Source of the DNA: an uncultured archaeon
GTDB lineage: Archaea > Asgardarchaeota > Lokiarchaeia > Sigyniarchaeales > SOKP01
NCBI GenBank assembly: GCA_964508365.1
Contig: CAZDTP010000001.1
Coordinates: 1-64,000, forward strand
DNA length: 64,000 nucleotides
Direction: 5' to 3'
Shown: positions 1 through 64,000 of the stretch, in pieces
How positions within the stretch are numbered: the stretch's first letter is position 1
Layout of the letters: each line of letters starts with the position of its first letter
Notes under the pieces: model-generated
The model's database searches: none
The model's input: only the letters and a program-made list of their open reading frames with translations
Told to the model about the DNA's origin: nothing
Program-made: the position numbers and the translations under genes

Positions 1-1037
1 TGACTGAATTAAAACTTAAGGGGTCACTTGATAATCCTATACGTTCTTTTATTTCATTTCCTCAAATAATGGGACATGAACCTGTCGGTATTATAGAAAG
101 TGTTGGGCTCAAAGTTAAAAAGTTTAAAAAGGGAGATCGTGTGGTAATTAGTCCATGGTTTTCATGCGAACCCCGAGGAATCTTACCGATATGCTCAAGA
201 TGTTCTTTAGGTGATTTTAAACATTGTCAAAATTTCCAGAGGGGAAATATTCCGGTAGGAATGCATTTAGGGGTTACACAAGGATATGGAGGTTTTAGCC
301 CATATTTAACCGTTCACGAATCTCAATGTTTTTTAATACCTGAAAACATATCATTTGAACAAGCAGTTTTAGCAGATCCATTTTCTGTTTCTTTCCATTC
401 CCTATTATTGTTAAATCCTCACCCTACCTCTCAAATCCTTGTTTATGGTTTAGGCATTATAGGTTTGCTAACAATTCTTTGTTTGAAGAATATTTTTAAA
501 GTAAAACATATAATTGGGATCGGACGCTATCAATTTCAGAAAGATTTAGCTCTTAAATTAGGGGCTGACCATGTTTTTTTAAGCTCAGGTGATTTGTTAA
601 TTGAAGAACTAGCTGCATACTACAACTTTGAATTATATACTCCTAATAAGGGTTTAAAATGGATGTTAGATGGTGTAAACGGTATAATTGATACTATCGC
701 TTCAGCAGAAACTTTTGAAATAGGAGAAAGAATTCTTTACACTCAAGGCAAATTAGTGTTTTTGGGTGTAAGTCCTCCAAAAAGGTTTGAAAACTCTCTT
801 CATTATTTTAAAGAACTCGAAGTTATTGGTTCAAATGCATTTGCCATAGAAAATTTCCGTGATAAATCTATGCACGCATTTCAGCTTTATTTAAATTTTT
901 TGTCAGAAGGATTAATAGATCCTCAAATGCTAATTACTCATAAATTTCCACTTGCTCAATATCGAGAAGCATTTGATACTTTAAGTAATAAAGGAGAATC
1001 TCATGCTATAAAGGTAGTCTTTGAATTTGATGCTTAA
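1..1037 (+). CDS. Zn-dependent alcohol dehydrogenase/MDR family oxidoreductase (5'-truncated by window edge)
   Basis: Frame is open from position 3 (TELKLKGSLDNPIRSFISFPQIMGHE), so the track start at 69 is internal. Has GHE catalytic-Zn motif, CSRC...C cluster and GLGIIG Rossmann motif. Confidence 0.9.
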   Translation, partial: TELKLKGSLDNPIRSFISFPQIMGHEPVGIIESVGLKVKKFKKGDRVVISPWFSCEPRGILPICSRCSLGDFKHCQNFQRGNIPVGMHLGVTQGYGGFSPYLTVHESQCFLIPENISFEQAVLADPFSVSFHSLLLLNPHPTSQILVYGLGIIGLLTILCLKNIFKVKHIIGIGRYQFQKDLALKLGADHVFLSSGDLLIEELAAYYNFELYTPNKGLKWMLDGVNGIIDTIASAETFEIGERILYTQGKLVFLGVSPPKRFENSLHYFKELEVIGSNAFAIENFRDKSMHAFQLYLNFLSEGLIDPQMLITHKFPLAQYREAFDTLSNKGESHAIKVVFEFDA

Positions 1038-1058
1038 ATACCTATTAGAGAGTACTGA

Positions 1059-1577
1059 CTATTTATTTTTAGCTTTTTCCGCTAATTCTAATATCTTATT
1101 AGCAAATTTTAGATTGGGAATAATCTCAATAGCTTTCTTTAAGGAAAATATCGATTTGTCATATTGTTTTTTATTAAAATAAGCTGAACCTAAATTAGTC
1201 CACACAACTTCATCTTTGGGGTCAATATTCAGAGAATTTTTACATGCCTCTATAGATTTATCAAACTCACCTGTATCTAAATATATTGAACTTAGCTCTC
1301 GCCAAGAAATTACTAATTTTGGATTAATTTCTAAAGCTTTATTAAGTGCAGATATTGCTTTCTCATAATCTTCAATTTCATAATAAATATATCCCAAATT
1401 ATGCCAGTTGATTGCACTTTTAGGATCTAGTTTTAAACCCTCTAAATAAGCTTTTATTGCATTACTAAATTCCTTGTTTTGAAAGTATGCATATCCTAAC
1501 TTGATCCAAATATCAGCATTAGCATTGTTTTTTTTTAAGATTGTTTTTAAGGCTTCGATTTCCGTTGTCATTGTCAA
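1059..1577 (-). CDS. TPR-repeat protein (likely ATG start at 1571)
   Basis: Four ~34-aa repeats of W..LG..Y......A......AL.I.P type. Confidence 0.9.
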   Translation of the reverse strand: MTMTTEIEALKTILKKNNANADIWIKLGYAYFQNKEFSNAIKAYLEGLKLDPKSAINWHNLGYIYYEIEDYEKAISALNKALEINPKLVISWRELSSIYLDTGEFDKSIEACKNSLNIDPKDEVVWTNLGSAYFNKKQYDKSIFSLKKAIEIIPNLKFANKILELAEKAKNK

Positions 1578-1607
1578 ATAATAATTAATATTTAGTTTCG
1601 TTAGATT

Positions 1608-2825
1608 CTAAATGGCACCCCTTTTTTTGAAACTTTTAATTTCTTCAGGTGTATAATTAAGCCATCGAAGAATTTCCTTTGTGTTTTGACCTATGTTTGG
1701 TGCAAGATTTCTTATGGATAAGGGCGTCCTCGAATATTTTATAGGAGAATTTATATTATGAATTTTTCCAAATTTTGAGTGGGTGAGTTCAACAACCATA
1801 TTTCTGGCTTTAATTTGCGGATCATCACAAGCTTCACTGAAATTTTTTACTGGCATAACGCACGAGTCAATTTTCGAAAAAATTTCCATCCACTCTTCTT
1901 GCGTTTTCTTTAAAAATTCTTTTTGAACTTCTCGGAATACTTCTTCTTTTTCTCCTCCAGTAGAATTCCCTTTCGTTATTAAATCCTCTCGTCCAAGACC
2001 TATACAAACTCCACGCCAGAACTTTACTTCAATCGCACCAACAGATAAGTATTTGTTGTCTTTAGTTTTATAAATTGAATAGAAGGGGACTTCTCCGTGC
2101 AAAGGATTTCTTGGTTTAGTCATACCATCATTTAATCCTTTAGAAAACTGAAAAGCTGCTGCCATTGGCATAAAAGAAAAAACGCAATCTGTCATAGAGA
2201 TATCTATATACTGACCTTCTTTGTTAGGATTTTTATCTCTTTCAAATAAAGCACCCAAAATCCCAATAGTTGATACTAAACCTCCACCTATATCTGCAGC
2301 TTGTACTCCTGGAAGAACTGGCTTTCTTTCTTGTTTTTTTTCTCCAATAAATTCTCTTTCTTTATTTAAGTCTAATATTCCACAAATACCAATATAGTTT
2401 AAATCATGTCCCGCATATTGTTCGTAAGGGCCGTATTGACCATATCCAGTTAGTGAACAATAAATTATCGATTTATTAATTTTAAAAAGAGTTTCGTAAT
2501 CCACTTTTAATTTCTCTGTTACTTTTGGCCTAAATGTTTCCAGAATAATATCTGCTTTTTCAACTAATTTGTAAAATATTTCTAAGGCTTCTTCATTCTT
2601 CAAATTGAGAGTAATGGATTTTTTATTTCTCATTATTACTGAATTAAATGCGCTTTCACGATACCTACCTTTTTGAAAAAACGGAGGTGGACTTCCGTAT
2701 GGATACTTTGGGTCTTCTACCCTAATGACTTCAGCACCAAGATCTGCTAAGATCATTGAAGCGTATGGACCGGGTAACATTCTAGCTAAATCTAAAACAA
2801 CGATTCCTTCTAAAGGTAAACTCAT
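1608..2825 (-). CDS. CoA-transferase family III (CaiB/BaiF)
   Basis: PLEGIVVLDLARMLPGP, LADLGAEVIRVE, RNKKSITLNLK, GHDLNY motifs. Confidence 0.93.
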   Translation of the reverse strand: MSLPLEGIVVLDLARMLPGPYASMILADLGAEVIRVEDPKYPYGSPPPFFQKGRYRESAFNSVIMRNKKSITLNLKNEEALEIFYKLVEKADIILETFRPKVTEKLKVDYETLFKINKSIIYCSLTGYGQYGPYEQYAGHDLNYIGICGILDLNKEREFIGEKKQERKPVLPGVQAADIGGGLVSTIGILGALFERDKNPNKEGQYIDISMTDCVFSFMPMAAAFQFSKGLNDGMTKPRNPLHGEVPFYSIYKTKDNKYLSVGAIEVKFWRGVCIGLGREDLITKGNSTGGEKEEVFREVQKEFLKKTQEEWMEIFSKIDSCVMPVKNFSEACDDPQIKARNMVVELTHSKFGKIHNINSPIKYSRTPLSIRNLAPNIGQNTKEILRWLNYTPEEIKSFKKRGAI

Positions 2826-2885
2826 AATATAGATTAAGCCTTACTATTATAAAAAAATTAAGAAAACTGAGAAATTATTACGAGA

Positions 2886-3407
2886 TTACAGTTCGATGAT
2901 CTCTGCTTCCAAAGTTTCAGTGTCAATGATGGCAAATGTAGGTTTATCAGTCAGATATCCGCAAAGTTCACCGGGATTAAGTATTAAAACACCTTTATGT
3001 TTCCTATTAACCATTAAATGCGTATGGCCTGAAAGTATAATGTCAAACATGCCCGAATTCGCTACGGCATCAATAGTTTCTTTTTTTGGCATATGGGAAA
3101 CAAAAATTCGCTTTCCACCTAACTCCATTATGTGTTCATTACCGTTTTGAGGAAAAACACAACTTTGCCCCAGAGTTTGTTTTAAATACAATCGGTCTCC
3201 ATCATTGTTTCCAAAAACACCAAAAAATTGATTCTTTATTGAATTGTTTAGCTTATCAAACCATTTTTTGACAAATGGAGCAACAAAATCCCCGCAATGT
3301 ATAAGTGCTTCAACCTTCTTTTCATTTATTATAGAAACAGCTTTTAAAATATTATCACGATGATCGTGGGAATCGGACATAACTGCAATTAGCAACTTAA
3401 AATTCAC
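2886..3407 (-). CDS. Metallophosphoesterase, YfcE/MJ0936 family
   Basis: SDSHD, HCGD, GNND, SGHTH, NPG motifs. Confidence 0.9.
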   Translation of the reverse strand: MNFKLLIAVMSDSHDHRDNILKAVSIINEKKVEALIHCGDFVAPFVKKWFDKLNNSIKNQFFGVFGNNDGDRLYLKQTLGQSCVFPQNGNEHIMELGGKRIFVSHMPKKETIDAVANSGMFDIILSGHTHLMVNRKHKGVLILNPGELCGYLTDKPTFAIIDTETLEAEIIEL

Positions 3408-3538
3408 ATTTTTATATTTTTTTTCAGAATTAATTAATAACGTAAAAACAATAATAAAAATCTTTTTTTCACAAATAAATATATTTTAATTCAAATATTA
3501 TTAATACGAATTAAGATATACAGAAAAGCTGATCAAAA

Positions 3539-4612
3539 ATGATAGAAGAATTCCTTAAAGTTGAGAAAGAAGCTATAGATGGAGAACTAAAAGATTATTT
3601 CGCTTATTTAAATGAAAATGAAAAGGAGATTTTACTGAAGGATTTTTTTGCTCAGCTTCAGGAGTTTATTCTTAACAAAAATGCTAAGAGATTACATCCT
3701 ATTCTTTTAATTGCTGCCTTCATTGGAATTGTAAATCCTATTAATTTAAATCATCAAATGGATCAAATTCGAAAGGTATCTTTAGCGGTTGAGTTTTTGC
3801 ATAGTGGCCACTTGATTCAAGACGATCTTATTGATGATGATGCTGAAAGAAGAAGTAAACCAACATTTCATGTCCAACTTAAAAATGAATTAAACAAGGT
3901 TTATGATAAAATAGAAATACACAATAGGAATGAAATAATCCAAATGTATGGACGAGATATGAGTATTTTAGGTGGAACACAGGGTTACCTTCTAGGTTTA
4001 AAAGTTATTAAAAGCTCAAAATTTTCTGAAAATTTAAAGCTATTAGCTTTAAACGAGTATATATCAGCAATGGATAATTTAATGAAAGGACAGATAATAG
4101 AAGAATACATGAATTACCATAACATAACAATGTCCTTGGAGCAATATCTAATAATAGCAGAAATGCAAAGGGCAAGTTTGTTGGAAAAATCCACAAAAAT
4201 AGGAGCAATTTTAGCTAAAGGGAATAATCATTATCAAATAAATCCACTAAGCAAAGCTATGAATCTGATGGGTCAGGCATTTGCGATTCGAGATGACATA
4301 ATTGATTTAATCAGCGATATTAAAGCAAGAAAGAAAAAAATAATATACATTTTTGCCGTTCAAAATACTGATGAGGAACAATCCAAAACTCTGAATGAAA
4401 TCTATCATTTAGATGAATTAAGAAAAGATGATGTAAGAACTGTAGAGGATATTTTTACAGAAACAAACGCAGTGATCATAGCAGAACACTTTTCTAAGAA
4501 TTTAATAAGTCAAGCTAAGGCAGCTCTTAAGAATATTTATCCCGATCTGAATAAAAATCAGAAAACATTCTTCAATGAATTTTCCGATTATCTGTATATG
4601 AGAAGTTTTTGA
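3539..4612 (+). CDS. Polyprenyl diphosphate synthase (trans-isoprenyl diphosphate synthase)
   Basis: KRLHP, first Asp-rich motif DDLIDDD followed by RR, GQ motif, second motif QAFAIRDDIID. Confidence 0.88.
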   Translation: MIEEFLKVEKEAIDGELKDYFAYLNENEKEILLKDFFAQLQEFILNKNAKRLHPILLIAAFIGIVNPINLNHQMDQIRKVSLAVEFLHSGHLIQDDLIDDDAERRSKPTFHVQLKNELNKVYDKIEIHNRNEIIQMYGRDMSILGGTQGYLLGLKVIKSSKFSENLKLLALNEYISAMDNLMKGQIIEEYMNYHNITMSLEQYLIIAEMQRASLLEKSTKIGAILAKGNNHYQINPLSKAMNLMGQAFAIRDDIIDLISDIKARKKKIIYIFAVQNTDEEQSKTLNEIYHLDELRKDDVRTVEDIFTETNAVIIAEHFSKNLISQAKAALKNIYPDLNKNQKTFFNEFSDYLYMRSF

Positions 4613-4631
4613 AATAACTAATAGATTTCCC

Positions 4632-5237
4632 TCAAACTACAACATAGCGAGTATTTTGATGTTTCAGCATCAAATTATTTAACTCTTTAAATACAGTCAC
4701 TACATTTTGGTTCTGTAAGGCTGATGTTTTTAGAAACCCATCCATATTCTTTTCTTTGATAACATTAAGTATTTCTTCTTCTGGAACAAGGTTCTCTATG
4801 GCGGAAGATGATATTAAATCGCTTTTACTTCCAACTAATAATTTTGGAAGATTAAAGCCATTAGCATGTTCTAATACCTGCTCATACCAGAAGTTTAACT
4901 GTTCAAATGAGCTGTTATTAGTTAGATCAAAAACTAATAAAATTCCATTTGCTCCACCAAGAAATTTTGGAAGTAGCGCTTTAAATCGTTCTTGACCACC
5001 AAAATCAAATATGCTTAATACATTATAAGTTTCTCTAGGATTGTCCGTTTCATCTATATTGCGAATTTTTAAGTCTAGTGAGTGAAAATTTATTCCAATT
5101 GTAAGAGAAGTATCAAAATTAAAGGAATTAAAACAAAAGCGGTTAAAAAGACAAGTTTTACCTGCACTCGGAGGACCAACTATAACAATTTTAAATGTAA
5201 ATAGTATGTTTTTTCCTTGAGTATGAGGTCCTATCAC
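4632..5237 (-). CDS. Rab-like small GTPase (Ras superfamily)
   Basis: G1 GPPSAGKT, G2 TIG, G3 DFGGQ, G4 SKSD, G5 TSAL; Rab-type IGINF, RFKAL and LVFDLT segments. Confidence 0.92.
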   Translation of the reverse strand: MIGPHTQGKNILFTFKIVIVGPPSAGKTCLFNRFCFNSFNFDTSLTIGINFHSLDLKIRNIDETDNPRETYNVLSIFDFGGQERFKALLPKFLGGANGILLVFDLTNNSSFEQLNFWYEQVLEHANGFNLPKLLVGSKSDLISSSAIENLVPEEEILNVIKEKNMDGFLKTSALQNQNVVTVFKELNNLMLKHQNTRYVVV

Positions 5238-5429
5238 TATAAATACCGATTTTTATTACAAAATAACTATATTAAAACTTATAAAATTAGAATTAATTAT
5301 AAAAAAAAAATTTTATCAATTTAGCATTAAATTATAATGCTTAAATCTTTATTCTTAAAATGCTTAGAATAACTCAAACCTATTTAAAATAACAACATAT
5401 ATTTATATAACGAAAATTTAAGAATTATC

Positions 5430-6338
5430 ATGGTTTTTAAAGCCCCTCCAAGCCAGATAGTAATTAGACCCCCTGTAGAAGCATATAGCGTACTCATTGC
5501 TGTCACTGGAGGTTGTAATTGGAATCGCTGTCGCTTCTGTGGAACATATAAAGGAATTTATGGTACTACTCAAGATTATGCAATACGCCCATTAGAAGAT
5601 GTATTAAAGGATATAGATCTCTATGCTGAAAAAAATTATCACGGATATCCCGTTTTTTTAGCCGGTGGTAATCCTACTTCGGCACCTACAGAGTATCTCG
5701 TAAAAATAATTGAATATGTTAGACTAAGAATGAACAATGTCCCAAGAGTAAGTTGTTATGCAAAATCATTAGATATTTTGAGAAAGACTAATGAAGAATT
5801 AAAACAATTAGACGAAGCTGGATTAGACATCGTTTATATGGGATTAGAAAGTGGAAGTAGTAAGATTTTAAGAATTATGAAGAAAGGAACAAATGCGGAA
5901 TCGATGATTAAAGCTGGAAAGAAGTTACTTAAATCGGGTATAAAGCTAAGCTTGTATGTTATGTTAGGTTTAGGAGGATTAAAATTATCAGAAGACCATG
6001 TTAAAGGAACCGCAAGAGTGCTTACAGAGATAAACCCGACGATCTTCCGTTTTAGAACTTTAAATATATTACCTAACACTCCGCTTTGGGAGGATTGGAA
6101 GAATGGAGATTTTGAATTATTATCCCCTATAGAATGCTTAATAGAGGAAAGAGATATTATAAAAAACTTGGGGGAAAATGTATCTTCTCAAGTCTTTAAC
6201 GATCACATTAGTAACTACTGTAGTTTAGAATCTTCAAATATTAAAATCGATCGAGCCGCGTTTATAAATACATTAAATTCTTATATAAACGACCCTAAAA
6301 TAAAAAACTTGCCTCGGAAAAATTTAACCCGTATGTAA
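5430..6338 (+). CDS. Radical SAM protein
   Basis: CxxxCxxC motif (CNWNRCRFC), GG motif, YMGLESGS. Confidence 0.9.
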   Translation: MVFKAPPSQIVIRPPVEAYSVLIAVTGGCNWNRCRFCGTYKGIYGTTQDYAIRPLEDVLKDIDLYAEKNYHGYPVFLAGGNPTSAPTEYLVKIIEYVRLRMNNVPRVSCYAKSLDILRKTNEELKQLDEAGLDIVYMGLESGSSKILRIMKKGTNAESMIKAGKKLLKSGIKLSLYVMLGLGGLKLSEDHVKGTARVLTEINPTIFRFRTLNILPNTPLWEDWKNGDFELLSPIECLIEERDIIKNLGENVSSQVFNDHISNYCSLESSNIKIDRAAFINTLNSYINDPKIKNLPRKNLTRM

Positions 6339-6527
6339 TGAATTATACTCATTTTTAATATCCTCTAATTAGCAACTTTTTTTTAAAAGAGATACTATAT
6401 ATTTCGTTCCAACTAAATACCTAAAATTTTAAAATTAAAACTAACTTAATAACTAATATTTACAATTTAAAGTAAAAAATATAGTACATCTACTATACTA
6501 ATAAAACACCTTTAAACATCCAAGAAA

Positions 6528-7997
6528 ATGACAGATTATTACAGAAGTAAAGTTCACTATAACGATTTAATTGCTACATTTGACGATGTCCTCATTCAAC
6601 CAGGATTTACCAATTTTGAACCAACCGATGTTGATATGTCTTCCCATTTAGGTCCATATAAATTCCATTTACCTATTATGTCAGCTGCAATGGATACTGT
6701 AACTGAAGAATTAATGGCGATAAAAATGGCTCTTTTGGGAGGTTTGGGAGTTTTACACCGTAATTGTTCTTATGAACGGCAATTAGAGATGGTACGGATC
6801 GTGAAAAGAGCAAGATCCTTCGTAATCGATGATGTGGCTACAATTTTACCAGATGAACCCGTTGTTAAAGCAAAATACATGATGGAAAACTATAATATTA
6901 GTGGAATTGTCGTAGTTAACGAGGAGAATAAGGTATGCGGGATTTTCACAAAAAGAGATATCCCCTTCTCTAAAGATGATATCAATAATGGTAAAGTTAA
7001 GAATTTCATGACTAAGGAAGTAATTTCTATCGAACCTGGAGCATCTAGAGAAAAAGCGCTTGAAATCCTTTTTGGTTCGAGAAAGGAGAAACTACCTATA
7101 ATTGACAAAACTGGCTACTTGAAGGGATTAATTACTAAGAAGGATTTAGCACCAGAGTTTCCTTTAGCTTCAATGGATAGTGAAGGACACTTGATATGCG
7201 CTTTAGCCCTATCTCCTAAATTTCCAGAATCAACTCAGGCTCAAGAGTTTTTAAAAGAAATTGAAACTTATGTAGACATCTTTTTTATAGATGTAGCAGA
7301 TTTCTATAAAACATCAGACATTAAGGGAACTAAAAAGCTCATGGATTTTTTAGATTCTGACTTTGTATTAGGGAATATTGGAACTTACGAAGCGGCTGAA
7401 CACCTAATTACGAAAGGTGATTTTGACGAGGATAAATTTATTGGGATAAAGGTAGGGATGGGCTCTGGTTCAATCTGCACAACTTCAATTCAAACCGGCG
7501 TTGGGGCGCCTACCCTTTTTGCTACCGCTCAGGTTGCTGATGCTCTAGTGGATTACAACACAAAAATTAGTTTAGTTGCAGACGGTGGTTTTAAAAATCC
7601 TGGAGATTTACCTAAAGCTTTTACTGCTGGTGCTGACCTAATCATGTCGGGACACTTTTTCGCGGGTTCAACAGAAAGTCCTGGATATGTTGATACCATA
7701 CAAGGGAGAAAAGTTAAAATTTATCGAGGTATGGGATCTTCGCAAGCGAGAAAAGCGGGTTATGTTTCAGATCGATACACGGAAGGCTCAAAAATGCTTC
7801 CAGAGGGAGTAAGCGATTATGTTCCATTTGTTGGAGGTATGGATGGCGTCTTGTTCTCACTAAAAGAAGGCATCTTAAATGGTATGATATATGCTGGAGC
7901 CAAAAGTATAAATGATATGAAAAAAGCAAAAATTGGAATAGTCTCATTTTCGGGGCAGAAAGAATCAAGACCTCACGACTTACTAAGCCGGTATTAA
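6528..7997 (+). CDS. guaB: IMP dehydrogenase with CBS pair
   Basis: TFDDVL, SAAMDTVT, GGLGVLH, catalytic GSGSICTT, YRGMGS, PEG motifs; two CBS domains. Confidence 0.95.
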   Translation: MTDYYRSKVHYNDLIATFDDVLIQPGFTNFEPTDVDMSSHLGPYKFHLPIMSAAMDTVTEELMAIKMALLGGLGVLHRNCSYERQLEMVRIVKRARSFVIDDVATILPDEPVVKAKYMMENYNISGIVVVNEENKVCGIFTKRDIPFSKDDINNGKVKNFMTKEVISIEPGASREKALEILFGSRKEKLPIIDKTGYLKGLITKKDLAPEFPLASMDSEGHLICALALSPKFPESTQAQEFLKEIETYVDIFFIDVADFYKTSDIKGTKKLMDFLDSDFVLGNIGTYEAAEHLITKGDFDEDKFIGIKVGMGSGSICTTSIQTGVGAPTLFATAQVADALVDYNTKISLVADGGFKNPGDLPKAFTAGADLIMSGHFFAGSTESPGYVDTIQGRKVKIYRGMGSSQARKAGYVSDRYTEGSKMLPEGVSDYVPFVGGMDGVLFSLKEGILNGMIYAGAKSINDMKKAKIGIVSFSGQKESRPHDLLSRY

Positions 7998-8144
7998 CTA
8001 TCCTTGATAGGTGTATATCATCAATTTCATAGTACTATCGTATCTTTTATTAAATACCTATTAATTAACTTAAAACAGAATTTCACCTTAATTTGATACA
8101 TCTTTGGTTGGATTTACCAATCTAATTAAATTAAATGATTAAAA

Positions 8145-9743
8145 ATGAAGAAAATTGAACGAGCTATCGTAAGTGTTTTTGATAAAGAGAATATTGTTGA
8201 TTTTGTGAGATCATTAGCAAAGTTCGGCATTAAGATACTTTCCACAGGAGGAACTGGAAAACTTTTAAAAGAAAATAATATTGAGTTTGAAAGTATCTCA
8301 GATTACACTGCCTCTCCAGAGATGTTTGACGGAAGAGTAAAAACTCTCCATCCGAAAATTGAGGGGGGTATATTATTTCGACGGAATCTTAAAAAAGATG
8401 TTGAGGATGCTATAAAATACAACATTCCTCCTATTGATATGGTAGTATGTAATTTATATCAATTCAAGGAGGCTATTGCAAAGCCAGATATCACTTTAAC
8501 AGAAGCCTTAGAAATGATAGATATCGGGGGTCCAACAATGATAAGAGCTGCTGCGAAAAATTTTCCGGATGTAGTAGTGGTCGCAAATTCTAAGTATTAC
8601 GATAAAATTCTTACTGAATTAAAGGAAGTCGGGGGAATTAGCGATAAAACTAGGGCAACTTTAGCTCAAGAAGTGTTTGCTATAATGGCCGACTATAATG
8701 CAGCAATTTCTAATTACTTGCAAAGTTATTACAACCCCAACCAAGTTATGAAACCCTATATCTTCAATGCATATCAGAAAATACAAGATTGTCGTTATGG
8801 AGAAAATTGGGATCAAGCTGCAGCATATTACAGAAACCTCTCATGTAATTACGGTCTTCATAACTTAATTCAGCTTGGAGGAAAGGAGATATCCTTTAAC
8901 AATTACTTAGATATTGATGCTTGTATTCAAATGCTACTGGATTTTGATAAACATCAACATGTAACTGCGATTTTAAAGCATACTAGCCCTAACGGGATTG
9001 CGATCGATAAATTGGATCAATTAATGTCTATTAAAATGGCGTTTAAGACAGATCCTCTTTCAGCCTTCGGAGGGATATGGGGTGTAAACACAGAGTTAAC
9101 CACAGATTCGGCTGACTTCATAGTGAATAAAGAAAATATTTTCGTTGAAGTTTTAATGGCTCCTTCTTTTGAAACTGAAGCATTAGAGATATTGAAGCAA
9201 AAACAAAACATGAGAATATTAGAATATGGTGACTTACTAAAAAAACGAGATTTAATCTACGAAAATTATGAAATTAGGGGAGTATTGGGTGGTATATTAG
9301 TTCAAGAATATGATTTTAAGCCCGTTATTAAGGAATGGAATGTTGTGAGTAAAAAGCAAGTAACTGAGAGAGAAAAGGAAGCTTTAATCTTTGCTTATAA
9401 GGTTTCTAAGTGGACAAAATCTAATTCCGCTTGTTTTGCTCAAATGTACGATAATGGAGTCTACACTATCGGAATAGGTGCTGGTCAGCAAAGTCGAGTT
9501 CATGTAGTAAAGTTAGCAGCACAAAAAGCAAAAGAATTCGGCCATGAAGAGGAATTGAAGAATTCTGTGATGGGAACAGATTCATTCTTCCCTTTTCCTG
9601 ATGGTTTAGAAGCTGCAGTAAATGTAGGTGCTAATTCTATAATTAATCCAGGAGGATCTATGAGGGATGAGATGATTATAAAGCGAGCTGACGAATTAAA
9701 CTGTGCATTAGTTTTTTGCGGTAAGAGAGTTTTCCGTCATTAG
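8145..9743 (+). CDS. purH: Bifunctional AICAR transformylase/IMP cyclohydrolase
   Basis: RAIVSVFDK, STGGT, GRVKTLHP, IDIGGPTMIRAAAKN, YGEN, KH, FGG, DSFFPFPDG motifs. Confidence 0.96.
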   Translation: MKKIERAIVSVFDKENIVDFVRSLAKFGIKILSTGGTGKLLKENNIEFESISDYTASPEMFDGRVKTLHPKIEGGILFRRNLKKDVEDAIKYNIPPIDMVVCNLYQFKEAIAKPDITLTEALEMIDIGGPTMIRAAAKNFPDVVVVANSKYYDKILTELKEVGGISDKTRATLAQEVFAIMADYNAAISNYLQSYYNPNQVMKPYIFNAYQKIQDCRYGENWDQAAAYYRNLSCNYGLHNLIQLGGKEISFNNYLDIDACIQMLLDFDKHQHVTAILKHTSPNGIAIDKLDQLMSIKMAFKTDPLSAFGGIWGVNTELTTDSADFIVNKENIFVEVLMAPSFETEALEILKQKQNMRILEYGDLLKKRDLIYENYEIRGVLGGILVQEYDFKPVIKEWNVVSKKQVTEREKEALIFAYKVSKWTKSNSACFAQMYDNGVYTIGIGAGQQSRVHVVKLAAQKAKEFGHEEELKNSVMGTDSFFPFPDGLEAAVNVGANSIINPGGSMRDEMIIKRADELNCALVFCGKRVFRH

Positions 9744-9906
9744 AAAAATTATCTTATTTTATATAGATATCCTGATTTATTTTAATGTTTTAATACGCGA
9801 ACCTATCTGAGCGTTTTTGTATCAGTAGAAAAAAACTTTTTAAATCCGTATGAATAAATTAATACACTAATTTAGTGAAATACTGTTTTTAGCGAGCAAG
9901 GATTCT

Positions 9907-10191
9907 ATGGATTTTTTTTCGAGAAACTTACGGGAAACTCTAGAAGCAATAAATAAACTAATAGATAATAATGTCAATTTAGTTACTACTAAAAGTATTA
10001 GAAGATGCAACCATATTAAAGCCTCAAACCGCTCAAAGATTAATTTTATTTGGAGATCTCTTAATTTTTTAGAAAAAGAAGGAATCTTAGAGATGAACGG
10101 TCAGTATTCTCCTAAAACTTATAAAATTAAATCAAACCAGAAAATAGATATTGAAGATATAATCTCTCAAATTGAAGATAGTAGGAAGTAG
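9907..10191 (+). CDS. Small winged-helix-like hypothetical protein
   Basis: 94 aa; helix followed by LNFLEKEGIL....YKI wing-like pattern. Confidence 0.6.
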   Translation: MDFFSRNLRETLEAINKLIDNNVNLVTTKSIRRCNHIKASNRSKINFIWRSLNFLEKEGILEMNGQYSPKTYKIKSNQKIDIEDIISQIEDSRK

Positions 10192-10213
10192 TTTTCTAAA
10201 TCTTATTTCAATG

Positions 10214-12946
10214 TTAAACTAGATGTAATTTAGACAATAAATCTTCTAATTTATTACGATCTTCTTTATTATCCTCTTTGATTATTAATCTTTTCTGGTA
10301 GAAAATAATATTTCCATATTTAAGCTCTAATTCGTTGAATAACTTAACCCATCTATCGAAATTTGAGATTAAATCCATAACTTCAGGATCTTCCTCAAAT
10401 AACTTTATCTCTTCTTTATTTTCTGTAGAAAAAGACATAGATTTGTATTTTTTAAGCGTAAAACCCTGTTTTTGTAAAAGCGTTGAGTTAGCCTTACTCA
10501 CGAACGCTTCTAATCCGTTTCTCCAATGGATATATTTTTCGTTAATAATATCTATCCGTTCTTGGATCATTTTAATTTCTTGAGGAAAAATCGTTTCATC
10601 TTGCTTAGTCAAGATTTTTTTTATTTTTTCAAACTCAGTATTGAAAGTTTTAATATATTTTGTTATCATCTTTTCGAATTCGAATAAAATAATGTTGTAA
10701 TCCTGAGCGAAGATTACATCAGAACTAGCAAATGTTTGCGAGTCTTTATCAAAAGTACCTTTCAACAGATTTTTACTTATTAAATTATTAAAAATAGATG
10801 TTAAGACCTCTATATCCTTATCATCAAGAATTTTCCCGTAAAAAAAATCGCTAAAAGAAAACAAAAAACTATTTTCTAGCATCAAATTTTCTATTCCTTT
10901 TTCAGTGTAAAAGACTAGCTCTCCTTCCTGAATATGAAAGACCCCCTTAATTTTTTCATTATTTCGGAGCTCTTTTAACAAATCCTCAACAATACTAGAT
11001 GTTACATCGATATCTCCTAAGTGAATCAATTTCTCAGATTTAGATTTGTCGATTAACATCAATTTTATGTCATTTTTTGATTCTTCAATTTTTGCTTCGT
11101 TAAAAATGAGGAGTTCTCGTTTCTTAAAATAGTTTAAACCTAAACTATTAATAAATTCTAGAAATACCTCGTAAGTCATACCCGTTTTTTCAGTATATTC
11201 CTTGATGCTGATTAGCTCTTTTCCGAGTATTTCTTTACCAATAAGTTTTAAATTTTCGTCCAATTTTGTAAGAATACGGTTTTTCTCGATATTAAACTCA
11301 TCAACTAATAAATTTATTTCTCTTTGTTTATCTCTTTCTGATGGAATACTATTAATCTTATCTATTCTTTGGTTTAAAAACTTAGAAAAGTAGAATGTTT
11401 CTTTGTTATTATCATAAATCCCACTTCTAATATCAATAAATTGTTCCAAAATTTCAACTAATAGCTCTTTTCTTATCTTGTATTTTTCGGAAAGCTTTGG
11501 AATAGAATAGTAACCTAGCAACTTAGAGTTCTCAATTTCTTTTTTGATTTTAGATAATCCAACATTAGTAAGCCATTGCGTTCCTTTTCGGAAATTAGTT
11601 AAATATCCTTTTGGTAGATTTTTTATCAATTTTATGAAATCTCTTTCGGACAATAGATCTCTATATGTTTTCAGATCAATTGATGTATTTTTAGCCGCTT
11701 CTACATTAATTTGTTGCTGTATTTTTTTCAAGGAAAAATACGCGCTATCATTTTTTCCTAGCAAAAAAACTTGATTGGTTGAATTGGATATATCTTTAAT
11801 AATTCCACTAACAAAATCAGGAGGTAAATGATTGTATTTTTTTAAATTCACCATACCCTTTTCTTTAAATTTTCCAATCAATTCTGATTCTATGTTATTA
11901 TTGGTATAGAAATATCCCAATTTGGAATAGTACCCTCTGATATGACCTAAATCTATTAAAGCGTTTAAAAATAATCTAAGCTCTTGTTCTGTATCAATGA
12001 TGTGAGAAAATATCTTAAGTAATTGTTTCTTCTGCAAATTTTCCTTTTTTAGAAACAAACTTTCCAATTTTTCTTTTTCCAGTTCATAAATATGAATTTG
12101 TTTTTCTTGGGTTTTAACATAAAAATAAATTTTAAAGTCTTTTTGGCTTATACTCTTTAAATTATGTAAGAACTCCTTTGGTTTTCCTTCAATTTTAGCA
12201 GATTGCGTTAAAAAAATATGTCTTTTTATGAGAAATGTGTTTTGAATCTCATTAATAAGCTCTTTTTTATCCAATTCTTCTGTTTTTAAGTCAATTAAAG
12301 ATGGAAAAACATTTTTTACAAAGGATAGTAATTCAGAGTATGTTTTTGTTTGTTCTCTACTATAAAACTTGTTAATTAATGATATGATAATCGTTCGTAA
12401 ATCGTATAAATTCTCAAAACTATAATCGAGACATTTATTTAAGAGTTGGATTAAAGCTACTAAATTTTCTTCGTTATCTTCAACGCTAAGAGCATCTATT
12501 AAATCACTTTTATAATTACAAATTAATTTAGAGTGTTCTGTTGCAACTTCATGTAAAAAATAATGTATATTATCCCGAACATCTCTGTCATCATCATTCA
12601 GATTTGCCATAAAATCTGGTAAATAAGTCTCAATGTCATTTTTACTTGAAAGCATCACGAATCCTATGATTATGAGAGCATTCACTTTTGTTATGGAATT
12701 ATCTGAATGAGTTAAATTCTCTATATTCTTTAAAATTTCTTTCCCTATTAGTGTGGAATCTTGTTCTGCTAAAATGCTTAGAATATAAGTTATTTGGATT
12801 TCGTATTCTTGCTGTTCTAATAAATTATTAAGTTGTTCAACGATAAGCTTTACTTTTTCAGTCTTATTTTTTTCGAGTAACTTATTGAGTTTCTCAACTA
12901 GGGAATAAAGAACTTGGTCTTTTTCAAACTCTTCCAAATTAAACAT
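10214..12946 (-). CDS. Large protein: N-terminal HEAT/ARM-like helices, tandem winged-helix array, helical C-terminus
   Basis: ORF track gives 12997, which overlaps the HAD gene; ATG at 12946 (MFNLEE) removes the overlap. HEAT-like segments (DDDRDVRDNIHYFL) and ~7 repeats ending G..[FY]...[FYW][TS]. Confidence 0.75.
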   Translation of the reverse strand: MFNLEEFEKDQVLYSLVEKLNKLLEKNKTEKVKLIVEQLNNLLEQQEYEIQITYILSILAEQDSTLIGKEILKNIENLTHSDNSITKVNALIIIGFVMLSSKNDIETYLPDFMANLNDDDRDVRDNIHYFLHEVATEHSKLICNYKSDLIDALSVEDNEENLVALIQLLNKCLDYSFENLYDLRTIIISLINKFYSREQTKTYSELLSFVKNVFPSLIDLKTEELDKKELINEIQNTFLIKRHIFLTQSAKIEGKPKEFLHNLKSISQKDFKIYFYVKTQEKQIHIYELEKEKLESLFLKKENLQKKQLLKIFSHIIDTEQELRLFLNALIDLGHIRGYYSKLGYFYTNNNIESELIGKFKEKGMVNLKKYNHLPPDFVSGIIKDISNSTNQVFLLGKNDSAYFSLKKIQQQINVEAAKNTSIDLKTYRDLLSERDFIKLIKNLPKGYLTNFRKGTQWLTNVGLSKIKKEIENSKLLGYYSIPKLSEKYKIRKELLVEILEQFIDIRSGIYDNNKETFYFSKFLNQRIDKINSIPSERDKQREINLLVDEFNIEKNRILTKLDENLKLIGKEILGKELISIKEYTEKTGMTYEVFLEFINSLGLNYFKKRELLIFNEAKIEESKNDIKLMLIDKSKSEKLIHLGDIDVTSSIVEDLLKELRNNEKIKGVFHIQEGELVFYTEKGIENLMLENSFLFSFSDFFYGKILDDKDIEVLTSIFNNLISKNLLKGTFDKDSQTFASSDVIFAQDYNIILFEFEKMITKYIKTFNTEFEKIKKILTKQDETIFPQEIKMIQERIDIINEKYIHWRNGLEAFVSKANSTLLQKQGFTLKKYKSMSFSTENKEEIKLFEEDPEVMDLISNFDRWVKLFNELELKYGNIIFYQKRLIIKEDNKEDRNKLEDLLSKLHLV

Positions 12947-12965
12947 TATTAACGATGTATAATGT

Positions 12966-13691
12966 TTAATCCAATAATAATTTTTTGAAAGGGCCAATCT
13001 CTAATATATCCTCAATATCCCGAAGGATTATTGTTGGATTTACTTTTTCCAAGCTCAATTTAGTACCATGACCAGAAAGTAGCGCAATACTCTTAACTCC
13101 TGCGTTTTTTGCACACTCGATATCCGTAGGAAGGTCTCCGATTAGATAGACATTATTTTTGTCAATTGGAGTTCCTAATGTCTGCTTAAGTTGCTTTAAT
13201 GCTTTAAAAATAGGGTAAGCGTGAGGTTTCCTTATAGCTGTATCGTCGCGGGAAATATAAACAGAAAAATACTTATCTAAGCTTAGTCTATTTCTAAATA
13301 TATTTAGCCGTTCACCGCTTGTATTTGACACAATCCCAAATTTAACACCACATTTTTGTAAATCGGTTAAAACTTCTCTCAATTTTGGTTTCAAAGTTTC
13401 GTACTTCTCAAATTTAGGATACATCCTCCTAAACCTTACAAAAAATAAAACTCTCTTCCATCTACTCGGAATGTAATTCTTAAATACTCTATATATATTG
13501 ATAAAAGCCTTAATTTTGTTCTTTGAGTCAGCTTCCTCAAAAAGTCGTGCTATATCAATTAATCTTAGAGATTCCGTATTTCTCCAGTTATAAAACTTTT
13601 TTTTTAAGTGAACTAAAGCAGCATACTCAAGAGATTTTTGAGTGATCACGCAACCATCGAAATCGAACAATAAAATTGGGGGATGTACCAT
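12966..13691 (-). CDS. HAD-family hydrolase (phosphoglycolate phosphatase-like)
   Basis: DFDG motif I, SNT motif II, KP motif III, GDLPTD motif IV; ATG at 13691 preferred. Confidence 0.9.
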   Translation of the reverse strand: MVHPPILLFDFDGCVITQKSLEYAALVHLKKKFYNWRNTESLRLIDIARLFEEADSKNKIKAFINIYRVFKNYIPSRWKRVLFFVRFRRMYPKFEKYETLKPKLREVLTDLQKCGVKFGIVSNTSGERLNIFRNRLSLDKYFSVYISRDDTAIRKPHAYPIFKALKQLKQTLGTPIDKNNVYLIGDLPTDIECAKNAGVKSIALLSGHGTKLSLEKVNPTIILRDIEDILEIGPFKKLLLD

Positions 13692-13778
13692 ATGTAATAA
13701 GGAGAATATAGCCAAATTCTTAAATCTAATGATAATTCAAAAAAAATAAAAAAAAGTTTTTTAACTTATATTATTTTA

Positions 13779-14450
13779 CTATGATCCGTCTATTTCATCA
13801 GGTTCTACTGAGACATAGCTTAATAAATTGTCAATCTGCTTCTGTTTCTTATTTATGTTAAGCACAGTTGGTAAATTTATCACATCGCCATGGCCTGGCA
13901 TGAGCGTAATTGAGCCTGCACGTAAAATAAAGAACTCAAACACATCTGGGATTTCCTTTTTGATTCTTAGGCTTTTAGTGGGAATTCTTTCTGCGCTTGA
14001 GAAGACTCCGCTCTTATGATAAATTTCGTTTCTTTCAATTTTCCAGTAATCAAATCTAGATCCAATAAAAACGAGTCCGAGAATTAACGCCATTATTAGA
14101 GCAACTACTAAATAGAATTCTGCGGTTAAACCTGGATTAAAGGTTCCTCCTCCAAGACCAGCAAACAATCCTGGTACTAGAAAAACTAGAAGTATAACTA
14201 CAACAACAACAACGAGAATTAAAATGAAAAATTTCGTACTGTTAAAATCGAAAGCAACGATAAACATATTTATAAAAAACACAATTAACCAGAAATTACC
14301 GTACCAAGCGACAGGTGTTGGGTTAATCAATTGTAAAAGCCATAATACAAACGAAACGAGGGCCATAGGCCAGAAAAATATAACTTTTGGGTATGATCTT
14401 AAAAAAATTTCGGTTACTGGTTTAGTTGGTTTGTCAGTCATTTTATTCAC
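13779..14450 (-). CDS. Membrane protein (~4 TM) with C-terminal soluble PH-like domain
   Basis: Four hydrophobic stretches followed by a bPH-like beta-rich tail (G.I.L.P). Confidence 0.7.
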   Translation of the reverse strand: MNKMTDKPTKPVTEIFLRSYPKVIFFWPMALVSFVLWLLQLINPTPVAWYGNFWLIVFFINMFIVAFDFNSTKFFILILVVVVVVILLVFLVPGLFAGLGGGTFNPGLTAEFYLVVALIMALILGLVFIGSRFDYWKIERNEIYHKSGVFSSAERIPTKSLRIKKEIPDVFEFFILRAGSITLMPGHGDVINLPTVLNINKKQKQIDNLLSYVSVEPDEIDGS

Positions 14451-14615
14451 AACATTTAATTCGATTTTTTTTTTTAATTTAAAATAAAGTGATTAACTTC
14501 AATATAGAATTTTAGGTTAAAAAATATTCTTATCAATTAAATATTAAATAATTAAAGAAATATCGTTCTATGGATTCCTTACTTTATGAAGTAAATGTGT
14601 GTAGTTAATGAAAGA

Positions 14616-15368
14616 TTAGAAAAAGCTTTTTATTGATTGAATCATCTTATAAGAATAATCTATTTGCTGATTACCGTTATCGCTTATCCCCATATGCCCT
14701 GGAAGTAGATATTTAACATCTAAATCATTTACAAACTTAATTGAATTGATTAGAGAATCTAAGGATCCCCCAGGGAAATCGTATCTTCCAAAACTCCCAC
14801 CGGTAAATACTAAATCTCCGGGAATCAAAATTTTTTTAGTTTCCTCGTAATAACAAACTGAACCATGGGAGTGTCCTGGTGTATGATATACTTTAAAGGT
14901 AAAATCTGACCCAATTCGAATAAGTTCATCTAATTTCAAATCAATTACATCTAATGGTATAATTTTTAAACCAAACATTTCAGGACTAATTCCAAGGTTA
15001 CCCGGAAAAATTTTTGATTCGTCCCCTTCTCTTAATATTTTCGTCGTTTCTCCAAAAGCATGTATAGTAGGCGGATTTTTTTTTAATAATTCAATTAATG
15101 GGTAAAGGCCAAGAACGTGATCCACGTGTTCGTGAGTTAGGAAAACATTCGTTATTTTTTGATAATGTAAACCTAAATTTCCCATTCCATCAAATAATCC
15201 TTTTAAACTAAGTCCATTACCAGAATCAAAGAGTGTCAATTCCTCCGTATCGTTGTCAACTAGTATAAACTGATTGCAATCTAACATAGGGGATTCTTCG
15301 AAATAATAGACATTTTTAATAACACTTCTGCCTAATTTTACAGAGCTTTTAGAATCAGGAAAAAACAT
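14616..15368 (-). CDS. MBL-fold metallo-hydrolase
   Basis: THEHVDH, HTPGHS, GDL, LPGH motifs. Confidence 0.92.
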   Translation of the reverse strand: MFFPDSKSSVKLGRSVIKNVYYFEESPMLDCNQFILVDNDTEELTLFDSGNGLSLKGLFDGMGNLGLHYQKITNVFLTHEHVDHVLGLYPLIELLKKNPPTIHAFGETTKILREGDESKIFPGNLGISPEMFGLKIIPLDVIDLKLDELIRIGSDFTFKVYHTPGHSHGSVCYYEETKKILIPGDLVFTGGSFGRYDFPGGSLDSLINSIKFVNDLDVKYLLPGHMGISDNGNQQIDYSYKMIQSIKSFF

Positions 15369-15474
15369 ATTTATTCAGTGTAATTATTTTATACAAAAAA
15401 AAGCCTCTTAACTTTAATGTTTTTCTCTTTACTCTTATAAAAACAATTAAAATTGAGAAAATCAATTAAATAAT

Positions 15475-15897
15475 ATGGAAAAGCATTCTAGCGAAAATTT
15501 GAAGGAAGAACCTAATATTGAAAATTTGAAGAAGAAAGTTGGATTTGGAATCAAATTTTGGTTAGAATTTCAAGATAACCCGCGTGAAAATATTCTAGGC
15601 TCTGGATGGGCAAATCTTCTTGAAAGTATTTATATAACAAATAATAACGAACCAAAGTCTTTGACTCAAGCAGCGAAAGAATGCGGATATTCATACAAAT
15701 ATGCGTGGAATATTTTAAACAAGATAAAGGAGAGAACTGGGAAATCACCAGTAGAAACTAAAAAAGGAGGTACTGGAGGCGGGGGGTGGGTCAAACTGAA
15801 TAAGTGGGGGATATATTTGTTAAATACATATAAAAAACTCTTGATTGAATTACAAGAAGTCGAGAAGAAACTCGAAAAAACCTTTAAAATTGATTAA
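15475..15897 (+). CDS. ModE-like winged-helix transcriptional regulator (stand-alone N-terminal domain)
   Basis: LLESI..SLTQAAKECGYSYKYAW..L..I and KGG.GGG wing motif. Confidence 0.85.
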   Translation: MEKHSSENLKEEPNIENLKKKVGFGIKFWLEFQDNPRENILGSGWANLLESIYITNNNEPKSLTQAAKECGYSYKYAWNILNKIKERTGKSPVETKKGGTGGGGWVKLNKWGIYLLNTYKKLLIELQEVEKKLEKTFKID

Positions 15898-16162
15898 GAA
15901 GAATAATTTATCTTTATAATCGAGTTCCACAACACAGTAAATTCTTGTCAATTGAAGTTGTTACGAGACAACAATCATCGAAGGAGTATTTAAATAACTA
16001 TAAGATTAAATAAACATCTAATATAATATTCTAATTATCCGTCCTCTTTAGGAAAAATTATTTAATTAAAGAAAATCATTTTATTATATTATTGTACTAA
16101 TACTTAAATTTAGATATTTATATAGAAGAACATAGCATTTTAAAATTTACAATTGATTACAT

Positions 16163-17689
16163 ATGGCAATACCTCTTCCCGGAACACCAATTATTGTAGA
16201 CATTGGTTCAGCTTATTCTAAAATAGGATTCGCAGGAGAACCAAGTCCAAGATTTGTATTCCCAACAATAACTGGAACTGAAAAATATAAAGCAGTAATG
16301 GTTGATGTAGGAGCTCGCAATATCTATGTTGGTTCAGACGCTTCAAAAATGCGAGGTGTTCTGAAAATTAAACATCCAATAGATAGGGGTGCGATTTTGG
16401 ATTGGAACGATTACTATGAAATTTTGAATTACATATTCTATTCACTTCTACGAATTGAAAATCTATCTAATTATCCGGTGTTATATACTGAACCCCCGTT
16501 TTTACCCCAAGAAACTAAAGAATATATTGCTCGCGTTTTGTACGAAACGCATAAAGTAAGAAGTTTAATAATGATTCCAACACCTGTATTATCCTTATTC
16601 AGCGTAGGATTAACAACTGGAATTGTGATAGAGAGTGGCGATGGTACATCGTGGATATGCCCGATTATAAGTGGGGAGATTGTAGAACAATCCGTACAAA
16701 AATTAACATTAGCGGGAACAGATGTTAATCAACATCTAAAGAATTTATTAATGCGAGAGGGAATAAATATAGAGTCGAGTGCAGTAGATGAGATTATTAA
16801 AAACATAAAAGAGCAGAACTGTTTTTTTGCATTAGATCCTGAAAACCCTCCTAATTTAGATGACAACTTTATCTTCACTATGCCAGATGGATCAAATATT
16901 AGTATTCCTAATTACATATTTCATGAAGCTCCCGAAGTATTATTCAAACCAAATTTATTAGGTTATAACATTTTAAATATTCCACAAGCGGTAATTAATA
17001 GTGTTAAAAGCATTGACAAGTATTACTGGAGCGATCTTTTGTCTCATATTATGCTTTCGGGTGGAAATCTATCCTATTCTGGCTTCGAAGAACGATTACG
17101 AACAGAGCTAGTTCAATTAGTCCCTCAACTAGGAAAAATACCAAAACCAAAAATAATAAAACCCTCTAAAAACGAAAAGCAAAAAATGAAATTAAAAGAA
17201 AGAAGTATAAAGAAAGAAGATACATGCCCTCATTGTGGAATTTTTGTAGATTTAACTGACGGTAAAGAATTTTGTCCTGTTTGTAACGGGAGAATTGTCT
17301 TGCCAGAACTTACAATTGGCAGCACTAGATTACCTAAGAATCCTAAATTGGATAATGGTAATTTACTCTGTCCTAATTGTAAGAAGTTAATAGAAGATGC
17401 ATCATCTGTATTTTGTCCTTATTGTGGGGCAAGTTTTCAATTGAAACCATTACCAGAGATACCGCCTGAAATAGTAAAACAACCTCCTCCTGCAGTGGAA
17501 TTTTCTGGATTTTATGAGTCTTCTGATGAAGTTTTAAAGTTTTATGTTCCCGAAAATCTGCAATTTGCGATTTTTAATGGTGCTAGTATTCTTGGATCAC
17601 TCCCTTCGTTTCAAAGTTTATTTGTTAGCTATGAAGAATTTAAAACCAATAGTGCTGCTTTGTACAAAAATATAAGTGAAATATTTTAG
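16163..17689 (+). CDS. Actin-family (actin-related) protein with zinc-ribbon insertion
   Basis: DIGSAYSKIGFAGEPSPRFVFP (P1 loop), HPIDRG, TEPP, ESGDG (P2 loop), LSGG, GASILGSL, EEF; insertion with CPHC/CPVC/CPNC/CPYC. Confidence 0.93.
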   Translation: MAIPLPGTPIIVDIGSAYSKIGFAGEPSPRFVFPTITGTEKYKAVMVDVGARNIYVGSDASKMRGVLKIKHPIDRGAILDWNDYYEILNYIFYSLLRIENLSNYPVLYTEPPFLPQETKEYIARVLYETHKVRSLIMIPTPVLSLFSVGLTTGIVIESGDGTSWICPIISGEIVEQSVQKLTLAGTDVNQHLKNLLMREGINIESSAVDEIIKNIKEQNCFFALDPENPPNLDDNFIFTMPDGSNISIPNYIFHEAPEVLFKPNLLGYNILNIPQAVINSVKSIDKYYWSDLLSHIMLSGGNLSYSGFEERLRTELVQLVPQLGKIPKPKIIKPSKNEKQKMKLKERSIKKEDTCPHCGIFVDLTDGKEFCPVCNGRIVLPELTIGSTRLPKNPKLDNGNLLCPNCKKLIEDASSVFCPYCGASFQLKPLPEIPPEIVKQPPPAVEFSGFYESSDEVLKFYVPENLQFAIFNGASILGSLPSFQSLFVSYEEFKTNSAALYKNISEIF

Positions 17690-17824
17690 CAGTAATATTT
17701 AGCTTTCATATTTTTAATTTTATCTTAATTTGCATAATAATCCAACTATAAACTCAAAATATCGTTAATTTTTAATTACAAGTTAAATTTTAAAAATTAA
17801 ATTTAGTTAAAACCAGATTGGGGT

Positions 17825-18946
17825 TTGTATTTATTGAAAAACAAACATCGGAAATTATCATTAGGACTATTACTCATTATTACTTTTCTTTGTAGTATTA
17901 CCCCTGTAGCTTTAGCGAAAACCCGGCAGAACCACTTAATTGATTTTCTTTACGATAACCGGAATACCGATGGTACTTTTGGCATTGCTTATCAAGATAC
18001 AGCATATGCTATAGAAATTATAGATTATTTCAATGCATATTCTGTGGAAGTCTTATTTGAGGAAACTAAAAGTGTAGATATCGCAACATTAAAAGAATTT
18101 CTGATAGATCAGATACAAATAATGTTTGATGTTGAAAGTATTGATTTGTACAAGTTATTATATTATCTAGACACTCTTAACAGAATGGAGTCTCTAGAAA
18201 CATCTTTAGGTTCAAGTCTACACAATGATATTCATCGATATTTAAACGAAACGATTCAAATTGGGGGTGGATTTGGTCCCACAAATACATCAACGACAGC
18301 AAATATGGTTTCAACTTTCTTCGTATATAACATATACGCCATAATGAAAGAACCAGTTGTAAACCAAACAGTTCATAAATCCTGGGTTTTGTCATGTAAT
18401 AATACTGATGGAGGTTATGGCGGAGATCAATCTTTATCTTCTACAATAATCACGACTTATTTTGCCGTTTATCTTGTCAATGAATTAGGAAATGTAAATG
18501 ATCTTGTCAACAAATCTAAAACTCTAAAATATTTTGAATCTTTTTACATTGATGATCCAGATAACATTGGAAATTTTGGGGGATATTTACCAGATTTTCT
18601 CGCCGATAATACTTTGTTAACTAGTACTTTTTACTGTGTTAAAGGCATTGAGCTAATAGATGAAAATGAATTACATGGAATTAATACGGTAAACTGGGTT
18701 TTGAATCACCAAAACTTTCTCGATGGTGGCTTTGGTGATTGGGTTGAAGGAAACGATCAGAGAACTTCATCAGTCAGTACATCTTTTTACGCATTTAAAC
18801 TCTTAGAGACTTTTAATTCGTTAGAAGATTTAAATGAAGATGTTTTCACCGTTGAATTTAGCTACTTAATGTTGATAATAATTCCTTCAATTATTGGAGT
18901 TATTATAGCAATAATCTATTTTTTGATTCGACGGAGAAGAATATAA
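17825..18946 (+). CDS. Secreted/membrane-anchored prenyltransferase/squalene-cyclase-repeat (alpha/alpha barrel) protein
   Basis: N-terminal signal-like segment; repeated N.DGG[FY]G......S....T[FY].A motifs; C-terminal TM followed by RRRR. Confidence 0.8.
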   Translation: MYLLKNKHRKLSLGLLLIITFLCSITPVALAKTRQNHLIDFLYDNRNTDGTFGIAYQDTAYAIEIIDYFNAYSVEVLFEETKSVDIATLKEFLIDQIQIMFDVESIDLYKLLYYLDTLNRMESLETSLGSSLHNDIHRYLNETIQIGGGFGPTNTSTTANMVSTFFVYNIYAIMKEPVVNQTVHKSWVLSCNNTDGGYGGDQSLSSTIITTYFAVYLVNELGNVNDLVNKSKTLKYFESFYIDDPDNIGNFGGYLPDFLADNTLLTSTFYCVKGIELIDENELHGINTVNWVLNHQNFLDGGFGDWVEGNDQRTSSVSTSFYAFKLLETFNSLEDLNEDVFTVEFSYLMLIIIPSIIGVIIAIIYFLIRRRRI

Positions 18947-19060
18947 ACCTTCTCTAACATTTTAATAAGCTTATAATAATAATTATTTATTTGTTTGAAT
19001 ATCTAAATTAAATTATATTTAGTCTAATTTATCTTTCAATCAAAAATATCAAGAAATATT

Positions 19061-19915
19061 ATGGGAAAAGTATTAGACGGTAAGGCATTAGCAGACAGAC
19101 TGAATTCAGAATTAAAAACCAAAATTAATTTGGAATATCAAAGTACGGGTATTAGGCCAAAATTAGCTGCAATATTAGTAGGAGACGATTCCGCATCAAA
19201 ATTATATATAAATCTTAAAAGAAAGACTTGTGCTGAAATCGGGATCGACTCAACTTTAGTTAAGTTAACCAGGGAAGTTACAAATACAGAACTATTTACA
19301 AAAATTAGTGAGTTAAACAATGACACAACCGTTCATGGGATTATTTTACAATTACCCTTACCTGTAAAGTTTAAAACCTTTACTCTTGAATTCATTGAAA
19401 AAATCGATCCACTTAAAGATGTGGATGGTCTACATCCAATCAATAAAGGAAAATTATTCGATTACAACGAGGAATTCGCCCCCGCTACACCTAAAGGTAT
19501 AATTACACTTCTTGAATATTATAATGTAGAATTAAAGGGAAAGCATGTTGTGATTATTAACCGATCAAATTTAGTGGGAAAACCCCTAATATTCATGTTT
19601 TTAAAAAGGAATGCAACGGTAACAATATGCCACACTTCGACATCAGATTTAGAGGGTCATATTAAAAAAGCGGATATTTTAGTAGTAGCTATTGGTCAAC
19701 CTGATTTCATAACCAAAGACAAAATTAAGGAAGGCGTTGTAATTATTGATGTAGGCACAAGTAGAGTAAATGGAAAAACTCGAGGAGATGTTAAGTTCGA
19801 GGATGTTTTTGAGATGTGTTCATGGATAACTCCAAATCCCGGTGGAGTGGGGCCTATGACAGTTAGTTTTCTACTTCAAAACACCTATAACGCCTATAAA
19901 CGCCAAATTAGGTAA
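19061..19915 (+). CDS. folD: Methylenetetrahydrofolate dehydrogenase/cyclohydrolase
   Basis: LDGKALA, LQLPLP, KDVDGLHP, RSNLVGKP, PGGVGPMT motifs. Confidence 0.96.
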   Translation: MGKVLDGKALADRLNSELKTKINLEYQSTGIRPKLAAILVGDDSASKLYINLKRKTCAEIGIDSTLVKLTREVTNTELFTKISELNNDTTVHGIILQLPLPVKFKTFTLEFIEKIDPLKDVDGLHPINKGKLFDYNEEFAPATPKGIITLLEYYNVELKGKHVVIINRSNLVGKPLIFMFLKRNATVTICHTSTSDLEGHIKKADILVVAIGQPDFITKDKIKEGVVIIDVGTSRVNGKTRGDVKFEDVFEMCSWITPNPGGVGPMTVSFLLQNTYNAYKRQIR

Positions 19916-20082
19916 TAACATCTGTTAACAAATCATCTTGTATTTTGATAAGAAATTAAAACAAAAATGATTTCAAATTTTCGATTCGTTTTACAATGTT
20001 AAATTATTAATATACTTACAACCTAATAAGGTTAGGATTAAATTTTAACCCAATTTAACACATAGAATATAATTGCTTTAAA

Positions 20083-20538
20083 ATGGCTATTCTGGAGCTT
20101 GGTATAAATTTAGGTGTAAGGAACATATTAAACAAAAAATATTATGATTCCGATACAGGCGTAGGATTAGATCCAGAATTAAGAGCCGGATTCCTCTCTG
20201 CTCTCGAAAGTTTCACATCTGAGGTTTTTGGAGATGATATAAATGTGATTTCCTTAGCCTCTTTTAAACTAGTTTGTTATTGTGATTTAGTTGCTTTACC
20301 AAACGATGAAACCAATAAGCAACCATTAATATCTTTTGCTATAACCGAGAAAAAAACAGAGTCCGAAGTAGTTAAAAAGCATTTAAAAGAAATAAATTCA
20401 CGTTTTCTTAATAGATATTCTCTTAATGATATTTTTACAAAAAAGGAAAAGTTCTTTAAAGAATTTGAAGAAAGAGTTGATAATATCATAGGAGATTTGA
20501 GATTAAAAACAGAAGATAGGTTTCGCTCCATATTCTAA
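20083..20538 (+). CDS. Longin/roadblock-like domain protein
   Basis: GFLSALESFTSEV helix then beta strands and a C-terminal F..RF...F helix, typical of Asgard longin-like folds (visual match only). Confidence 0.65.
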   Translation: MAILELGINLGVRNILNKKYYDSDTGVGLDPELRAGFLSALESFTSEVFGDDINVISLASFKLVCYCDLVALPNDETNKQPLISFAITEKKTESEVVKKHLKEINSRFLNRYSLNDIFTKKEKFFKEFEERVDNIIGDLRLKTEDRFRSIF

Positions 20539-20562
20539 TTTTTTCTTTAGGGGGCATTTTTT

Positions 20563-21765
20563 ATGAGTTCAAATATAGGATCAGAAGCGCAAGCAGCGTA
20601 TCAAAAATATCTGGATGCCTCATCCATTGATGAAAAAATAAAGCGTTTGGAGGAATTTATTTCTTTAGTTCCCAAACATAAAGCTACGGAAAAAATTGTT
20701 GCTTTAAATAAATCTCGATTAGCTAAGCTTAGAAGAGAGCAGGAAGCGTTAAAATCCCGAGCTATGACTACTGGTAAGCAAGTTAGTCCTTTTTCAATAA
20801 AAAAAGAAGGAATTCAACTGATTCTAATAAGTGATTATCATTCTCCAGGTGTTGGTAAAACCTCTCTGTTGAATTTATTAACAGGCGCAGCAAGAGACAA
20901 AATTGGAAAATTTACTCCAGTACCTGAAATTGGGATCTATAAGGATAAAAAAATACGGTATCAAATAGTTGACATGCCTTCGATAATGGAAGGAGCTTCA
21001 AGTGGGATTGGGAATGGAAGAGAAATCATCTCCCAATTAAGAGCATGTGATTTGATCTGCTTTTGCGTAGATTTATCTCGTAATTACAAAAATCAAATTG
21101 ACTTGCTTTTGAATGAACTAAACAAATCACATGTGAGAATCAATGTTCAACCTCCTCCCCTTACAATTGAGAAAACTGGCTCAAATAAAATTCAGGTATT
21201 TTATTTAACTAATGAAGCTAAAGAGCTGAATGATGTTGAAGATTTAACGGAAAGAATTAAAGAAATCACTCATGCTGGGGGTATTCGGAATGGCTTAGTC
21301 AAAGTATTTGGTAAGATCGAACTCGATCAAGTTGTCGATACATTAAATCCTTCTGTAGTTTATAAAAAAGCTATTATTTTAGGAACAAAGGGGGACTTAG
21401 CGCTAACTAAAAGTACTTTCTCAGAATTAGAAAAATTTTATTCACACATATTTCCCTTGGTTATCGGAACGAGCGCGGAAAAGAAAAAACTCCCTGGTGA
21501 TTTAGGAAAAATTGTTTTAAATTACTTACAAAAAATGAAAGTCTACACAATGAATAAAGGTATAATTGCTGAAAAGCCTTTAATCCTAGATTGTATTCCT
21601 AATCAACCAACGATCAGAGATGTTACATTAAAGATACACAGAACTTTTCTCGAATCATTTGATTACGCAATAGTTATTAGAAAAAAGGCTAGGCAAACAA
21701 AAAAAAAGGTAGGATTAGAATACGAATTAAAAGAGAATGACATCATTGAGTTACACACTAAATAA
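20563..21765 (+). CDS. DRG/OBG-family GTPase with TGS domain (divergent G motifs)
   Basis: Archaeal DRG N-terminus (EEKI..LEEF...PKHK.TEK), GVGKTS, FTP, DMPS, TKGD; C-terminal TGS-like IH..F...F.YA.....L...DI. Confidence 0.85.
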   Translation: MSSNIGSEAQAAYQKYLDASSIDEKIKRLEEFISLVPKHKATEKIVALNKSRLAKLRREQEALKSRAMTTGKQVSPFSIKKEGIQLILISDYHSPGVGKTSLLNLLTGAARDKIGKFTPVPEIGIYKDKKIRYQIVDMPSIMEGASSGIGNGREIISQLRACDLICFCVDLSRNYKNQIDLLLNELNKSHVRINVQPPPLTIEKTGSNKIQVFYLTNEAKELNDVEDLTERIKEITHAGGIRNGLVKVFGKIELDQVVDTLNPSVVYKKAIILGTKGDLALTKSTFSELEKFYSHIFPLVIGTSAEKKKLPGDLGKIVLNYLQKMKVYTMNKGIIAEKPLILDCIPNQPTIRDVTLKIHRTFLESFDYAIVIRKKARQTKKKVGLEYELKENDIIELHTK

Positions 21766-21859
21766 TTACAAAAGCGTTGGATATCGCTCAACTTAAATAA
21801 TCATCTATATTGAAACTCATTTTTAACAAGTTTTGGATTATAATTTAAATGAAAAATAT

Positions 21860-24541
21860 TCATTTTCTAATCCTTTCAATAATATTTGGAATATCCGAAA
21901 GCTCCTCGTCATATATAGGATCTAAATTAAGCACGCCTTTAGAAATGTTTAAAATGCTTTCAAAAGAGTAAATTAAATTTTCTAAATAATCAGTAATATC
22001 ACCCTTGTAAATCATAATTTCCAATTCATCTTCAAGATAGTCACCTATTTCTTTTATAGAAAAATTATTCTCAATTCTTAAATTCAAGATTATCTTTTCT
22101 AAATTCAGTCTACCGCAATCACAATAGGGTTTATCTTTACAATCGCAGTTGAAAATTTCTTTTGTCCAAATTAAAACATATTTTATAAAATCATCCGAAA
22201 AGGATTTCCTTTTTCTGACATAATTTGCATCCATGAGTGATAATACGCTAGAACTAAAGAAATTGTTTGAAGAGTACTTTGCTGGTCTATGTTTTGATAA
22301 ATCAGCGACGACTTTTTTAGTAAGATAAACATTTCTTAAACTTTTTAAATCAAGCACTATTTCGATAATCTTTTTTTCTTTCTTCTTTAGTGCTTCAATA
22401 ATGCTCAGACTCATCTCAACAGTTAAAAAAGATTTTGCAACAGATTGACCCAGAAAAGTAGCTTCGTAAAGAACACCGTTATTTAGTCGAATAAGACGTT
22501 GATCTATCAATTTATTTAAAAACTCTTCTATTTCATAATTGGCATTAATTAGATAATCATGAAATTTATAAATAGCTGTTTTTTCAACGCCTTCATTAAA
22601 CACAGATATAAAAGCTAACAATTCAGTTAACGATCTCTCTTCATCGGGGTGCAGCTCAAAATCTTTAATTTTTCCATTAAGTAAGTTAATCGCAATATTT
22701 TCTTCAGTAGTTTTATTTCGTGGCGAATAACTTTTCCCTGGTTCAATAAGGAGATAGGCTCTTCCCAGGTCGTGTTTTTTCAATCTACCAGCACGACCTA
22801 ACATCTGTTCAAATTCTGCTACTGTTAGAACATTTATCCCCATCGAAAGCGATTCGAAAATAACCTGTTTTGCAGGTAGGTCTACACCCGCTGCCAACGC
22901 TGCCGTAGCAACAACGACTGCTATAGATTGCTTTTGAAATTGTTTTTCAATTATCAATCGCTCTTCATTAGTCAATCCTGAATGATAAGATTTTGCTCTT
23001 ATATCTTTATTTTGCAGATAAGTTGTAAGCGATTCGCACTTTTTTCTTGAATTCGTAAATATAATTGATTGTCCTTTGAATCCATAGCTAGATTTTTCTA
23101 AATACGCAGCCCGTACTAATCTCGATATATTTTTCAGCTTTATTGATTCATTAAGACATAATATCAAATGGCGTTCAATCGGAACTGGGCGATTATGGTA
23201 ATTAATCAATTTACTATTTAGTTTTTTGGCTAATATATCTGGTGCGCCTATCGTAGCACTTAAATACAAATATTGAGCATCGCTAAAAACAGATTTCAGT
23301 CTAGAAATTAAACCGTCTAGGATAAAACCACGTTCTTGATCACTTAAAGTCTGAATTTCATCAATTATTATAGTTCCTATGAAACCTAAAAAAGTTTTAT
23401 TACCGCTCCTTAAAATGTGATCTATCGCCTCGTAGGTAGCGATTACTACATCTGCTTCTTCCAGTGAATCTAAGTCTTCCGGTTCTTTCTTTTCTAATAG
23501 AGATTCCCCAATCCTCTTTATAATTGTTAAATTAAGGGATTTATACTTAGATTTAAATTCTTCAGTTCTTAAACTTGCTAACGCCCTGATTGGAACTAAA
23601 TAAAGCATTTTTCTTTTTTCACTAAGGACTCTCGAAATTCCTGCCAATTCGCCTACTAATGTTTTACCTGCTGAGGTGGGTGCCATAATTAATTGATTAG
23701 TGCGTTCTTTTAAAAGTCCTTTATCAATTGAAATTGCTTGTATTGGTAAGAGGGTTGAAATTTTCTGAGATTTTAGTAAATCTTTATATTCATTCTGAAT
23801 TGCGAGTCTATCAACATTATAATTTAAATATTTCTTACTTACTTGTGGATTCCTTTCAACATCGTACAGCGTCATCTCTTTGTTTTTTAACGGATCAAAA
23901 TCAACCTTAAAAGAATCTAAAACCCTTTTCGCATCTCTGAATTTCAAGATCAAATGATTAAAGAAGTTCTTAATTTTAGGGTTTAGTTTTTCAGATGAAA
24001 TAAGTCCTGCTCTACTTGCTTGTTTTATTATTAAGTCTAATGCACAGTTTGAGCAAATATATTGGTTTTGTAGTGATTTTATCTTAGTTGTTTCGCTCAA
24101 TAAAGTAAATTTCTTATCTTCTAAACATTTTTTGCAGAAAGTAAGGTTTTTGATATTACTTTCGCCATATTGAAGATTTTTAAGCATTTCTTTTATTGGA
24201 GTGAAATCTTCTGGTTTAGTTTGACTAGAAAAAGCAACAAATTTATTTTTAGCATCAAGTAAGAATTTTTTAAACAGTCTTGGATTAATAGGTTGCGGAT
24301 TGCCATCTTTTTGGAGCTTAGAAAAACTCACAGGTCGAAATTTATCTTGATAATCTAACCCAAAAACAATTGTTCCTCTAAAAAAGGGATTACTTATATA
24401 AGAAATCGATTTGCCTTTTTTCTTAAATGATTTCAGATAGAAAAAGTTAAGATTAAATGACAATTGTTTTTTGTTTTCCCAATTTCTATCAAAAACAATA
24501 AAGAAGTCCTTAGTAAATAGAGTTGTCAAAAGAATTATCAC
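21860..24541 (-). CDS. Archaeal DEAD/DEAH SF2 helicase with C-terminal Cys-rich (DUF5814-like) domain
   Basis: APTSAGKT, DEIQ, SAT, HSGL, QMLGRAGR; C-terminal CDCKDKPYCDCG. Confidence 0.9.
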   Translation of the reverse strand: MIILLTTLFTKDFFIVFDRNWENKKQLSFNLNFFYLKSFKKKGKSISYISNPFFRGTIVFGLDYQDKFRPVSFSKLQKDGNPQPINPRLFKKFLLDAKNKFVAFSSQTKPEDFTPIKEMLKNLQYGESNIKNLTFCKKCLEDKKFTLLSETTKIKSLQNQYICSNCALDLIIKQASRAGLISSEKLNPKIKNFFNHLILKFRDAKRVLDSFKVDFDPLKNKEMTLYDVERNPQVSKKYLNYNVDRLAIQNEYKDLLKSQKISTLLPIQAISIDKGLLKERTNQLIMAPTSAGKTLVGELAGISRVLSEKRKMLYLVPIRALASLRTEEFKSKYKSLNLTIIKRIGESLLEKKEPEDLDSLEEADVVIATYEAIDHILRSGNKTFLGFIGTIIIDEIQTLSDQERGFILDGLISRLKSVFSDAQYLYLSATIGAPDILAKKLNSKLINYHNRPVPIERHLILCLNESIKLKNISRLVRAAYLEKSSYGFKGQSIIFTNSRKKCESLTTYLQNKDIRAKSYHSGLTNEERLIIEKQFQKQSIAVVVATAALAAGVDLPAKQVIFESLSMGINVLTVAEFEQMLGRAGRLKKHDLGRAYLLIEPGKSYSPRNKTTEENIAINLLNGKIKDFELHPDEERSLTELLAFISVFNEGVEKTAIYKFHDYLINANYEIEEFLNKLIDQRLIRLNNGVLYEATFLGQSVAKSFLTVEMSLSIIEALKKKEKKIIEIVLDLKSLRNVYLTKKVVADLSKHRPAKYSSNNFFSSSVLSLMDANYVRKRKSFSDDFIKYVLIWTKEIFNCDCKDKPYCDCGRLNLEKIILNLRIENNFSIKEIGDYLEDELEIMIYKGDITDYLENLIYSFESILNISKGVLNLDPIYDEELSDIPNIIERIRK

Positions 24542-24593
24542 TAAACTTATATAGTAGTCTTACCATTGTTGTTCAAACAAAAAAAATCAGAAT

Positions 24594-24761
24594 CTAAAAT
24601 CCAAATACGGCCTTTATCTTATCGTAAACTTGTTTAATTTGCCTTAGTTTAGCCTCATCGCCCTGATGTAAAAAATGTTCTATCCATTGGGCTAAACCGC
24701 CACCATTAGGGCTCATCCATTGTTTAAAATATTCAACTGCTTGACGCTCTACTTCTGACAT
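24594..24761 (-). CDS. Small hypothetical protein, 55 aa (absent from ORF track)
   Basis: ATG at 24761 to TAG at 24594: MSEVERQAVEYFKQWMSPNGGGLAQWIEHFLHQGDEAKLRQIKQVYDKIKAVFGF. GC-richer than flanks, amphipathic helical composition. Confidence 0.65.
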   Translation of the reverse strand: MSEVERQAVEYFKQWMSPNGGGLAQWIEHFLHQGDEAKLRQIKQVYDKIKAVFGF

Positions 24762-24897
24762 TGATATTAGTATTAATTTTAATTTCTACTATATAAAATT
24801 ATAAATTATTCTATTTTATATTTTTATAATTTTAGATAAATTTAGATCCATTAATATATAAACCGATATTAATTAAAATTTATTAGGTGATCATCAA

Positions 24898-25857
24898 ATG
24901 ACCGATGTTAGAATTAAAACTCCAAATTTAGACGAGATTTTTGAAAAGTGGAAGCAAAGTGCTGTTAGAAGCGATAAAAAAAAGATGGAAAAACAATTTG
25001 GCACAAAAGGGGCTATTTTTTCATTAGATGCGATAAGCGCGGCAGAATATGTTAAAGATACACAAAAGGAAGCTGCGATTTATTTTGCGATTAAAAAAAC
25101 TGAGGGGGAACTAGCTAAGGATACTGATGAAGAAACCGTTCTAGCACCAAAAGTAGGTAGAGAAACTTTTTATTCTTTTAAGGCTCAAGGTAAGATTAAT
25201 AAAAGCGACTGGAAAGGCGATGAAATAATACCAACCTATGAAACACTCCAGCCAATTCCATGCAAAAAGTGTAATGGGAAGGGTTATATTGAAAGCAAGT
25301 GTAAGACATGTAAGGGCACAGGAAAGATAGAAGAACAGTTACAAGTTTTAACTGGGGAAGAACAAAAAAAGGAAGTTAAACCATTTTCCTATTCCTGTGG
25401 AGTTTGCTATGGTACTGGTACAAGTAAGGAGCAATGTAAAGATTGTGGAGGACATAAAAACTTGTATAAGTATCAGGTTTTACCAGTTCCTTTTAAGACT
25501 GTTATTACCGGAATACCAGTATTACACAGTAGCGCACTAACTAAATATGAAAAAGAAATCGAACGAGATCTCCATCAAATGATAGAAGAAGTCGAGGGTA
25601 TCAAGTTTAACGATTTTAAAGAACTTGAATCGAAGAGTGAAGCCTCATTAGGGTATTGGAACAAGAACATTAAGAAAACGATAAGCTCTGCAGGAAGTGA
25701 TTACAAAGATTACTCAAAAGATAAAGAAGCTCAAATAACTACACAAATTTATCTGTTTCCTATGATTCAAATGTTCTGTGAAACAAAGAAGGGAGCTAAG
25801 TTCGAAATTTATAGTTTAGGCTCTGCTAATAAATTTATGACTTACTCGAACTTCTAA
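24898..25857 (+). CDS. DnaJ-type CxxCxGxG zinc-finger protein without J domain (SSUH2-like)
   Basis: CKKCNGKG, CKTCKGTG, CGVCYGTG, CKDCGG; AGGTGA SD-like motif 7 nt before ATG. Confidence 0.8.
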   Translation: MTDVRIKTPNLDEIFEKWKQSAVRSDKKKMEKQFGTKGAIFSLDAISAAEYVKDTQKEAAIYFAIKKTEGELAKDTDEETVLAPKVGRETFYSFKAQGKINKSDWKGDEIIPTYETLQPIPCKKCNGKGYIESKCKTCKGTGKIEEQLQVLTGEEQKKEVKPFSYSCGVCYGTGTSKEQCKDCGGHKNLYKYQVLPVPFKTVITGIPVLHSSALTKYEKEIERDLHQMIEEVEGIKFNDFKELESKSEASLGYWNKNIKKTISSAGSDYKDYSKDKEAQITTQIYLFPMIQMFCETKKGAKFEIYSLGSANKFMTYSNF

Positions 25858-25879
25858 AATAATTTAAATTAACCAGATC

Positions 25880-25909
25880 TTTATTTTTTTTTTTTTTTGT
25901 TTTTTTGTT
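25880..25909 (+). terminator. Oligo-T tract, probable archaeal intrinsic terminator
   Basis: Long T run ~25 nt downstream of the 25857 stop codon. Confidence 0.55.
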
Positions 25910-25997
25910 GATTGTACATTTCAATTTTAAGGATTAATTCAAATTTAATAAAAATTTTTAATAATTTTATTTTCTTAATGTTAATATTAAATAATAA

Positions 25998-26350
25998 ATT
26001 GAATCTAAAACGTTAATTGACCCTAAAGTAAATAGTTTAGTTATTTTTAACGGAGGAGGCGGTATTGTTGAAAGAGAGATTAAATTGCAAGTACAACCTG
26101 GAATAAATGAAGATTAATATTGAAAAGAAACTCAATGACCCTATCGATTTAACATTAGATTTCAAGCAGACAAAGGATGTTACTTTTATTAATTCTGAAC
26201 CCCGAACCTTCCGAAATTGAAGAACCGAATTACAAATTTAATCTTTAAATTCCATCAGAAGGAAACTCTAAATTCACATTAGAGCTTCAAGCCAAAATCG
26301 TAAAGAGAGTTACCAAAACTAAACCGGAATTTATTAAAAAACCGAAATAA
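25998..26350 (+). pseudogene. Degraded, internally deleted remnant of a DUF4140/DUF4139-like gene
   Basis: Three consecutive fragments: SKTLIDPKVNSLVIFNGGGGIVEREIKLQVQPGINE / INIEKKLNDPIDLTLDFKQTKDVTFINSEP / EPSEIEEPNYKFNL*IPSEGNSKFTLELQAKIV...; two frameshifts and one in-frame stop. Confidence 0.55.
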
Positions 26351-26396
26351 TTTTTTTTATATCTTTTTTAACTTTGTAAGATTAGCTCGTAAGAAA

Positions 26397-28994
26397 TTAT
26401 TCAATTACATCATATCGGTAAAATAACTTCATAACTAATTTTAAAAACCAATACATTTTTTTTGGTATACGCCCAATTAAAGCGTTAAAACTAGTCATCA
26501 TATCCGACTGTAATGAATGTCTATTGTTTTCAAAATTTGGGTAACACAAGCCCCCAATAAATTTAGGTGGTGAACCAAAGCTTTTAACCTTTTTCCACTG
26601 TCCATTTAGTTCTCTTGTTCCCAACCAACTCTTATCAGTATAAACTTGAATAATATGATTTGATTTTAATTTAATTTCACCATAGATATTAACTGATCCT
26701 ACTCCACCATCATATTGTGTAGTTTCTATTAGAATTAAATTCTCCTCTTTCCTAATAGAGTCTTTTAAATCAAAAATTTGAATATTATTTTTTAACATAA
26801 CATAGTTTAAAGATTGTCTAGTAATTACATGGCCTACGAGTTTATTATTTAAACTCAATTTTGCAAAGTTCCATCCAATTACTTGTATATACGCAGTTTT
26901 AATTTCTTCCTGAATTTCAAAAGTTTTTTTAAAGAATACCGTATCAATTTGCTGCTTATTCTTAGAATCAAGATAAATAGTTTCACTAGGGATGTTAGGA
27001 TTCATCCATTCACTCTCAGTATTAATTTCATCTATTTTCTTATTATAAAACTCTATTAACCAGAGATATTTGTTTTTAATCGCTTCAAAACCATCTTTCT
27101 TGGCAGTTTTCATCCAAATCGACTCGTACTCATCAAGGAGAGAAGTTAGATCCTGTTTCAAGTTTTTAATTTCTTTTATTATTTGCATTTTAAAGCTATT
27201 TTTAAGTCTTTTAGGATTATAATCGACTAATTTCTTAGAGTTTGTTCTTTTCTTACAATAAAATTTAATATGTTTAGCAATAAAGGCAAAAACCTGCAGG
27301 TTTTCCTTATTCATTAACACATTGGACTCCATTTCTTTACACAATGTTATAATTTCATCCATATCTTTAATTACTACCTCAAATTTAGAGGTTTTAAGAT
27401 TTCTTCTATACGTCGAGCTTTTCTTATTGTAGGGATGGGAGAAGAAGTGATTATAATAAAACGTCTGTCTACTATGTAAACGATTGTTGGTTTCAACAGT
27501 TCTCAATAGTTTTATTACTTTTAATAACCGTGAATCATCAATCCCAAAAAAATGAAATAATACGCTTTTCCAGAACATAAGAAAATTTGTTTCCTTAACA
27601 GGATCCCATCCTATTTGAGCTGAATATATAAATCCATATATTCTATTCTCTCTGATTTCCTTATTATTATAATCTCCCCAGCTTGAAGTAATTTCTCCAA
27701 TTGCCCCATTTTTATAACCGTATTTAATTAAATTTGTTATATTTTTTTCTGAACGCAAAAAAGAAGGAAATAATCGATTATAATCAATTATAGATGGGCT
27801 TACAACTAGCGGTAATTTAAATTCTCTAATTTTATCTACAATTGGATGTTTATCTTTGGTATTGTATTTCCAATACATAATAATCATGTCCTTTGGTAAA
27901 CCAATAAGTACTTCCTTATATTTATAAAGAATGTCGTGATATATAACGATTTTATTGTACCCATGCTTCTTTACAATTTCATGCACTTTTTTGTAATGTT
28001 TTAAATAAGCCTGGCTTATTCCTATTTTATCGACATATGTTTTAGATGCGCCCTTCCCTACATCCCAGCTTTCATCCGCACCTATGTGGAAATACTCCGA
28101 TTTAAATACTTCACGTAATTCCTCAATCATATTATCTAAGAGAATGTATATTTCTTCATTTGCTATATTTAAACTATTCGAACCGGGAAATTCTCCATAA
28201 TTCCAGTAGTTTTCATCATGAAGGATATTTTCCCAGTGCCCAATCGTTTGAAAAATAGGTATTAATTCTACAAAATGCTTTTTCGCATAATCGAATAAAT
28301 CTTTTATTTCTGCTTTAGAATAAGCTCCTCTGCCTGTACCAATATCCGGATATTTTTCAAATTTAAACATATCCTGCATATAGACTAAATAATAATGGTT
28401 AATTTTGAAATGGCTAAGCGTTTTAATGAATTTCTTTAAATTTTCAACTGTTGCTGCTTGACCTCTAGATATATCATCTGACACACCTCTTATCTTTAAT
28501 CTAGGATAATCGATAATAGCCACTTGTCTGAGTAAGTTTTTAGAGTTGGTAGAATTTAGAAGCTGAATTAATGTTTGGATACCATAATAAATTCCTTGAA
28601 TAGAATCTGCTTTTAAATAAATTGTCGAATCTTCAGAAAAAAGAAAGTATCCCTGTTCGATTGCGTTTTGATTTCTTTTAATACTATTTAAATCTAGTTG
28701 TGAGAAATATTTTTCACACAAACTCGAAATCACTTTATCGCTCTCTGTTGTATTATTGGAAATCTTTTCGTACTGTACCTCCAATTCAAATTCTTCTCCG
28801 TAATGTTGAAAATGATCGATAAACTGATCTAAAACAAACCAATCTTCTTTAGGTATATCAGTTAAAATTAAAGAATTTCCACTGAATTGCAATAGTTGAG
28901 AATCTATTAGCTTATAATAGAGAGGTTCCGGAAGTAATGAAAATTCTTTTGAATCTATTTCCGTTTTAATTAAGTTTCTTATGCAAATTAACAT
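26397..28994 (-). CDS. Glycoside hydrolase family 20 (beta-N-acetylhexosaminidase-like) with C-terminal beta-domain
   Basis: [20 protein letters not shown]....RG...D.SRG, catalytic HIGADE motif. Confidence 0.9.
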
Positions 28995-29225
28995 AATTAT
29001 AAATTATACAAATCAAAAATAAGATTTATTTATTATTAAAGGAAACAAGTGTTTTCAACTTTCCAGTAATTGACAAACTCGATCTCAATTATTTCGTAAT
29101 AAAATTCTAGACATCACTCAAATTGCATTAGATTCATGCTAAAAGCGAGAGAAAAATTATATATATAAATTCTTCATATAATAAATTGGAGAAATATTGA
29201 ACTCTTATGTGTGTGGATTATTATT

Positions 29226-29825
29226 ATGGATAAGCAACAATTTTCAAGAAAACCGAATTTTTTCGGATACTTTCTTCCCTTTAACTCACTAGCGCTGTCT
29301 ATGATTGGCATTTTTGGAGCATTTACTTGTGTGGTTACTATAGTAATAGCATTTCCCATCCCAGCCACTAACGGCTTTATAAATATCGGAGATGCTGTTG
29401 TTATGATAACGGGATTAATTTTTGGTCCAATTATTGGAGGTATTGCAGGGGGAGTAGGATCCTCTTTAGCTGACTTATTATTAGGTTATGCAATTTATGC
29501 CCCTGCTACACTTGTTATAAAAGGCTTAGAAGGTTTTTTTGTTGGATTAATTGCAAATCCAAAAAAGAAGTCTAAATGGAATTATAGAGATTTCATTGGA
29601 GTTATAGTAGGGGGATTTATTATGATAATTGGATATTTTCTTTACGAAGTTATGATATTTGGGTTACCTAGTGCTCTATATGAATTTATTTTAAACAGTA
29701 TAATTCAATTTGGTTTGGGTTCAGTAATTGCCTTAGCATTTATTTTCGCAGCAAGAAAGAATATTAAGACTAGTATGCCACAAGTATTCGATAAAATATA
29801 TGTGTCTACTGAATTAATTGATTAA
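29226..29825 (+). CDS. ECF transporter S component
   Basis: IPATNGFINIGDAVV, GP..G...GG.GS.LAD, KGLEG motifs; multiple TM. ATG at 29226 preferred over GTG at 29211. Confidence 0.88.
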   Translation: MDKQQFSRKPNFFGYFLPFNSLALSMIGIFGAFTCVVTIVIAFPIPATNGFINIGDAVVMITGLIFGPIIGGIAGGVGSSLADLLLGYAIYAPATLVIKGLEGFFVGLIANPKKKSKWNYRDFIGVIVGGFIMIIGYFLYEVMIFGLPSALYEFILNSIIQFGLGSVIALAFIFAARKNIKTSMPQVFDKIYVSTELID

Positions 29826-30016
29826 TTTAAGTCACCCGAAATCTTTTTTAATCCTTGGAAAAGTAAAATAAAAATCTCAAAAAAGATGAGGCTCCTTAAT
29901 TTTAGGAAAACCATCTTTATAATTACTAGTATATGATTAAATCCAAAGTGAGTTATAGCAATCTGGGTATCTATTTTTACATTAATATTCTATTGTGTTA
30001 CGTTGAAAATCTTAAA

Positions 30017-30034
30017 TTTACGATCGATCGTAAA
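30017..30034. promoter_or_regulatory. Perfect 18-bp palindrome, candidate operator
   Basis: TTTACGATCGATCGTAAA is self-complementary and abuts a TATA-like TTTATA at 30036, upstream of the ZIP-DtxR pair. Confidence 0.55.
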
Positions 30035-30087
30035 ATTTATATTTTTGAATTCATCATTTATCTAATATAAGGTAATAATTTGGTGTA

Positions 30088-30849
30088 ATTATCATTCTTG
30101 GATGGATTATTTTATTTAGTGTTTTAGGTAGTATTGGAGCTATTTCAGCAGCAGCTCTTTTTGTATTTTTAGTGGAAGAAGCTCAGAAATCGCTCGTTCC
30201 ATTATTGATCTCATTTGCTACTGGAACTTTACTCACAGCAGCGTTATTTGGATTAATACCTGAAGCAATAGAGAGTGCTGGGGGGGAACCCCATAATGTA
30301 ATGCCATTTGTTTTAGGGGGTATTCTTTTTTTCTTCTTCTTGGAAAAAATAATTATATGGCGAAATTGCACTGACGAGGAATGCGATGTTCACGCAGCAG
30401 CTGGACCTATTGTCTTGATTGGAGATGCTTTTCATAACTTTATAGATGGAATTGTCATTGCTGCTAGCTTTCTTACAAGCTTTACAGTTGGAATAGCAGT
30501 AGGTTTTGCTATAATTGCTCATGAAGTTCCACAGGAGACAGGGGATTTTGGAATCCTATTACACGGTGGTTTTTCAAAAAAGAAAGCTTTTTTTCTTAAC
30601 ACATTATCAAGCATAACAACAATTCCAGCAGCAATAGTTAGCTATTTCATTTTAGGAAAAATATCGTTTATCGTACCTTATGCCCTAGCAATTTCAGCAG
30701 CAAGTTTTTTATATATTGCTTTATCAGATTTAACACCTGAATTACATAAGAAGTGGGGGTTCAAGCACTCAGTAAGACAATTAATTTTAATCCTATTGGG
30801 GGTTACATTAATGATCTTAACCATGAGTGTCATGGGTCATAATCATTAG
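30088..30849 (+). CDS. ZIP-family metal transporter (start uncertain, non-canonical)
   Basis: GDAFHNFIDG, HEVPQE.GDFG motifs. The frame extends upstream of the GTG at 30172 through a full TM helix to an in-frame TAA at 30076-30078. Confidence 0.9.
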   Translation: MIILGWIILFSVLGSIGAISAAALFVFLVEEAQKSLVPLLISFATGTLLTAALFGLIPEAIESAGGEPHNVMPFVLGGILFFFFLEKIIIWRNCTDEECDVHAAAGPIVLIGDAFHNFIDGIVIAASFLTSFTVGIAVGFAIIAHEVPQETGDFGILLHGGFSKKKAFFLNTLSSITTIPAAIVSYFILGKISFIVPYALAISAASFLYIALSDLTPELHKKWGFKHSVRQLILILLGVTLMILTMSVMGHNH

Positions 30850-30878
30850 TTTATCAAAAACAAGTAATACTTCAATCT

Positions 30879-31307
30879 ATGCAAGATTTAGATTATACTG
30901 TTATTAAGTTTTTATATCGAAAGAGTATTCCTTTAAAAGTTGGAAAACTTGCTAAGGAACTCAGTATCCCTCACTCTACATTGGGAAGTTGCATTACGAG
31001 ATTAAAGACAAAAGGACTTGTAAAATACGAAGTTTACCGTGAAGTCGAATTAACTTCAAAGGGTAAAGATTTAGCAATTGAATTAATTAGGCACGCAAGA
31101 CTCTTGGAAATTTTTCTACATACCGAATTAGGTGTAAAACCAGAACTTGCTCATCGCGAAAGTGAAAAATTAAATCTACTTTTTTCATGTGAAACCATAA
31201 ATAAAATTTGTAAGAAATATAAACATCCAAAAAAATGTCCTTGTGGTGATGTGATCTTAAGTTCTAGTAGCTGCGTATGTGAAACTGAGATAAGAAATAG
31301 AATATAA
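30879..31307 (+). CDS. DtxR/MntR-family metal-dependent regulator
   Basis: wHTH, LT..G...A..L.RH.RL.E.FL, E.E.L and C-terminal CPCG motifs. Confidence 0.88.
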   Translation: MQDLDYTVIKFLYRKSIPLKVGKLAKELSIPHSTLGSCITRLKTKGLVKYEVYREVELTSKGKDLAIELIRHARLLEIFLHTELGVKPELAHRESEKLNLLFSCETINKICKKYKHPKKCPCGDVILSSSSCVCETEIRNRI

Positions 31308-31318
31308 GAATTTAACTA

Positions 31319-31804
31319 TTATATAATTTCGTTAGAAGCGTAAGCGGTTAAAATTTGACCAAAAAATAAGTGGTGGGAAGCCATATTTCCAGACTGACAT
31401 GAGTGAACAATTTTGCACTCATAAGCAAGTGAGCAATCTTTTATCGTAGGAACTTTCGTTCTTTTCCCTTCTATAGTTTCCAGTCCAGTTTCCTTAAATT
31501 TATCAACGCTTCTTCCTGAGAGCGAGCCAGTAATGTTTATTGTATCAGCAATTTTTTTAGAAGGAATATTTACTGTAAATTCCCGCACACCTTCAGTTAA
31601 CAACTTGAAAGTATAACGTGACGGCGCTACTGCTATAGTTATCACTGGGATCATCCAAAGCTCTCCAATTGTTTTCCATAGCAGAGCCATTACATTTATT
31701 TGTCCATCATTATCTATAGAAACTACATGAGCAGCTCTAGACATAAAGTAATCTATATATTCATATGGATCGATTTCTCTTCTTCCGTCATCCATTCCAT
31801 TCAT
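31319..31804 (-). CDS. Flavin reductase-like protein
   Basis: N.M, EFTVNIP, G..SG...DKF...GL, ECK, H.LFFG motifs. Confidence 0.88.
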   Translation of the reverse strand: MNGMDDGRREIDPYEYIDYFMSRAAHVVSIDNDGQINVMALLWKTIGELWMIPVITIAVAPSRYTFKLLTEGVREFTVNIPSKKIADTINITGSLSGRSVDKFKETGLETIEGKRTKVPTIKDCSLAYECKIVHSCQSGNMASHHLFFGQILTAYASNEII

Positions 31805-31835
31805 ATTCTAATATAAATATCGCAGTATATAAGAT

Positions 31836-32075
31836 TTAGGCTTTGAAAGGTATATCGTGAATAACTTTATCTATTGCATTTAAGCAAGCTTCCTCCCAGT
31901 CATCATTCGGGTCAATTTCTTTGGTACAGTCTGGACACCAATCGCCAGAATATCCGTCATCGAAATCATCTCTCTCTAAATCGCCATTTAAAATCCCACC
32001 GCAATAGAAGCATTCACCATCGTCGTATCTATCTAAAATTTCTGCTATTAACTCAACTTTTTTCCTATTGTTAAT
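31836..32075 (-). CDS. Small acidic zinc-finger protein, 79 aa (absent from ORF track; apparent ATT start)
   Basis: INNRKKVELIAEILDRYDDGECFYCGGILNGDLERDDFDDGYSGDWCPDCTKEIDPNDDWEEACLNAIDKVIHDIPFKA*. Has CxxC...CxxC; in-frame TGA lies just upstream. The + strand track ORF 31874..32074 is its shadow. Confidence 0.75.
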   Translation of the reverse strand: MNNRKKVELIAEILDRYDDGECFYCGGILNGDLERDDFDDGYSGDWCPDCTKEIDPNDDWEEACLNAIDKVIHDIPFKA

Positions 32076-32170
32076 TTTTCACACCTAATTCTCTATATTA
32101 AAATCTTTATTATAATATTAGTTCAAGATATAAAAAAAGTATAGGTGAAATTTTTATTAAGAAAATTGAA

Positions 32171-33205
32171 TTAAATTACCATCCTTGAAGCGTTGATTAA
32201 GGATTTTTCAGCGTTTTTTACCATGTTATCCATTATATCTTTAATGCTTTCAATAGAATTAATAATCCCAATACTTTGACCCAGTAATACTGCACCATCA
32301 TCGATATTTCCATTGTAAGTCATTTCATAGTGTTTTTGGTCCTCTAGAGCTTTTTCTGGAGTAAGTTGAGCTTCAAGAGCCATCTTTTCTTCTTTATTAG
32401 TTACTACTCCATGGTGAAGTGAGTATTTATTCCTCCAAAGTCTAATCGGTCCTAAAACGCCTGTAACCCAAATAGTGTCATTTGCTCTCGCGGCAGGTAT
32501 AATATTTTTATAATTTTCATGAAACTCACTCTCTTTTGAGGCTATAAATCTAGAACCCATCGCAATCCCTCCTGCTCCAAGTGATAAAGCTGCAGCCATC
32601 CCTTCTCCTGTAGCTATCCCTCCACAGGCTACTATAGGGAGATCAGGATGTTTTTGCTTTACTTGTTGTAACAAAACCAAAGAACTTATTTTTTCATATG
32701 ATTGATGACCTCCTCCTTCCCATCCTGTTACTACTACTCCATCACATCCAGCAACTACGCATTTGTCTGCTAACCATAGGGCAGGTGCTACATGAAAATG
32801 CTTTATATTTGATCCATTATCTCTTAGTTTTTGAAAAGCATTGTTATAAATCATCTTTGGAGTACCGGCGCTAGTGATTATGTAAAGACACTGTTCTTTG
32901 ATCCTTTGATTATTGTTAATGAACCTAGGAATAGCTCGACAAAGCCCTGGCGCATCAGGCTGCATTCTTGATGTTCTAATATTAAACCCGAAAGGTTTAT
33001 CTGTATGCTCGACCACATATTCCATATTTTTTTTCATTTCACTTAAACTACTCTTTCCAAATAAATTAGTATGACTTAATACTCCTAATCCCCCAGCTTC
33101 TGAAACAGCTACCGTTAATTCTGTTGTATAAAAGGGACCCATCGGAGCGGCTATGATAGGATGCTTAATCCCAAACATTTCTGTAATATTAGTCTTTAAA
33201 CCCAA
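32171..33205 (-). CDS. Nitronate monooxygenase/FabK-like flavin oxidoreductase
   Basis: GIKHPIIAAPM, VSEAGGLG, EGGGH, ACGGI, MGSRF motifs. Confidence 0.9.
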   Translation of the reverse strand: MGLKTNITEMFGIKHPIIAAPMGPFYTTELTVAVSEAGGLGVLSHTNLFGKSSLSEMKKNMEYVVEHTDKPFGFNIRTSRMQPDAPGLCRAIPRFINNNQRIKEQCLYIITSAGTPKMIYNNAFQKLRDNGSNIKHFHVAPALWLADKCVVAGCDGVVVTGWEGGGHQSYEKISSLVLLQQVKQKHPDLPIVACGGIATGEGMAAALSLGAGGIAMGSRFIASKESEFHENYKNIIPAARANDTIWVTGVLGPIRLWRNKYSLHHGVVTNKEEKMALEAQLTPEKALEDQKHYEMTYNGNIDDGAVLLGQSIGIINSIESIKDIMDNMVKNAEKSLINASRMVI

Positions 33206-33634
33206 TCTTTTTTCTCCTATAAATTGAAAATTTTCTTATGGAAGTAATATGATATGTATTAATTAATCTTTTTGAACCTTTAAATATGAAAAAATGAAAA
33301 TGTGATGGACAATTATGACTTTCTATACTAAAAAGCTAATTTTTTAAAACATTTTCTTTATTGCGGGAAGAATCCGAAAATACTATTGAAATATAAAATA
33401 ACAATTATAGATACAACAACGAAAACTATCGATAGAACATAAAACTTCTTTTCATTTTAGGACCTTTAATAGGATTTTTATCTCTGTGTTTAGTCCGTAA
33501 AGAATTTGATTTCGCAAATGTAGGTCAAGGTAAAAAATAAATATGCTTATAACTAAGACTTTTTTTGGTTGCACATAGTAATAAAAAGTGGCTATAAAAA
33601 TGTTTTTACTCTTCTAATTTCATCATCAATAACA

Positions 33635-33963
33635 TTAATGTCTTCTAAAGCTTTTTGGTGTAATTTGAACTTCATAAACCATTTTTTCTTCTTTACTAGA
33701 TACTACACCATAGTGTACAGAATAATTATTTCTCCAAAGTCTAATCGGTCCTAAAACGCCTGTAACCCAAATAATATCATTTGCGTCCATATTTGGAACG
33801 ATATTTTTGTAGTTTTCATGAAACTCGCTTTCTTTTGACACGTTGAATCTAAAACCCATTGCGATAGCTCCAGTTCTTAGTGATAAAGCCCCGCCCATCC
33901 CTTCCCTAGTAACAATTCCACCACAGGCTATTAAAGGGATATCAGTATATTTTTGCTTTATTT
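33635..33963 (-). pseudogene. Partial duplicate of the C-terminal part of the adjacent nitronate monooxygenase gene
   Basis: IKQKYTDIPLIACGGIVTREGMGGALSL...SEFHENYKNI...WVTGVLGPIRLWRN parallels 32341-32665 with near-identical nucleotide blocks. No N-terminus; frameshift at PKS/KALED. Confidence 0.85.
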
Positions 33964-34183
33964 AGCCAATTAGAATTTTTCAAACTTGAGATACGATTTT
34001 TAGCATGTTTAATTAATCTTATAGCCATTTTTATCCCCTGCTTCCATCTTCTCAAGATTTTGTTCTAGAAGTTAAATAACTATCGGTTTAGGGACTCGAT
34101 TCAAGGGACATAAAAAATGTTTAAAATATTAGATATATTATTTTAATGCAATTAAACAATGTAAAATAACTAATAAATTCAAA

Positions 34184-34831
34184 TTGTCATTTGATAATAA
34201 AAAAGTTAAGGATTTATTTGACGAATATTCAGAGAATCTTTCATTTTGGTATTTAGATGCATTATTTAGTCAAGCTACTGTAAATTCTCGATATAGAAAA
34301 AATGCAATCAAATTTTTAGATTTAACGCCAAATTCAAATATTATTGATATTGCATGTGGAACGGGATTTAATTTCAAGATCATAGAAAGTTATTTAAAAA
34401 ATAAAGGAACGCTTGTTGGATTAGATATTTCTCCGAAATCTCTTGAATACGCAAAAGGGAGAGTCATTAAAAATAATTGGACAAATATCAAATTAATATG
34501 TGCGAATATCGGCGATAATAATCCCGCTATTCAATTTGATGCAGCTCTTTGTACTTTTGCTATCTCTATAATCCCGGACTATATTGATACAATTGATACT
34601 ATTTATAATTTGCTTAAACCCAAAGGAAGAGTTGCCATCATTGGTATGAAACTTAGCTCTAAATATCCTTTTAAATTATTAAATTCCTTCATAGATAATT
34701 ATTATCTAAAATGGGGCATTAATGTCCATCGCCCAATTATTAAATACATTAAAACTAAATCATTCAAAATTGAATATTATAAGGATTGTCATTTTGGATT
34801 TGAATATATTCTTGGATTAAAAAAGATCTGA
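34184..34831 (+). CDS. Class I SAM-dependent methyltransferase (UbiE-like)
   Basis: IDIACGTG, GLDIS, FDAA, LLKPKGR motifs. Confidence 0.88.
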   Translation: MSFDNKKVKDLFDEYSENLSFWYLDALFSQATVNSRYRKNAIKFLDLTPNSNIIDIACGTGFNFKIIESYLKNKGTLVGLDISPKSLEYAKGRVIKNNWTNIKLICANIGDNNPAIQFDAALCTFAISIIPDYIDTIDTIYNLLKPKGRVAIIGMKLSSKYPFKLLNSFIDNYYLKWGINVHRPIIKYIKTKSFKIEYYKDCHFGFEYILGLKKI

Positions 34832-34893
34832 CTTCATACCAAATATTACTTCTTAGGCGTATTTGATTTTTATCAAAATGGGACGTTTTTGTT

Positions 34894-35328
34894 TTATATT
34901 ATTGGTTTATCTCTACAATACCCCATAACTAATAAAATGAAGATTATAGCACATCCAAGAAGTTCAAAAGCACCAATAGGTAGAAATAAAATAGTAAGGA
35001 TCATGGTAATGAGTAAACTACCCATTCCAATCCAAAATCCCCATAATAAATTTTTCATAAGCCCAATTGCAGAAACCGTTCTCATTATAGTAAAAGCCCA
35101 GAAAAGGGGTGCGAGAGATAAAGGTTGGGTCTCTAAAAGTTGTTGTATTATAGGGATACCCCATTCTAAGTAAAGATTGGGAATGATATTAAATGCAATT
35201 AGGATAATAGCTATGCTATCTGATATTTCTAGTAAGGAGTAGAGTAGCATTGAAATTGATGCTATATAAAGATACTTATTTTCTTTAATTTTATAGGTGT
35301 TTTTGGATTGTTCCATAGATATCTTCAA
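34894..35328 (-). CDS. Hypothetical membrane protein (~4 TM)
   Basis: Hydrophobic helices; co-oriented with the two methyltransferase genes. Confidence 0.7.
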   Translation of the reverse strand: MKISMEQSKNTYKIKENKYLYIASISMLLYSLLEISDSIAIILIAFNIIPNLYLEWGIPIIQQLLETQPLSLAPLFWAFTIMRTVSAIGLMKNLLWGFWIGMGSLLITMILTILFLPIGAFELLGCAIIFILLVMGYCRDKPII

Positions 35329-35345
35329 ATTATTTTAATTATTAT

Positions 35346-35906
35346 CTATTTTAATTTTGATGTCTTTATTAATTTCGGAAATAATGCTCCTGTTCTTTTC
35401 TGGTATTCCTTATATTTTTCACCGAATCGTTTAACAAGATCTATTTCTTCATAGTGAATCATAATGGGAGTATAAATTATGATAAATAATGAGGAAAGAA
35501 TTACCAAGAACCATGAATTAAACATAAAACTCATAGCAGTAAACATAGGAAACTCTCCAAGAGTTTGAGGATGTCTAATATAGTTATAAATTCCACTATA
35601 CATTTTTGTTTCTTTAGAAGGAGTTAGAGTTTCAGCTCCAGCATCCTTCATCCCCCTGATCAGAAGATATGACCCTGGTATCAATATACAGATTCCTATG
35701 ATTATCCCAATCCAGATATTTGAACTGATGATCCACTCATTTACAACAGGAAGAGGAAACCAAATCCAAATGATTAAATTTGCTATAGCAATAAATTCAG
35801 CTAATCCTCCAATTGAGCGGAATTTTTTACAATCTTTCCAAGCTTTGTCACCATATTTTTCTGAACGCTTCATAGGTTGGATACTGAGGGTGTAAAAATA
35901 GCCCAT
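35346..35906 (-). CDS. ICMT/PEMT-family membrane methyltransferase (N-terminus may extend to ~35960)
   Basis: SGIYNYIRHPQT.G and EE..L..RFG..Y.EY...T...FP motifs. Confidence 0.88.
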   Translation of the reverse strand: MGYFYTLSIQPMKRSEKYGDKAWKDCKKFRSIGGLAEFIAIANLIIWIWFPLPVVNEWIISSNIWIGIIIGICILIPGSYLLIRGMKDAGAETLTPSKETKMYSGIYNYIRHPQTLGEFPMFTAMSFMFNSWFLVILSSLFIIIYTPIMIHYEEIDLVKRFGEKYKEYQKRTGALFPKLIKTSKLK

Positions 35907-36071
35907 AACAAAAAATGTGCTTAGTAATAAAATAAAATTTATAATCGAGATTAGTATAAGAGTATTACACCTCTATCAACAATGAATATTATTAAACTGT
36001 AGAAATTAATGAATATATTTAACCTTATTGTAGTCTCTTGATAGACTTGAAATTAACATAATATTGACTAT

Positions 36072-36941
36072 CTATGCCATTCCAATAAAAAATTTAAAGA
36101 ATAATCCCCAATTTTTAGGGTGTACAAAAAAAGCAGGAGTTTTTTTTCTATATTCTGTGTAAGAATCTCCAAATCGATTGATTAATTCTTTTTCTTCTAC
36201 AAAATGAACATGAATATACATTCCAATGTATAAAATCAGAAAAAATATAATTGAATATAGAGTCAATTGGATAATCATTCCTCCAAAACAAAGAAATAAT
36301 ATTCCACTATATGTTGGGTGCCGCAATATTGAATATATCTTATGATCGTGCAATTCACTTTCTTCAGGAAAATAAAGATAAACGACAGTCATGTAGTCAA
36401 TACCAAAAGTTTCTATCGCTCTAAATATCATTACCACTCCCAAAACACATAAAAATCCTCCTAAAAAAAGGCGTATATATTCAAGAGTTGGAGCGATTGG
36501 AGTAATATATGATGTTAATGGAGTTATGAATACCCAGAAAGGGGATTGTGACCAGAAACTAAGATTCCATAAATAAAAAGGAATAAAATTATGTAGCAAA
36601 ATACTAAAAATGACGACGACACCTCCGAATCCCGCAAGAAATACTCTTTGATAGGATAATTGACCATATTTCGCTTTTAAACGATCCCGATGGTACCACA
36701 TTTGATATACTAAAAAAATCGCTAATGAAGCCATCAACATTACGCCTAAGATTGGAAAGGAGATACTTAAATATCCCAACATACCCTCAAAAGGAATTAC
36801 TGTTGGTAAAAGATCAAAATAGAGTTGGATAGTTAAACTAATGGTAAAAACGGAGATTATATATAACGGAAGCATAATTATCTTTTTACCTGAGAACTTT
36901 GGAATCTTTTCTCGAAACTTTTTTGCCCCTTTAATATTCAT
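36072..36941 (-). CDS. ICMT/PEMT-family membrane methyltransferase
   Basis: IYSILRHPTYSG, EEKELINRFGDSY.EY...TPAF motifs. Confidence 0.88.
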   Translation of the reverse strand: MNIKGAKKFREKIPKFSGKKIIMLPLYIISVFTISLTIQLYFDLLPTVIPFEGMLGYLSISFPILGVMLMASLAIFLVYQMWYHRDRLKAKYGQLSYQRVFLAGFGGVVVIFSILLHNFIPFYLWNLSFWSQSPFWVFITPLTSYITPIAPTLEYIRLFLGGFLCVLGVVMIFRAIETFGIDYMTVVYLYFPEESELHDHKIYSILRHPTYSGILFLCFGGMIIQLTLYSIIFFLILYIGMYIHVHFVEEKELINRFGDSYTEYRKKTPAFFVHPKNWGLFFKFFIGMA

Positions 36942-37230
36942 CTTGTTTAACCCATTTATTTTTTATTCAGTTCAATTTTTAAAATTGGTAGAAATTAGCT
37001 TGTAATTTTAAATTTATTTAAAATATGTATGATTAGTTTTTTAATAATCATTTTCCGGGCAACTTGTAGTTAATTATAGTACATCTGGCACGGTATTAAA
37101 AATTGTGTTTTATTCTAGGCATTTTGGTAATGTCTGTTTCAATAACCATTTTTCATCCCCTCACATTTATTTTAAATTATGTATTAATGATTGGTGCAAT
37201 TATACATTATAATCAACAAAAATAGAAATA

Positions 37231-38202
37231 GTGAATAAAACGAGTCCAGACATAATTAGTTTAGGTGAATTATTGGTCGAAATAATGCGCACGGAAATTG
37301 ATGTACCACACGGAAGAATTGGTTCTTATTACAAAGGTCCATTTCCTAGTGGAGCTCCAGCAATTTTCATAGATTCTGTAGCTCGGATGTCAGTACCATT
37401 TAAATTTTCAACAGGGTTTATAGGTGCAGTTGGAAATGATGAGTTTGGTGAAACTATAATTGAGAAAATAAAAAATGACAATGTTGATGTATCCAAAATA
37501 AAAGTGAATGAAAACAGACCCACGGGAATTGCGTTTAATCAATATAATTCTGATGGTTCTCGAAAATTTATTTTTTCTGCAGGTGCTGCGGGACAAATAT
37601 CTCCTGAGGATCTTGAAAAAGATTATTTTTCGAATATTAAAGCTCTTCACATTATGGGAAGTTCCCTTTCAATAAGTGAGAGTTCCCGAAAATCGTGTTA
37701 TAAAGCAGTAGAAATTGCAAACTCAATAAATCCGCAAGTAGTTATCTCATTTGATCCAAATTTAAGACCAGAAATGCTAGATATAAAGACGATAATAGAA
37801 ATATCTAAACCAGTATTAGACAGGACTACTATATTATTCCCAAGTGGAGAAGAAGCAGAAATGTTAGCTGGAATCAAGGGAGAAGTAAATGCATGTAAGG
37901 AATTAATAAAGAAAGGTTTAAAACTAGTCGTTTTGAAACAAGGAAAAGAAGGGTGTACTATATTTTCTTCTGGATTAGCAGACGATATAAGGGTTCCAGG
38001 ATTTAAAGTTGAGGAAACAGACCCTACTGGAGCGGGTGATTCTTTTGATGGAGCTTTTATTGTTGGTTATTTAGCAGGATGGGATTTAAAAAGAGTTGGA
38101 ATGTTTGCAAATGCCGCTGGAGCTCTGAAAGTTCAGTTTTTTGGTCCGATGCCAAATACTTCTTATAATGAAGTAATAAATTTAACAAAAAAAAAGAAGT
38201 AG
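37231..38202 (+). CDS. PfkB-family carbohydrate kinase
   Basis: GELLVE, PSGAP, G.VG.DEFG, DPNLR, DPTGAGDSF motifs. Confidence 0.93.
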   Translation: MNKTSPDIISLGELLVEIMRTEIDVPHGRIGSYYKGPFPSGAPAIFIDSVARMSVPFKFSTGFIGAVGNDEFGETIIEKIKNDNVDVSKIKVNENRPTGIAFNQYNSDGSRKFIFSAGAAGQISPEDLEKDYFSNIKALHIMGSSLSISESSRKSCYKAVEIANSINPQVVISFDPNLRPEMLDIKTIIEISKPVLDRTTILFPSGEEAEMLAGIKGEVNACKELIKKGLKLVVLKQGKEGCTIFSSGLADDIRVPGFKVEETDPTGAGDSFDGAFIVGYLAGWDLKRVGMFANAAGALKVQFFGPMPNTSYNEVINLTKKKK

Positions 38203-38218
38203 TTTTCCTTAACTAACT

Positions 38219-40204
38219 TTACTTTAAATGTAGAGAATATACTTGAGCACCAACTATTTGATCGTCCTTAATTGTATAGTATCTAAATCCTGGGGGTTTA
38301 AATTTGAATTTAGCAGATAGAGGACCAACCGCTTGCGTTTGAAATACAAAGGGCTTATTAGCGTCAAACCATGCTTTTAAATCGAGTGGATTTTTGATTT
38401 CTTTAAATTTATCCCGATATCGTGAGGTGTAAATTTCACACGGTACTTCAATGTAAATTGGGAAAAACCAAAAACCAAAATTAATCCTCTCTGTATCTTT
38501 AGCTTCTCTTAATCGGTACTCTTTTAAAGTATGAGTATGCCCACACATAACAATATCTACTTTTCTCCTAACAACCTTATCTGATCCAGTAAAGATTTTC
38601 AAAACGGTAGACCAGTTATACATAATTGTTTGATATTTGAGATTAAGTATCTTATCCAATCTTCCAGTATCATTATATTTTCTTAAATTGCTTTCGTAAA
38701 AATCTTCCCATTTTAAAGGTCGATTTTTAATATTTAAAACTTTTTTATATTTTCTCCTTTTGTATCCACTAAGGTTTGGGGAAACTGGAGGTGTATGCAT
38801 AACTACTATCACCTTTTCATTATGGGCTAATTGAATAAAAGCACGTAATAAATCTACTTGGTATTCTTTAATTCCTTTTGTGCTTGGCCCACCTTTTAAT
38901 AAATCATGCATATCTGCAATTGAATCTTGACCTGTATCAAGGAATATAAAGTTATAATGATCTCCTATTTTAAGATTAAAGTTGAGATTCGGATTGATAT
39001 ATCTAAAATAATCCTTTAAATATTTGTCTCTCGACCTAAGAGCAGTGAAATAGTTGAAGAATTTAGTATCATAATATCCCTTTACATCTGAATGAGTCAT
39101 CCCGAAAATTTTATGAATTTGACCAAAACGCATCCCATAGTGTTCCCTTCGATAATCGTGGTTCCCCACTGTTGTAAAAATTGGAACCATAATTTCTTGG
39201 GAATTAACAAATTCTTCATCAGAACCCAAAAATGGTGGCTTTTCCAATCCTTTATTCCTTCCAAGCAAAATATCTAAAAAAACAAGAAAATTATTCTTAT
39301 ATTGATAATTACCTCTAGCGATATTCAGGTAATCTATTAAATCTCCAGTCATTAACATGAAATCTAAGTCCTTCTGCGAGGACTTTGTGTTTGCAAAATC
39401 GATTAACATTCTCAAATTGGAATTGAAGTTAAATTTTGCTCTTCTTAAATCGTCGTATCGATCTTCTTGAAATTCCTCTTTAAACTCGAAATTTCTCGTA
39501 AGAACTAGTGTATCTATTCTCTTCTTTTTTTTTTCATCGGTTCCACATCGCTCTATCTTAGATCTTGCATTATTTTTTAAATAATTTAATATAAAGTCAT
39601 TTCTTCGAGCAATATGAAAGTCAGTCGCGTGAATGAAACTGAAATCATTCCAATCTTTATCAAAAATAGCGATGCTATGGTAGTTAACTTTATTCTCGGT
39701 TAAATTAGGGATATCATGTACAATATCAAATAAGAGAAAATCTCTATTTACCTCTTTTAGCAATTTCTCAATCGCTAAAATATCACGAATTTCAAACTTA
39801 ATTCTATAGAGTTCTTCTCTTTTTCCAAATACATCGTCAAATTGAAATACACAATTATTAATATCCCATACAATACAATTCTCTTCTTCTAAAATGGGTT
39901 GATCTCGGAAATCTAATTTTTCTATTTTTTCGATTTGAACTAGATGTAAGTCGATTAAGTCTCCTCTTCTCTTTTCAAAATCACCCCTCTCTTTCAAAAT
40001 TGGCTGAATAAATAAATTTAGGTGAAAATGCTCAAGAATATTCTTAGTTGAATGAATTTTAGATGCAATAATGAGGGCTTCGAATGATAAATTTTTAATT
40101 GGAAACTGAGCTTCTTGTTTATAATCTCTCAAATTTAATAATACAGGTTTTCCAATATTCGGAGATATAATTATAGGATAAATTCCTAGTTCTAGATCAA
40201 TCAA
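38219..40204 (-). CDS. Large calcineurin-like metallophosphoesterase
   Basis: HATDFH, TGDLID, GNHD, HTPP, GHTH motifs. Confidence 0.85.
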   Translation of the reverse strand: MIDLELGIYPIIISPNIGKPVLLNLRDYKQEAQFPIKNLSFEALIIASKIHSTKNILEHFHLNLFIQPILKERGDFEKRRGDLIDLHLVQIEKIEKLDFRDQPILEEENCIVWDINNCVFQFDDVFGKREELYRIKFEIRDILAIEKLLKEVNRDFLLFDIVHDIPNLTENKVNYHSIAIFDKDWNDFSFIHATDFHIARRNDFILNYLKNNARSKIERCGTDEKKKKRIDTLVLTRNFEFKEEFQEDRYDDLRRAKFNFNSNLRMLIDFANTKSSQKDLDFMLMTGDLIDYLNIARGNYQYKNNFLVFLDILLGRNKGLEKPPFLGSDEEFVNSQEIMVPIFTTVGNHDYRREHYGMRFGQIHKIFGMTHSDVKGYYDTKFFNYFTALRSRDKYLKDYFRYINPNLNFNLKIGDHYNFIFLDTGQDSIADMHDLLKGGPSTKGIKEYQVDLLRAFIQLAHNEKVIVVMHTPPVSPNLSGYKRRKYKKVLNIKNRPLKWEDFYESNLRKYNDTGRLDKILNLKYQTIMYNWSTVLKIFTGSDKVVRRKVDIVMCGHTHTLKEYRLREAKDTERINFGFWFFPIYIEVPCEIYTSRYRDKFKEIKNPLDLKAWFDANKPFVFQTQAVGPLSAKFKFKPPGFRYYTIKDDQIVGAQVYSLHLK

Positions 40205-40317
40205 TGCACAAAACTTCGATGAAATTAACTTAATAATTATTAATTGATTTCTTTTATTAAAATAATTTAGTTAGAATAATTTTTATATAACAATTTCTTG
40301 AAGCATGTGTTCTTATA

Positions 40318-41796
40318 ATGGAAAAATTATACCAACCAGATTTTAGTTCTATATTTGGGGCAAAATATGCAAGTGCGTTTACCTATGGTCAAATTGACTC
40401 TTTAATATGGCCAATTTTTAACGAGATCGAGGGATCAAAGGCTTTAACAAATCTTTTAGAACTAAAAAATCACGACGGAAGAAGTTACTTCTATAATAGA
40501 AAAATATGTATTGAAGATGAGAAAGTAGAGTTGTTTTCTTCAAATATTAATTACGGATTTATTCAAGCAATGGATTTAAATAAAGCATATGGAATTACCA
40601 ATAGGGATGTCTTATCTGTTGTAAGAAGTGACCCTAAGATATTTAAAGGAATTTTATCCTTTAATCTTGAGAATAGTGCCCGTGCGGATTTAGAATCACT
40701 AGCAAATCAAATTCCTGTTGTTGGAGTAGTTCTTTATCCCTCTTTTTGTAAAATTGATATAACTGATGTTAATAACGAGAATTTACGCGAATTACTTAAT
40801 TATTGTAAAAAAAAGGAATACTTCGTGAAGATTGACATAGGAAATATGAATCTACCAGAAAATTACGCTGAATATACGACTTATGATAAAGTTAAGGCTT
40901 TTTTATCGAAAAATCCAGATATTATCATCATTTTAAGTGGATTGGATTTTTCGGGAGATTTTAATCTATATTACCAACTTTTAAAATTGTACAATAACTT
41001 ATGGATTGAGGTGGATCCACGAACTATTGGAGGAATGACGCCAACTGATTATTTTAAGGAACTCTTCTCATTGAAAGGATTTATTCAAAATACTTGGCAT
41101 AGGATAATAATAGGAAGTGCAACACCCACTTTGGAGATGTCCCAGATGAAAAGAGGGTTCTTGGAAGCAACAGAAATATTAAATTTTCCTCAAAGAAATT
41201 TGTTGAGAAGTTGGGCTTTCAGAAATGCTAATAGGTTAAGCCCTTCTATATTTGAGCCTACAATAGAATCGAATTTGTTTAGAGCAGTTAAAGAAATAAA
41301 AAAAATTAAACAAATTAAAAACGATAACGAGGTAATTATTTCTTATAATGTAAAGATGAGAAGTTTTGCTATTACTCAATTATTATTTTTTACAGATCTA
41401 ACAAATGATCTCTTTAAATCTTGTATAGAAGAAAATCCTCATTTTAAAGATGGGGAAATTTTTATTAGATCCTACCATACAACAGTTAGCTTAATTATTA
41501 ACGAACATGAATTTGGTAATTTCCTCGATATGCATTACAAGTTTGCAGAAATATCCTCAAGGGATAGCTCTCAATTCCTACATACCGTAAGAGCTCTTGA
41601 GAATCGCCCTGATTTCAACTACTTTGACCACGATTTGGCAAACACTTATGGCAATCGACAATTAATTTTACCCGTTCTTGATGGTAAAATTAAAATTGGG
41701 AGTCGTGAGAATTTTTATGTATTAGTAACTTTTGGTCCTAGAACATTTAACATTCACATTAAAGTTAAACTAACAATGGATAAATACTCCCATTAA
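40318..41796 (+). CDS. Fusion of a degenerate amidohydrolase-2-like barrel and a C-terminal YjbQ/UPF0047 domain
   Basis: N-terminal barrel pattern (GVVLYP, RIIIGS.TP). C-terminal HTT..L.INE, DH, LP..DGK...G motifs of YjbQ from ~41326. Confidence 0.7.
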   Translation: MEKLYQPDFSSIFGAKYASAFTYGQIDSLIWPIFNEIEGSKALTNLLELKNHDGRSYFYNRKICIEDEKVELFSSNINYGFIQAMDLNKAYGITNRDVLSVVRSDPKIFKGILSFNLENSARADLESLANQIPVVGVVLYPSFCKIDITDVNNENLRELLNYCKKKEYFVKIDIGNMNLPENYAEYTTYDKVKAFLSKNPDIIIILSGLDFSGDFNLYYQLLKLYNNLWIEVDPRTIGGMTPTDYFKELFSLKGFIQNTWHRIIIGSATPTLEMSQMKRGFLEATEILNFPQRNLLRSWAFRNANRLSPSIFEPTIESNLFRAVKEIKKIKQIKNDNEVIISYNVKMRSFAITQLLFFTDLTNDLFKSCIEENPHFKDGEIFIRSYHTTVSLIINEHEFGNFLDMHYKFAEISSRDSSQFLHTVRALENRPDFNYFDHDLANTYGNRQLILPVLDGKIKIGSRENFYVLVTFGPRTFNIHIKVKLTMDKYSH

Positions 41797-42223
41797 TTTT
41801 ATTCAATCCAATGCAATAATGGAATTGCCAAGCATTATAGAATAAAAATCCCCTGAGCTTTCTAAAGTCGCAATTACCATATTGATTAATAGATATTACT
41901 CTAATTGGGCTACAATTTGTTAAATTCTACTATTAAATGGTAGTATCAATTTTTAATCTTTCTATAGATTCCCTTATATAAACTTATTGCTTGAAATAGA
42001 GACGAAATACCTCTAAGAGAAAATAAACTCAAAAGTTTAAATATTTATAATGAGTATATTTTATAAAGAATTAAGTAAGTTGTAGAAAATGAATATTTAT
42101 TTACAACATTTTGTTGAACAAAAGAAACCCAATTTTTTGTATTGTAATAAATATTAAATTATAGATTCCCAATTCTTCTTTTATTAAATGATATTCTAAA
42201 AAATCTTAAAATAAAACTATAAT

Positions 42224-43675
42224 ATGACTGACGAGATCGAAAACGAAACGGAAAAAGCAGAAGATAAGTCTGAAAAGGAAATTGAAAAAGTAGACAAAGA
42301 ATTTCTATCAAAAGCTAAAAATTCCAGAGATCTCATTGATAAGAAACTTAGAACCTTTGAAGATAGCATTGAAGACATTTCTGATACTATAAAAAATGGT
42401 GATGTCGAACCGGAGAAAAAGGAGAAGAAACATGAGAAATTAAGCGAAGAAATTCGAGAGTCACAAGTAAAGTTAGAGTCGATTCAAGCTAAAATTGATG
42501 ATAAGGAGGATTACTTAACTGCGATTGAGGAGACCATTAAAGCGCTTGAAGAAAAATACAATAAAAAAAATGAAGATATGAAAAATTTAGAGGAACGTTT
42601 TGAAATAATTAATGAAAGTAAGGATACTCTAGAGGAAGAGTATAAGGAACTCTTAAAGAATAACGAGCAATTAGTAAATACATTTGAGACCAGACAGGTC
42701 GACTTAATTGTCCTTACAGACAGCGTTAAAGAGAAAGTTTCTAATCAAGAAGAATTTCGCGCTAAACTTACCAAATTAAATCAAGAAATTCAAGAGAAAG
42801 AGTCTTTACTTGAGAGGTTTGGAGAAACTGCGGAAGCTCTAGAGAAAAAAATCAAGAGTCTAACGGCTGAAAATGAGACTCTTAAAGTTTCAATTGTTAA
42901 AAATAAGTTTGAATTAGATCACACAAACAGCGAAATTGAAGCTAAAGAAGAAGAGAAAAAGCTTTTATCCGAGCAAATTGAGAAAAATGAAACTCGCATT
43001 AAAATAATAGAGAAAAACATAGAGGATTATAAAGATGGTTTTCCTGAAATGGAAAAACAAAGAGAAACGTACGAAGAACTAATTTCAAAATACAAAATTC
43101 AACTCTCTGAAAAACAAGAGCTATTAATTGAGGTTGAATCAAAAATTCAACACCAAAATGAAATAATAGCATCTACTGATGAGCAGATTTTAAGTAAAGA
43201 AAACCTAATAAAAGCTAATGAGACAAGATTAGAAGATCTTAAAAAAAATATTGAAGCTTCTAGTCTAGAGTACGTTGAAAGGGAGGAAAGAATAGATTCT
43301 CTCGACGAAAAATTAAAATTTATGAAGGAAGAGCATGAAAAACTTGCAAAATCTAAGGAAGTAATAGAACAAAGTACAAATGATGCTAAACAACTTCTTC
43401 AAAAGTTAAAACTAGAGCTCGATACTCAAGAGGAGGAAATTCGAGATAAAGAAAGTAGAATTCATCGTTTAGAGTTCCTTTCATTGGTTTATAGGTTGTC
43501 AAAATTTTTTGGTGGGATTCTAATTGGTGTAGGAATTATTATAATAATTTTAGTACTTCTTGGTCTTTCAGGAATATTAAATTTCACTGATATTGAAGTA
43601 TTGCTTTTTATCATACTTGTAATAGCGGGAGTCTTCTCTGTTGTTAGTGGAATCTTTCATTTGGAAAAATCATAA
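42224..43675 (+). CDS. Long coiled-coil protein with two C-terminal TM helices
   Basis: ~420 aa E/K-rich heptad region with no ATPase motif, then two hydrophobic helices at the C-terminus. Confidence 0.85.
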   Translation: MTDEIENETEKAEDKSEKEIEKVDKEFLSKAKNSRDLIDKKLRTFEDSIEDISDTIKNGDVEPEKKEKKHEKLSEEIRESQVKLESIQAKIDDKEDYLTAIEETIKALEEKYNKKNEDMKNLEERFEIINESKDTLEEEYKELLKNNEQLVNTFETRQVDLIVLTDSVKEKVSNQEEFRAKLTKLNQEIQEKESLLERFGETAEALEKKIKSLTAENETLKVSIVKNKFELDHTNSEIEAKEEEKKLLSEQIEKNETRIKIIEKNIEDYKDGFPEMEKQRETYEELISKYKIQLSEKQELLIEVESKIQHQNEIIASTDEQILSKENLIKANETRLEDLKKNIEASSLEYVEREERIDSLDEKLKFMKEEHEKLAKSKEVIEQSTNDAKQLLQKLKLELDTQEEEIRDKESRIHRLEFLSLVYRLSKFFGGILIGVGIIIIILVLLGLSGILNFTDIEVLLFIILVIAGVFSVVSGIFHLEKS

Positions 43676-43736
43676 TTGGATGTTTTATTAGTAATAAGAT
43701 CTATTAATTAAAAAATAATAAATTCCAAAAAGAAAA

Positions 43737-45608
43737 TTGAATGAAACCAAACCCAAGGAAGCTTTGCCTCAAAGAACGCTAAAATTATCCCAAGGGGTTC
43801 TATATGGTATAGGATGTGGAATTGGTGGTTCCATTTTCATATTGTTAGGATTGGGGATTGATATTGCTGGATCGGGTTTACTTTTAAGTTTCCTTTTAGG
43901 AGGGATACTGATTTTTTTTACGGGGTTAAATTATGCTGAAATCTCTACTAGTCTTCCAGTCGCAGGAGGTGTTTACAATTTTAGCAAAGAGGGTATTGGT
44001 GGATTCTTAGCTTTTATAATTGGTTTCTTTTTATGGATAGCTAATATCGCAACATGTTCATTTTCGGCACAAACATTTGCTTTTGTATTTAATGAAGTTT
44101 TTAATAAATTGAACCTTCCAATTTCGGATATAATAGTAAGTTTGATATCGATCTTGCCTATATTTTTAACAAGCATTATTATTTTTAGGAAACAAAAAAT
44201 TGCTACCAAAACTTTACTATTGCTAACCTTCATATTAATTGGCTTATTTGGGTTCTTTATAATTTCTGGATTAATAATCTCACCATTCACAAATCCTAAT
44301 TTTCTTCTTCCCCCAATTAAATTTGAGGGGATTATTCCAGGCTTTTTATTATTATTTATTTTGTTTACTTCGATAACTACAAATATAGCCTTATTAAATC
44401 CTGAGTTAAAAAACCCTTCAAAAACCATCCCTAAAACCAATATATATGCTATAATTATTACGGTAATTATATACATATCAATTACATTTGTTGTTTTATT
44501 AACCATTGGAGAAAATCCTGTCGATTTAAGCGGAACTCCCGTGTTATTAGCTGATGTGTTTGAAAGTGTGATTGGACCATTTGGTTTTTATATAATGGTT
44601 TTTGCTGCCATTATCTCGACGCTGATTGCTATTAATGCAGCGTTCGGTTCAGCTGTTAGTGTAATTACCGCTTTAGCAAGAGATCGATTTATACCCGAAA
44701 AAATACGAGAAATTAAAACAAAATCCGATTTACCAAGATTAGGTTTAATAATTACTGTAGTAATAGTCCTTCTATTCACGATATTCGCAGGCATCGGATT
44801 AACTGCTGAAATTACTAACTTTATCTACTTTTTCGCACTAGCTTTCGTAAATTACGCCGCTGTAAAATTAAGGCGTAAGAGAAAAGAGCTAGATCGACCG
44901 TTTAAGGCGCCCTTTTATCCATATTTACCATATTTTATTTTTGCATGCTTCCTAACTTTTGCAATTATACTGGGCATAATAATCTCTTTGGAAGCGTTGG
45001 TTTTAGGCTTAATCATCTTAGCTATTGGTTTTACTTACCAGTTGTTGGCGATAAGTGACAAACCGTCAATTAACTTAACATTAACAGGAATAAAATTTAT
45101 CTTTTCAATTATAACTGGCCTTTTTATATGGGTTATTAACAATTTTTCGGTTGTTTTTCCAGAGTTAATATTTATTAATAGAATATTAATATTTGTGTTT
45201 GTGTTCGTAATTATTACTATATTTTTTGATTTATTGCCTTTAAGAGAATTGGCTTATTATTATGTTAAATTTGTAGATAAGGAAAAAGTCGCAATTAATA
45301 TAGGCAGTGCTCAGATTATTGATTTGGGTAAAAAAAGATCTAAAATAATTCATTACATAAATTTATTGATAGCTCTTTTACAAATTAGTGCTGGTGGCGT
45401 GATACTAATAATCGTTTTTCTGTTATTAAATCAAAGCGTTGCTGTCCAAGACATTATTATCAATTTAGGACCTAGTATTTCCTATATTCCTAGTTTGGCG
45501 GGATCAACGCTTTTTACTTCAATCTTATTTATTTTTGGATTAACTCTTGTCATATGTGGCATGCTGTTATGGTTCCGGAATAAAGAAATAAAATTGCTTG
45601 GAATTTAA
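43737..45608 (+). CDS. APC-family amino acid permease with extra C-terminal TMs
   Basis: G..IGGSIF, YAE....P.AGG.Y, LARD...P, RPFKAP.YP motifs. Confidence 0.9.
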   Translation: MNETKPKEALPQRTLKLSQGVLYGIGCGIGGSIFILLGLGIDIAGSGLLLSFLLGGILIFFTGLNYAEISTSLPVAGGVYNFSKEGIGGFLAFIIGFFLWIANIATCSFSAQTFAFVFNEVFNKLNLPISDIIVSLISILPIFLTSIIIFRKQKIATKTLLLLTFILIGLFGFFIISGLIISPFTNPNFLLPPIKFEGIIPGFLLLFILFTSITTNIALLNPELKNPSKTIPKTNIYAIIITVIIYISITFVVLLTIGENPVDLSGTPVLLADVFESVIGPFGFYIMVFAAIISTLIAINAAFGSAVSVITALARDRFIPEKIREIKTKSDLPRLGLIITVVIVLLFTIFAGIGLTAEITNFIYFFALAFVNYAAVKLRRKRKELDRPFKAPFYPYLPYFIFACFLTFAIILGIIISLEALVLGLIILAIGFTYQLLAISDKPSINLTLTGIKFIFSIITGLFIWVINNFSVVFPELIFINRILIFVFVFVIITIFFDLLPLRELAYYYVKFVDKEKVAINIGSAQIIDLGKKRSKIIHYINLLIALLQISAGGVILIIVFLLLNQSVAVQDIIINLGPSISYIPSLAGSTLFTSILFIFGLTLVICGMLLWFRNKEIKLLGI

Positions 45609-45659
45609 TCCGCTGAGAATTATAATTTTTATATAACGGTCTGATATTGTTTTAAGAAA

Positions 45660-46394
45660 ATGGAATTACCCAAGATAAATCTACATATTCATTCTATATA
45701 CTCTGATGGAAAAAATAACATATCTCAAATAGTTACATCTGCCCTTGATAAGGGTTTAGATTATATATGTATCACGGATCACTTTACTAATTCTTGGAAA
45801 GCTGATATAATTCCTAATCTTAACAGTCTCGATAAAATTGAAATGTATTTAGAGGAAATTTCTCAATTTCAAGAATATCTTCTTGAAGAAGAAAGGCAAA
45901 TGGCTCTTTTTAAGGGAATAGAAATTGACTTAAGTAGTACAGAGAAGTTCATTATCAATAATATCTTACCTAATCGATTTGATTTAATTTTATTTGAATA
46001 TTTAGAAAACATTGAAGGCATATCGTTTATTAAGAAAATCATTAATTATTGGAAAAGTAAAACTAAAAACTCTAAGAATTTTCCTTTAATAGGTCTTGCG
46101 CATTTTGATCCTTCGTTTTTCGCCATTAGTGGTATGAATATTCTTATTGATTTTTTAACACAGAACCAAATCTTTTTTGAATTTAATACAAGCTATCCAC
46201 AATTTTATTCTCAAAAAAATCGCTCTTTTTTTGAACTCTTGAAAGAAAGAAATATCTTAGTTTCAATTGGGTGTGATTCTCATCATATATCAACTTTAAA
46301 AAACATAGAAGAAGCTTACGATAGGATAAAATTTTACCAGTTAGAAGATAACCTCGTAAATTTTATTCAAATTCTAGACAAAAAGAGGATATAA
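45660..46394 (+). CDS. PHP-domain protein
   Basis: NLHIHS..SDG, ITDH, GIE, GCDSH motifs. Confidence 0.9.
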   Translation: MELPKINLHIHSIYSDGKNNISQIVTSALDKGLDYICITDHFTNSWKADIIPNLNSLDKIEMYLEEISQFQEYLLEEERQMALFKGIEIDLSSTEKFIINNILPNRFDLILFEYLENIEGISFIKKIINYWKSKTKNSKNFPLIGLAHFDPSFFAISGMNILIDFLTQNQIFFEFNTSYPQFYSQKNRSFFELLKERNILVSIGCDSHHISTLKNIEEAYDRIKFYQLEDNLVNFIQILDKKRI

Positions 46395-46413
46395 GTAAAA
46401 TTAAATTGAGTTA

Positions 46414-46806
46414 TTATCTCCGCATTCTATGAAGGTGTTGGAGATAATACTTAAATGCCCTTTCAAAGGCAATATCAAGAAGCAATTCACTTTGCTCTTT
46501 TGGAAATGATAGCATTTCTTTTAATCGAACTTTTCCTATGTTGAATATATCTTTAAATGTAGCTAACTTTTCTGTCATTTCCATATTTTCAATTTCTGAA
46601 ATCGGTTTGTTTTTTATTTTCTGCCAATCACTTAATGCATGCCATGTTATACAGCGCATTGCTAACTCGGGAATTTCTATTTGTTCGCAAACAAGGCTCG
46701 AGATCATTTTAATTAGCTTTTGGAGCTCTGGTTTAAAATTAACTTTTGCATAATCAATTTGTCTTGAGGAAATTTCTTCCTTATCAAAATTTAACATATA
46801 TGTCAA
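46414..46806 (-). CDS. Hypothetical helical protein
   Basis: 130-aa ORF filling the gap between flanking genes; no recognised motif. Confidence 0.65.
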   Translation of the reverse strand: MTYMLNFDKEEISSRQIDYAKVNFKPELQKLIKMISSLVCEQIEIPELAMRCITWHALSDWQKIKNKPISEIENMEMTEKLATFKDIFNIGKVRLKEMLSFPKEQSELLLDIAFERAFKYYLQHLHRMRR

Positions 46807-47023
46807 GATTTATATTACCTAAATTAAGCTAGTAATACTTCAACCTAAATGAATATAAAGTTCTACAAAAAATATTCTATACCTAAAAAAGAATTAGAAT
46901 TTACCTTTATAAAGAAACTGTTAATTTTAGATATTTCTGTCAAAATTATATCTAAACAGGGCAAACATGATAACAAAAACCAAATAAAATATATTTTTAT
47001 TTTTAAAAATGCTTCATATTTAT

Positions 47024-47779
47024 ATGGAATTAGATGAAAAAATAGAGTTAGCATCTAAGTGGATTTATGAATCTAACAATCTTGTTATATTCACTGGTGC
47101 TGGAATTTCTACTGAAAGTGGGTTACCCGATTTTAGAGGCCCAGATGGAGTTTGGACTCGGCGCGACAAAGGGCTAAGTCCACCAAAGTCCCTACCATGG
47201 GACCAAGTTAAACCAAATAAAGGACATTACGCTATAGCAGACCTATTAAATTTGGGTAAATTGAGTTATTTGATATCTCAAAATGTAGATGGACTTCACG
47301 CTAAATCTGGAATCCCCTTTGAAAAGTTGGCAGAACTTCATGGAAATCATTATTTTATGAAATGTTTGGAGTGTGGAAAAAAATTGACATTTGAAGAGGC
47401 AGGATGGGATAAAAAAAAGTGGGGTCAAGGATATAGAACAAATCAGGTCCAGAATAATCAACCTGAATGTCCAAATTGTAGTGGAAGGCTTATTTCAAGT
47501 ATTGTCAATTTTGGTGATCCATTACCAATGGACGAACTTGAAGAATCTATGAGAAAGTCTCAAAGTGCCGATGTTTTCTTTGTAATCGGCTCTTCTTTAG
47601 TTGTAACCCCTGCCGCAAATATGCCTGGAATTGCTTGGAGAAATGGTGCCAAATTAATTATTCTTAACAAGGGTGAAACTCCGTATGATAGTGAAGCTGA
47701 TTTAAGGTTCTTTGATCAAATTGGAGATATTCTTCCCAAAATTGTTATGAGAGTAAAAAAAATGATGGAAACTAATTAA
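47024..47779 (+). CDS. cobB: NAD-dependent protein deacylase (sirtuin/Sir2 family)
   Basis: GAGISTESGLPDFRG, SQNVDGLH, ELHG, CxxC...CxxC, GSSLVV.PA motifs. ATG at 47024 preferred over 47009. Confidence 0.93.
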   Translation: MELDEKIELASKWIYESNNLVIFTGAGISTESGLPDFRGPDGVWTRRDKGLSPPKSLPWDQVKPNKGHYAIADLLNLGKLSYLISQNVDGLHAKSGIPFEKLAELHGNHYFMKCLECGKKLTFEEAGWDKKKWGQGYRTNQVQNNQPECPNCSGRLISSIVNFGDPLPMDELEESMRKSQSADVFFVIGSSLVVTPAANMPGIAWRNGAKLIILNKGETPYDSEADLRFFDQIGDILPKIVMRVKKMMETN

Positions 47780-47802
47780 AATATTAGTATCATTAAAAAT
47801 AG

Positions 47803-49722
47803 GTGAAAATTATGTCAAAAGAAATGATAAACATTAAGCTTTCTAATTTAGAGAAATATAAACAGAAGCATGTTAGTGCAGAGCAAGCAATTAAAAAATA
47901 TATTGAACCGGGAGATCGGGTTTTTATCGATTCTGGATGTTCTGAACCTATAGATCTTATATCAAAACTTATTGAACTCGGTCCTCAGCTTTCTGATGTA
48001 GAGATGATTCATTTTATAAGTCTGTCCGATCTCGATTATTATAAATCTGTGGGAGGTAATGAAGATTTATTTAGGCATAATGTTTTTTTTATCAGTGAAA
48101 ATCTTCGAGAATCTGTCAGAAGGGGATTCGCAGATTACACCCCAATGCTACTTTCAGACATTCCAAAATTCTTTGAAAAGGGCCAAATGCATTTAAAAAC
48201 TGCTCTTATTCAAATAAGCCCTCCTGATGAATTTGGATTTTGTAGTTATGGTATTAATGTAGATATTGCAAAACCTATAGCCGAGGTAGCTGAATTTGTG
48301 ATAGCTGAAATTAATCCTAAGATGCCACGTACACTCGGAGATTCTTTCATTCATATGAACGATATAGACGCCTATATTTTATCAGATCATGATATCATTG
48401 AGTTTAAGTATGAACCCCCAGATGAATCCACTAAAAAGATAGCAAAATATGTCGCATCCCTTATTGAAGATGAATCCACTATTCAAATGGGAATTGGGAA
48501 CATTCCTAATGCAATATCAACCGAATTAGAAGATAAGAAAGATTTAGGAGTGCATAGTGAAGTTTTCTCGGATGGAATTGTCGATCTCGTCGAAAAAGGG
48601 GTAATTACATGTAAAAAAAAGACACTTCATAAAGGAAAAATAGTGTGTTCCTTTGTTATGGGCTCCCGGCGGCTTTATGATTTTGTAGATAACAATCCCT
48701 TTGTAGAGTTTCATCCTAGTAATTATTGCAACGATCCTTTCATTATTAGCCGAAATAAAAAGCAAGTGGCCATAAATGCGGCAATTACAATAGATTTAAC
48801 GGGACAGATTAATGCAGATTCGCTTGGACCCTTGTTTTATAGTGGTATAGGTGGTCAAGTAGATTTTGTCAGAGGTGCCAATCGCTCTGAAGATGGAAAA
48901 CCAATAACAGTCCTTCCTAGCACTGCAATTTTAAAGGATGGAACGGTAGTATCGAGAATTGTTCCATATCTTCAATCAGGTTCTGGAGTGGTTATTACTC
49001 GGGGAGATATTCAATATGTTGTTACCGAATGGGGGGTAGCCTATCTATTTGGTAAGAGTATCAGGGAACGAGTTTTACAAATGATAAATATCGCCCACCC
49101 GGACTTTAGAGAAGAACTTTTAGAATACGCTAAAAAGGTAAAATATGTCTATGCAGATCAAAAACTACCTATTTCCATAAATGGTCGGGTGAGCTTATAT
49201 CCGGATAAATATGCAACAGCTTTTCAGATGAAAGATGGAAAAATTATCAAAATTCGTCCTATAAAACCAACAGATGAGAGAATGCTCCAAGAACTTTATT
49301 ATTCTTTAAGTGATAATGATAGATATTTGAGATTTTTCTCACGGGATCGAAAATTTCCTCACAAATTTGTACAACCTTTAGCAAATATAGATTATACTAC
49401 TGACATGATTTTAGTTGGTGAATATTTTGAAGAAGGAGAACAAAAAATCGTGGCATCAGCTGCATTTTTTAAAACCCACCAACCCTCAACAGTTGAATTA
49501 GGAATAGTTGTGAAGAAAGATTTTCGCAGAACTGGAATTGCTAAATTTTTATTGAATTATTTAGTTATAATTGCAAGAGAATTAAATTATAAGTTTTTTA
49601 CGGGTTCTATCCTCCTTGAAAACAAGCCAATGCTTCATTTTCTTAATAACAGTGGATACCCATTTAAATCAAAAAGTGTGGAATATGGAGAAGTTCTATT
49701 TACTCTTGATATTTCAAAATGA
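47803..49722 (+). CDS. Acetyl-CoA hydrolase/CoA-transferase fused to C-terminal GNAT domain
   Basis: IQMGIG.IP, HSE, GIGGQVDF.RGA, VVTEWG. C-terminal IRPI...D...L..LS....Y.RFF and R.TGIA GNAT motifs. Confidence 0.9.
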   Translation: MKIMSKEMINIKLSNLEKYKQKHVSAEQAIKKYIEPGDRVFIDSGCSEPIDLISKLIELGPQLSDVEMIHFISLSDLDYYKSVGGNEDLFRHNVFFISENLRESVRRGFADYTPMLLSDIPKFFEKGQMHLKTALIQISPPDEFGFCSYGINVDIAKPIAEVAEFVIAEINPKMPRTLGDSFIHMNDIDAYILSDHDIIEFKYEPPDESTKKIAKYVASLIEDESTIQMGIGNIPNAISTELEDKKDLGVHSEVFSDGIVDLVEKGVITCKKKTLHKGKIVCSFVMGSRRLYDFVDNNPFVEFHPSNYCNDPFIISRNKKQVAINAAITIDLTGQINADSLGPLFYSGIGGQVDFVRGANRSEDGKPITVLPSTAILKDGTVVSRIVPYLQSGSGVVITRGDIQYVVTEWGVAYLFGKSIRERVLQMINIAHPDFREELLEYAKKVKYVYADQKLPISINGRVSLYPDKYATAFQMKDGKIIKIRPIKPTDERMLQELYYSLSDNDRYLRFFSRDRKFPHKFVQPLANIDYTTDMILVGEYFEEGEQKIVASAAFFKTHQPSTVELGIVVKKDFRRTGIAKFLLNYLVIIARELNYKFFTGSILLENKPMLHFLNNSGYPFKSKSVEYGEVLFTLDISK

Positions 49723-49927
49723 TCTATAATTCAGATAATAATTATGATAGACTCGGTTAAAATTGATACTGAAAAAATAAAACACTTCATATTTAGCACA
49801 GGCAGATTACCTGAAAGAAGTTTTTAAAAGAAAACTTAAATATAGAGATGACATAATTAAGCATTAGAAAAAAATCACCCAAGAATCAAATTGATAAAAA
49901 AATAATAAAAATAAGAGAAAACAAAAA

Positions 49928-50311
49928 ATGAAAGATATAGCTGTTATTTTGGAAAATCGTCCCGGTGCACTAGCTGATATGGGGGAAATTCTAGGCAAAA
50001 ACGGTATAAATATGGAAGGTTTATGTGGAATTCCGTTAAAAGATAAGGCAATTATACATATATTAGTTGAAGAAGAAACTGTTGCACGCTCTATACTTGA
50101 AGAAGCAGGATTTGAGATTAGTGGTGTTCGTGAAGTTATCGTTCAAGACATTGGTCATATAGCGGGAAAGCCAGGGACAGGAGGGAAAATGGCTCGCAAG
50201 ATAGGTAATTTAGGTGTGAATATTGACTTGATCTATTTTGCTGAGAATAATAAAATAGTTATCGGAGTTGACAACATCGAAAGAGCTAACACAGCACTTG
50301 CAAAACAATAA
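49928..50311 (+). CDS. Tandem ACT-domain protein
   Basis: LENRPGALA...L...GINM and KPG....L....VNID..Y repeats. Confidence 0.88.
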   Translation: MKDIAVILENRPGALADMGEILGKNGINMEGLCGIPLKDKAIIHILVEEETVARSILEEAGFEISGVREVIVQDIGHIAGKPGTGGKMARKIGNLGVNIDLIYFAENNKIVIGVDNIERANTALAKQ

Positions 50312-50370
50312 AGAAGTTAGATGAGATTATGTCTAAATCTTTTGTTTAAATATGACAAATAATTAGATAT

Positions 50371-52032
50371 CTATTTTATAATTCCATAGATATGTTTATC
50401 TCTGTCGTGTTCTTTAAGAAGTTTCCGGCCTTCCTTATTTGAGAGAGAAAGCGTTATATTGCTTGATCGACTCAATGATCCTGTAAAAACTTCCTGATCA
50501 TCTGCAAACACAATAATATTACTACTAGCGTATACTGGATCTGCATTTATTATTATCTTTTGCTTACTAACTTTGATATCTAGCTCAATTTTTATATCTT
50601 TTTTTTTTTTACTCAAAAACTCTTTTTTAAAGTGCTCCTCACGCATAAAAGAGTCCTTAGGTTCTATAGGGTTAATTGGATTAATGACTATATCTTGACC
50701 AAAAGAATAAATCTCATATGAAAGACGAGTCGTTCTAAAATCTCTAACTTCAACAACGGGTCGTGCCAAATCTTTGTCTCTAAATCCATGAGGCACTTTA
50801 ACTGTCATTTTTATAATCAAAACAGTAGAGATATCCCCTCCTTCAATAAATACGATTGTATCAATAATTGATGGAAGCATACCAAGCTCTATGCGACCAA
50901 TAAAACGCTGTATTGCGTCAATAGCCGATGAAGAATGAACTACTCCGACCATACCAACTCCAGATAAACGAAAATCAGCGTAGATCTGAAAATCTTTTGT
51001 AGTGCGTACTTCGTCAAAAATTGTGAAATCTGGTCGAACGAGGAGTAAAATATCAGCTGAATTTTCAAGACTTCCCTCCAATTTGGTATATTGCGTAATT
51101 TCGGGTTTAACTTGTAAATCTCGGACGCTTTCTAGTGTTTTCACAACTTTTCCTTGTTCTAAATAATAATTTGCTAAAGCTGCTGAGAAAGTACTCTTAC
51201 CTGCACCAGGAGCGCCAGCTACTAAAATACCTTCTGCTTTTTGTAATCTATTATTTAATTTTGCATCAATCGAATAGTCCTTCAATGAAAGCGTAACAAG
51301 TGGATGTACAGCAGTTATTTCAACATCATTTGAAAAAGGAGGTCTAGTTATTACTATTCTAAATTCTCTCAACTGGGCAACTAAAGCACCATTTTTCTCA
51401 ATTTCAACAAACGAGTGATCGTCTTCCCTAACCATCTCTATTATTTCGATTGCTATTTCTTCAACATCTTTGGCAGATAATGGATTATCGCCAATTTTCT
51501 CTAAATACCAGCTTCCTGGGCTACCTTTTTTGGCATAAGGAGGTAATCCTTGCTTTAAATGCACACTCATTGTGGTTTCATCAAAATATTTTAACAATTT
51601 AAGAGAAGAAAGGTCAAATTCTTTTGGAAAGGCTTTTTCCTTTACATACATTATTTGTATTCCTTCAAAAATTCCTACATCTCCTTGAATTCTATCAGCT
51701 GTAATTAAAGTTGCGCCATATTCTAAAGCAGATTTTCTAATAAGCGCATCAAGTTCTCCTCCAGGACTCATTTTAATTTCTTCTCTTGTAGGTCTTTTGC
51801 CCACAATATTAAGCGTAATTTTCTCTTCTTGATGCAATTTTCGTAATTCTTTTAATACATTTAAACCATATGCCCCTATTTCTTTTTGAACATTTGTGCG
51901 AAATTCCACTTCCGCTATGACGACTTCTGAAATGAAAACTTCTGGTTTTTCCCCCAATTCTCCATCTGTAATTAAATTTAAGACGAGACCATTAAATATA
52001 ACAGAAGTATCACACGCGTATTTGTTTGACAT
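50371..52032 (-). CDS. PIN-domain/ATPase protein (archaeal PINA family)
   Basis: DTSV PIN motif, GAPGAGKST Walker A, DEVR Walker B, RPDF.IFDE, A.DAIQRFI.R.ELG. Confidence 0.92.
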   Translation of the reverse strand: MSNKYACDTSVIFNGLVLNLITDGELGEKPEVFISEVVIAEVEFRTNVQKEIGAYGLNVLKELRKLHQEEKITLNIVGKRPTREEIKMSPGGELDALIRKSALEYGATLITADRIQGDVGIFEGIQIMYVKEKAFPKEFDLSSLKLLKYFDETTMSVHLKQGLPPYAKKGSPGSWYLEKIGDNPLSAKDVEEIAIEIIEMVREDDHSFVEIEKNGALVAQLREFRIVITRPPFSNDVEITAVHPLVTLSLKDYSIDAKLNNRLQKAEGILVAGAPGAGKSTFSAALANYYLEQGKVVKTLESVRDLQVKPEITQYTKLEGSLENSADILLLVRPDFTIFDEVRTTKDFQIYADFRLSGVGMVGVVHSSSAIDAIQRFIGRIELGMLPSIIDTIVFIEGGDISTVLIIKMTVKVPHGFRDKDLARPVVEVRDFRTTRLSYEIYSFGQDIVINPINPIEPKDSFMREEHFKKEFLSKKKKDIKIELDIKVSKQKIIINADPVYASSNIIVFADDQEVFTGSLSRSSNITLSLSNKEGRKLLKEHDRDKHIYGIIK

Positions 52033-52033
52033 T

Positions 52034-52639
52034 TCAGTCTTCGTTTTTCTCTACTTTATTAATAATTTCAAATTTATTCACGCTATAATATATTGGCTTA
52101 CTTAGCCTATCGACGGTAGCTACAATAAGATCCTTTCGAGAGCTCATAGCCACGCGAGACATTTTATCCAATTCCCTTAAATCTATAGGATAACCCTCAA
52201 ATACGGGATATATCAAGAATTTAGCGGAATCTTTTTCAAAATCAGCCCCACGTTTATACACCAAAAAATCTATCCCTTCTCCATATCCATTTCTTACGAT
52301 ATATCCTCTTTTTCGCAAATCCATATAAATAATGTACTTTCGCCATAAATTATCATCATATTCCGTGAAATATGTTAGTAAACCCTCAAAATCGTATAGA
52401 TCATTATTCTTATCATTATTTTTGTACAATAAAATCCGATTTCGTTCACATAATAACAGAACTTCTAAAGGCCCTAAAACTAAAATTTCTCCACCCTCGC
52501 TATTCTTTTCAAGCGTGCCAATATATGAATTTCTATAAAACTCTTCAATACAATCTTTGTCAGTAATAATAACTTTTCCTTGGTTAATTACTCCCTCGAA
52601 CTGTACTTTTTCGACCTTTTCATTTGGAGTTTCATTCAT
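52034..52639 (-). CDS. endA: tRNA-intron endonuclease-family subunit
   Basis: L.L.P.E.L.L, Y.DLRKRGY.V, DF.VY, SRK.L motifs; the catalytic His position appears to be Ser. Confidence 0.82.
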   Translation of the reverse strand: MNETPNEKVEKVQFEGVINQGKVIITDKDCIEEFYRNSYIGTLEKNSEGGEILVLGPLEVLLLCERNRILLYKNNDKNNDLYDFEGLLTYFTEYDDNLWRKYIIYMDLRKRGYIVRNGYGEGIDFLVYKRGADFEKDSAKFLIYPVFEGYPIDLRELDKMSRVAMSSRKDLIVATVDRLSKPIYYSVNKFEIINKVEKNED

Positions 52640-52730
52640 ATTCTATTATAACCTAGCAGTTAATAATTAATGAATTTAACGCATTAAATGAAATAAACTT
52701 CAATTATTGATGTAAGATTTATTGAATAAA

Positions 52731-53612
52731 TCATTCAGTAGAATTTATTAGAAATTCTACTAAATTTCCAAGTTTCTTAACATTAGAATAGATTTTGGGA
52801 GCATTTTCTTCCAAGTATGGTTTAAAAACTTCCCAATTTTCTCGTTTTACGAGAGGAGTCCTAGATAATAGATTTCTTACTTCGTTAAAATCGTTAGTGA
52901 AAATTAGTGCGTTATCAGTTTTATTTGCTTTATCGCTTAGAAGAAATAAGTAATAGTCGTTAAGCTCCTGAGGGTTCATGACATTTGGAGGTTTTTTTCC
53001 ATCTCCTGCCTTACTTCCTCTCAGCATACGTGTATCTACTTGAGTAGGTAGAACCATGTTAAAATTAATATTTTCTTTTTTATATTCTAATGCTAATGCA
53101 TTTTGTAAGCCTACTACGGCATATTTACTTGCGGTGTAGGCAGCAAGCTTTGGCATAGGATTCGTAAACGCTGCACTTCCAGTGATAATGAATCTTGATT
53201 TATTATTCTTATCATCTTTCTTAAGATAAGGATAAGCTGCTTTAAAAGCAAAAAATACACCTGATACATTAATAGTCAGTATCTCAGAAAATTTATTACT
53301 ATCAAATTCATGGCTATCCCACATCCTCGAATATCCTGCGTTAGCAATTACTCCATTAAATTCTCCTAAATCCTTATGAAATACCTTAAATGCGTCTTCA
53401 ATTTCTTCATATTTAGTCACATCTGAGGTTTTAACTGATACCTTTACTCCAGTTCCTAAATTAATAATCTCATCTTTAACTTCATTTAATTCATCAATAG
53501 TTCTTGCAGTAAGACCAAGGTTTGCACCTTCTTTTGCACAAGCGATAGCTACAGATTTTCCTATACCTCTTCCCGATCCTGTGATTACTATGGTTTTCCC
53601 TTTTAATAACAT
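52731..53612 (-). CDS. Short-chain dehydrogenase/reductase
   Basis: TGSGRGIG, NAG, YTASK motifs. Confidence 0.92.
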   Translation of the reverse strand: MLLKGKTIVITGSGRGIGKSVAIACAKEGANLGLTARTIDELNEVKDEIINLGTGVKVSVKTSDVTKYEEIEDAFKVFHKDLGEFNGVIANAGYSRMWDSHEFDSNKFSEILTINVSGVFFAFKAAYPYLKKDDKNNKSRFIITGSAAFTNPMPKLAAYTASKYAVVGLQNALALEYKKENINFNMVLPTQVDTRMLRGSKAGDGKKPPNVMNPQELNDYYLFLLSDKANKTDNALIFTNDFNEVRNLLSRTPLVKRENWEVFKPYLEENAPKIYSNVKKLGNLVEFLINSTE

Positions 53613-53721
53613 AATAAAAAAATAGAAGAGTAAAAAAAAAAATTAACTAAAATTTATTCTTATATTTTTTTTTATAGAAATGCAAAAATTAATGTTCAGT
53701 TATACAATTTATCACCTAGCC

Positions 53722-54291
53722 ATGGAAAATTTATATGAAAAACTCTTGAAAAGACTTAAAGGCGTTAAAAACATAGTTTTTATGGGGATTGGAGAGGAGA
53801 AATTAAGCGATGACGGCGTTGGACCCTATATTATCAGTGAACTTTTAGATTATTCAAGCAAAAAAATTCTATTCATAAACGCTGGAACAGATCCCATGGC
53901 TCGAATTGATGATGTCGTAACTTTTAAACCAACTTATCTAATCCTTATAGACACCTGTACTGTAAATAAGCCCCCTGGAATGGTTACGATATTGGAACGT
54001 GAAAGCATTAAGGAATATGTGCCAATATCTACACATACTATTCCTGTACACGTAGTAATTGATTTAATTGTTGAAAAATTACCAGAATTAAATATCTTTA
54101 TGATTGGATTTGTTCCGGAAAGTCTTGAGGGTTTTAAAGAGTTAAAACTATACAAACAAGATGATTTGACTCTCGAGGAGCGATCAAATAACATTGATCT
54201 ACCTTTTTTTGAAATAAATCTAACTAAAACATTAAAAACTGAAGCAGATAAACTAATAGAAATAATTAAGAAATTAATTGACTCCATTTAA
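53722..54291 (+). CDS. Hydrogenase maturation protease (HycI-like)
   Basis: GIGE....DDGVG, ILID, STH motifs; ATG at 53722 (MENL) preferred. Confidence 0.82.
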   Translation: MENLYEKLLKRLKGVKNIVFMGIGEEKLSDDGVGPYIISELLDYSSKKILFINAGTDPMARIDDVVTFKPTYLILIDTCTVNKPPGMVTILERESIKEYVPISTHTIPVHVVIDLIVEKLPELNIFMIGFVPESLEGFKELKLYKQDDLTLEERSNNIDLPFFEINLTKTLKTEADKLIEIIKKLIDSI

Positions 54292-54306
54292 GGTTTGAGT
54301 ATCATT

Positions 54307-54489
54307 CTAAGATTCTTTAGTGTAATGGTTTACGATAATATTTATTGTATTTGAAAAAATTTGTTTTTCCTCGTCATTTAGTTCTTTTTTTAATCTTTCA
54401 AGAAACTTTATAACCTTGTCAGCTTCTCTTATGTTTCTCACATGATCAGAACCCTCTTTATTTAACGAGCCACCCCATGCCATTATCAT
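54307..54489 (-). CDS. Small hypothetical protein
   Basis: 60-aa ORF 20 nt downstream of the flavoprotein gene on the same strand; charged helical composition. Confidence 0.5.
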   Translation of the reverse strand: MIMAWGGSLNKEGSDHVRNIREADKVIKFLERLKKELNDEEKQIFSNTINIIVNHYTKES

Positions 54490-54509
54490 ACCTTCTAAAT
54501 CTATATTTT

Positions 54510-55901
54510 TTATTTATTTGGATCTTCAGTTACCTTCAAGAATGGGCGGAGAAATTCTTGCTTCATGTTGATTTTATTCCTAACCTTATCTATTCTCATT
54601 AATGGAATCAATTTTTCGTTCAATTTTTTTGCGCGTTCGTCATTTTGCGGGAAAGTGTCATAAAATCCATGTTTTTCGTAGTATTCGTGATCGGCTAGAA
54701 ATACAAATCGATTTCTTCCATAGATATCATCTCGAAATATTTTTTTACCTCCTTCTCCTAAAAAAGTTATTGGTTTTATGTAATCTGCTTTGGAAAATGT
54801 AACTAATCTCCTAGCAAAATCGAGCAGTAAGGCATCTATGTCTTCTGATGTTCCAAATTCATCAGTAATAATGTCTACAAAATTTGAGTCTTGAATTTCT
54901 ACATGAGCTTGAAACATTTGAGCAAGATTTGGAATTTGATTAAAAGGGCCAGAAATAATGTAACCCATCTGTTTTCCTATTAGAGTTGGTGTATGAGTCA
55001 TATAGAAAGCCCGATCTTGAACCATCTTCCATCTTGATGAAAGATATCTATCTTTAATTACGCCAGCAAAAACAAGAATATCCGAAGTCATAACTACATT
55101 TTCCCAGAATTCGATAAAACCATCCTTTCCCAAATAGGAACATTTATGATCGTAACCACATTGTAGACATGAGATACATCCCCCTTTAATATCGATATCA
55201 TATAAATTTATGATTTCAATCTCGCTTGAAAAAGAGTCTTTAAACCTTTTAATCATTTTTCCTAAATTGGAGTTTTCGTTAGTCTCATCACTAAGAATAA
55301 GAATTTTTTTACCATGCGTATCGATTTTCTTTGAATCATCTAATATTTTGCCAGGAGTATATTTAAAGTCTCTCATATTTAAAGGAGCGTAGTGTTTTGA
55401 AGTAGGATATTTATTTTCAACATGTTTTATAAATTCCTCAACGAATAAAAGCCATCCTGCTCGTCGTTTGGGGTAAAGAAGATCCCAACTGTCTGCAGAA
55501 TAATAACCCACATACTTCATTTTAAGGTCATCACAGATACTATTCATATAATTCTGGGCAGTATGATCGTAGAAATGAATAGAGGTTGATAAGACAAAAG
55601 TATATTTATTTTCGAATGCGGTTTCAGAATTTCTTTCGAAAATTAATTCAATAAACCGCTTATATTGGGAGCAAACTAGCATTACATATAAGGGAAAACC
55701 CCATATTACACCGTCTGATTCTTTTACCTGAAGGATAATGTCTTCGAATCTCTTTTCGTCATTTTCAATCTTTTTAATTGTTTGTGCGATGTTTATTATA
55801 TTATATTCATGTTCCGGATGTTTTTTCTTAATGTATAAAATGTATTGCATGGTTACAGATTCTCTCCCCTTTGGCGAACCGTTGAGTATTATGAACTTCA
55901 T
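54510..55901 (-). CDS. Tandem flavodoxin-fold NAD(P)H-dependent / iron-sulfur flavoprotein
   Basis: LNGSPKG..S.T, P.Y...V..Q.K.FIE; second domain carries CISCLQC.....C. Confidence 0.85.
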   Translation of the reverse strand: MKFIILNGSPKGRESVTMQYILYIKKKHPEHEYNIINIAQTIKKIENDEKRFEDIILQVKESDGVIWGFPLYVMLVCSQYKRFIELIFERNSETAFENKYTFVLSTSIHFYDHTAQNYMNSICDDLKMKYVGYYSADSWDLLYPKRRAGWLLFVEEFIKHVENKYPTSKHYAPLNMRDFKYTPGKILDDSKKIDTHGKKILILSDETNENSNLGKMIKRFKDSFSSEIEIINLYDIDIKGGCISCLQCGYDHKCSYLGKDGFIEFWENVVMTSDILVFAGVIKDRYLSSRWKMVQDRAFYMTHTPTLIGKQMGYIISGPFNQIPNLAQMFQAHVEIQDSNFVDIITDEFGTSEDIDALLLDFARRLVTFSKADYIKPITFLGEGGKKIFRDDIYGRNRFVFLADHEYYEKHGFYDTFPQNDERAKKLNEKLIPLMRIDKVRNKINMKQEFLRPFLKVTEDPNK

Positions 55902-56202
55902 AGTTTTTTAATCGTTCTCAAGTATTTTTATTTTTAATCTCCATATGTTTGGAAATTAAAATTCTGTTTTAAAAATTATCATTAAGTATTTTAAAAATCA
56001 ATTTAAATTTTGGTTGCTTGTAGATTTTTAAAACGATTCCCATTTATAGTTTAAAATTTAAAATTTCACTATTCTTAAATTTTAACTCGAAGGTCATTTT
56101 TTAAATTGAATTAAAATTTGAATGTACCGTTAATATCGATGGAAAATTTCAGAATTTACTTTATCTTCCGATAAAGAAATAATCTATTTGAATGAAAAAA
56201 AG

Positions 56203-56928
56203 TTATTTTTTATTAAGAAATATTTTTTTGACTATCTTAGGTAAGATAAACCCAATATAGAATTCTATTGCGCTTGAAATTAAGATAATCCTCGCTATCG
56301 TAAGAGTGACTATATTTAAAGGTAGAGCGGCATCCATTACTGCACCAATGGCCCATGAAACAAATGCAACTGTCAGAAATTTACCTTTAAGAGTTATTTC
56401 TGAATCTTCTGATTTCATGGATTCACGACCAAAAAATAATCCCGTAACTAAAACAGTTAAAACAATAAATATGGCCCAAAGTAACACTACTCCTCTATAA
56501 GTCACATCTAAATCTCCAGAAAGGCTTCCAATAACAGTTGGATCAATAGTAAGGAAATAAACGAAATATATCTCAAACATTAACCCAACTATTATATATA
56601 TTATCATCAATAGTTTTTTTCTATTCTGGAATTTAAATTCCGTAAAGGAATATATCCAGATTACTAAAATTAAAGGAGATGCGATATTTCCGATTGCAAA
56701 ATAGGTAACTGAATCAATTCCAGTAGTCGTGATAAGATATTTCAAAAATGATACCGTGCTAGGAAGCCAGGGTGTTGTTAAACCAATCCAAGTTATTCCG
56801 ATCAATAAATAGGTCACATTTCGGAACTGGCGATATTTTGATGCAATAGTAATTCCTACTATCATTGATATAAGCACAAAAATGAGGCTAAAACTACCAT
56901 TTAAAATTTCTAAAGGTTCAAGACTCAT
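56203..56928 (-). CDS. 7-TM membrane protein of unknown function
   Basis: Seven hydrophobic segments counted by eye; no soluble domain. Confidence 0.75.
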   Translation of the reverse strand: MSLEPLEILNGSFSLIFVLISMIVGITIASKYRQFRNVTYLLIGITWIGLTTPWLPSTVSFLKYLITTTGIDSVTYFAIGNIASPLILVIWIYSFTEFKFQNRKKLLMIIYIIVGLMFEIYFVYFLTIDPTVIGSLSGDLDVTYRGVVLLWAIFIVLTVLVTGLFFGRESMKSEDSEITLKGKFLTVAFVSWAIGAVMDAALPLNIVTLTIARIILISSAIEFYIGFILPKIVKKIFLNKK

Positions 56929-57102
56929 TCTACATCATAATTTGTTATAATTATTCATTAAAAGTTAGAATTACTAACATAATAAAATTAAGAGTATAAA
57001 AGCTTCATTAAAATGTTTTCTAGACAAATGAATTGTTTATGAACTTATAATATAACTCTTATCGCTATAGATTTTAATTTTTGTTTTATTATACTTTAAT
57101 GT

Positions 57103-58329
57103 CTAATTTATTAGGTTCCATGAGGAAACTAAGATAATTAACGCTAGGATTGCAATACAACATAATCCAATCCAAGATAATAAAGCATTTTTTACATAGT
57201 TAATTTTGAACTTGACCGCTTCATGGGGACATAATTCTACGCAACAGAAACAAGTAATACACTTATTCTTATCCCATTTTGGAATATTTCCTTTTTTTAT
57301 CTCATCAGGCGGTGTAATCGCATTAACTGGGCAATTAGTCCAGCAAGTAGAACACAACTTGCATTTCTCTTTATTGAACTTTACTGAGGCTTTAAATATT
57401 GTTTTTCCAATATAATTTGCCAACCATTTTGGTAAAGGCATTGATATTGGTCGAAGTTTTGGGCGTTTAAATTGTCGAAAAACAGATTCAATAGGCTCTC
57501 CGAGAAATTCTACGCTTTCTAAGTCAGTAGTTCCCAATTTCTTTTTTTCAGCTTTTTCTAAATACAATATTTCTTCTGGTTCAAATCCAATTATTTTACA
57601 CACTGCAGTATCAAGAGCAACGCCATCATATCCGGCTAAAATTATATCTAATTTAATCACATCGCCGCTAGAGGGACCTTGGCCTTCTTGACAGTAGTAC
57701 CCATCTATAACCGTTAATTGCGGTTTAGATATTGAATATATATCTACTAATGCCGAACAAAATCGCTCCAAGATTGCTGCTTGAGCATGGGTTTTAGCTT
57801 TATTTGCCAGAAGCACGGTCCCAAACATATTTTTAATACAGCATGTTAAGGTGCATTGCGAGTGGGTTTTAATTTTAGGAATGTTAATGATCAAATCTGC
57901 TTCTTTAATCAAAAGAGAACTCGATATCTCTTTCAATTCGAAAGGATCTTTGACTTCATAAATTACACGCTCAGTTTTTTCAAAAGGTATACAGATTGCT
58001 CCTTCTTCTTCGCAAATATCCTGGATACCACTTTCTTTCATGGCTGTTTCTGTAATCCCGGGTTTTTGACCCCCAGCAGAATCACTTACGTAAATTTTTG
58101 ATGGATTGAATTTTTTTACCCATTGAATCACAGCCCGAACAACTTCTGGATGAGTATTAACTGCTCTCTCAGCTGGTTTACCCATTAAGATATTCGGTTT
58201 TAATAGCACTACCATATTATCTTTTTGCATTAGTTGTTGAGCATTAATAAGTTCAAGTGCTGAAAAAACAGATGATTTTACATCCTCATTTTTAATTTTC
58301 TGAATAGCTACTTTGGTTATATAACCCAT
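57103..58329 (-). CDS. DUF362-domain protein with 2x[4Fe-4S] ferredoxin domain
   Basis: LKPN, T.PE, INIPK.KTH, T..IKN.FG, CKLCSTCWTNCP and CITCFCCVELCP motifs. Confidence 0.9.
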   Translation of the reverse strand: MGYITKVAIQKIKNEDVKSSVFSALELINAQQLMQKDNMVVLLKPNILMGKPAERAVNTHPEVVRAVIQWVKKFNPSKIYVSDSAGGQKPGITETAMKESGIQDICEEEGAICIPFEKTERVIYEVKDPFELKEISSSLLIKEADLIINIPKIKTHSQCTLTCCIKNMFGTVLLANKAKTHAQAAILERFCSALVDIYSISKPQLTVIDGYYCQEGQGPSSGDVIKLDIILAGYDGVALDTAVCKIIGFEPEEILYLEKAEKKKLGTTDLESVEFLGEPIESVFRQFKRPKLRPISMPLPKWLANYIGKTIFKASVKFNKEKCKLCSTCWTNCPVNAITPPDEIKKGNIPKWDKNKCITCFCCVELCPHEAVKFKINYVKNALLSWIGLCCIAILALIILVSSWNLIN

Positions 58330-58408
58330 AATTAGTATTCATTTGTAGAAAGTTAAAAGATTTAGCAAAATAAAATAGAAAGAGAAAAAAATATTTAAAA
58401 CTTATATT

Positions 58409-58660
58409 TTATCCGCCAGCCTGCGTAGCCATTACGGTAATTACATCCTTTTTTGGATGAATTCCTATTTTAGCGAACTTTAACTGGTCAGGAAGTACTT
58501 TTCCTTTAAAGATAAATTGAATAGCAAGAATAGGATTAAGTTTATATTCCCGTTGAACCGTTTTTTTAATTTCTGCTATAGATTGGTTTGGATCTACTTC
58601 AATTAATTTAATAGCCTGATCTGGTGGAACACCAGTTAATCTAAAGCGATATTGGGTCGT
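58409..58660 (-). CDS. Ubiquitin-like (beta-grasp) protein ending in GG, ~83 aa (absent from ORF track; non-canonical start)
   Basis: TTQYRFRLTGVPPDQAIKLIEVDPNQSIAEIKKTVQREYKLNPILAIQFIFKGKVLPDQLKFAKIGIHPKKDVITVMATQAGG*. Has ubiquitin-like I..IK, IF.GK.L.D and C-terminal GG. Confidence 0.88.
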   Translation of the reverse strand, partial: TTQYRFRLTGVPPDQAIKLIEVDPNQSIAEIKKTVQREYKLNPILAIQFIFKGKVLPDQLKFAKIGIHPKKDVITVMATQAGG

Positions 58661-58901
58661 GAGTTTTTCACATCCTTTTTAGTTGTATTTTTTTTTACAT
58701 TATTTAAATTATTACTATAATAATGTGAAAATTTTTAATTAAAAACAAAGGTATTTTTGATTAAATTGAAGTTTAGTTGGTTAAGAATGTATTTTTAGAT
58801 AAAACAAGGTCCAGATTCATAATTCCTTAAAGTCAATCTACCTAAAACTAAAGTATAAGTATAACCAAAAGTATAAATTTCTAAATATCTTTTTAATATT
58901 T

Positions 58902-60254
58902 ATGTCTAAATTCGTGGTAACTGCTAAAGTAAAGGAAAAAGTTTTATCAGAAATAAAAAAAATTGATCAAAACGATTTGCGGATTCTTTATTTATTACGG
59001 AATTTAGGACCATTGCGATTTACGAATATTATAGAATATTCTGGTTTGAGTAGATCTACAGTATCTAAATATATAAAGTTCCATATCTCTAAAAATAATG
59101 TTGAAAAAAAAATTTATAGAAATCCTTCAAAGAACATCCAAGAACAGCGCTATTTTATAACAGATTTAGGTACTGAAAAGCTTGGTGAGGATTATATTAG
59201 TAATGATGAATCAATTAATTTTAGTGAAATTAATGATCTTATTTTGAACCTTTCTGAATTAAAAAACTTTTACAAAGAAATTAGCGTTGCAGAATCTATA
59301 ATAACAGATATCACTCGAAATATTATTAATATGGGTGAAAATTATTTTTTTATAGAACAAAATCGTGATTTATATCTTACGCTCTTTTACATCTACAACA
59401 ATTCCGTTCTAACAAGAGATTTCAAATTTGAGATTATAGAATTCTGTAAACACTATAATGTAAAGAAATTAAGAATAGATTTTTATGTAGATCGCCTTTT
59501 ATCCAGCGATTTAGGATTATATATGTTTAGTCGGGGTGAAGATAAATTCTTTTTTCACAGAGAAGATGTACTAGGCGTTACGACCATACGATTAATTAAA
59601 GATAATTTGATAAACGAGATTGTTGAGTTGAGCATAGCTGAAGAAAAAATGATCTCTGACTTAGATTTAGATAAATTATCTGAAGATATAACTGAGAAAT
59701 TATTAGAAATGGAATTAATATGGGATATAAACGAATCTCAAGGGATCAGCGGAATAAAAGAGCCATTTGAAATGTTGGTTGAGAAAATGATAATTAAATA
59801 TGCTCTAGAGATGGGTATTCCAAGAACATCACTGATGGATATTGCGTTACAGTCTAAAAAACTGTTAAAAGCAGTAGGTGGAAAGAACTCTTTATATAAT
59901 ATTATAAACGATTCTGAGCGATATGAAGATTTAAATCTAATTTCAATCTCAGAATCTGAGGAGACCGAATTATTTCAAAGTCTAAAGTTACTACGCGGTT
60001 TTTGCCCAAAATGTGGTAAAACAGTGTTAAAAAATGATCTATCAAATATATGTGTTAGATGCGGATTAAACTTCGAAAACTATGAATTAATAAAGGATAT
60101 TGAGGCAGCAAGTGATTTAAGTGTTGCATATAAAATTACATCTATTGAAGGAGAAAAAGAAATTGAATGTCCTAATCCAAATTGCAATTATTATGTAAAA
60201 CCAAGTTGGGTTGAGTGCCCTGAGTGCCTTACTCCTTTGAGAAAAAAAATGTAA
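58902..60254 (+). CDS. Winged-helix regulator-like protein with C-terminal zinc ribbons
   Basis: N-terminal L.F..I...SGLSRSTVSKY HTH; CPKC/CVRC and CPNPNC/CPEC motifs. Confidence 0.8.
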   Translation: MSKFVVTAKVKEKVLSEIKKIDQNDLRILYLLRNLGPLRFTNIIEYSGLSRSTVSKYIKFHISKNNVEKKIYRNPSKNIQEQRYFITDLGTEKLGEDYISNDESINFSEINDLILNLSELKNFYKEISVAESIITDITRNIINMGENYFFIEQNRDLYLTLFYIYNNSVLTRDFKFEIIEFCKHYNVKKLRIDFYVDRLLSSDLGLYMFSRGEDKFFFHREDVLGVTTIRLIKDNLINEIVELSIAEEKMISDLDLDKLSEDITEKLLEMELIWDINESQGISGIKEPFEMLVEKMIIKYALEMGIPRTSLMDIALQSKKLLKAVGGKNSLYNIINDSERYEDLNLISISESEETELFQSLKLLRGFCPKCGKTVLKNDLSNICVRCGLNFENYELIKDIEAASDLSVAYKITSIEGEKEIECPNPNCNYYVKPSWVECPECLTPLRKKM

Positions 60255-60407
60255 TAGCAATAGTTAACTCAATAATAATCTAATTTTATTGCAGACTGTT
60301 ATCATTTAAAAATTAAAAAAAACTGAGATTTTTAGTAACTGATTTATATTGTCAGTTAGACATTAAATCCATCCATTCTATTGCCATATAATTAATTCCA
60401 TTTTATT

Positions 60408-61880
60408 ATGTTAGGGCACACCACTATTAGAGATTTTAAAATCAACGATTTTTTAACATTGAAGTTGGAGGGGGGAAGAACAATTATTTATGTCAATAAT
60501 CGCCCTTTTAGGCAATGCATGTATTTACTTTTAGACATTTCAGTGGATCGAGTTGAAAAATATGACGAAATCCGCTCAATTGACGAAGCAGCTGTGAAAT
60601 TGAGTCGTAAGATGGAGCAAAATCATAGATTAGTCCCTCCGGAAACAGAATTTTGGGGTCATTGCTCTAATCTTCAAGCTTGGGTTGATAATGATTATGA
60701 TACTCGAATTCTTCATCGTAATTTAGCATTTCCCTTATTGAAAGCACTCTGTGATGCTGGAGATCTGATAGCCAGAAGAAAATTTAAAGAAGAAATAGCT
60801 ATGAGATATGCTACCGGACATCCAACTGTAGTTAGGTTTCTTACTCAAAACGGTTATTTACATTATTTGACTGAAGATGAATTTGAAAGTATCCTAATTG
60901 ACATCGATTTTCCTAGTATTAAAGAATTTTCAAGAAAAATTTCAACACAATTAAAAACTCTGAACGATCCCGTATCTGAGAAAGAAATCAAATTACAAGT
61001 TTCGAAGTTTATGCATAATTTTCGGTTCTCCTTCAAGTATTTACTCCTAATTAAATCGATAGAAAACATTCCTAATGAATTAAAACAGGCATTCGTTGAA
61101 ATTATTTATAGTCGATATAAAAACAATAGAAGTTTTCCTATCCTTAAATTTCTGAACAAAGCTTTAGTAAATTATGAGAATTTAGATTTTAAATTGCTTA
61201 CATACAAAGACAAATTAATTGGAATTCTGCAAAATAATTTTCTAAATCTCCGTAATAAAATGATTGAAGATGTCGTAGATATTAAAGGTTTAGAAGAAAT
61301 CGAAGCAAATGTAGAGCATCTAGATCTAAGTAATAATAGACTTACTAAAATAAAAGGTTTAGATCGCTTAGAGAATTTAAAGAAGCTGATTTTAAAAAAT
61401 AACTATATTGGGAAAATTGAAGGGATTGAAGAACTTAAAAACTTAGAGTTGCTAGATCTGTCTGGAAATATTGATATTAAAGAAATACCAGAATGTTTGA
61501 ATGAGTTACCCAACTTACAGATTGTTAAATTAACAGGATGTAGAATTAGAGCTTTTTCAGATTCAGTTATGAGATATTTTTGGATGGGACAGAATTTCAG
61601 GTATTATACCGATTATACTAATGAAGAAGTCCAATATTACGAAAAAATTTACTCCTCAAGAGCGAGAGCTAATAATAGATTATACAAACATTTTGTCAAA
61701 TGGCTATTAAGGATTAGAGCTCAGATGATTAATTTTAACTTTGATCTTAAAGATATCAACAGGTATGAGCAGAAAAACTCTAAAACTGCCTTGTGCTCAG
61801 GTAATCCTACCAGAAGTTTCCTGAGTTATCTTGATGATAAAAAGCAATTACGAATAACAAAATTTTTAGGAATTGCTTAA
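60408..61880 (+). CDS. Leucine-rich-repeat protein with Lokiarchaeia-type N-terminal domain
   Basis: LDLSNNRLTKIKGL, LILKNNYIGKIEGI, LDLSGN repeats; N-terminal EFWGHCSNLQAW..N.YDTRILH.NLAFPLL block. Confidence 0.88.
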   Translation: MLGHTTIRDFKINDFLTLKLEGGRTIIYVNNRPFRQCMYLLLDISVDRVEKYDEIRSIDEAAVKLSRKMEQNHRLVPPETEFWGHCSNLQAWVDNDYDTRILHRNLAFPLLKALCDAGDLIARRKFKEEIAMRYATGHPTVVRFLTQNGYLHYLTEDEFESILIDIDFPSIKEFSRKISTQLKTLNDPVSEKEIKLQVSKFMHNFRFSFKYLLLIKSIENIPNELKQAFVEIIYSRYKNNRSFPILKFLNKALVNYENLDFKLLTYKDKLIGILQNNFLNLRNKMIEDVVDIKGLEEIEANVEHLDLSNNRLTKIKGLDRLENLKKLILKNNYIGKIEGIEELKNLELLDLSGNIDIKEIPECLNELPNLQIVKLTGCRIRAFSDSVMRYFWMGQNFRYYTDYTNEEVQYYEKIYSSRARANNRLYKHFVKWLLRIRAQMINFNFDLKDINRYEQKNSKTALCSGNPTRSFLSYLDDKKQLRITKFLGIA

Positions 61881-62062
61881 ATTAATTATTTAGCGTGGTT
61901 GAAATAGTAATTCTACATAGGTAAGTCAGGTTACTTGTCCTTGTAGATATTAAAATTTTACATAGCAAGAAATTCCAATTACTATATAGGTTAAATTATA
62001 GTTCGAGTAAAATTTTTCAAAAATAACTTCTTATCTTTCTAAATTATTACAATATTATCAAA

Positions 62063-63013
62063 CTAGGAATAATCTAGCATTCTTTCGATTGGGATTAATG
62101 CTTTTTTTGCAATTTCAGAAGGAACTTTTACCTCAAACATCGGATCATCTAAATGATCGAGTACGTACCTCATAAGTTCTATCGTGTTCTTTTTCATATT
62201 ATGACATAGAAGTTTCTCACTAATAAGGTGGAAATTCTTATTAGGGAAATCTTGTGCCATTCTCTCCATTAAACCTTTTTCTGTTCCGATACAAAACTCA
62301 TTTTCCGATGTAGTGCTATTTTTTACTCGGTTATACAATTGTGTTGTAGAACCTACAAATTCTGCTAAATCTCTGACTTCTCTAATACATTCGGGGTGAA
62401 CTAATATTTTACCCTTAGGATAAGCAATTCTGATTTTCTCCATATCTTCAATAGTTAATTGAGAATGCACGTAGCAATTTCCTTTTTCGGGCATTTTAAT
62501 GCATTTGATTCCTGATTTTTGCTCGGCATAATCTGCTAAATTCGCATCGGGTCCAAATAATACTGCTTTTGTATTGAATTCTGAACTAATTCGCTTTACA
62601 ATTTTAACTGCGTTTGAAGAGGTACAGCAGATGTCTGATTCCGCTTTAACTGCTGCTGTAGAGTTAACATAAACTACTACTGGTAAATTGAAATTGTTTA
62701 ATCTGAACTCTTTTACTTTATCCGCTGTTAAATAAGCTGCCATTGGGCAACTTGACTCGGGATTTGGTATCAGAACTTTTTTATTTTGATTTAAAATTGA
62801 AGCTGTCTCTGCCATAAAATCTACACCAGCAAATATAATGTAATCTGTGTCTGCTTTATTCGCAAGCCGGGATAAGCCTAAAGAATCACCTAAATGATCT
62901 GCAATATTTTGGATTTCTATAGGTTGGTAATAGTGAGCTAAAATTGTTGTCCCCGTTTCTTTTTTAAGTTTTAAAATTTCTTCTTGTATCTGTGTGACTG
63001 ACATTTTCTTCAA
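62063..63013 (-). CDS. nadA: Quinolinate synthase A (likely ATG at 63004)
   Basis: ILAHYYQ, GDSLGL, FMAETA, CPMA, YVNS, C.VH, HPEC, GTE, C..MK motifs. Confidence 0.95.
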   Translation of the reverse strand: MKKMSVTQIQEEILKLKKETGTTILAHYYQPIEIQNIADHLGDSLGLSRLANKADTDYIIFAGVDFMAETASILNQNKKVLIPNPESSCPMAAYLTADKVKEFRLNNFNLPVVVYVNSTAAVKAESDICCTSSNAVKIVKRISSEFNTKAVLFGPDANLADYAEQKSGIKCIKMPEKGNCYVHSQLTIEDMEKIRIAYPKGKILVHPECIREVRDLAEFVGSTTQLYNRVKNSTTSENEFCIGTEKGLMERMAQDFPNKNFHLISEKLLCHNMKKNTIELMRYVLDHLDDPMFEVKVPSEIAKKALIPIERMLDYS

Positions 63014-63101
63014 TATATATTGTGAAGTTCTTAAATAATCAAAAGTAATTAATATTTAATATAATTTAATTGAATTTATAATAATTATAAAGTGGAATAC
63101 A

Positions 63102-64000
63102 TTGAATGAACCCTTACAATTTATTTATAAAGAGGAGTTTTGGTACGTTAGTGCTTTCATAAACAGCGCTAATATTAACGCAGAGGCAAAAAGTAAGGAA
63201 ATCGAGGATCTTATCAAAACTAAGTTTAAAAATTTAGAGGAAAAAGATATATATCGAGAAGATCTTAAAACTGATATCTTGGAACTAATAAAACATATTT
63301 CTATTAAATGCAGTTGGGTTAAATGTTTATCTAATTTCCTCTATAAGGATGAAAATTCTGAGAGAGGCTTTAATACCTTAGGATATTTCCAATTTGAAGT
63401 TGAACACTATAAAGACGATCCGTCGAGTAAAAAATCGTTAAAACCCCTTATAATACAACAAGTTCCCTTTCTTGTTCTAAATATCCTTAAAGATTATAAC
63501 TATAAGTCTGGAAATGAAGGCATTCATTTTGATACTGAAAGCCCTATTTATGTGTTTATAACTTCTAACGAAAGCGAACCAAATAATATCGTCTGGAATC
63601 CCGATAATATCGAAAAATATAAGAAAGTAATTGCTTACTGGACTGAAATCTATTCAGGACAATGGGAAGATTATTCTGAAACATTACTTAACAAGAGAAT
63701 TGAAAATAATTTATCCAATCGGCTTTCAGAGCTACACTTCTTAAGAAGAAACTCTGGTTTTATTTACATGGCTGAGGAAAATTATGAAAAATTCTTTAAA
63801 TCCTACATGAAACAATATGTTATAGATCCTACCCCAAAACTTAGAGCTGTATTGTTTGTTTTACGCTCAATAAACGAATCGTTAGACTTATTGTTTCTAA
63901 AAACTCAATCACAAGCATTTCAAGGATTAAAAATAATAGAACAAAAAATTCGAAACTTAAGATTATTAAGAGGAATGATTCAAACTACTCTTAGCGCAAT
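63102..64000 (+). CDS. Hypothetical protein (3'-truncated by window edge; absent from ORF track)
   Basis: Frame is open from TTG at 63102 to the window end (MNEPLQFIYKEEFWYVSAF...WTEIYSGQWEDYSE...NRLSELHFLRRNSGFIYM...). Confidence 0.85.
   Translation, partial: MNEPLQFIYKEEFWYVSAFINSANINAEAKSKEIEDLIKTKFKNLEEKDIYREDLKTDILELIKHISIKCSWVKCLSNFLYKDENSERGFNTLGYFQFEVEHYKDDPSSKKSLKPLIIQQVPFLVLNILKDYNYKSGNEGIHFDTESPIYVFITSNESEPNNIVWNPDNIEKYKKVIAYWTEIYSGQWEDYSETLLNKRIENNLSNRLSELHFLRRNSGFIYMAEENYEKFFKSYMKQYVIDPTPKLRAVLFVLRSINESLDLLFLKTQSQAFQGLKIIEQKIRNLRLLRGMIQTTLSA

Follow-up and report, generated by a model that had tools for sequence, protein, structure and literature searches.

A Loki-type Asgard actin-related protein with a double zinc-ribbon insertion in subdomain 3

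Eukaryotic Arp11, a component of dynactin, as well as Arp2 and Arp3 bind a filament end with one actin-like face and have their second face blocked or specialised, and Arp11 and Arp2/3 sit at pointed ends. Nuclear Arp8 and Arp5 gain their function via large insertions in a non-polymerising actin fold (PMC3510490, PMC4191963). In Asgard archaea, Lokiactin drives protrusions and crawling (PMC9834061; PMC13716822), and the functions of the actin-related proteins (ARPs) have been stated as unknown (PMC7444086). One of three 'ARPs' of Candidatus Lokiarchaeum ossiferum described by Rodrigues-Oliveira et al. (2022) is UYP44711.1, which the published tree sets among 'Asgard and eukaryotic ARPs' with no named orthologue and whose insert goes unmentioned (PMC9834061). 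Zinc ribbons as such have an archaeal precedent as cytoskeleton and membrane adaptors: the two C4/C3H zinc ribbons of Haloferax volcanii CdpC, connected by a disordered linker, bind the FtsZ1 polymer and the membrane (bioRxiv 10.64898/2026.07.16.738847).

Here, an ARP gene was analyzed that lies on a 64,000-nucleotide stretch of Asgard DNA (the window). The gene, its parts and its two neighbours are arranged as follows.

15475..15897, + strand: upstream neighbour, a 140-aa ModE-N-type winged-helix protein (TIGR00637, E 2.2e-13, below cut-off)
16163..17689, + strand: whole open reading frame of the zinc-ribbon ARP, a single ATG-to-stop frame of 508 aa plus stop; full-length orthologues exist
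16163..17140, + strand: N-terminal part of the actin core, aa 1-326 (subdomains 1, 2, 4 and most of 3)
16280..16324, + strand: D-loop equivalent, aa 40-54, EKYKAVMVDVGARNI, with M46 corresponding by alignment to actin Met44; AF2 pLDDT <50 for aa 46-50, as expected of a flexible loop
16580..16582, + strand: codon of T140, equivalent to actin Gln137, which positions the catalytic water
16652..16654, + strand: codon of W164, at the position of actin His161
16667..16690, + strand: W-loop equivalent, aa 169-176, IISGEIVE (actin 165-172, IYEGYALP)
17141..17533, + strand: inserted module, aa 327-457, composed of a two-stranded stalk (aa 327-329 and 447-450) plus three flexible linkers and a pair of zinc ribbons; boundaries by alignment to canonical actin
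17222..17296, + strand: zinc ribbon 1, aa 354-378, CPHC...CPVC
17366..17437, + strand: zinc ribbon 2, aa 402-425, CPNC...CPYC, motif SxFCPYCG
17534..17686, + strand: C-terminal part of the actin core, aa 458-508 (final strand and helices belonging to subdomains 3 and 1, with the groove residues)
17825..18946, + strand: downstream neighbour with a signal peptide, a prenyltransferase-type alpha/alpha toroid (PF00432, E 2e-14), a C-terminal TM helix and a basic tail of 4-6 residues

Pfam Actin (PF00022) covered aa 9-338 of the ARP (E 4.9e-70), and in phmmer searches PDB actins aligned to aa 6-334 and again to aa 458-500 (E ~1e-68), demonstrating that the actin fold is interrupted and not truncated. 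Both nucleotide loops are in place, P1 with D13, G15, S16 and K20 and P2 with E157-S-G-D160-G161, so that the complete fold with intact loops claimed in an earlier note on this DNA was borne out. The insert of ~131 aa sits in the loop equivalent to actin 327/328 in subdomain 3; the note had placed it at ~17132-17530, a few bases off the bounds given by the alignment. Its four CxxC pairs, CPHC (aa 355-358, nt 17225-17236), CPVC (aa 371-374), CPNC (aa 403-406) and CPYC (aa 418-421, nt 17414-17425), lie within 17225-17425 exactly as reported there. DZR (PF12773) matched aa 355-422 with 28.7 bits (curated cut-off 27.3) and Zn_ribbon_3 matched aa 403-423 with 30.2 bits (cut-off 27), and zinc binding by the two C4 ribbons is predicted from the Cys pattern.

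In the AF2 model (mean pLDDT 83.8, superseding a run on a shallow alignment with 68.8) the core was predicted with a pLDDT >90 and the ribbons with ~72-75, while the linkers at aa 333-348, 382-392 and 429-442 remained <50. Foldseek gave TM values of 0.77-0.81 to actins. Among relatives, the linkers vary in sequence and are conserved in length. Linker 1 was also considered as an amphipathic or WH2-like helix, which was dropped: a helical appearance was noted in one subgroup, and in this ARP the linker is highly charged and modelled with a pLDDT <50.

To define the distribution of the family, Asgard genomes were searched for the insert-bearing ARP, as had been proposed. From one GTDB order (Loki-type Asgard archaea), 153 genomes were covered and ~142 contained a full or partial orthologue. 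None was found in the 246 genomes examined from other Asgard orders; these yielded only cross-hits at the level of Lokiactin. A homologue search returned 307 matches, and the 120 listed were 60-92% identical; 119 of these 120 carry Actin together with a zinc-ribbon domain of Pfam, in each case DZR, the exception being a 463-aa sequence. Representative matches of 742-793 aa were rejected as further insert-bearing actins, being tandem double-actin proteins. All eight zinc-ribbon Cys residues (355, 358, 371 and 374 in ribbon 1; 403, 406, 418 and 421 in ribbon 2) were invariant across 54 close relatives. Ribbon 1 is present in all family members examined, and ribbon 2 is missing in L. ossiferum and in one other family (f4).

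In the tree, whose other representatives were all unnamed, the 30 sampled members formed one clade (SH-aLRT 100) on a long stem apart from Lokiactin, with no clear sister group. The Lokiactin clade is ~80-99% identical across the order and the ARP lies outside it with 36% identity; it is a separate protein, and its earlier description as an ARP carrying a double zinc-ribbon insertion is supported. PDB matches had similar E-values for actin (5e-68) and Arp1 (2.8e-66), and Arp1 and dynactin chains were among them. The canonical Lokiactin of the same genome is encoded on another contig. The ARP gene is genuine, specific to one Asgard order and an orthologue of UYP44711.1, and the module entered the subdomain-3 loop once; it combines a short beta-stalk with three linkers and a pair of C4 zinc ribbons.

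UYP44711.1 was matched to the orthologue found here through its published qPCR primers 361F and 731R, which lie in that gene. It shares with the window's ARP the clade, the insertion site, the first zinc ribbon and the neighbouring genes (ModE-like, toroid and FolD). It differs in sequence (~37-41% identity) and has one ribbon instead of two; it keeps His161 and has a degenerate P2 loop (ELGCG), whereas the window's ARP has W164 and an intact P2 loop. As UYP44711.1 is nested among two-ribbon members, its single ribbon is a secondary loss. The earlier note did not recognise the architecture among described actins. This holds for the literature, in which our search found no paper describing the insert, but not for the databases: besides UYP44711.1, the ESM Atlas holds a cluster of 79 members with this architecture, and members are labelled 'zinc ribbon domain-containing' or 'actin-related protein' at NCBI and JGI. 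An ESM Atlas search with the insert alone retrieved only generic DZR clusters (0.78-0.82, below the meaningful level). Within the ARP's own genome, the insert as query retrieved no second, paralogous pair of ribbons; the sole other match (E 0.01) contains stops.

Subsequently, the nucleotide site was compared across 67 family members, comprising 54 close relatives and 13 members of other families. The equivalents of actin D11, G13, K18, G156, G158, E214, G301 and G302 were invariant in all 67, and K213 was kept in 66 (12 of the 13 from other families). In ARP numbering, D13, G15, K20, G159, G161, K216, E217, G300 and G301 were invariant in the close relatives and D160 was found in 52 of 54; the corresponding actin D157 position is mostly replaced in the other families (kept in 1/13). 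The catalytic pair of polymerising actins, Gln137 and His161, is not kept by the family. The Gln137 position, Q in Lokiactin, is T, S or A in 67/67, and His161 is lost in 66/67, with W in 54/54 close relatives and F, T, W or S in the other families, where H occurs in 1/13 (L. ossiferum). H73 is replaced by R in 67/67. The replacement of Q137 and H161 by T140 and W164 had escaped the earlier note. Phosphate- and adenosine-binding residues are retained while the water-activating Gln137 and His161 are replaced, from which we infer that the ARP binds nucleotide and hydrolyses it poorly. It would be a regulator present at low abundance and not a bulk polymer, in keeping with the lower transcript level of the L. 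ossiferum orthologue relative to Lokiactin (PMC9834061).

The surfaces that contact neighbouring subunits in a filament were examined likewise. Met44 of the D-loop is kept in 62/67 and replaced by Leu in 5, and the D-loop motif reads KY..VMVDV in the ARP and KY..IMTDV in Lokiactin. In actin, an aromatic residue of the W-loop clamps Met44 of the neighbouring subunit (bioRxiv 10.1101/2023.05.12.540494). This aromatic clamp is absent from the family: the position of Tyr169 (Phe in Lokiactin) is Q, E, K, T, R, L, V or I, and that of Tyr166 is non-aromatic and mostly aliphatic, each in 67/67. The floor of the barbed-end groove is conserved as well as the core (Y143F, L346, L349, T351S, F352, M355L, W356F); therefore, the barbed face is not simply dead, and the groove may take a D-loop, gelsolin, profilin or part of the insert. 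The family also conserves the D-loop, the hydrophobic floor of the groove and a large part of the H-plug. The subdomain-3 surfaces 283-294 and 319-327 are 22% and 14% identical to Lokiactin (36% overall), and the lateral-contact stretch 110-115 is 14% identical. Stalk and insert emerge beside residues 307-327, a filament-contact region of subdomain 3 (PMC9200798). The ARP thus has the fold, nucleotide-binding loops, D-loop Met44 and groove floor of Lokiactin and eukaryotic actin, but lacks Gln137, His161, His73 and the W-loop aromatics, has ~36% identity to Lokiactin and carries a 131-aa insert at 327/328.

Conservation of the two faces was compared by residue entropy. With narrow contact lists, entropy was 0.42 for the pointed face, 0.87 for the barbed face and 0.71 overall. 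With broader regions (PMC9200798), the D-loop was at the 24th percentile of windows of the same length and subdomain 4 (228-252) at the 98th, which ranks it with the most variable ones. The outcome of the test depends on the residues counted. It is suggestive of one-sided selection but not significant, and strong one-sided selection is not claimed because the test with broad regions was unexceptional.

From these sequence features, we infer that a role of the ARP as barbed-end terminator or anchor is plausible. In the reading tentatively preferred here, which we regard as possible though short of probable, the ARP would dock via its pointed face on Lokiactin, block elongation and anchor that end through its ribbons. 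The pointed face, with its Met44-equivalent D-loop, would engage the barbed-end groove of Lokiactin, either at the end of a filament or in a monomer. The docked ARP would then not be elongated, because its own W-loop clamp is destroyed and because stalk and insert would protrude from the part of subdomain 3 to which an incoming subunit would bind; the earlier suggestion that the protein is probably non-filament-forming is compatible with the position of the insert next to 307-327. The tethered ribbons would act as protein- or membrane-binding adaptors anchoring the filament end, and their partner may be membrane-located, in the vicinity of the single-pass surface protein encoded next to the ARP gene. 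Counting against this proposal, the groove floor of the barbed face is conserved and the test of the two faces depends on the residues counted; the flexible tethers could also let the insert swing out of the way, and in-vitro capping of filaments is already known from Asgard gelsolins (PMC7444086). The likeness to Arp11, Arp2 and Arp3 is a works-like analogy only: the proposed polarity is opposite, the blocker would be an internal zinc-ribbon insert, orthology is not shown and no accessory subunits are known for the ARP. CdpC differs in being free-standing and acting on FtsZ and not on actin, while the ribbons of the ARP sit inside an actin-fold protein; no sequence relation between the two was detectable, and DUF7093 was not among the Pfam matches of the ARP.

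Alternatively, the ARP could be a non-filament scaffold in a soluble complex, comparable to nuclear Arp4, Arp5 or Arp8, whose basic linker and ribbons would make contact with DNA or RNA, possibly alongside the ModE-type winged-helix protein. We consider this unlikely. In its favour, the hydrolysis residues are gone, the winged-helix gene is directly upstream of the ARP gene in 9 of 13 sampled genomes, and eukaryotic Arp8 binds nucleosomes and DNA via actin-fold insertions (PMC3510490, PMC4191963). Linker 1 has a net charge of ~+4, but this spans -2 to +9 among relatives. Likewise, the ribbons have weak matches to RpoP, Spt4, YacG and TFIIB-type ribbons, but all of them are far below cut-offs. 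With net charges of -1.2 and +0.6 and K+R fractions of 0.06 and 0.12, the two ribbons are near neutral, so that nucleic-acid binding by them, as the earlier note had put forward, has little support; linker 3 is acidic, and so is the core at a net charge of ~-8.5. Further, a pure scaffold would not need the retained D-loop Met and groove. Arp8 and Arp5 also differ in the sites and types of their insertions, zinc ribbons are not reported in them, and no chromatin-remodeller context was seen for the ARP. The Lys-rich linker and the PLPEIPPEIVKQPPPA patch described in the same note were found in the window's ARP, but relatives do not conserve the patch. A run of at least three Pro occurs in the linker of 5/54 relatives and of at most one in 36/54; the patch has high entropy, and the proline fraction of the linker (0.08) is no higher than that of the core. 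Recruitment of profilin-like proteins by this patch is therefore unsupported.

The conserved D-loop, groove floor and much of the H-plug would also suit a specialised actin that polymerises by itself or co-polymerises along Lokiactin filaments, carrying surface ribbons for bundling or cargo attachment, and the long flexible tethers might let the insert exit the interface. This is quite improbable given the loss of the W-loop aromatics in 67/67, the loss of Q137 and H161, which polymerising actins keep, the emergence of insert and stalk beside the 307-327 contact region and the divergence of the lateral stretch 110-115. In addition, RT-qPCR in L. ossiferum found Lokiactin transcripts several-fold above those of other actin homologues, including the ARP orthologue (PMC9834061).

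A role as Lokiactin monomer partner, in which a sequestering or delivery heterodimer forms via the pointed face or the groove, is brought to a site chosen by the ribbons and does not stay on filament ends, would account for the kept D-loop and groove and the lost hydrolysis as the preferred end-binding reading does, and tethered ribbons would suit localisation. In silico nothing separates it from end binding. In Asgard archaea, profilin and gelsolins already serve as monomer binders (PMC7444086), and we judge this role of the ARP to be rather doubtful.

An assembly chimera, raised as a possibility in the earlier note, or a gene-calling artefact, either of them fusing an actin gene with an unrelated gene for a zinc ribbon and suggested by nothing beyond the unusual architecture, is refuted by the same unbroken frame in >100 genomes from many samples, by a 2297-nt contig covering 15823-18119 and hence the whole ARP gene without differences, by a contig from another sample that covers 17375-17973 and crosses the 3' junction of the insert, by the actin fold that picks up again past the insert and by the invariant Cys residues.

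To return to the preferred reading of an end-binding ARP, the gene neighbourhood offers a candidate membrane partner. In 21 of 23 genomes of the order, the toroid gene lies directly downstream of the ARP gene and in the same orientation, and no toroid orthologue was detected in a sample of 88 further Asgard genomes from outside the order. This arrangement of an ARP gene directly upstream of a gene for a single-pass surface alpha/alpha toroid is new here. Intergenic gaps at the locus are 114-265 bp, with no sign of a tight operon. RNA was represented by one 235-nt contig with 3 differences from one metatranscriptome library, too little to claim expression of this ARP gene; evidence of expression comes solely from the published RT-qPCR on the L. 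ossiferum orthologue. The ARP might be the cytoplasmic half of an order-specific two-gene module, sitting on Lokiactin filament ends and coupling these through its ribbons to the membrane at the surface toroid protein. We regard this as very unlikely, and a direct link from toroid to ribbon is doubtful because the cytoplasmic tail of the neighbour has just 4-6 residues.

The order includes the cultured Ca. L. ossiferum, so that the ARP could feasibly be localised, used in pull-downs and assayed in vitro together with Lokiactin. Binding of nucleic acid by the ARP would be a parallel to nuclear Arps. If the two-gene module exists, it would be a primitive transmembrane link from the actin cytoskeleton to the cell surface, with a bearing on protrusions and crawling. 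If the ARP ends or anchors filaments, it would represent a new class of regulator in the archaeal actin toolkit. The family would exemplify, outside eukaryotes, an actin paralogue that was given a new role by domain insertion, as in eukaryotic Arps.

The zinc-ribbon actin-related protein (ARP) is a conserved protein restricted to one order, in which a zinc-ribbon insert of single origin is combined with the loss of catalytic residues and with a fixed gene partner. Its locus comprises the following features.

Features of the ARP locus in the window
15475-15897, + strand: ModE-N-type winged-helix protein, 140 aa (TIGR00637, E 2.2e-13; no Pfam match)
16163-17689, + strand: ARP, 508 aa, a single ORF
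17141-17533, + strand: insert of the ARP, aa 327-457, delimited by alignment to canonical actin and Lokiactin
17825-18946, + strand: toroid protein, 373 aa, prenyltransferase-type alpha/alpha toroid (PF00432, E 2e-14)
20083-21765, + strand: 151-aa protein (no Pfam match) and 400-aa DRG-type GTPase (MMR_HSR1 plus TGS), separated by 24 nt

Pfam assigned Actin to aa 9-338 of the ARP (E 4.9e-70) as well as DZR (aa 355-422) and Zn_ribbon_3 (aa 403-423), each exceeding its cut-off. In a search against PDB sequences, actins matched in two segments (aa 6-334 and 458-500), demonstrating that the actin fold is interrupted and not truncated; the top match was 'HC1 actin' (9wc4, E 1.6e-72), followed by eukaryotic actins and Arp1 at ~1e-67. 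According to the alignment, the insert separates the residues equivalent to actin Ile327 and Lys328, and the four CxxC pairs were found at the positions described in the earlier note.

That note had named an assembly chimera as an observation that would speak against the architecture. A chimera is excluded by homologues, by an ESM Atlas cluster with the same architecture and by metagenome contigs. Of 307 ARP homologues found, 120 were listed; among these, identity was 60-92%, most were 501-511 aa long and 119 contained Actin and DZR, the exception being a 463-aa sequence. The cluster comprises 79 Promethearchaeota proteins (TM 0.77 to the ARP model). In salt-marsh metagenomes, a 2297-nt contig, which may stem from the source sample itself, spans 15823-18119 with zero differences, and a 599-nt contig from a different sample spans 17375-17973 across the 3' junction of the insert.

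To survey ARP orthologues, 399 Asgard genomes were subjected to a six-frame search. Full-length matches were detected in 128 of 135 genomes of the window's own family (f1), and weaker orthologues (40-48% identity, frames of 489-566 aa) in three further families of the same Lokiarchaeia order (f2, 1/1; f3, 9/13; f4, 4/4). The other 246 genomes yielded only Lokiactin-type cross-matches (E 1e-66 to 1e-76, frames of ~384 aa), so that the search for the same insert in further Asgard genomes, proposed earlier, places it in four families of one order. Of the seven f1 genomes in which the search gave nothing, six have a completeness of 61-92%. The other one, G146, is 100% complete; the ARP was not found there with this query, three congeners of similar completeness carry it at ~50% identity, and a lineage-specific loss is possible. 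NCBI labels of close homologues (Hod-, Hermod-, Thor- and Heimdallarchaeota) are at odds with the one-order distribution in this GTDB-based search and are probably inconsistent submitters' labels.

For comparison, 13 ARP loci across the four families were retrieved. One of them, from a 6.04-Mb single-contig genome (L009), holds both published RT-qPCR primers for UYP44711.1, which identifies the genome as Ca. L. ossiferum; its orthologue is one of the three 'ARPs' of Rodrigues-Oliveira et al. 2022 (PMC9834061), who place this protein among Asgard and eukaryotic ARPs. In a quick ML tree all 30 members sampled formed one clade (SH-aLRT 100), separate from Lokiactin and the other paralogues of this genome; its stem of 1.12 is inflated, as insert columns were retained. 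The insertion was gained a single time. Ribbon 1 is universal in the family, whereas ribbon 2 is absent from the basal f4 and from L. ossiferum, which is nested among two-ribbon members and has therefore lost it.

Other actins were noticed as well. The genome of the window, G000, carries two Lokiactin-type genes, on C60 (L002:1474-2520) plus C103 (L007) and on C22 (L001:1498-2661). The canonical one runs off the end of its contig, and C103 probably holds the final ~50 codons; the paralogue is complete, 82% identical and without an ATG before the DNGTG motif, and close copies of it (83-90%) occur in only few f1 genomes. P0128, P0129, P0154 and P0227 (742-793 aa; representative search) contain two full tandem Actin domains according to Pfam.

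The toroid gene lies immediately 3' of the ARP gene on the same strand; of 23 genomes from the four families, 21 keep this adjacency. Its product is a type-I membrane protein: a signal peptide and a C-terminal TM helix are present, and the tail is basic and 4-6 residues long (RRRRI here). In 88 Asgard genomes sampled from outside the order no orthologue was found, only partial matches (E 1e-11 to 1e-14). The ModE-N-type gene directly precedes the ARP gene in 9 of 13 sampled genomes, L. ossiferum included. FolD follows the toroid gene, and within f1 it is followed by the co-oriented 151-aa/GTPase pair, which was not seen in the retrieved loci of f2-f4. Since the intergenic gaps are 114-265 bp, co-transcription is not implied.

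In the actin filament, a pocket that lies above the Tyr169 loop of one subunit clamps Met44 in the D-loop of its neighbour (bioRxiv 10.1101/2023.05.12.540494; PMC9200798). The Met44 equivalent is kept in 62 of 67 members (54 close relatives and 13 members of other families), within a loop similar to that of Lokiactin. The positions of Tyr169 (Phe in Lokiactin) and Tyr166 are non-aromatic in all 67, the latter mostly aliphatic, and Glu167 is mostly replaced by Asn. Identity to Lokiactin is 22% and 14% in the subdomain-3 stretches 283-294 and 319-327 versus 36% overall, and the insert emerges beside region 307-327, a filament contact (Kotila et al., PMC9200798). Together, the D-loop, W-loop, subdomain-3 and insert-site data would fit an ARP that offers its pointed face to the barbed end of Lokiactin and cannot be extended itself. 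This non-extendable barbed-end reading is weakened by the highly conserved groove floor of the barbed end and by a face comparison that depends on the residues chosen: narrow contact lists gave an entropy of 0.42 for the pointed versus 0.87 for the barbed face, while with the broader regions of PMC9200798 no face was exceptional and SD4 228-252 was among the most variable parts. The asymmetry is thus suggestive at most. Tentatively, we favor the ARP as a substoichiometric factor binding Lokiactin ends or monomers; transcription of UYP44711.1 is several-fold below that of Lokiactin (PMC9834061).

The ribbons would tether the Lokiactin-bound ARP to a protein or membrane site. In the AF2 model, built from a 106-row alignment (mean pLDDT 83.8; core >90; <50 at D-loop aa 46-50), strands 327-329 and 447-450, corresponding to the conserved IPKPK and AxEF motifs, form what was read as a short stalk from which the insert rises; the ribbons score ~72-75 each and linkers 333-348, 382-392 and 429-442 <50. 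All eight ribbon cysteines are invariant across the 54 close relatives, in which the linkers vary in sequence (entropy 1.8-2.4 versus 0.7 in the core) and keep their lengths (means 29.5, 21.4 and 31.4 aa). The Pro-rich patch is restricted to the ARP and its nearest kin, with a run of at least three prolines in 5 of 54 relatives. Tethered archaeal zinc ribbons of Haloferax CdpC bind both a cytoskeletal polymer and the membrane (bioRxiv 10.64898/2026.07.16.738847), a likeness that is analogy and not homology. The ARP might instead be a nucleic-acid-binding scaffold, which we consider unlikely; net charge is +4.1 in linker 1, -1.2 and +0.6 in the ribbons and -3.4 in linker 3.

In the active site, D11, G13, K18, G156, G158, E214, G301 and G302 (actin numbering) are invariant in all 67 members and K213 is retained in 66, while D157 is retained in 52 of 54 close relatives versus 1 of 13 members of other families. 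D154 is changed to Glu in 66 of 67, Gln137 to Thr, Ser or Ala and His73 to Arg in all; Asn111 is replaced in 65, and the listed counts show Arg183 replaced in every case. At the His161 position each of the 54 close relatives has Trp, and only one of the 67 members retains His. Gln137 and His161 are the residues by which actin positions the attacking water. This pattern suggests that the ARP binds nucleotide and that hydrolysis is weak or absent. A specialised actin, self- or co-polymerising, is quite improbable. A role as partner for monomer delivery appears about equally doubtful. An artefact is hardly credible.

The architecture had been described as unrecognised among actins. This does not hold for the family itself, which is present in databases and has one member in a published tree, but our literature search turned up no published description of the insert or of the family's function, and the functions of Asgard ARPs were stated to be unknown in 2020 (PMC7444086). 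New here are the systematic count of the ARP neighbourhood and a face test with a weaker outcome.

Follow-up and report, generated by a model that had tools for sequence, protein, structure and literature searches.

Probable translation starts on AUU, AUA, AUC and ACG behind Shine-Dalgarno motifs in a lokiarchaeial genome

Background

Four genes in the window (the whole 64,000-nucleotide stretch of DNA analysed here) raise the question of where their translation begins. As the earlier note pointed out, and as can be read directly at all four, each has an in-frame stop, a piece of a Shine-Dalgarno (SD) sequence and then an open frame that reaches the conserved N-terminus of the protein without passing an ATG, GTG or TTG. 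Asgard genomes have been mined for eukaryote-like proteins via gene calls limited to those three codons; should every fifth or sixth SD-led gene begin at some other codon, N-termini will be wrong and some short genes will have been missed. No description was found in the literature on start codons in Asgard archaea or Lokiarchaea, on aIF1 autoregulation or on archaeal near-cognate starts; reviews mention that SD sequences are rare in Lokiarchaea and say nothing further on start codons. Comparison with related genomes and a genome-wide count both indicate that translation does start at these sites on near-cognate codons, directed by the SD, a reading to which we give a probability of about 85%.

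Four genes that probably lack a canonical start

The features are collected in Table 1, along with the canonical comparator, which is as claimed in the earlier note. Start columns were compared in orthologues from 20-40 related genomes, and ATG or TTG was indeed found aligned to the ATT, ACG and ATA/CTT columns. An Rfam scan of the 64-kb window gave no match.

Table 1. Positions of the SD motifs, genes and comparator in the window
Feature	Position	Strand	Remarks
Canonical comparator: AGGTGA, 7 nt, ATG 24898	24885..24900	+	
SD core GGTG, ZIP gene	30082..30085	+	motif kept in orthologues
ZIP zinc-transporter gene	30094..30849	+	Pfam Zip 2e-32
Zinc-ribbon (CxxC...CxxC) protein gene, 79 codons, start ATT 32075-73	31836..32075	-	
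GGTG (32085-82) and in-frame TGA (32081-79) ahead of zinc-ribbon gene	32079..32085	-	
PEMT/ICMT-like membrane methyltransferase gene, likeliest start ATA 35957-55	35346..35957	-	Pfam PEMT 7e-10
SD GAGGTG, PEMT/ICMT-like gene	35968..35973	-	overlaps in-frame TAG 35975-73
Ubiquitin-like protein gene, 83 codons, start ACG 58660-58	58409..58660	-	Pfam ubiquitin 6e-10
SD-like GGATGTG, ubiquitin-like gene	58669..58675	-	1 mismatch to GGAGGTG; stop TAA 58681-79

In the ZIP gene, the in-frame TAA (30076-78) and the GGTG are followed by ATT 30088, ATC 30091 and ATT 30094. The start is most likely the last of these (30094-96), 8 nt past GGTG, with the other two less likely. Its column is ATG in the orthologues from G007 and G027, while in that from G017 a TAG two codons before it leaves the same column as the only possible start; ATT or ATA stands there in about 10 members of the genus. 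The first canonical codon, GTG 30172, lies within the conserved first membrane helix, so that a start there would cost the protein that helix.

The zinc-ribbon frame has only AAA between its in-frame TGA and the putative ATT start, and contains no ATG, GTG or TTG in any of its codons. Orthologues are present in 22 of the 24 same-genus genomes searched, with ATG in the start column of 14, ATT as here in 6 and CTA in 1. A Pfam search with the protein matched no family.

The ubiquitin-like protein, which ends in a C-terminal GG followed by the stop, opens its first beta-strand two codons past the ACG, and its first canonical codon lies 76 codons into the frame. The GGATGTG lies 8 nt from the ACG, and two pieces of it, GGATG and GATGT, are over-represented ahead of ATG starts in this genome. 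Among 31 orthologues the start column is mostly ATG, with ACG in G014, G015, G011 and G002 and ATT in G019. Among the matches listed, none is a separate call for this gene, and in a close relative its counterpart has been called with 23 false extra residues.

The PEMT/ICMT-like gene is more ambiguous. Past its GAGGTG come ACT, CTT (35960-58) and ATA, the CTT at a distance of 7 nt and the ATA at 10 nt, the upper edge of the spacing range. In the closest orthologues the CTT column is occupied by TTG; in others an ATG stands in the ATA column or at the codon after it. Because ATA is enriched genome-wide behind SD motifs and CTT is not, ATA is the likelier start and CTT probably is not used, contrary to what the earlier note proposed: only 4 CTT codons stand in the SD register, against 16 in the background. 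A conserved helix is encoded upstream of the first ATG of this genome, which lies 22 codons into the stop-to-stop frame; this copy could also be N-terminally shortened, starting at that internal ATG.

The odd codons recur in independent genomes (ACG in 5, the zinc-ribbon ATT in 7, counting this one and six relatives, and the ZIP ATT or ATA in about 10) and so are not assembly errors. The earlier note would have taken ATG in sister genomes as a sign of such errors; many do have ATG, yet the odd codons reappear in separate assemblies, and near-cognates and ATG interchange freely between species of the genus. The orthologue columns also hold, at times, GTT or CTA, two mismatches from AUG, which the model set out below leaves unexplained.

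The genome-wide signal

Scarce in this genome, with its 32% GC, GGTG-type motifs are nonetheless enriched 15-20 fold at -16 to -4 of ATG starts. The motifs at the sites are pieces of AGGAGGTGAT and are complementary to the 16S 3' tail of the genus, which ends GGATCACCTCCT; as this assembly has no 16S rRNA gene, the tail was read from other genus members. The frequent use of TTG and GTG that had been claimed is borne out, with 72 TTG and 27 GTG among the SD-led starts along with 242 ATG. At the openings of open reading frames without an early canonical start there are 92 SD motifs, where about 32 are expected; genome-wide, 261 SD-led openings are without a canonical start.

In these 261 openings the share of near-cognates (ATT, ATA, ATC, ACG and CTG) peaks 6 and 7 nt past the SD, where it reaches 43% and 37%, respectively, against about 10% elsewhere. 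Pooled over the SD register, they account for 105 of 353 codons versus 115 of 1044 in the background (odds ratio 3.4, p = 2e-15), with per-codon p values of 3e-6 for ATT, 3.5e-5 for ATA, 1e-3 for ACG and 0.012 for ATC; CTG is not significantly enriched. Reverse-complement motifs and unrelated GC 4-mers, used as controls, give a flat near-cognate profile. The spacing profile is the same as for ATG, TTG and GTG starts, peaking at 6-8 nt in both classes, and within the motif-selected set no difference in SD strength was seen between near-cognate and ATG starts. This implies that some 65-100 genes, or about 16-20% of SD-led starts, most likely begin at near-cognates; 121 candidates were listed, about 55 of them expected by chance. 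The distance from the upstream stop to the first canonical codon, which is near identical in G000 and G032, was dropped as a counting measure because overlapping genes and gene fragments confound it.

Seven of ten candidates tested have a conserved part upstream of their first canonical codon. In six a Pfam domain opens there, namely PheT, a RagA-like GTPase, GPN-loop and Ras-family GTPases, a GFO/IDH/MocA oxidoreductase and an aminotransferase, and Kae1 has a conserved N-terminal motif there. Candidates that could be matched to a second genome have ATG, TTG or GTG in or adjoining the same column. The near-cognate start proposed for an FAD oxidoreductase on contig 44 is probably wrong, with a downstream ATG just before its domain. 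Taken with the orthologue columns and the register-specific signal, these domain starts uphold the central claim of the earlier note, that this lineage uses near-cognate starts behind SD sequences. Its further suggestion of many hidden small proteins is not sustained: frames of fewer than 80 codons show no near-cognate enrichment above noise, and only two conserved examples in the window stand.

Alternative explanations

All four sites contain a start-stop pair (GTG-TAA, GTG-TGA, GTG-TAA and ATG-TGA), and the leader of the gene for initiation factor aIF1, discussed below, has an in-frame TTG-TGA. Ribosomes might therefore start on the canonical codon within the SD, stop immediately and restart a few bases on at any codon. 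Such pairs accompany 12.7% of near-cognate candidates genome-wide and 6.7% of canonical SD-led starts, but this excess is marginal (p = 0.055), 87% of the candidates lack the pair, and its GTG simply belongs to the SD core. Among orthologues of the ubiquitin-like gene the distance from pair to ACG varies, 7 versus 6 nt, while that from SD to start stays in the normal range; moreover, the enrichment is specific to near-cognates, where restarting would permit any codon. Reinitiation of this kind is judged quite unlikely. The same is true, perhaps a little more so, of the idea that a downstream ATG, GTG or TTG is the real start of a shorter protein and the upstream open frame an untranslated leader. 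It could apply to single genes such as the ICMT-like one and the contig-44 oxidoreductase, but the zinc-ribbon frame offers no canonical codon at all and the ubiquitin-like frame offers one almost at its end, while in ZIP, PheT, the GTPases and the Rossmann enzyme it would remove conserved helices, P-loops or domain starts. The residues encoded upstream are, furthermore, kept in the proteins of orthologues with ATG in the column concerned.

That the genome is a metagenome-assembled one in 149 contigs, with an estimated contamination of 3.65%, lends some plausibility to sequencing or assembly errors or to decaying pseudogenes. Against this highly improbable reading stand the agreement of independent assemblies, which extends to ATT or ATC at the aIF1 start in 67 genomes, the 90-100% conservation of the proteins and the specificity of the enrichment for codon and register. 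A variant genetic code or stop read-through, with translation beginning on a canonical codon ahead of the in-frame stop, might be suggested by some public gene calls of relatives in which TGA is read as Trp to give M-W N-termini. The stops between SD and start are, however, TAA, TAG and TGA alike, long genes have no internal stops, three of the four sites in the window have no canonical codon in frame ahead of the stop, and the ATG of orthologues sits downstream of it, leaving this explanation with almost no likelihood.

Proposed mechanism and relation to known systems

If initiation on near-cognate codons is SD-directed, the mRNA motif would pair with the standard 16S 3' tail and so bring a codon 6-8 nt downstream into the P site, where the usual initiator tRNA (anticodon CAU) would be accepted on AUU, AUA and AUC via a third-base mismatch and on ACG via a second-base mismatch, leading to full-length proteins; CUG, with a first-base mismatch, is perhaps rarely accepted. 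A pattern search found one candidate initiator-like tRNA, which has a CAT anticodon and a GGG/CCC stem; Aragorn, run with or without introns, returned an incomplete tRNA set. Both the decoding of near-cognates by Met-tRNAi and its efficiency are inferred. Near-cognate starts in S. aureus have only about 10% efficiency (PMC13009471), and by analogy those described here may be no better, in which case "tolerated" may mean "used for low expression".

In E. coli, infC and pcnB have AUU starts. Non-canonical starts in S. aureus are those of infC (AUA), cvfC1 (AUU), ccpN (AUA) and citZ (AUA) (PMC13009471). Like these bacterial starts, which have a strong or extended SD and on which the ordinary initiator tRNA is used despite a mismatch at the third base, the present ones include AUU and AUA at normal spacing behind an SD and are conserved between species. 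They differ in belonging to an archaeal machinery (aIF1, aIF1A, aIF2), in including ACG, in being known from sequence, in extending to housekeeping genes (PheT, Kae1, GTPases) and in number, with about 65-100 genes in this one genome where S. aureus has four that were mapped. Eukaryotes are reported to initiate on CUG, ACG and GUG under the control of eIF1, eIF5 and 5MP (PMC5714202, PMC13754004). To that extent the resemblance covers non-AUG codons, ACG among them, used at a rate that here would be set by an eIF1-family factor. Eukaryotes, however, scan and rely on Kozak context, while here SD pairing would fix the site, and mismatches at the third position (AUU, AUA), which eukaryotes use poorly, dominate. 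NCBI translation table 11 allows ATT, ATC, ATA and CTG as starts, though these are treated as rare exceptions, and no paper was found on how often this lineage uses them; ACG falls outside the table.

The start of aIF1

aIF1, the homologue of eIF1, guards against initiation on wrong start codons. In its gene, on contig 25, an ATT stands 10 nt past the leader motif's GTG, and the frame reaches the zinc knuckle without a canonical codon; the alignment of the protein with M. jannaschii aIF1 (4MO0) opens at residue 3. The start is ATT in all 18 genomes of the genus and, among 67 related genomes, ATT in 64 and ATC in 3, never canonical. Across those 67 the upstream motif of the leader, an imperfect SD, is invariant, while the spacer varies and often contains a stop. 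This weak start is kept more strictly than those of the ubiquitin-like, ZIP and zinc-ribbon genes, which switch between ATG and near-cognates within the genus. Many other Asgard families have weak aIF1 starts of their own, ATA, CTG, GTG or TTG. A crippled fidelity factor, the possibility behind the suggestion that aIF1 be inspected for changed fidelity residues, was dropped, as the basic loop of aIF1 is intact.

Made from a conserved AUU, aIF1 may limit its own synthesis, with negative feedback holding it at a level where near-cognate initiation stays appreciable; the conserved start suggests, without proving, a self-limiting loop like that of bacterial infC or eukaryotic eIF1. The discrimination of Sulfolobus aIF1 against AUU in vitro (PMC4705826) is indirect evidence for it. 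The eIF1 case, an AUG in poor context, is that of Ivanov et al. 2010, as cited in PMC6237735. As with IF3 (infC AUU) and eIF1, the fidelity factor itself has a poor start site, and one more strictly conserved than those of other genes; for aIF1 what is shown is the sequence pattern, and no feedback tests of aIF1 in any archaeon were found in the literature. The AUU offers a directly testable circuit, with a bearing on how start-codon stringency evolved from archaea to eukaryotes.

The near-cognate share at 5-8 nt is 30% in G000 (aIF1 start ATT), 21% in G032 (TTG) and 16% in G077 (ATG), over backgrounds of 10-13%. A weak enrichment thus remains in G077 (16% versus 9.6%, p = 0.008); G032 has 7 of 21 at 6-7 nt against 13% in the background, and 10 of 47 versus 18 of 136 when pooled over 5-8 nt (p = 0.14). 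The order fits the strength of the aIF1 start, without amounting to a clean correlation in support of feedback, as it comes from three genomes of differing GC content, two of them sampled over 0.8 Mb. It is a tentative proposal, somewhat doubtful as it stands, that Lokiarchaeia and several other Asgard families keep a deliberately relaxed start regime whose set-point is the aIF1 loop, acting through its own AUU, AUA or CUG start. If true, this would be an archaeal counterpart of the poor-context loop of eIF1, the stringency-control circuit would predate eukaryotes, and a considerable fraction of Asgard proteins, among them small GTPases and a ubiquitin-like protein, would carry mis-annotated N-termini.

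Consequences for gene calls

Ordinary gene finders shorten or miss genes with near-cognate starts, and the expectation that such genes are hidden from standard annotation holds for Prodigal-type callers: in JGI, ENA and Prodigal-type calls the proteins concerned come out too short or too long. It does not hold for the NCBI pipeline, which already calls some of these starts, giving, for example, the aIF1 of relatives as M-KDDD, with M replacing the ATT codon.

Start sites of the four genes

On direct reading, the genes for a ZIP transporter, a zinc-ribbon protein, a PEMT/ICMT-like methyltransferase and a ubiquitin-like protein (Ubl) begin as the earlier note described, with a stop codon, a Shine-Dalgarno (SD) motif and a frame lacking an early canonical codon (ATG, GTG or TTG). 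The earliest such codon in the ZIP gene is GTG 30172, and the zinc-ribbon frame contains none over its full length. Pfam searches match three of the products to Zip, PEMT/ICMT and ubiquitin, respectively, and assign no family to the zinc-ribbon protein. At all four sites a canonical codon with an immediate stop lies within or just past the SD.

Leader elements of the four genes, in reading order
Gene	Strand	Elements (sequence read directly)	Start-stop pair
ZIP transporter	+	TAA 30076-78, GGTG 30082-85, ATT 30088, ATC 30091, ATT 30094	GTG-TAA 30083-30088
Zinc ribbon	-	GGTG 32085-82, in-frame TGA, AAA, ATT 32075-73	GTG-TGA 32084-32079
PEMT/ICMT-like	-	TAG, GAGGTG 35973-68, ACT, CTT 35960-58, ATA 35957-55	GTG-TAA 35970-35965
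Ubiquitin-like	-	TAA 58681-79, GGATGTG 58675-69, 8 nt, ACG 58660-58	ATG-TGA 58673-58668

The alignments of gene 5' ends drew on as many as 40 relatives: 24 congeners, with the remainder belonging to other families in the order. The Ubl start column is ATG in most genomes, exactly opposite the ACG, which is common to four other genomes, while one has ATT. For the zinc ribbon the column is ATG in 14 orthologs, ATT in six others as well as here, and CTA in one (L076, from genome G012). Opposite ATT 30094 of the ZIP gene, two genomes have ATG, about ten have ATT or ATA, and two (L039/L040, from G015 and G014) have GTT; in one ortholog a TAG sits two codons before this column, which is then the only possible start, and ATT 30094 is the best candidate on these alignments. 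GTT and CTA each differ from AUG at two positions and show no enrichment across the genome under study. For the ICMT-like gene, the CTT column is occupied by TTG in the nearest orthologs, and in others ATG falls in the ATA column or at the next codon; in the present copy the first ATG comes after a conserved helix. Of the start codons first proposed, the ATT of the zinc ribbon and the ACG of Ubl held up; the ZIP start is narrowed from 30088-94 to ATT 30094 as best choice, and the CTT of the ICMT-like gene gives way to ATA as the likelier start.

The earlier note allowed that such codons might be assembly errors, with ATG in sister genomes. ATG does stand there in many relatives, yet the odd codons recur in independent assemblies and the proteins are 90-100% conserved, which excludes both assembly error and decay. 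Genome-wide candidates that matched within 0.8 Mb of another family's complete genome have ATG, TTG or GTG at or beside the corresponding column there, or a near-cognate once more.

Ubl ends in GG immediately before the stop (58409-58417, -), so C-terminal processing would be unnecessary; in several relatives one additional residue (S, I or Y) follows the GG. Two PEMT/ICMT-like membrane methyltransferase genes stand in tandem at 35346-35972 and 36072-36962 (-); matches to this much-expanded family number 7 in the genome and up to 11 in relatives. A 108-codon frame at 33635-33961 (-) is very similar to the C-terminal third of the adjacent 354-codon gene at 32171-33235 (-) and appears to be a pseudogene or truncated tandem copy.

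Probable near-cognate starts across the genome

Relatives of the MAG (4.07-Mb, 31.8% GC, estimated completeness 100%, contamination 3.65%) appear in NCBI under the name Promethearchaeota (formerly Lokiarchaeota) archaeon, as MAGs. At positions -14 to -8 relative to ATG starts, G content rises from 9% to 29%, and the enriched words, among them GGTGT, GGATG and GATGT, are parts of AGGAGGTGAT; such a motif is present at only about a quarter of genes. The assembly lacks a 16S gene; the 16S 3' end, taken from two genus members, is GGATCACCTCCT, the standard archaeal anti-SD. A CAT-anticodon tRNA has the GGG/CCC stem typical of initiators.

The genome-wide scan suggested earlier counted SD motifs leading into an open frame of 80 codons or more that has a stop no more than 24 nt upstream. 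There are 602 such contexts, 341 with a canonical codon 2-13 nt past the motif and 261 without. In these 261, in-frame near-cognates (ATT, ATA, ATC, ACG or CTG) make up 43% of the codons 6 nt past the motif and 37% of those 7 nt past it, and about 10% at 1-2 and 10-21 nt; pooled over 5-8 nt they number 105/353 vs. 115/1044 for background (odds ratio 3.4, p = 2e-15). ATT, ATA, ACG and ATC are individually significant after the SD, while CTG, CTT, GTT and CTA, tested singly in this genome, show no significant enrichment. Spacing matches the profile of ATG, TTG and GTG, and control motifs (reverse-complement SD, unrelated GC words) give a flat near-cognate profile. The signal is greatest in ORFs of at least 150 codons (41%) and lost in noise in those below 80, leaving the suggestion of many hidden small proteins unproven. 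Start-stop pairs show a marginal excess at near-cognate over canonical starts (12.7% vs. 6.7%, p = 0.055).

Ten genome-wide candidates were compared with Pfam. Six (PheT B1 domain, RagA-like GTPase, GPN-loop GTPase, Ras-family GTPase, GFO/IDH/MocA oxidoreductase, aminotransferase) have a model start that precedes the first canonical codon; in Kae1 the model begins just past that codon and a conserved N-terminal motif precedes it. Two are undecided, and one more, an FAD oxidoreductase, is a likely false positive. Ortholog columns, SD-register enrichment and Pfam together support the proposal that the lineage uses near-cognate starts behind SD motifs. In the 64-kb window, 4/6 credible SD-led genes lack a canonical start; with chance subtracted, sequence counts suggest about 65-100 genes genome-wide, about 16-20% of SD-led starts, compared with four in start-site mapping of S. 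aureus (PMC13009471). No paper was found describing near-cognate starts in Lokiarchaeia; they amount to a large-scale archaeal form of a known type of start-codon exception.

The fidelity factor aIF1

In the only aIF1/SUI1 gene (contig 25), no canonical codon occurs ahead of the zinc knuckle; 10 nt past the GTG of the leader motif there is an ATT, and the protein aligns with M. jannaschii aIF1 from residue 3. This column is ATT in 18/18 genus genomes having the gene, and among 67 species-level genomes ATT in 64, ATC in 3 and canonical in none. The three preceding codons are variable and often stops, while an 11-nt motif upstream is nearly invariant. Other Asgard families start aIF1 at ATA, CTG, GTG, TTG or ATG, by family. 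Sulfolobus aIF1 discriminates against AUU in vitro (PMC4705826); with the conserved ATT, the pattern fits a possible self-limiting synthesis, as for infC or eIF1. The near-cognate share is 30%, 21% and 16% where aIF1 starts with ATT, TTG and ATG (background 10-13%), the expected order, in three genomes only. The leader also contains an invariant in-frame TTG-TGA (1411-1416 of the aIF1 locus L116). In three genus members (G005 contig 22, G008 contig 3, G002 contig 84) the aIF1 and 16S rRNA genes share a contig, about 9-16 kb apart.

Public annotation

NCBI records of relatives already place Met at the ATT codon of aIF1, JGI and ENA calls shorten the protein to 70-84 residues, and where TGA is taken as Trp the call begins M-W. 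Among the matches listed, no public call covers the window's own Ubl; that of a close relative carries a spurious 23-residue extension through the SD. In public calls P0001, P0005 and P0121, from short metagenome contigs, TGA is apparently read as Trp, with M-W N-termini from an ATG, GTG or TTG inside the SD; these are a second type of mis-annotation caused by such leaders.

Follow-up and report, generated by a model that had tools for sequence, protein, structure and literature searches.

A free-standing ubiquitin-family gene of Lokiarchaeia most likely translated from an ACG start codon

How is a gene translated when its reading frame is closed upstream by a stop codon and has no canonical start codon near its 5′ end? 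This question is raised by a short frame on the minus strand (58660-58409) of the window, that is, of the whole 64,000-nt stretch of DNA analyzed here. On verification, the frame was found to encode an 83-residue ubiquitin-family protein (hereafter Ubl) with a GG-stop at its end. Read on the minus strand, an in-frame TAA (58681-58679), which closes the frame upstream, is followed by AAA GGA TGT GAA AAA CTC ACG ACC CAA TAT, and the last codons are GCT GGC GGA TAA, with the stop (58411-58409) immediately 3′ of the GG. The coding sequence of 83 codons, from the ACG to the terminal GG, thus occupies positions 58412-58660. From stop to stop the frame has 89 codons, and the sole in-frame ATG, GTG or TTG is a Met codon seven residues from the C-terminus. 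The encoded protein carries the motifs SIAEIKK and FIFKGKVLPD and the tail ATQAGG. A preliminary description of the locus had reported these coordinates, the closed upstream frame, the motifs and the lack of a canonical start near the 5′ end, and re-reading of the minus strand agreed with it on every point. No overlapping open reading frame of 30 or more amino acids was found on the opposite strand across the frame. Since the Pfam ubiquitin profile PF00240 matches the protein at E = 5e-10, above its curated cut-off (39.4 vs. 25.4 bits), and orthologues with 66-100% identity are present in 53 of 60 related genomes, the frame lies far beyond what chance would produce.

In the genome-wide profile search Ubl scored 38.6 bits for PF00240. 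AlphaFold2, supplied with a 30-sequence alignment, gave a classic beta-grasp model (pLDDT 93, pTM 0.82) with predicted strands at residues 2-8, 17-22, 45-51 and 73-80 and helices at 28-38 and 62-65, in the order beta-beta-alpha-beta-beta-(3-10)-beta. A Foldseek search of this model against the PDB yielded 441 matches at E ≤ 0.001, with ubiquitin first (TM 0.75-0.84, about 22% identity), followed by SUMO, NEDD8, FAT10 and the Caldiarchaeum ubiquitin. Sequence matches in the PDB were polyubiquitin, the Ubl domain of Mdy2/Get5, ubiquilin and Rad23. Combined HMMER and family alignments placed invariant residues of the family at ubiquitin K27, I44, G47 and K48. In the beta1-beta2 loop, L8-T9-G10 follow the ubiquitin numbering and are succeeded by a 5-residue insertion (VPPDQ). 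The beta-grasp, ubiquitin-type fold with a free C-terminal GG, read from the letters in the preliminary description, is thereby borne out, and Foldseek, named there as a check, returned ubiquitin as the best structural match. The loose resemblance to UFM1 that had also been suggested did not hold: the protein does not match the UFM1 profile (PF03671) even at E ≤ 10, a genome-wide search with that profile gave no match either, and ubiquitin, SUMO and NEDD8 lead the fold comparison. Likewise, neither Urm1 (PF09138) nor ThiS/MoaD (PF02597) matched the protein at E ≤ 10, and Urm1 was not found in the genome by profile search. Membership of Ubl in the UFM1, Urm1 or ThiS families was therefore dropped.

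Searching a protein collection with Ubl gave 184 proteins at E ≤ 0.001. Of the 120 best of these, several carry the label Lokiarchaeota or Promethearchaeota, and the name 'ubiquitin-like protein' is given to some. In 300 genomes sampled evenly from the phylum, orthologues (E ≤ 1e-20) were present in 67, all belonging to the window's class, and none was found with this query in 232 genomes of 26 other families. Six genomes of the genus seemingly lack the gene; in the three that were checked, the syntenic contig ends short of the expected place. Ubl is extremely well conserved: the family alignment has 22 invariant columns, and identity within the genus is 94-100%, compared with 37-94% for the neighboring wHTH protein and 64-93% for the neighboring DUF362 protein. 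The family is thus widespread and partly annotated in Lokiarchaeia, and Ubl is a member of an existing, uncharacterized ubiquitin family of this class. The gene is unusual in its use of ACG and in how its start codon has behaved in evolution.

The C-terminal tails were counted in 68 orthologues, leaving out three degenerate or truncated copies. Twenty-one end at GG, 41 carry one extra residue and six carry 2-14; the GG is kept in all 68, and the residues after it (0-14) are unconserved. Where a single residue follows, it may be I, F, C, N, L, V, Y, S, K, Q or A. An invariant GG with an unconserved trailer is the hallmark of a processed, conjugatable modifier. In the window's copy the GG is already terminal, and processing is not needed. 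One member of the genus has a second copy, 90% identical (L052, G020 contig C18:15268-15513); its start is ATT behind GGGGTTGA, and 14 residues follow its GG.

To locate the start, we judged its position from an alignment of 92 orthologous loci, and in 30 of them the DNA upstream of the conserved YRFRL was lined up. The typical orthologue begins M-(T/A/V/S/P)-Q-(Y/F)-R-F-R-L, and the window's ACG (58660-58658) falls in the column of the orthologues' ATG. ACG is absent from the initiators of translation table 11. Comparison of starts across related genomes, proposed in the preliminary description, also showed ACG at this column in four other species-level genomes (L003-L006), the closest relatives. 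All five loci carry GGATGTGA or AGATGTGA at 7, 7, 6, 7 and 6 nt from the ACG. In the window, GGATGTGA lies at 58675-58668 and matches GGAGGTGA in seven of eight bases; as the 16S rRNA of this genome ends in GGATCACCTCCT, this is a 7-of-8 Shine-Dalgarno (SD) match. In most orthologues a (G)GTGA-type motif (AGTGA or GGTGA) is found about 6-9 nt upstream of the start, and a few have only a degenerate one. ACG accounts for 12.3% of the Thr codons of this genome, and it is unchanged in all five ACG genes, while the next Thr codon varies (ACC/ACT). We consider it most likely, from this comparative pattern, that translation of Ubl starts at the ACG behind GGATGTGA. More generally, we put at roughly 80% the probability that the gene is an intact orthologue of a Lokiarchaeia-wide free-standing ubiquitin-family protein in which AUG has been replaced by the near-cognate ACG.

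The preliminary description had left the choice between ACG, the preceding CTC and a frameshift from the GTG within the SD motif. CTC was dropped as a start because this codon is unconserved and reads CTT, GTC, ACC and GAC in the sister species. The frameshift would mean that the true start is a GTG (or ATG) inside GGATGTGA, reached through a programmed shift or concealed by an assembly or sequencing error in the run of five A (58668-58664) that follows the GTG. Indeed, the homopolymer adjoins the GTG, and one more A would give GTG AAA AAA CTC ACG. Yet ACG stands at the orthologous column in five independent species-level assemblies, and their spacers, AAAACTC (58667-58661 in the window, containing four A of the run), AAAACTT, AAAGTC, AAGAACC and AAAGAC, differ in length and allow no single indel to restore a common frame. 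As spacer lengths vary, the ATG and GTG within the motif stand in different frames in the different ACG species; in two of these, L004 and L006, an in-frame ATG runs directly into a TGA three codons ahead of the ACG, and the residues upstream are unconserved. Moreover, GTGA motifs at similar distance in most ATG-started orthologues identify the motif as the SD. We regard a concealed or shifted start as barely credible, and an ACG start as the reading to be followed.

This 5′ end also explains how the gene came to be overlooked. In the window the in-frame TAA leaves gene callers without any start. A single ACG species has an upstream in-frame ATG from which the frame is open, and its public protein entry is 106 residues long, with an unconserved 22-residue N-terminal extension, which shows how gene callers mis-start Ubl. 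The expectation that annotation pipelines would miss the gene thus proved right, in that it is missed or mis-started.

Use of codons other than ATG at this position is not confined to the five ACG species. Across 31 loci of the window's genus, the start column reads ATG in 19, ACG in five, ATT in four, TTG in two and GTG in one. In 19 loci of other genera of the family it reads ATT in 13, ATG in five and TTG in one, with no ACG or GTG, so that ATT occurs at 17 loci of the family. By contrast, ACG, ATT and GTG are absent from the 22 loci of other families, where the column reads ATG in 21 and TTG in one. At the ATT loci of the family's other genera, the TGA of the SD nearly always stands in frame two codons upstream, which makes an upstream start impossible there. 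In a quick tree of the wHTH proteins, the five ACG loci fall in a well-supported clade of nine, together with three ATG loci and one TTG locus, with interior branching that lacks resolution; two ATT loci are each sister to an ATG locus. These sister pairs and the ACG clade together indicate three or more losses of the canonical start within this genus.

Weak starts appear in other genes as well. Genome frames with good coding signal and no canonical start sit behind SD motifs, and ATT, ATA, ATC and ACG occur behind such motifs genome-wide at 1.9-4.5 times their codon frequency, in a crude count that includes false positives. The gene for aIF1/SUI1 (PF01253; genome G000, contig C25:11557-11907, plus strand; L072:558-908) has no canonical start, and its 5′ sequence, AGG TTG TGA AAA AAG AGT ATT AAA GAC, does not vary across 28 genomes of the genus. 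Judging from this invariance, ATT is its most likely start codon. In two genomes of another family, ATA is found at the matching place. The gamma subunit of 2-oxoacid:ferredoxin oxidoreductase (POR gamma; PF01558; G000 contig C30:39601-40176, plus strand; L127:201-776) has ACG 7 nt behind GGAGGAG. At this position four species carry ACG and the other eleven loci of the genus ATG, with the same GGAGG upstream; three more distant loci begin differently. This exchange of ACG for ATG would be independent of that in Ubl. Weak start codons appear to be a habit of the whole lineage, of which the ACG of Ubl is one clear case.

Several single frames were recorded alongside. A Ras-family GTPase gene (G000 contig C60:12675-13271, minus strand) lacks a canonical start and reads GATGTGA TTT ACT ATA ATC (ATA/ATC), and the gene for ribosomal protein S28e (C20:60799-61050, minus strand), also without one, reads GGTGA ATT ATC. 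Genes for a threonine synthase-like (C28), a PIN-like (C10) and an esterase-like protein (C39) are further candidates for ACG starts. In the window itself, a well-coding frame of 80 codons (31836-32078, minus strand) encodes a small zinc-ribbon protein (CxxC...CxxC) with no Pfam match and no ATG, GTG or TTG; upstream it reads AGGTGTGA, followed by AAA ATT. This frame, too, is probably an overlooked gene, one that starts at ATT.

Does the ACG-started frame still work as a gene? Pairwise comparisons of the five ACG genes gave 8-33 synonymous and 0 non-synonymous differences (pS = 0.15-0.60, pN = 0), and L007, the nearest relative bearing ATG, differs from them by 21-34 synonymous and again 0 non-synonymous changes. 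In all five species the frame is intact and the GG-stop, the SD and the ACG are retained. Purifying selection on the frame has accordingly persisted after the change of start codon, and the excess of synonymous over non-synonymous differences indicates that the gene is expressed and under selection. A silent pseudogene that arose by loss of its start codon would also lack a canonical start, and in the bacteria tested ACG initiates poorly (10.1101/063800). Such a gene would hardly keep its protein unchanged together with all these signals; besides, ACG or ATT stands in for ATG in the indispensable POR gamma, aIF1, Ras-like GTPase and S28e genes. We judge silence of the gene to be very improbable, only slightly less so than the concealed start considered above.

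Initiation might also be indirect, either by re-initiation after a minimal start-stop frame within the SD (AUG-UGA, GUG-UGA or UUG-UGA) or by C-to-U editing of ACG to AUG. An NTG-TGA does stand directly before the weak start in the window's Ubl, the g18 ATT genes, the aIF1 and GTPase genes and the window's 31836-32078 frame. Several ATT-started orthologues, however, have only AAG-TGA, GCG-TGA, ACG-TGA or AGGTGA, with no start-stop, and the GTGA is no more than the SD's 3′ half. Editing of this type occurs in plant organelles, but we know of no mRNA editing system in archaea, and it would leave the ATT starts unexplained. Both indirect routes thus seem to us improbable, and direct initiation at the ACG is the preferred reading.

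In such a direct reaction, the 3′ end of the 16S rRNA would pair with GGAUGUGA and so place the small ribosomal subunit, and the initiator tRNA would accept the ACG 7 nt downstream, mispaired only at its middle base. Translation would yield (M)TQYRFRL...ATQAGG, probably at a lower rate than from AUG, and expression of Ubl is probably lowered as a result. We are not aware that ACG initiation has been proved biochemically in any archaeon. In E. coli, ACG initiates with Met at a low level, 0.1-1% of AUG (10.1101/063800). In Sulfolobus, aIF1 discriminates against AUU, and SD-bound archaeal initiation complexes sample triplets locally (PMC4705826, PMC6237735). A 'rare ATT start' has been proposed for an Asgard tubulin gene (PMC13394414). 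It is conceivable, though rather doubtful, that AUU and ACG are selectively maintained on the family's free ubiquitin gene and that ubiquitin supply tracks the stringency of start selection set by the AUU-started aIF1. The RNA fold of the 5′ region of Ubl was not significant (z = -0.77). A stem of 4-5 bp between UGUG(A) of the SD and (U)CACG, the sequence of which is kept in the five ACG genes, is weak and based on few sequences.

The Ubl gene looks monocistronic. After its stop lies a T-rich tract (58391-58366); oligo-T is an archaeal termination signal, and the tract is likely a terminator. The next gene downstream, 79 nt away as described earlier, encodes a DUF362 and 4Fe-4S protein (57103-58329, minus strand) and adjoins Ubl in most members of the genus. 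On the other side, also in agreement with the preliminary description, a divergent gene (58902-60254, plus strand) encodes an ArsR/MarR-type wHTH protein with C-terminal zinc ribbons, a possible regulator. It adjoins Ubl in 28 of 29 loci examined, 27 of them from the genus, and the match from outside the genus is only 22% identical. Its match to the IBR profile is below threshold (17.8 vs. 24.3 bits) and was taken as generic zinc-ribbon similarity. Alignment of the upstream regions with MAFFT showed that the 220-nt spacer between the two genes (58682-58901) is conserved in eight close species. It contains three copies of TATACTT (58877-58848), two of which overlap by one base, and these may be a promoter or operator element of the divergent pair. 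An Rfam scan of 57900-59100 gave only a snoRNA-like match below threshold (21 vs. 64 bits). In six genomes of other families Ubl has different neighbors (MutL, an enoyl-CoA hydratase-like protein and others), and there is no conserved synteny with E1 or E2. At two loci of another family of the class (L047:4016-4852, minus strand; L049:5622-6503, plus strand), a 279-293-aa protein with no Pfam match adjoins the Ubl orthologue; it ends in IIFPGG and may be a second GG-terminated protein.

The statement that no E1, E2 or JAB gene is adjacent to Ubl was confirmed, and such modules lie on other contigs. The genome profile search found five ThiF-family, three UQ_con, two JAB and one RING-like genes, none of them adjacent, and three E1/E2 modules away from Ubl. 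Contig C3 has the cluster Ubl-E1(411 aa)-E2-JAB, contig C6 an E1 (525 aa) with an E2 nearby, and contig C31 the cluster JAB-E1(296 aa)-E2-like-RING-like. Neither the C6 nor the C31 module is accompanied by a Ubl of its own, and the two would be the obvious candidates to serve the GG-ended Ubl. Ubl would most likely be adenylated by one of the E1-like (ThiF) enzymes of the genome and handed on to an E2, which would attach it to lysines. Its removal would fall to JAB proteases, which would also mature the precursor in those species where residues follow the GG. Conjugation to proteins, as we infer from the invariant GG and the presence of E1, E2 and JAB genes, would leave a characteristic trace. 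The tail ATQAGG has no equivalents of ubiquitin Arg72 and Arg74, and the last Lys or Arg of Ubl lies 12 residues from the C-terminus. The diGly remnant envisaged in the preliminary description would therefore not arise, and the tryptic remnant would be the 12-residue DVITVMATQAGG.

That description had also allowed for a sulfur carrier. In this case Ubl, alone in that role or with a SAMP-like dual function, would be served by a MoeB-type ThiF of 246 aa (G000 contig C1:66148-66885, minus strand), 7.5 kb away. A C-terminal GG suits thiocarboxylation, and the ThiF gene, the start of which is overlapped by an upstream Roadblock/LC7 gene (L050:2145-3259; translational coupling), is kept together with it on the strand of Ubl, at a distance of 5-14 kb, in at least 18 members of the genus and two genomes of another family. 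Three complete genomes of other genera lack this linkage, however, and at about 7 kb in one genus it may be plain synteny. Ubl gives no ThiS/MoaD or Urm1 profile signal, four PF02597 proteins encoded elsewhere in the genome (contigs C26, C22 and C3) can fill the role, and both fold and sequence are those of ubiquitin proper, with equivalents of K27, K48, I44 and L8. We consider a sulfur-carrier function unlikely, somewhat less so than indirect initiation, and a protein modifier remains our preferred reading.

Compared with known systems, Ubl shares with eukaryotic ubiquitin and NEDD8 and with the ubiquitin of Caldiarchaeum subterraneum (PDB 6fnn) the beta-grasp fold, L-T-G at positions 8-10, the equivalents of I44, G47, K48 and K27 and the C-terminal GG; as in those systems, its orthologues carry variable residues after the GG and the genome has E1, E2, JAB and RING-like genes. 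It differs from ubiquitin in its low identity of about 22%, in the VPPDQ insertion after LTG and in ending ATQAGG rather than LRLRGG. The Caldiarchaeum ubiquitin is operon-encoded (PMC5654768), whereas the Ubl gene is free-standing, seemingly monocistronic and away from any E1/E2. The three other PF00240 proteins of this genome match the same profile as Ubl. These operon-type proteins (G000 C3:62-67 kb and C12:20.8 kb; L051, L034), two of which flank the Ubl-E1-E2-JAB cluster, nonetheless differ from Ubl in having acidic N-terminal extensions, ends of AG plus 2-7 residues and canonical ATG starts. UFM1, Urm1 and SAMP/ThiS/MoaD have the small beta-grasp size and the C-terminal Gly in common with Ubl, but give no profile match, and the structure is closest to ubiquitin, SUMO and NEDD8.

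Near-cognate starts are known elsewhere, as AUU in bacterial infC and pcnB and as ACG in eukaryotes. Like these, the Ubl codon is one base from AUG and conserved across species, and, as in infC and pcnB, the weak codon stands at normal distance behind a strong SD. A gene for a fidelity factor with a weak start is likewise found in both settings, aIF1 in this lineage and infC in bacteria. In contrast to infC and pcnB, the Ubl codon is ACG and the host is archaeal, and within a single family the start changes among ATG, TTG, GTG, ATT and ACG with an invariant protein.

Ubl is the most conserved ubiquitin-type protein of Lokiarchaeia, and it is missed or mis-started in standard calls at 22 of 50 family loci (ATT or ACG). 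Surveys of Asgard ubiquitin systems based on predicted proteomes will consequently under-count it. The case provides clean comparative evidence for an ACG start in an archaeon, with a column homologous to ATG, a retained SD, no amino-acid change and a second gene in which the same swap is seen, and it bears on how eukaryote-like start-codon selection evolved. As a free-standing protein ending in GG, Ubl also offers the orphan E1/E2 modules of these genomes a concrete candidate substrate.
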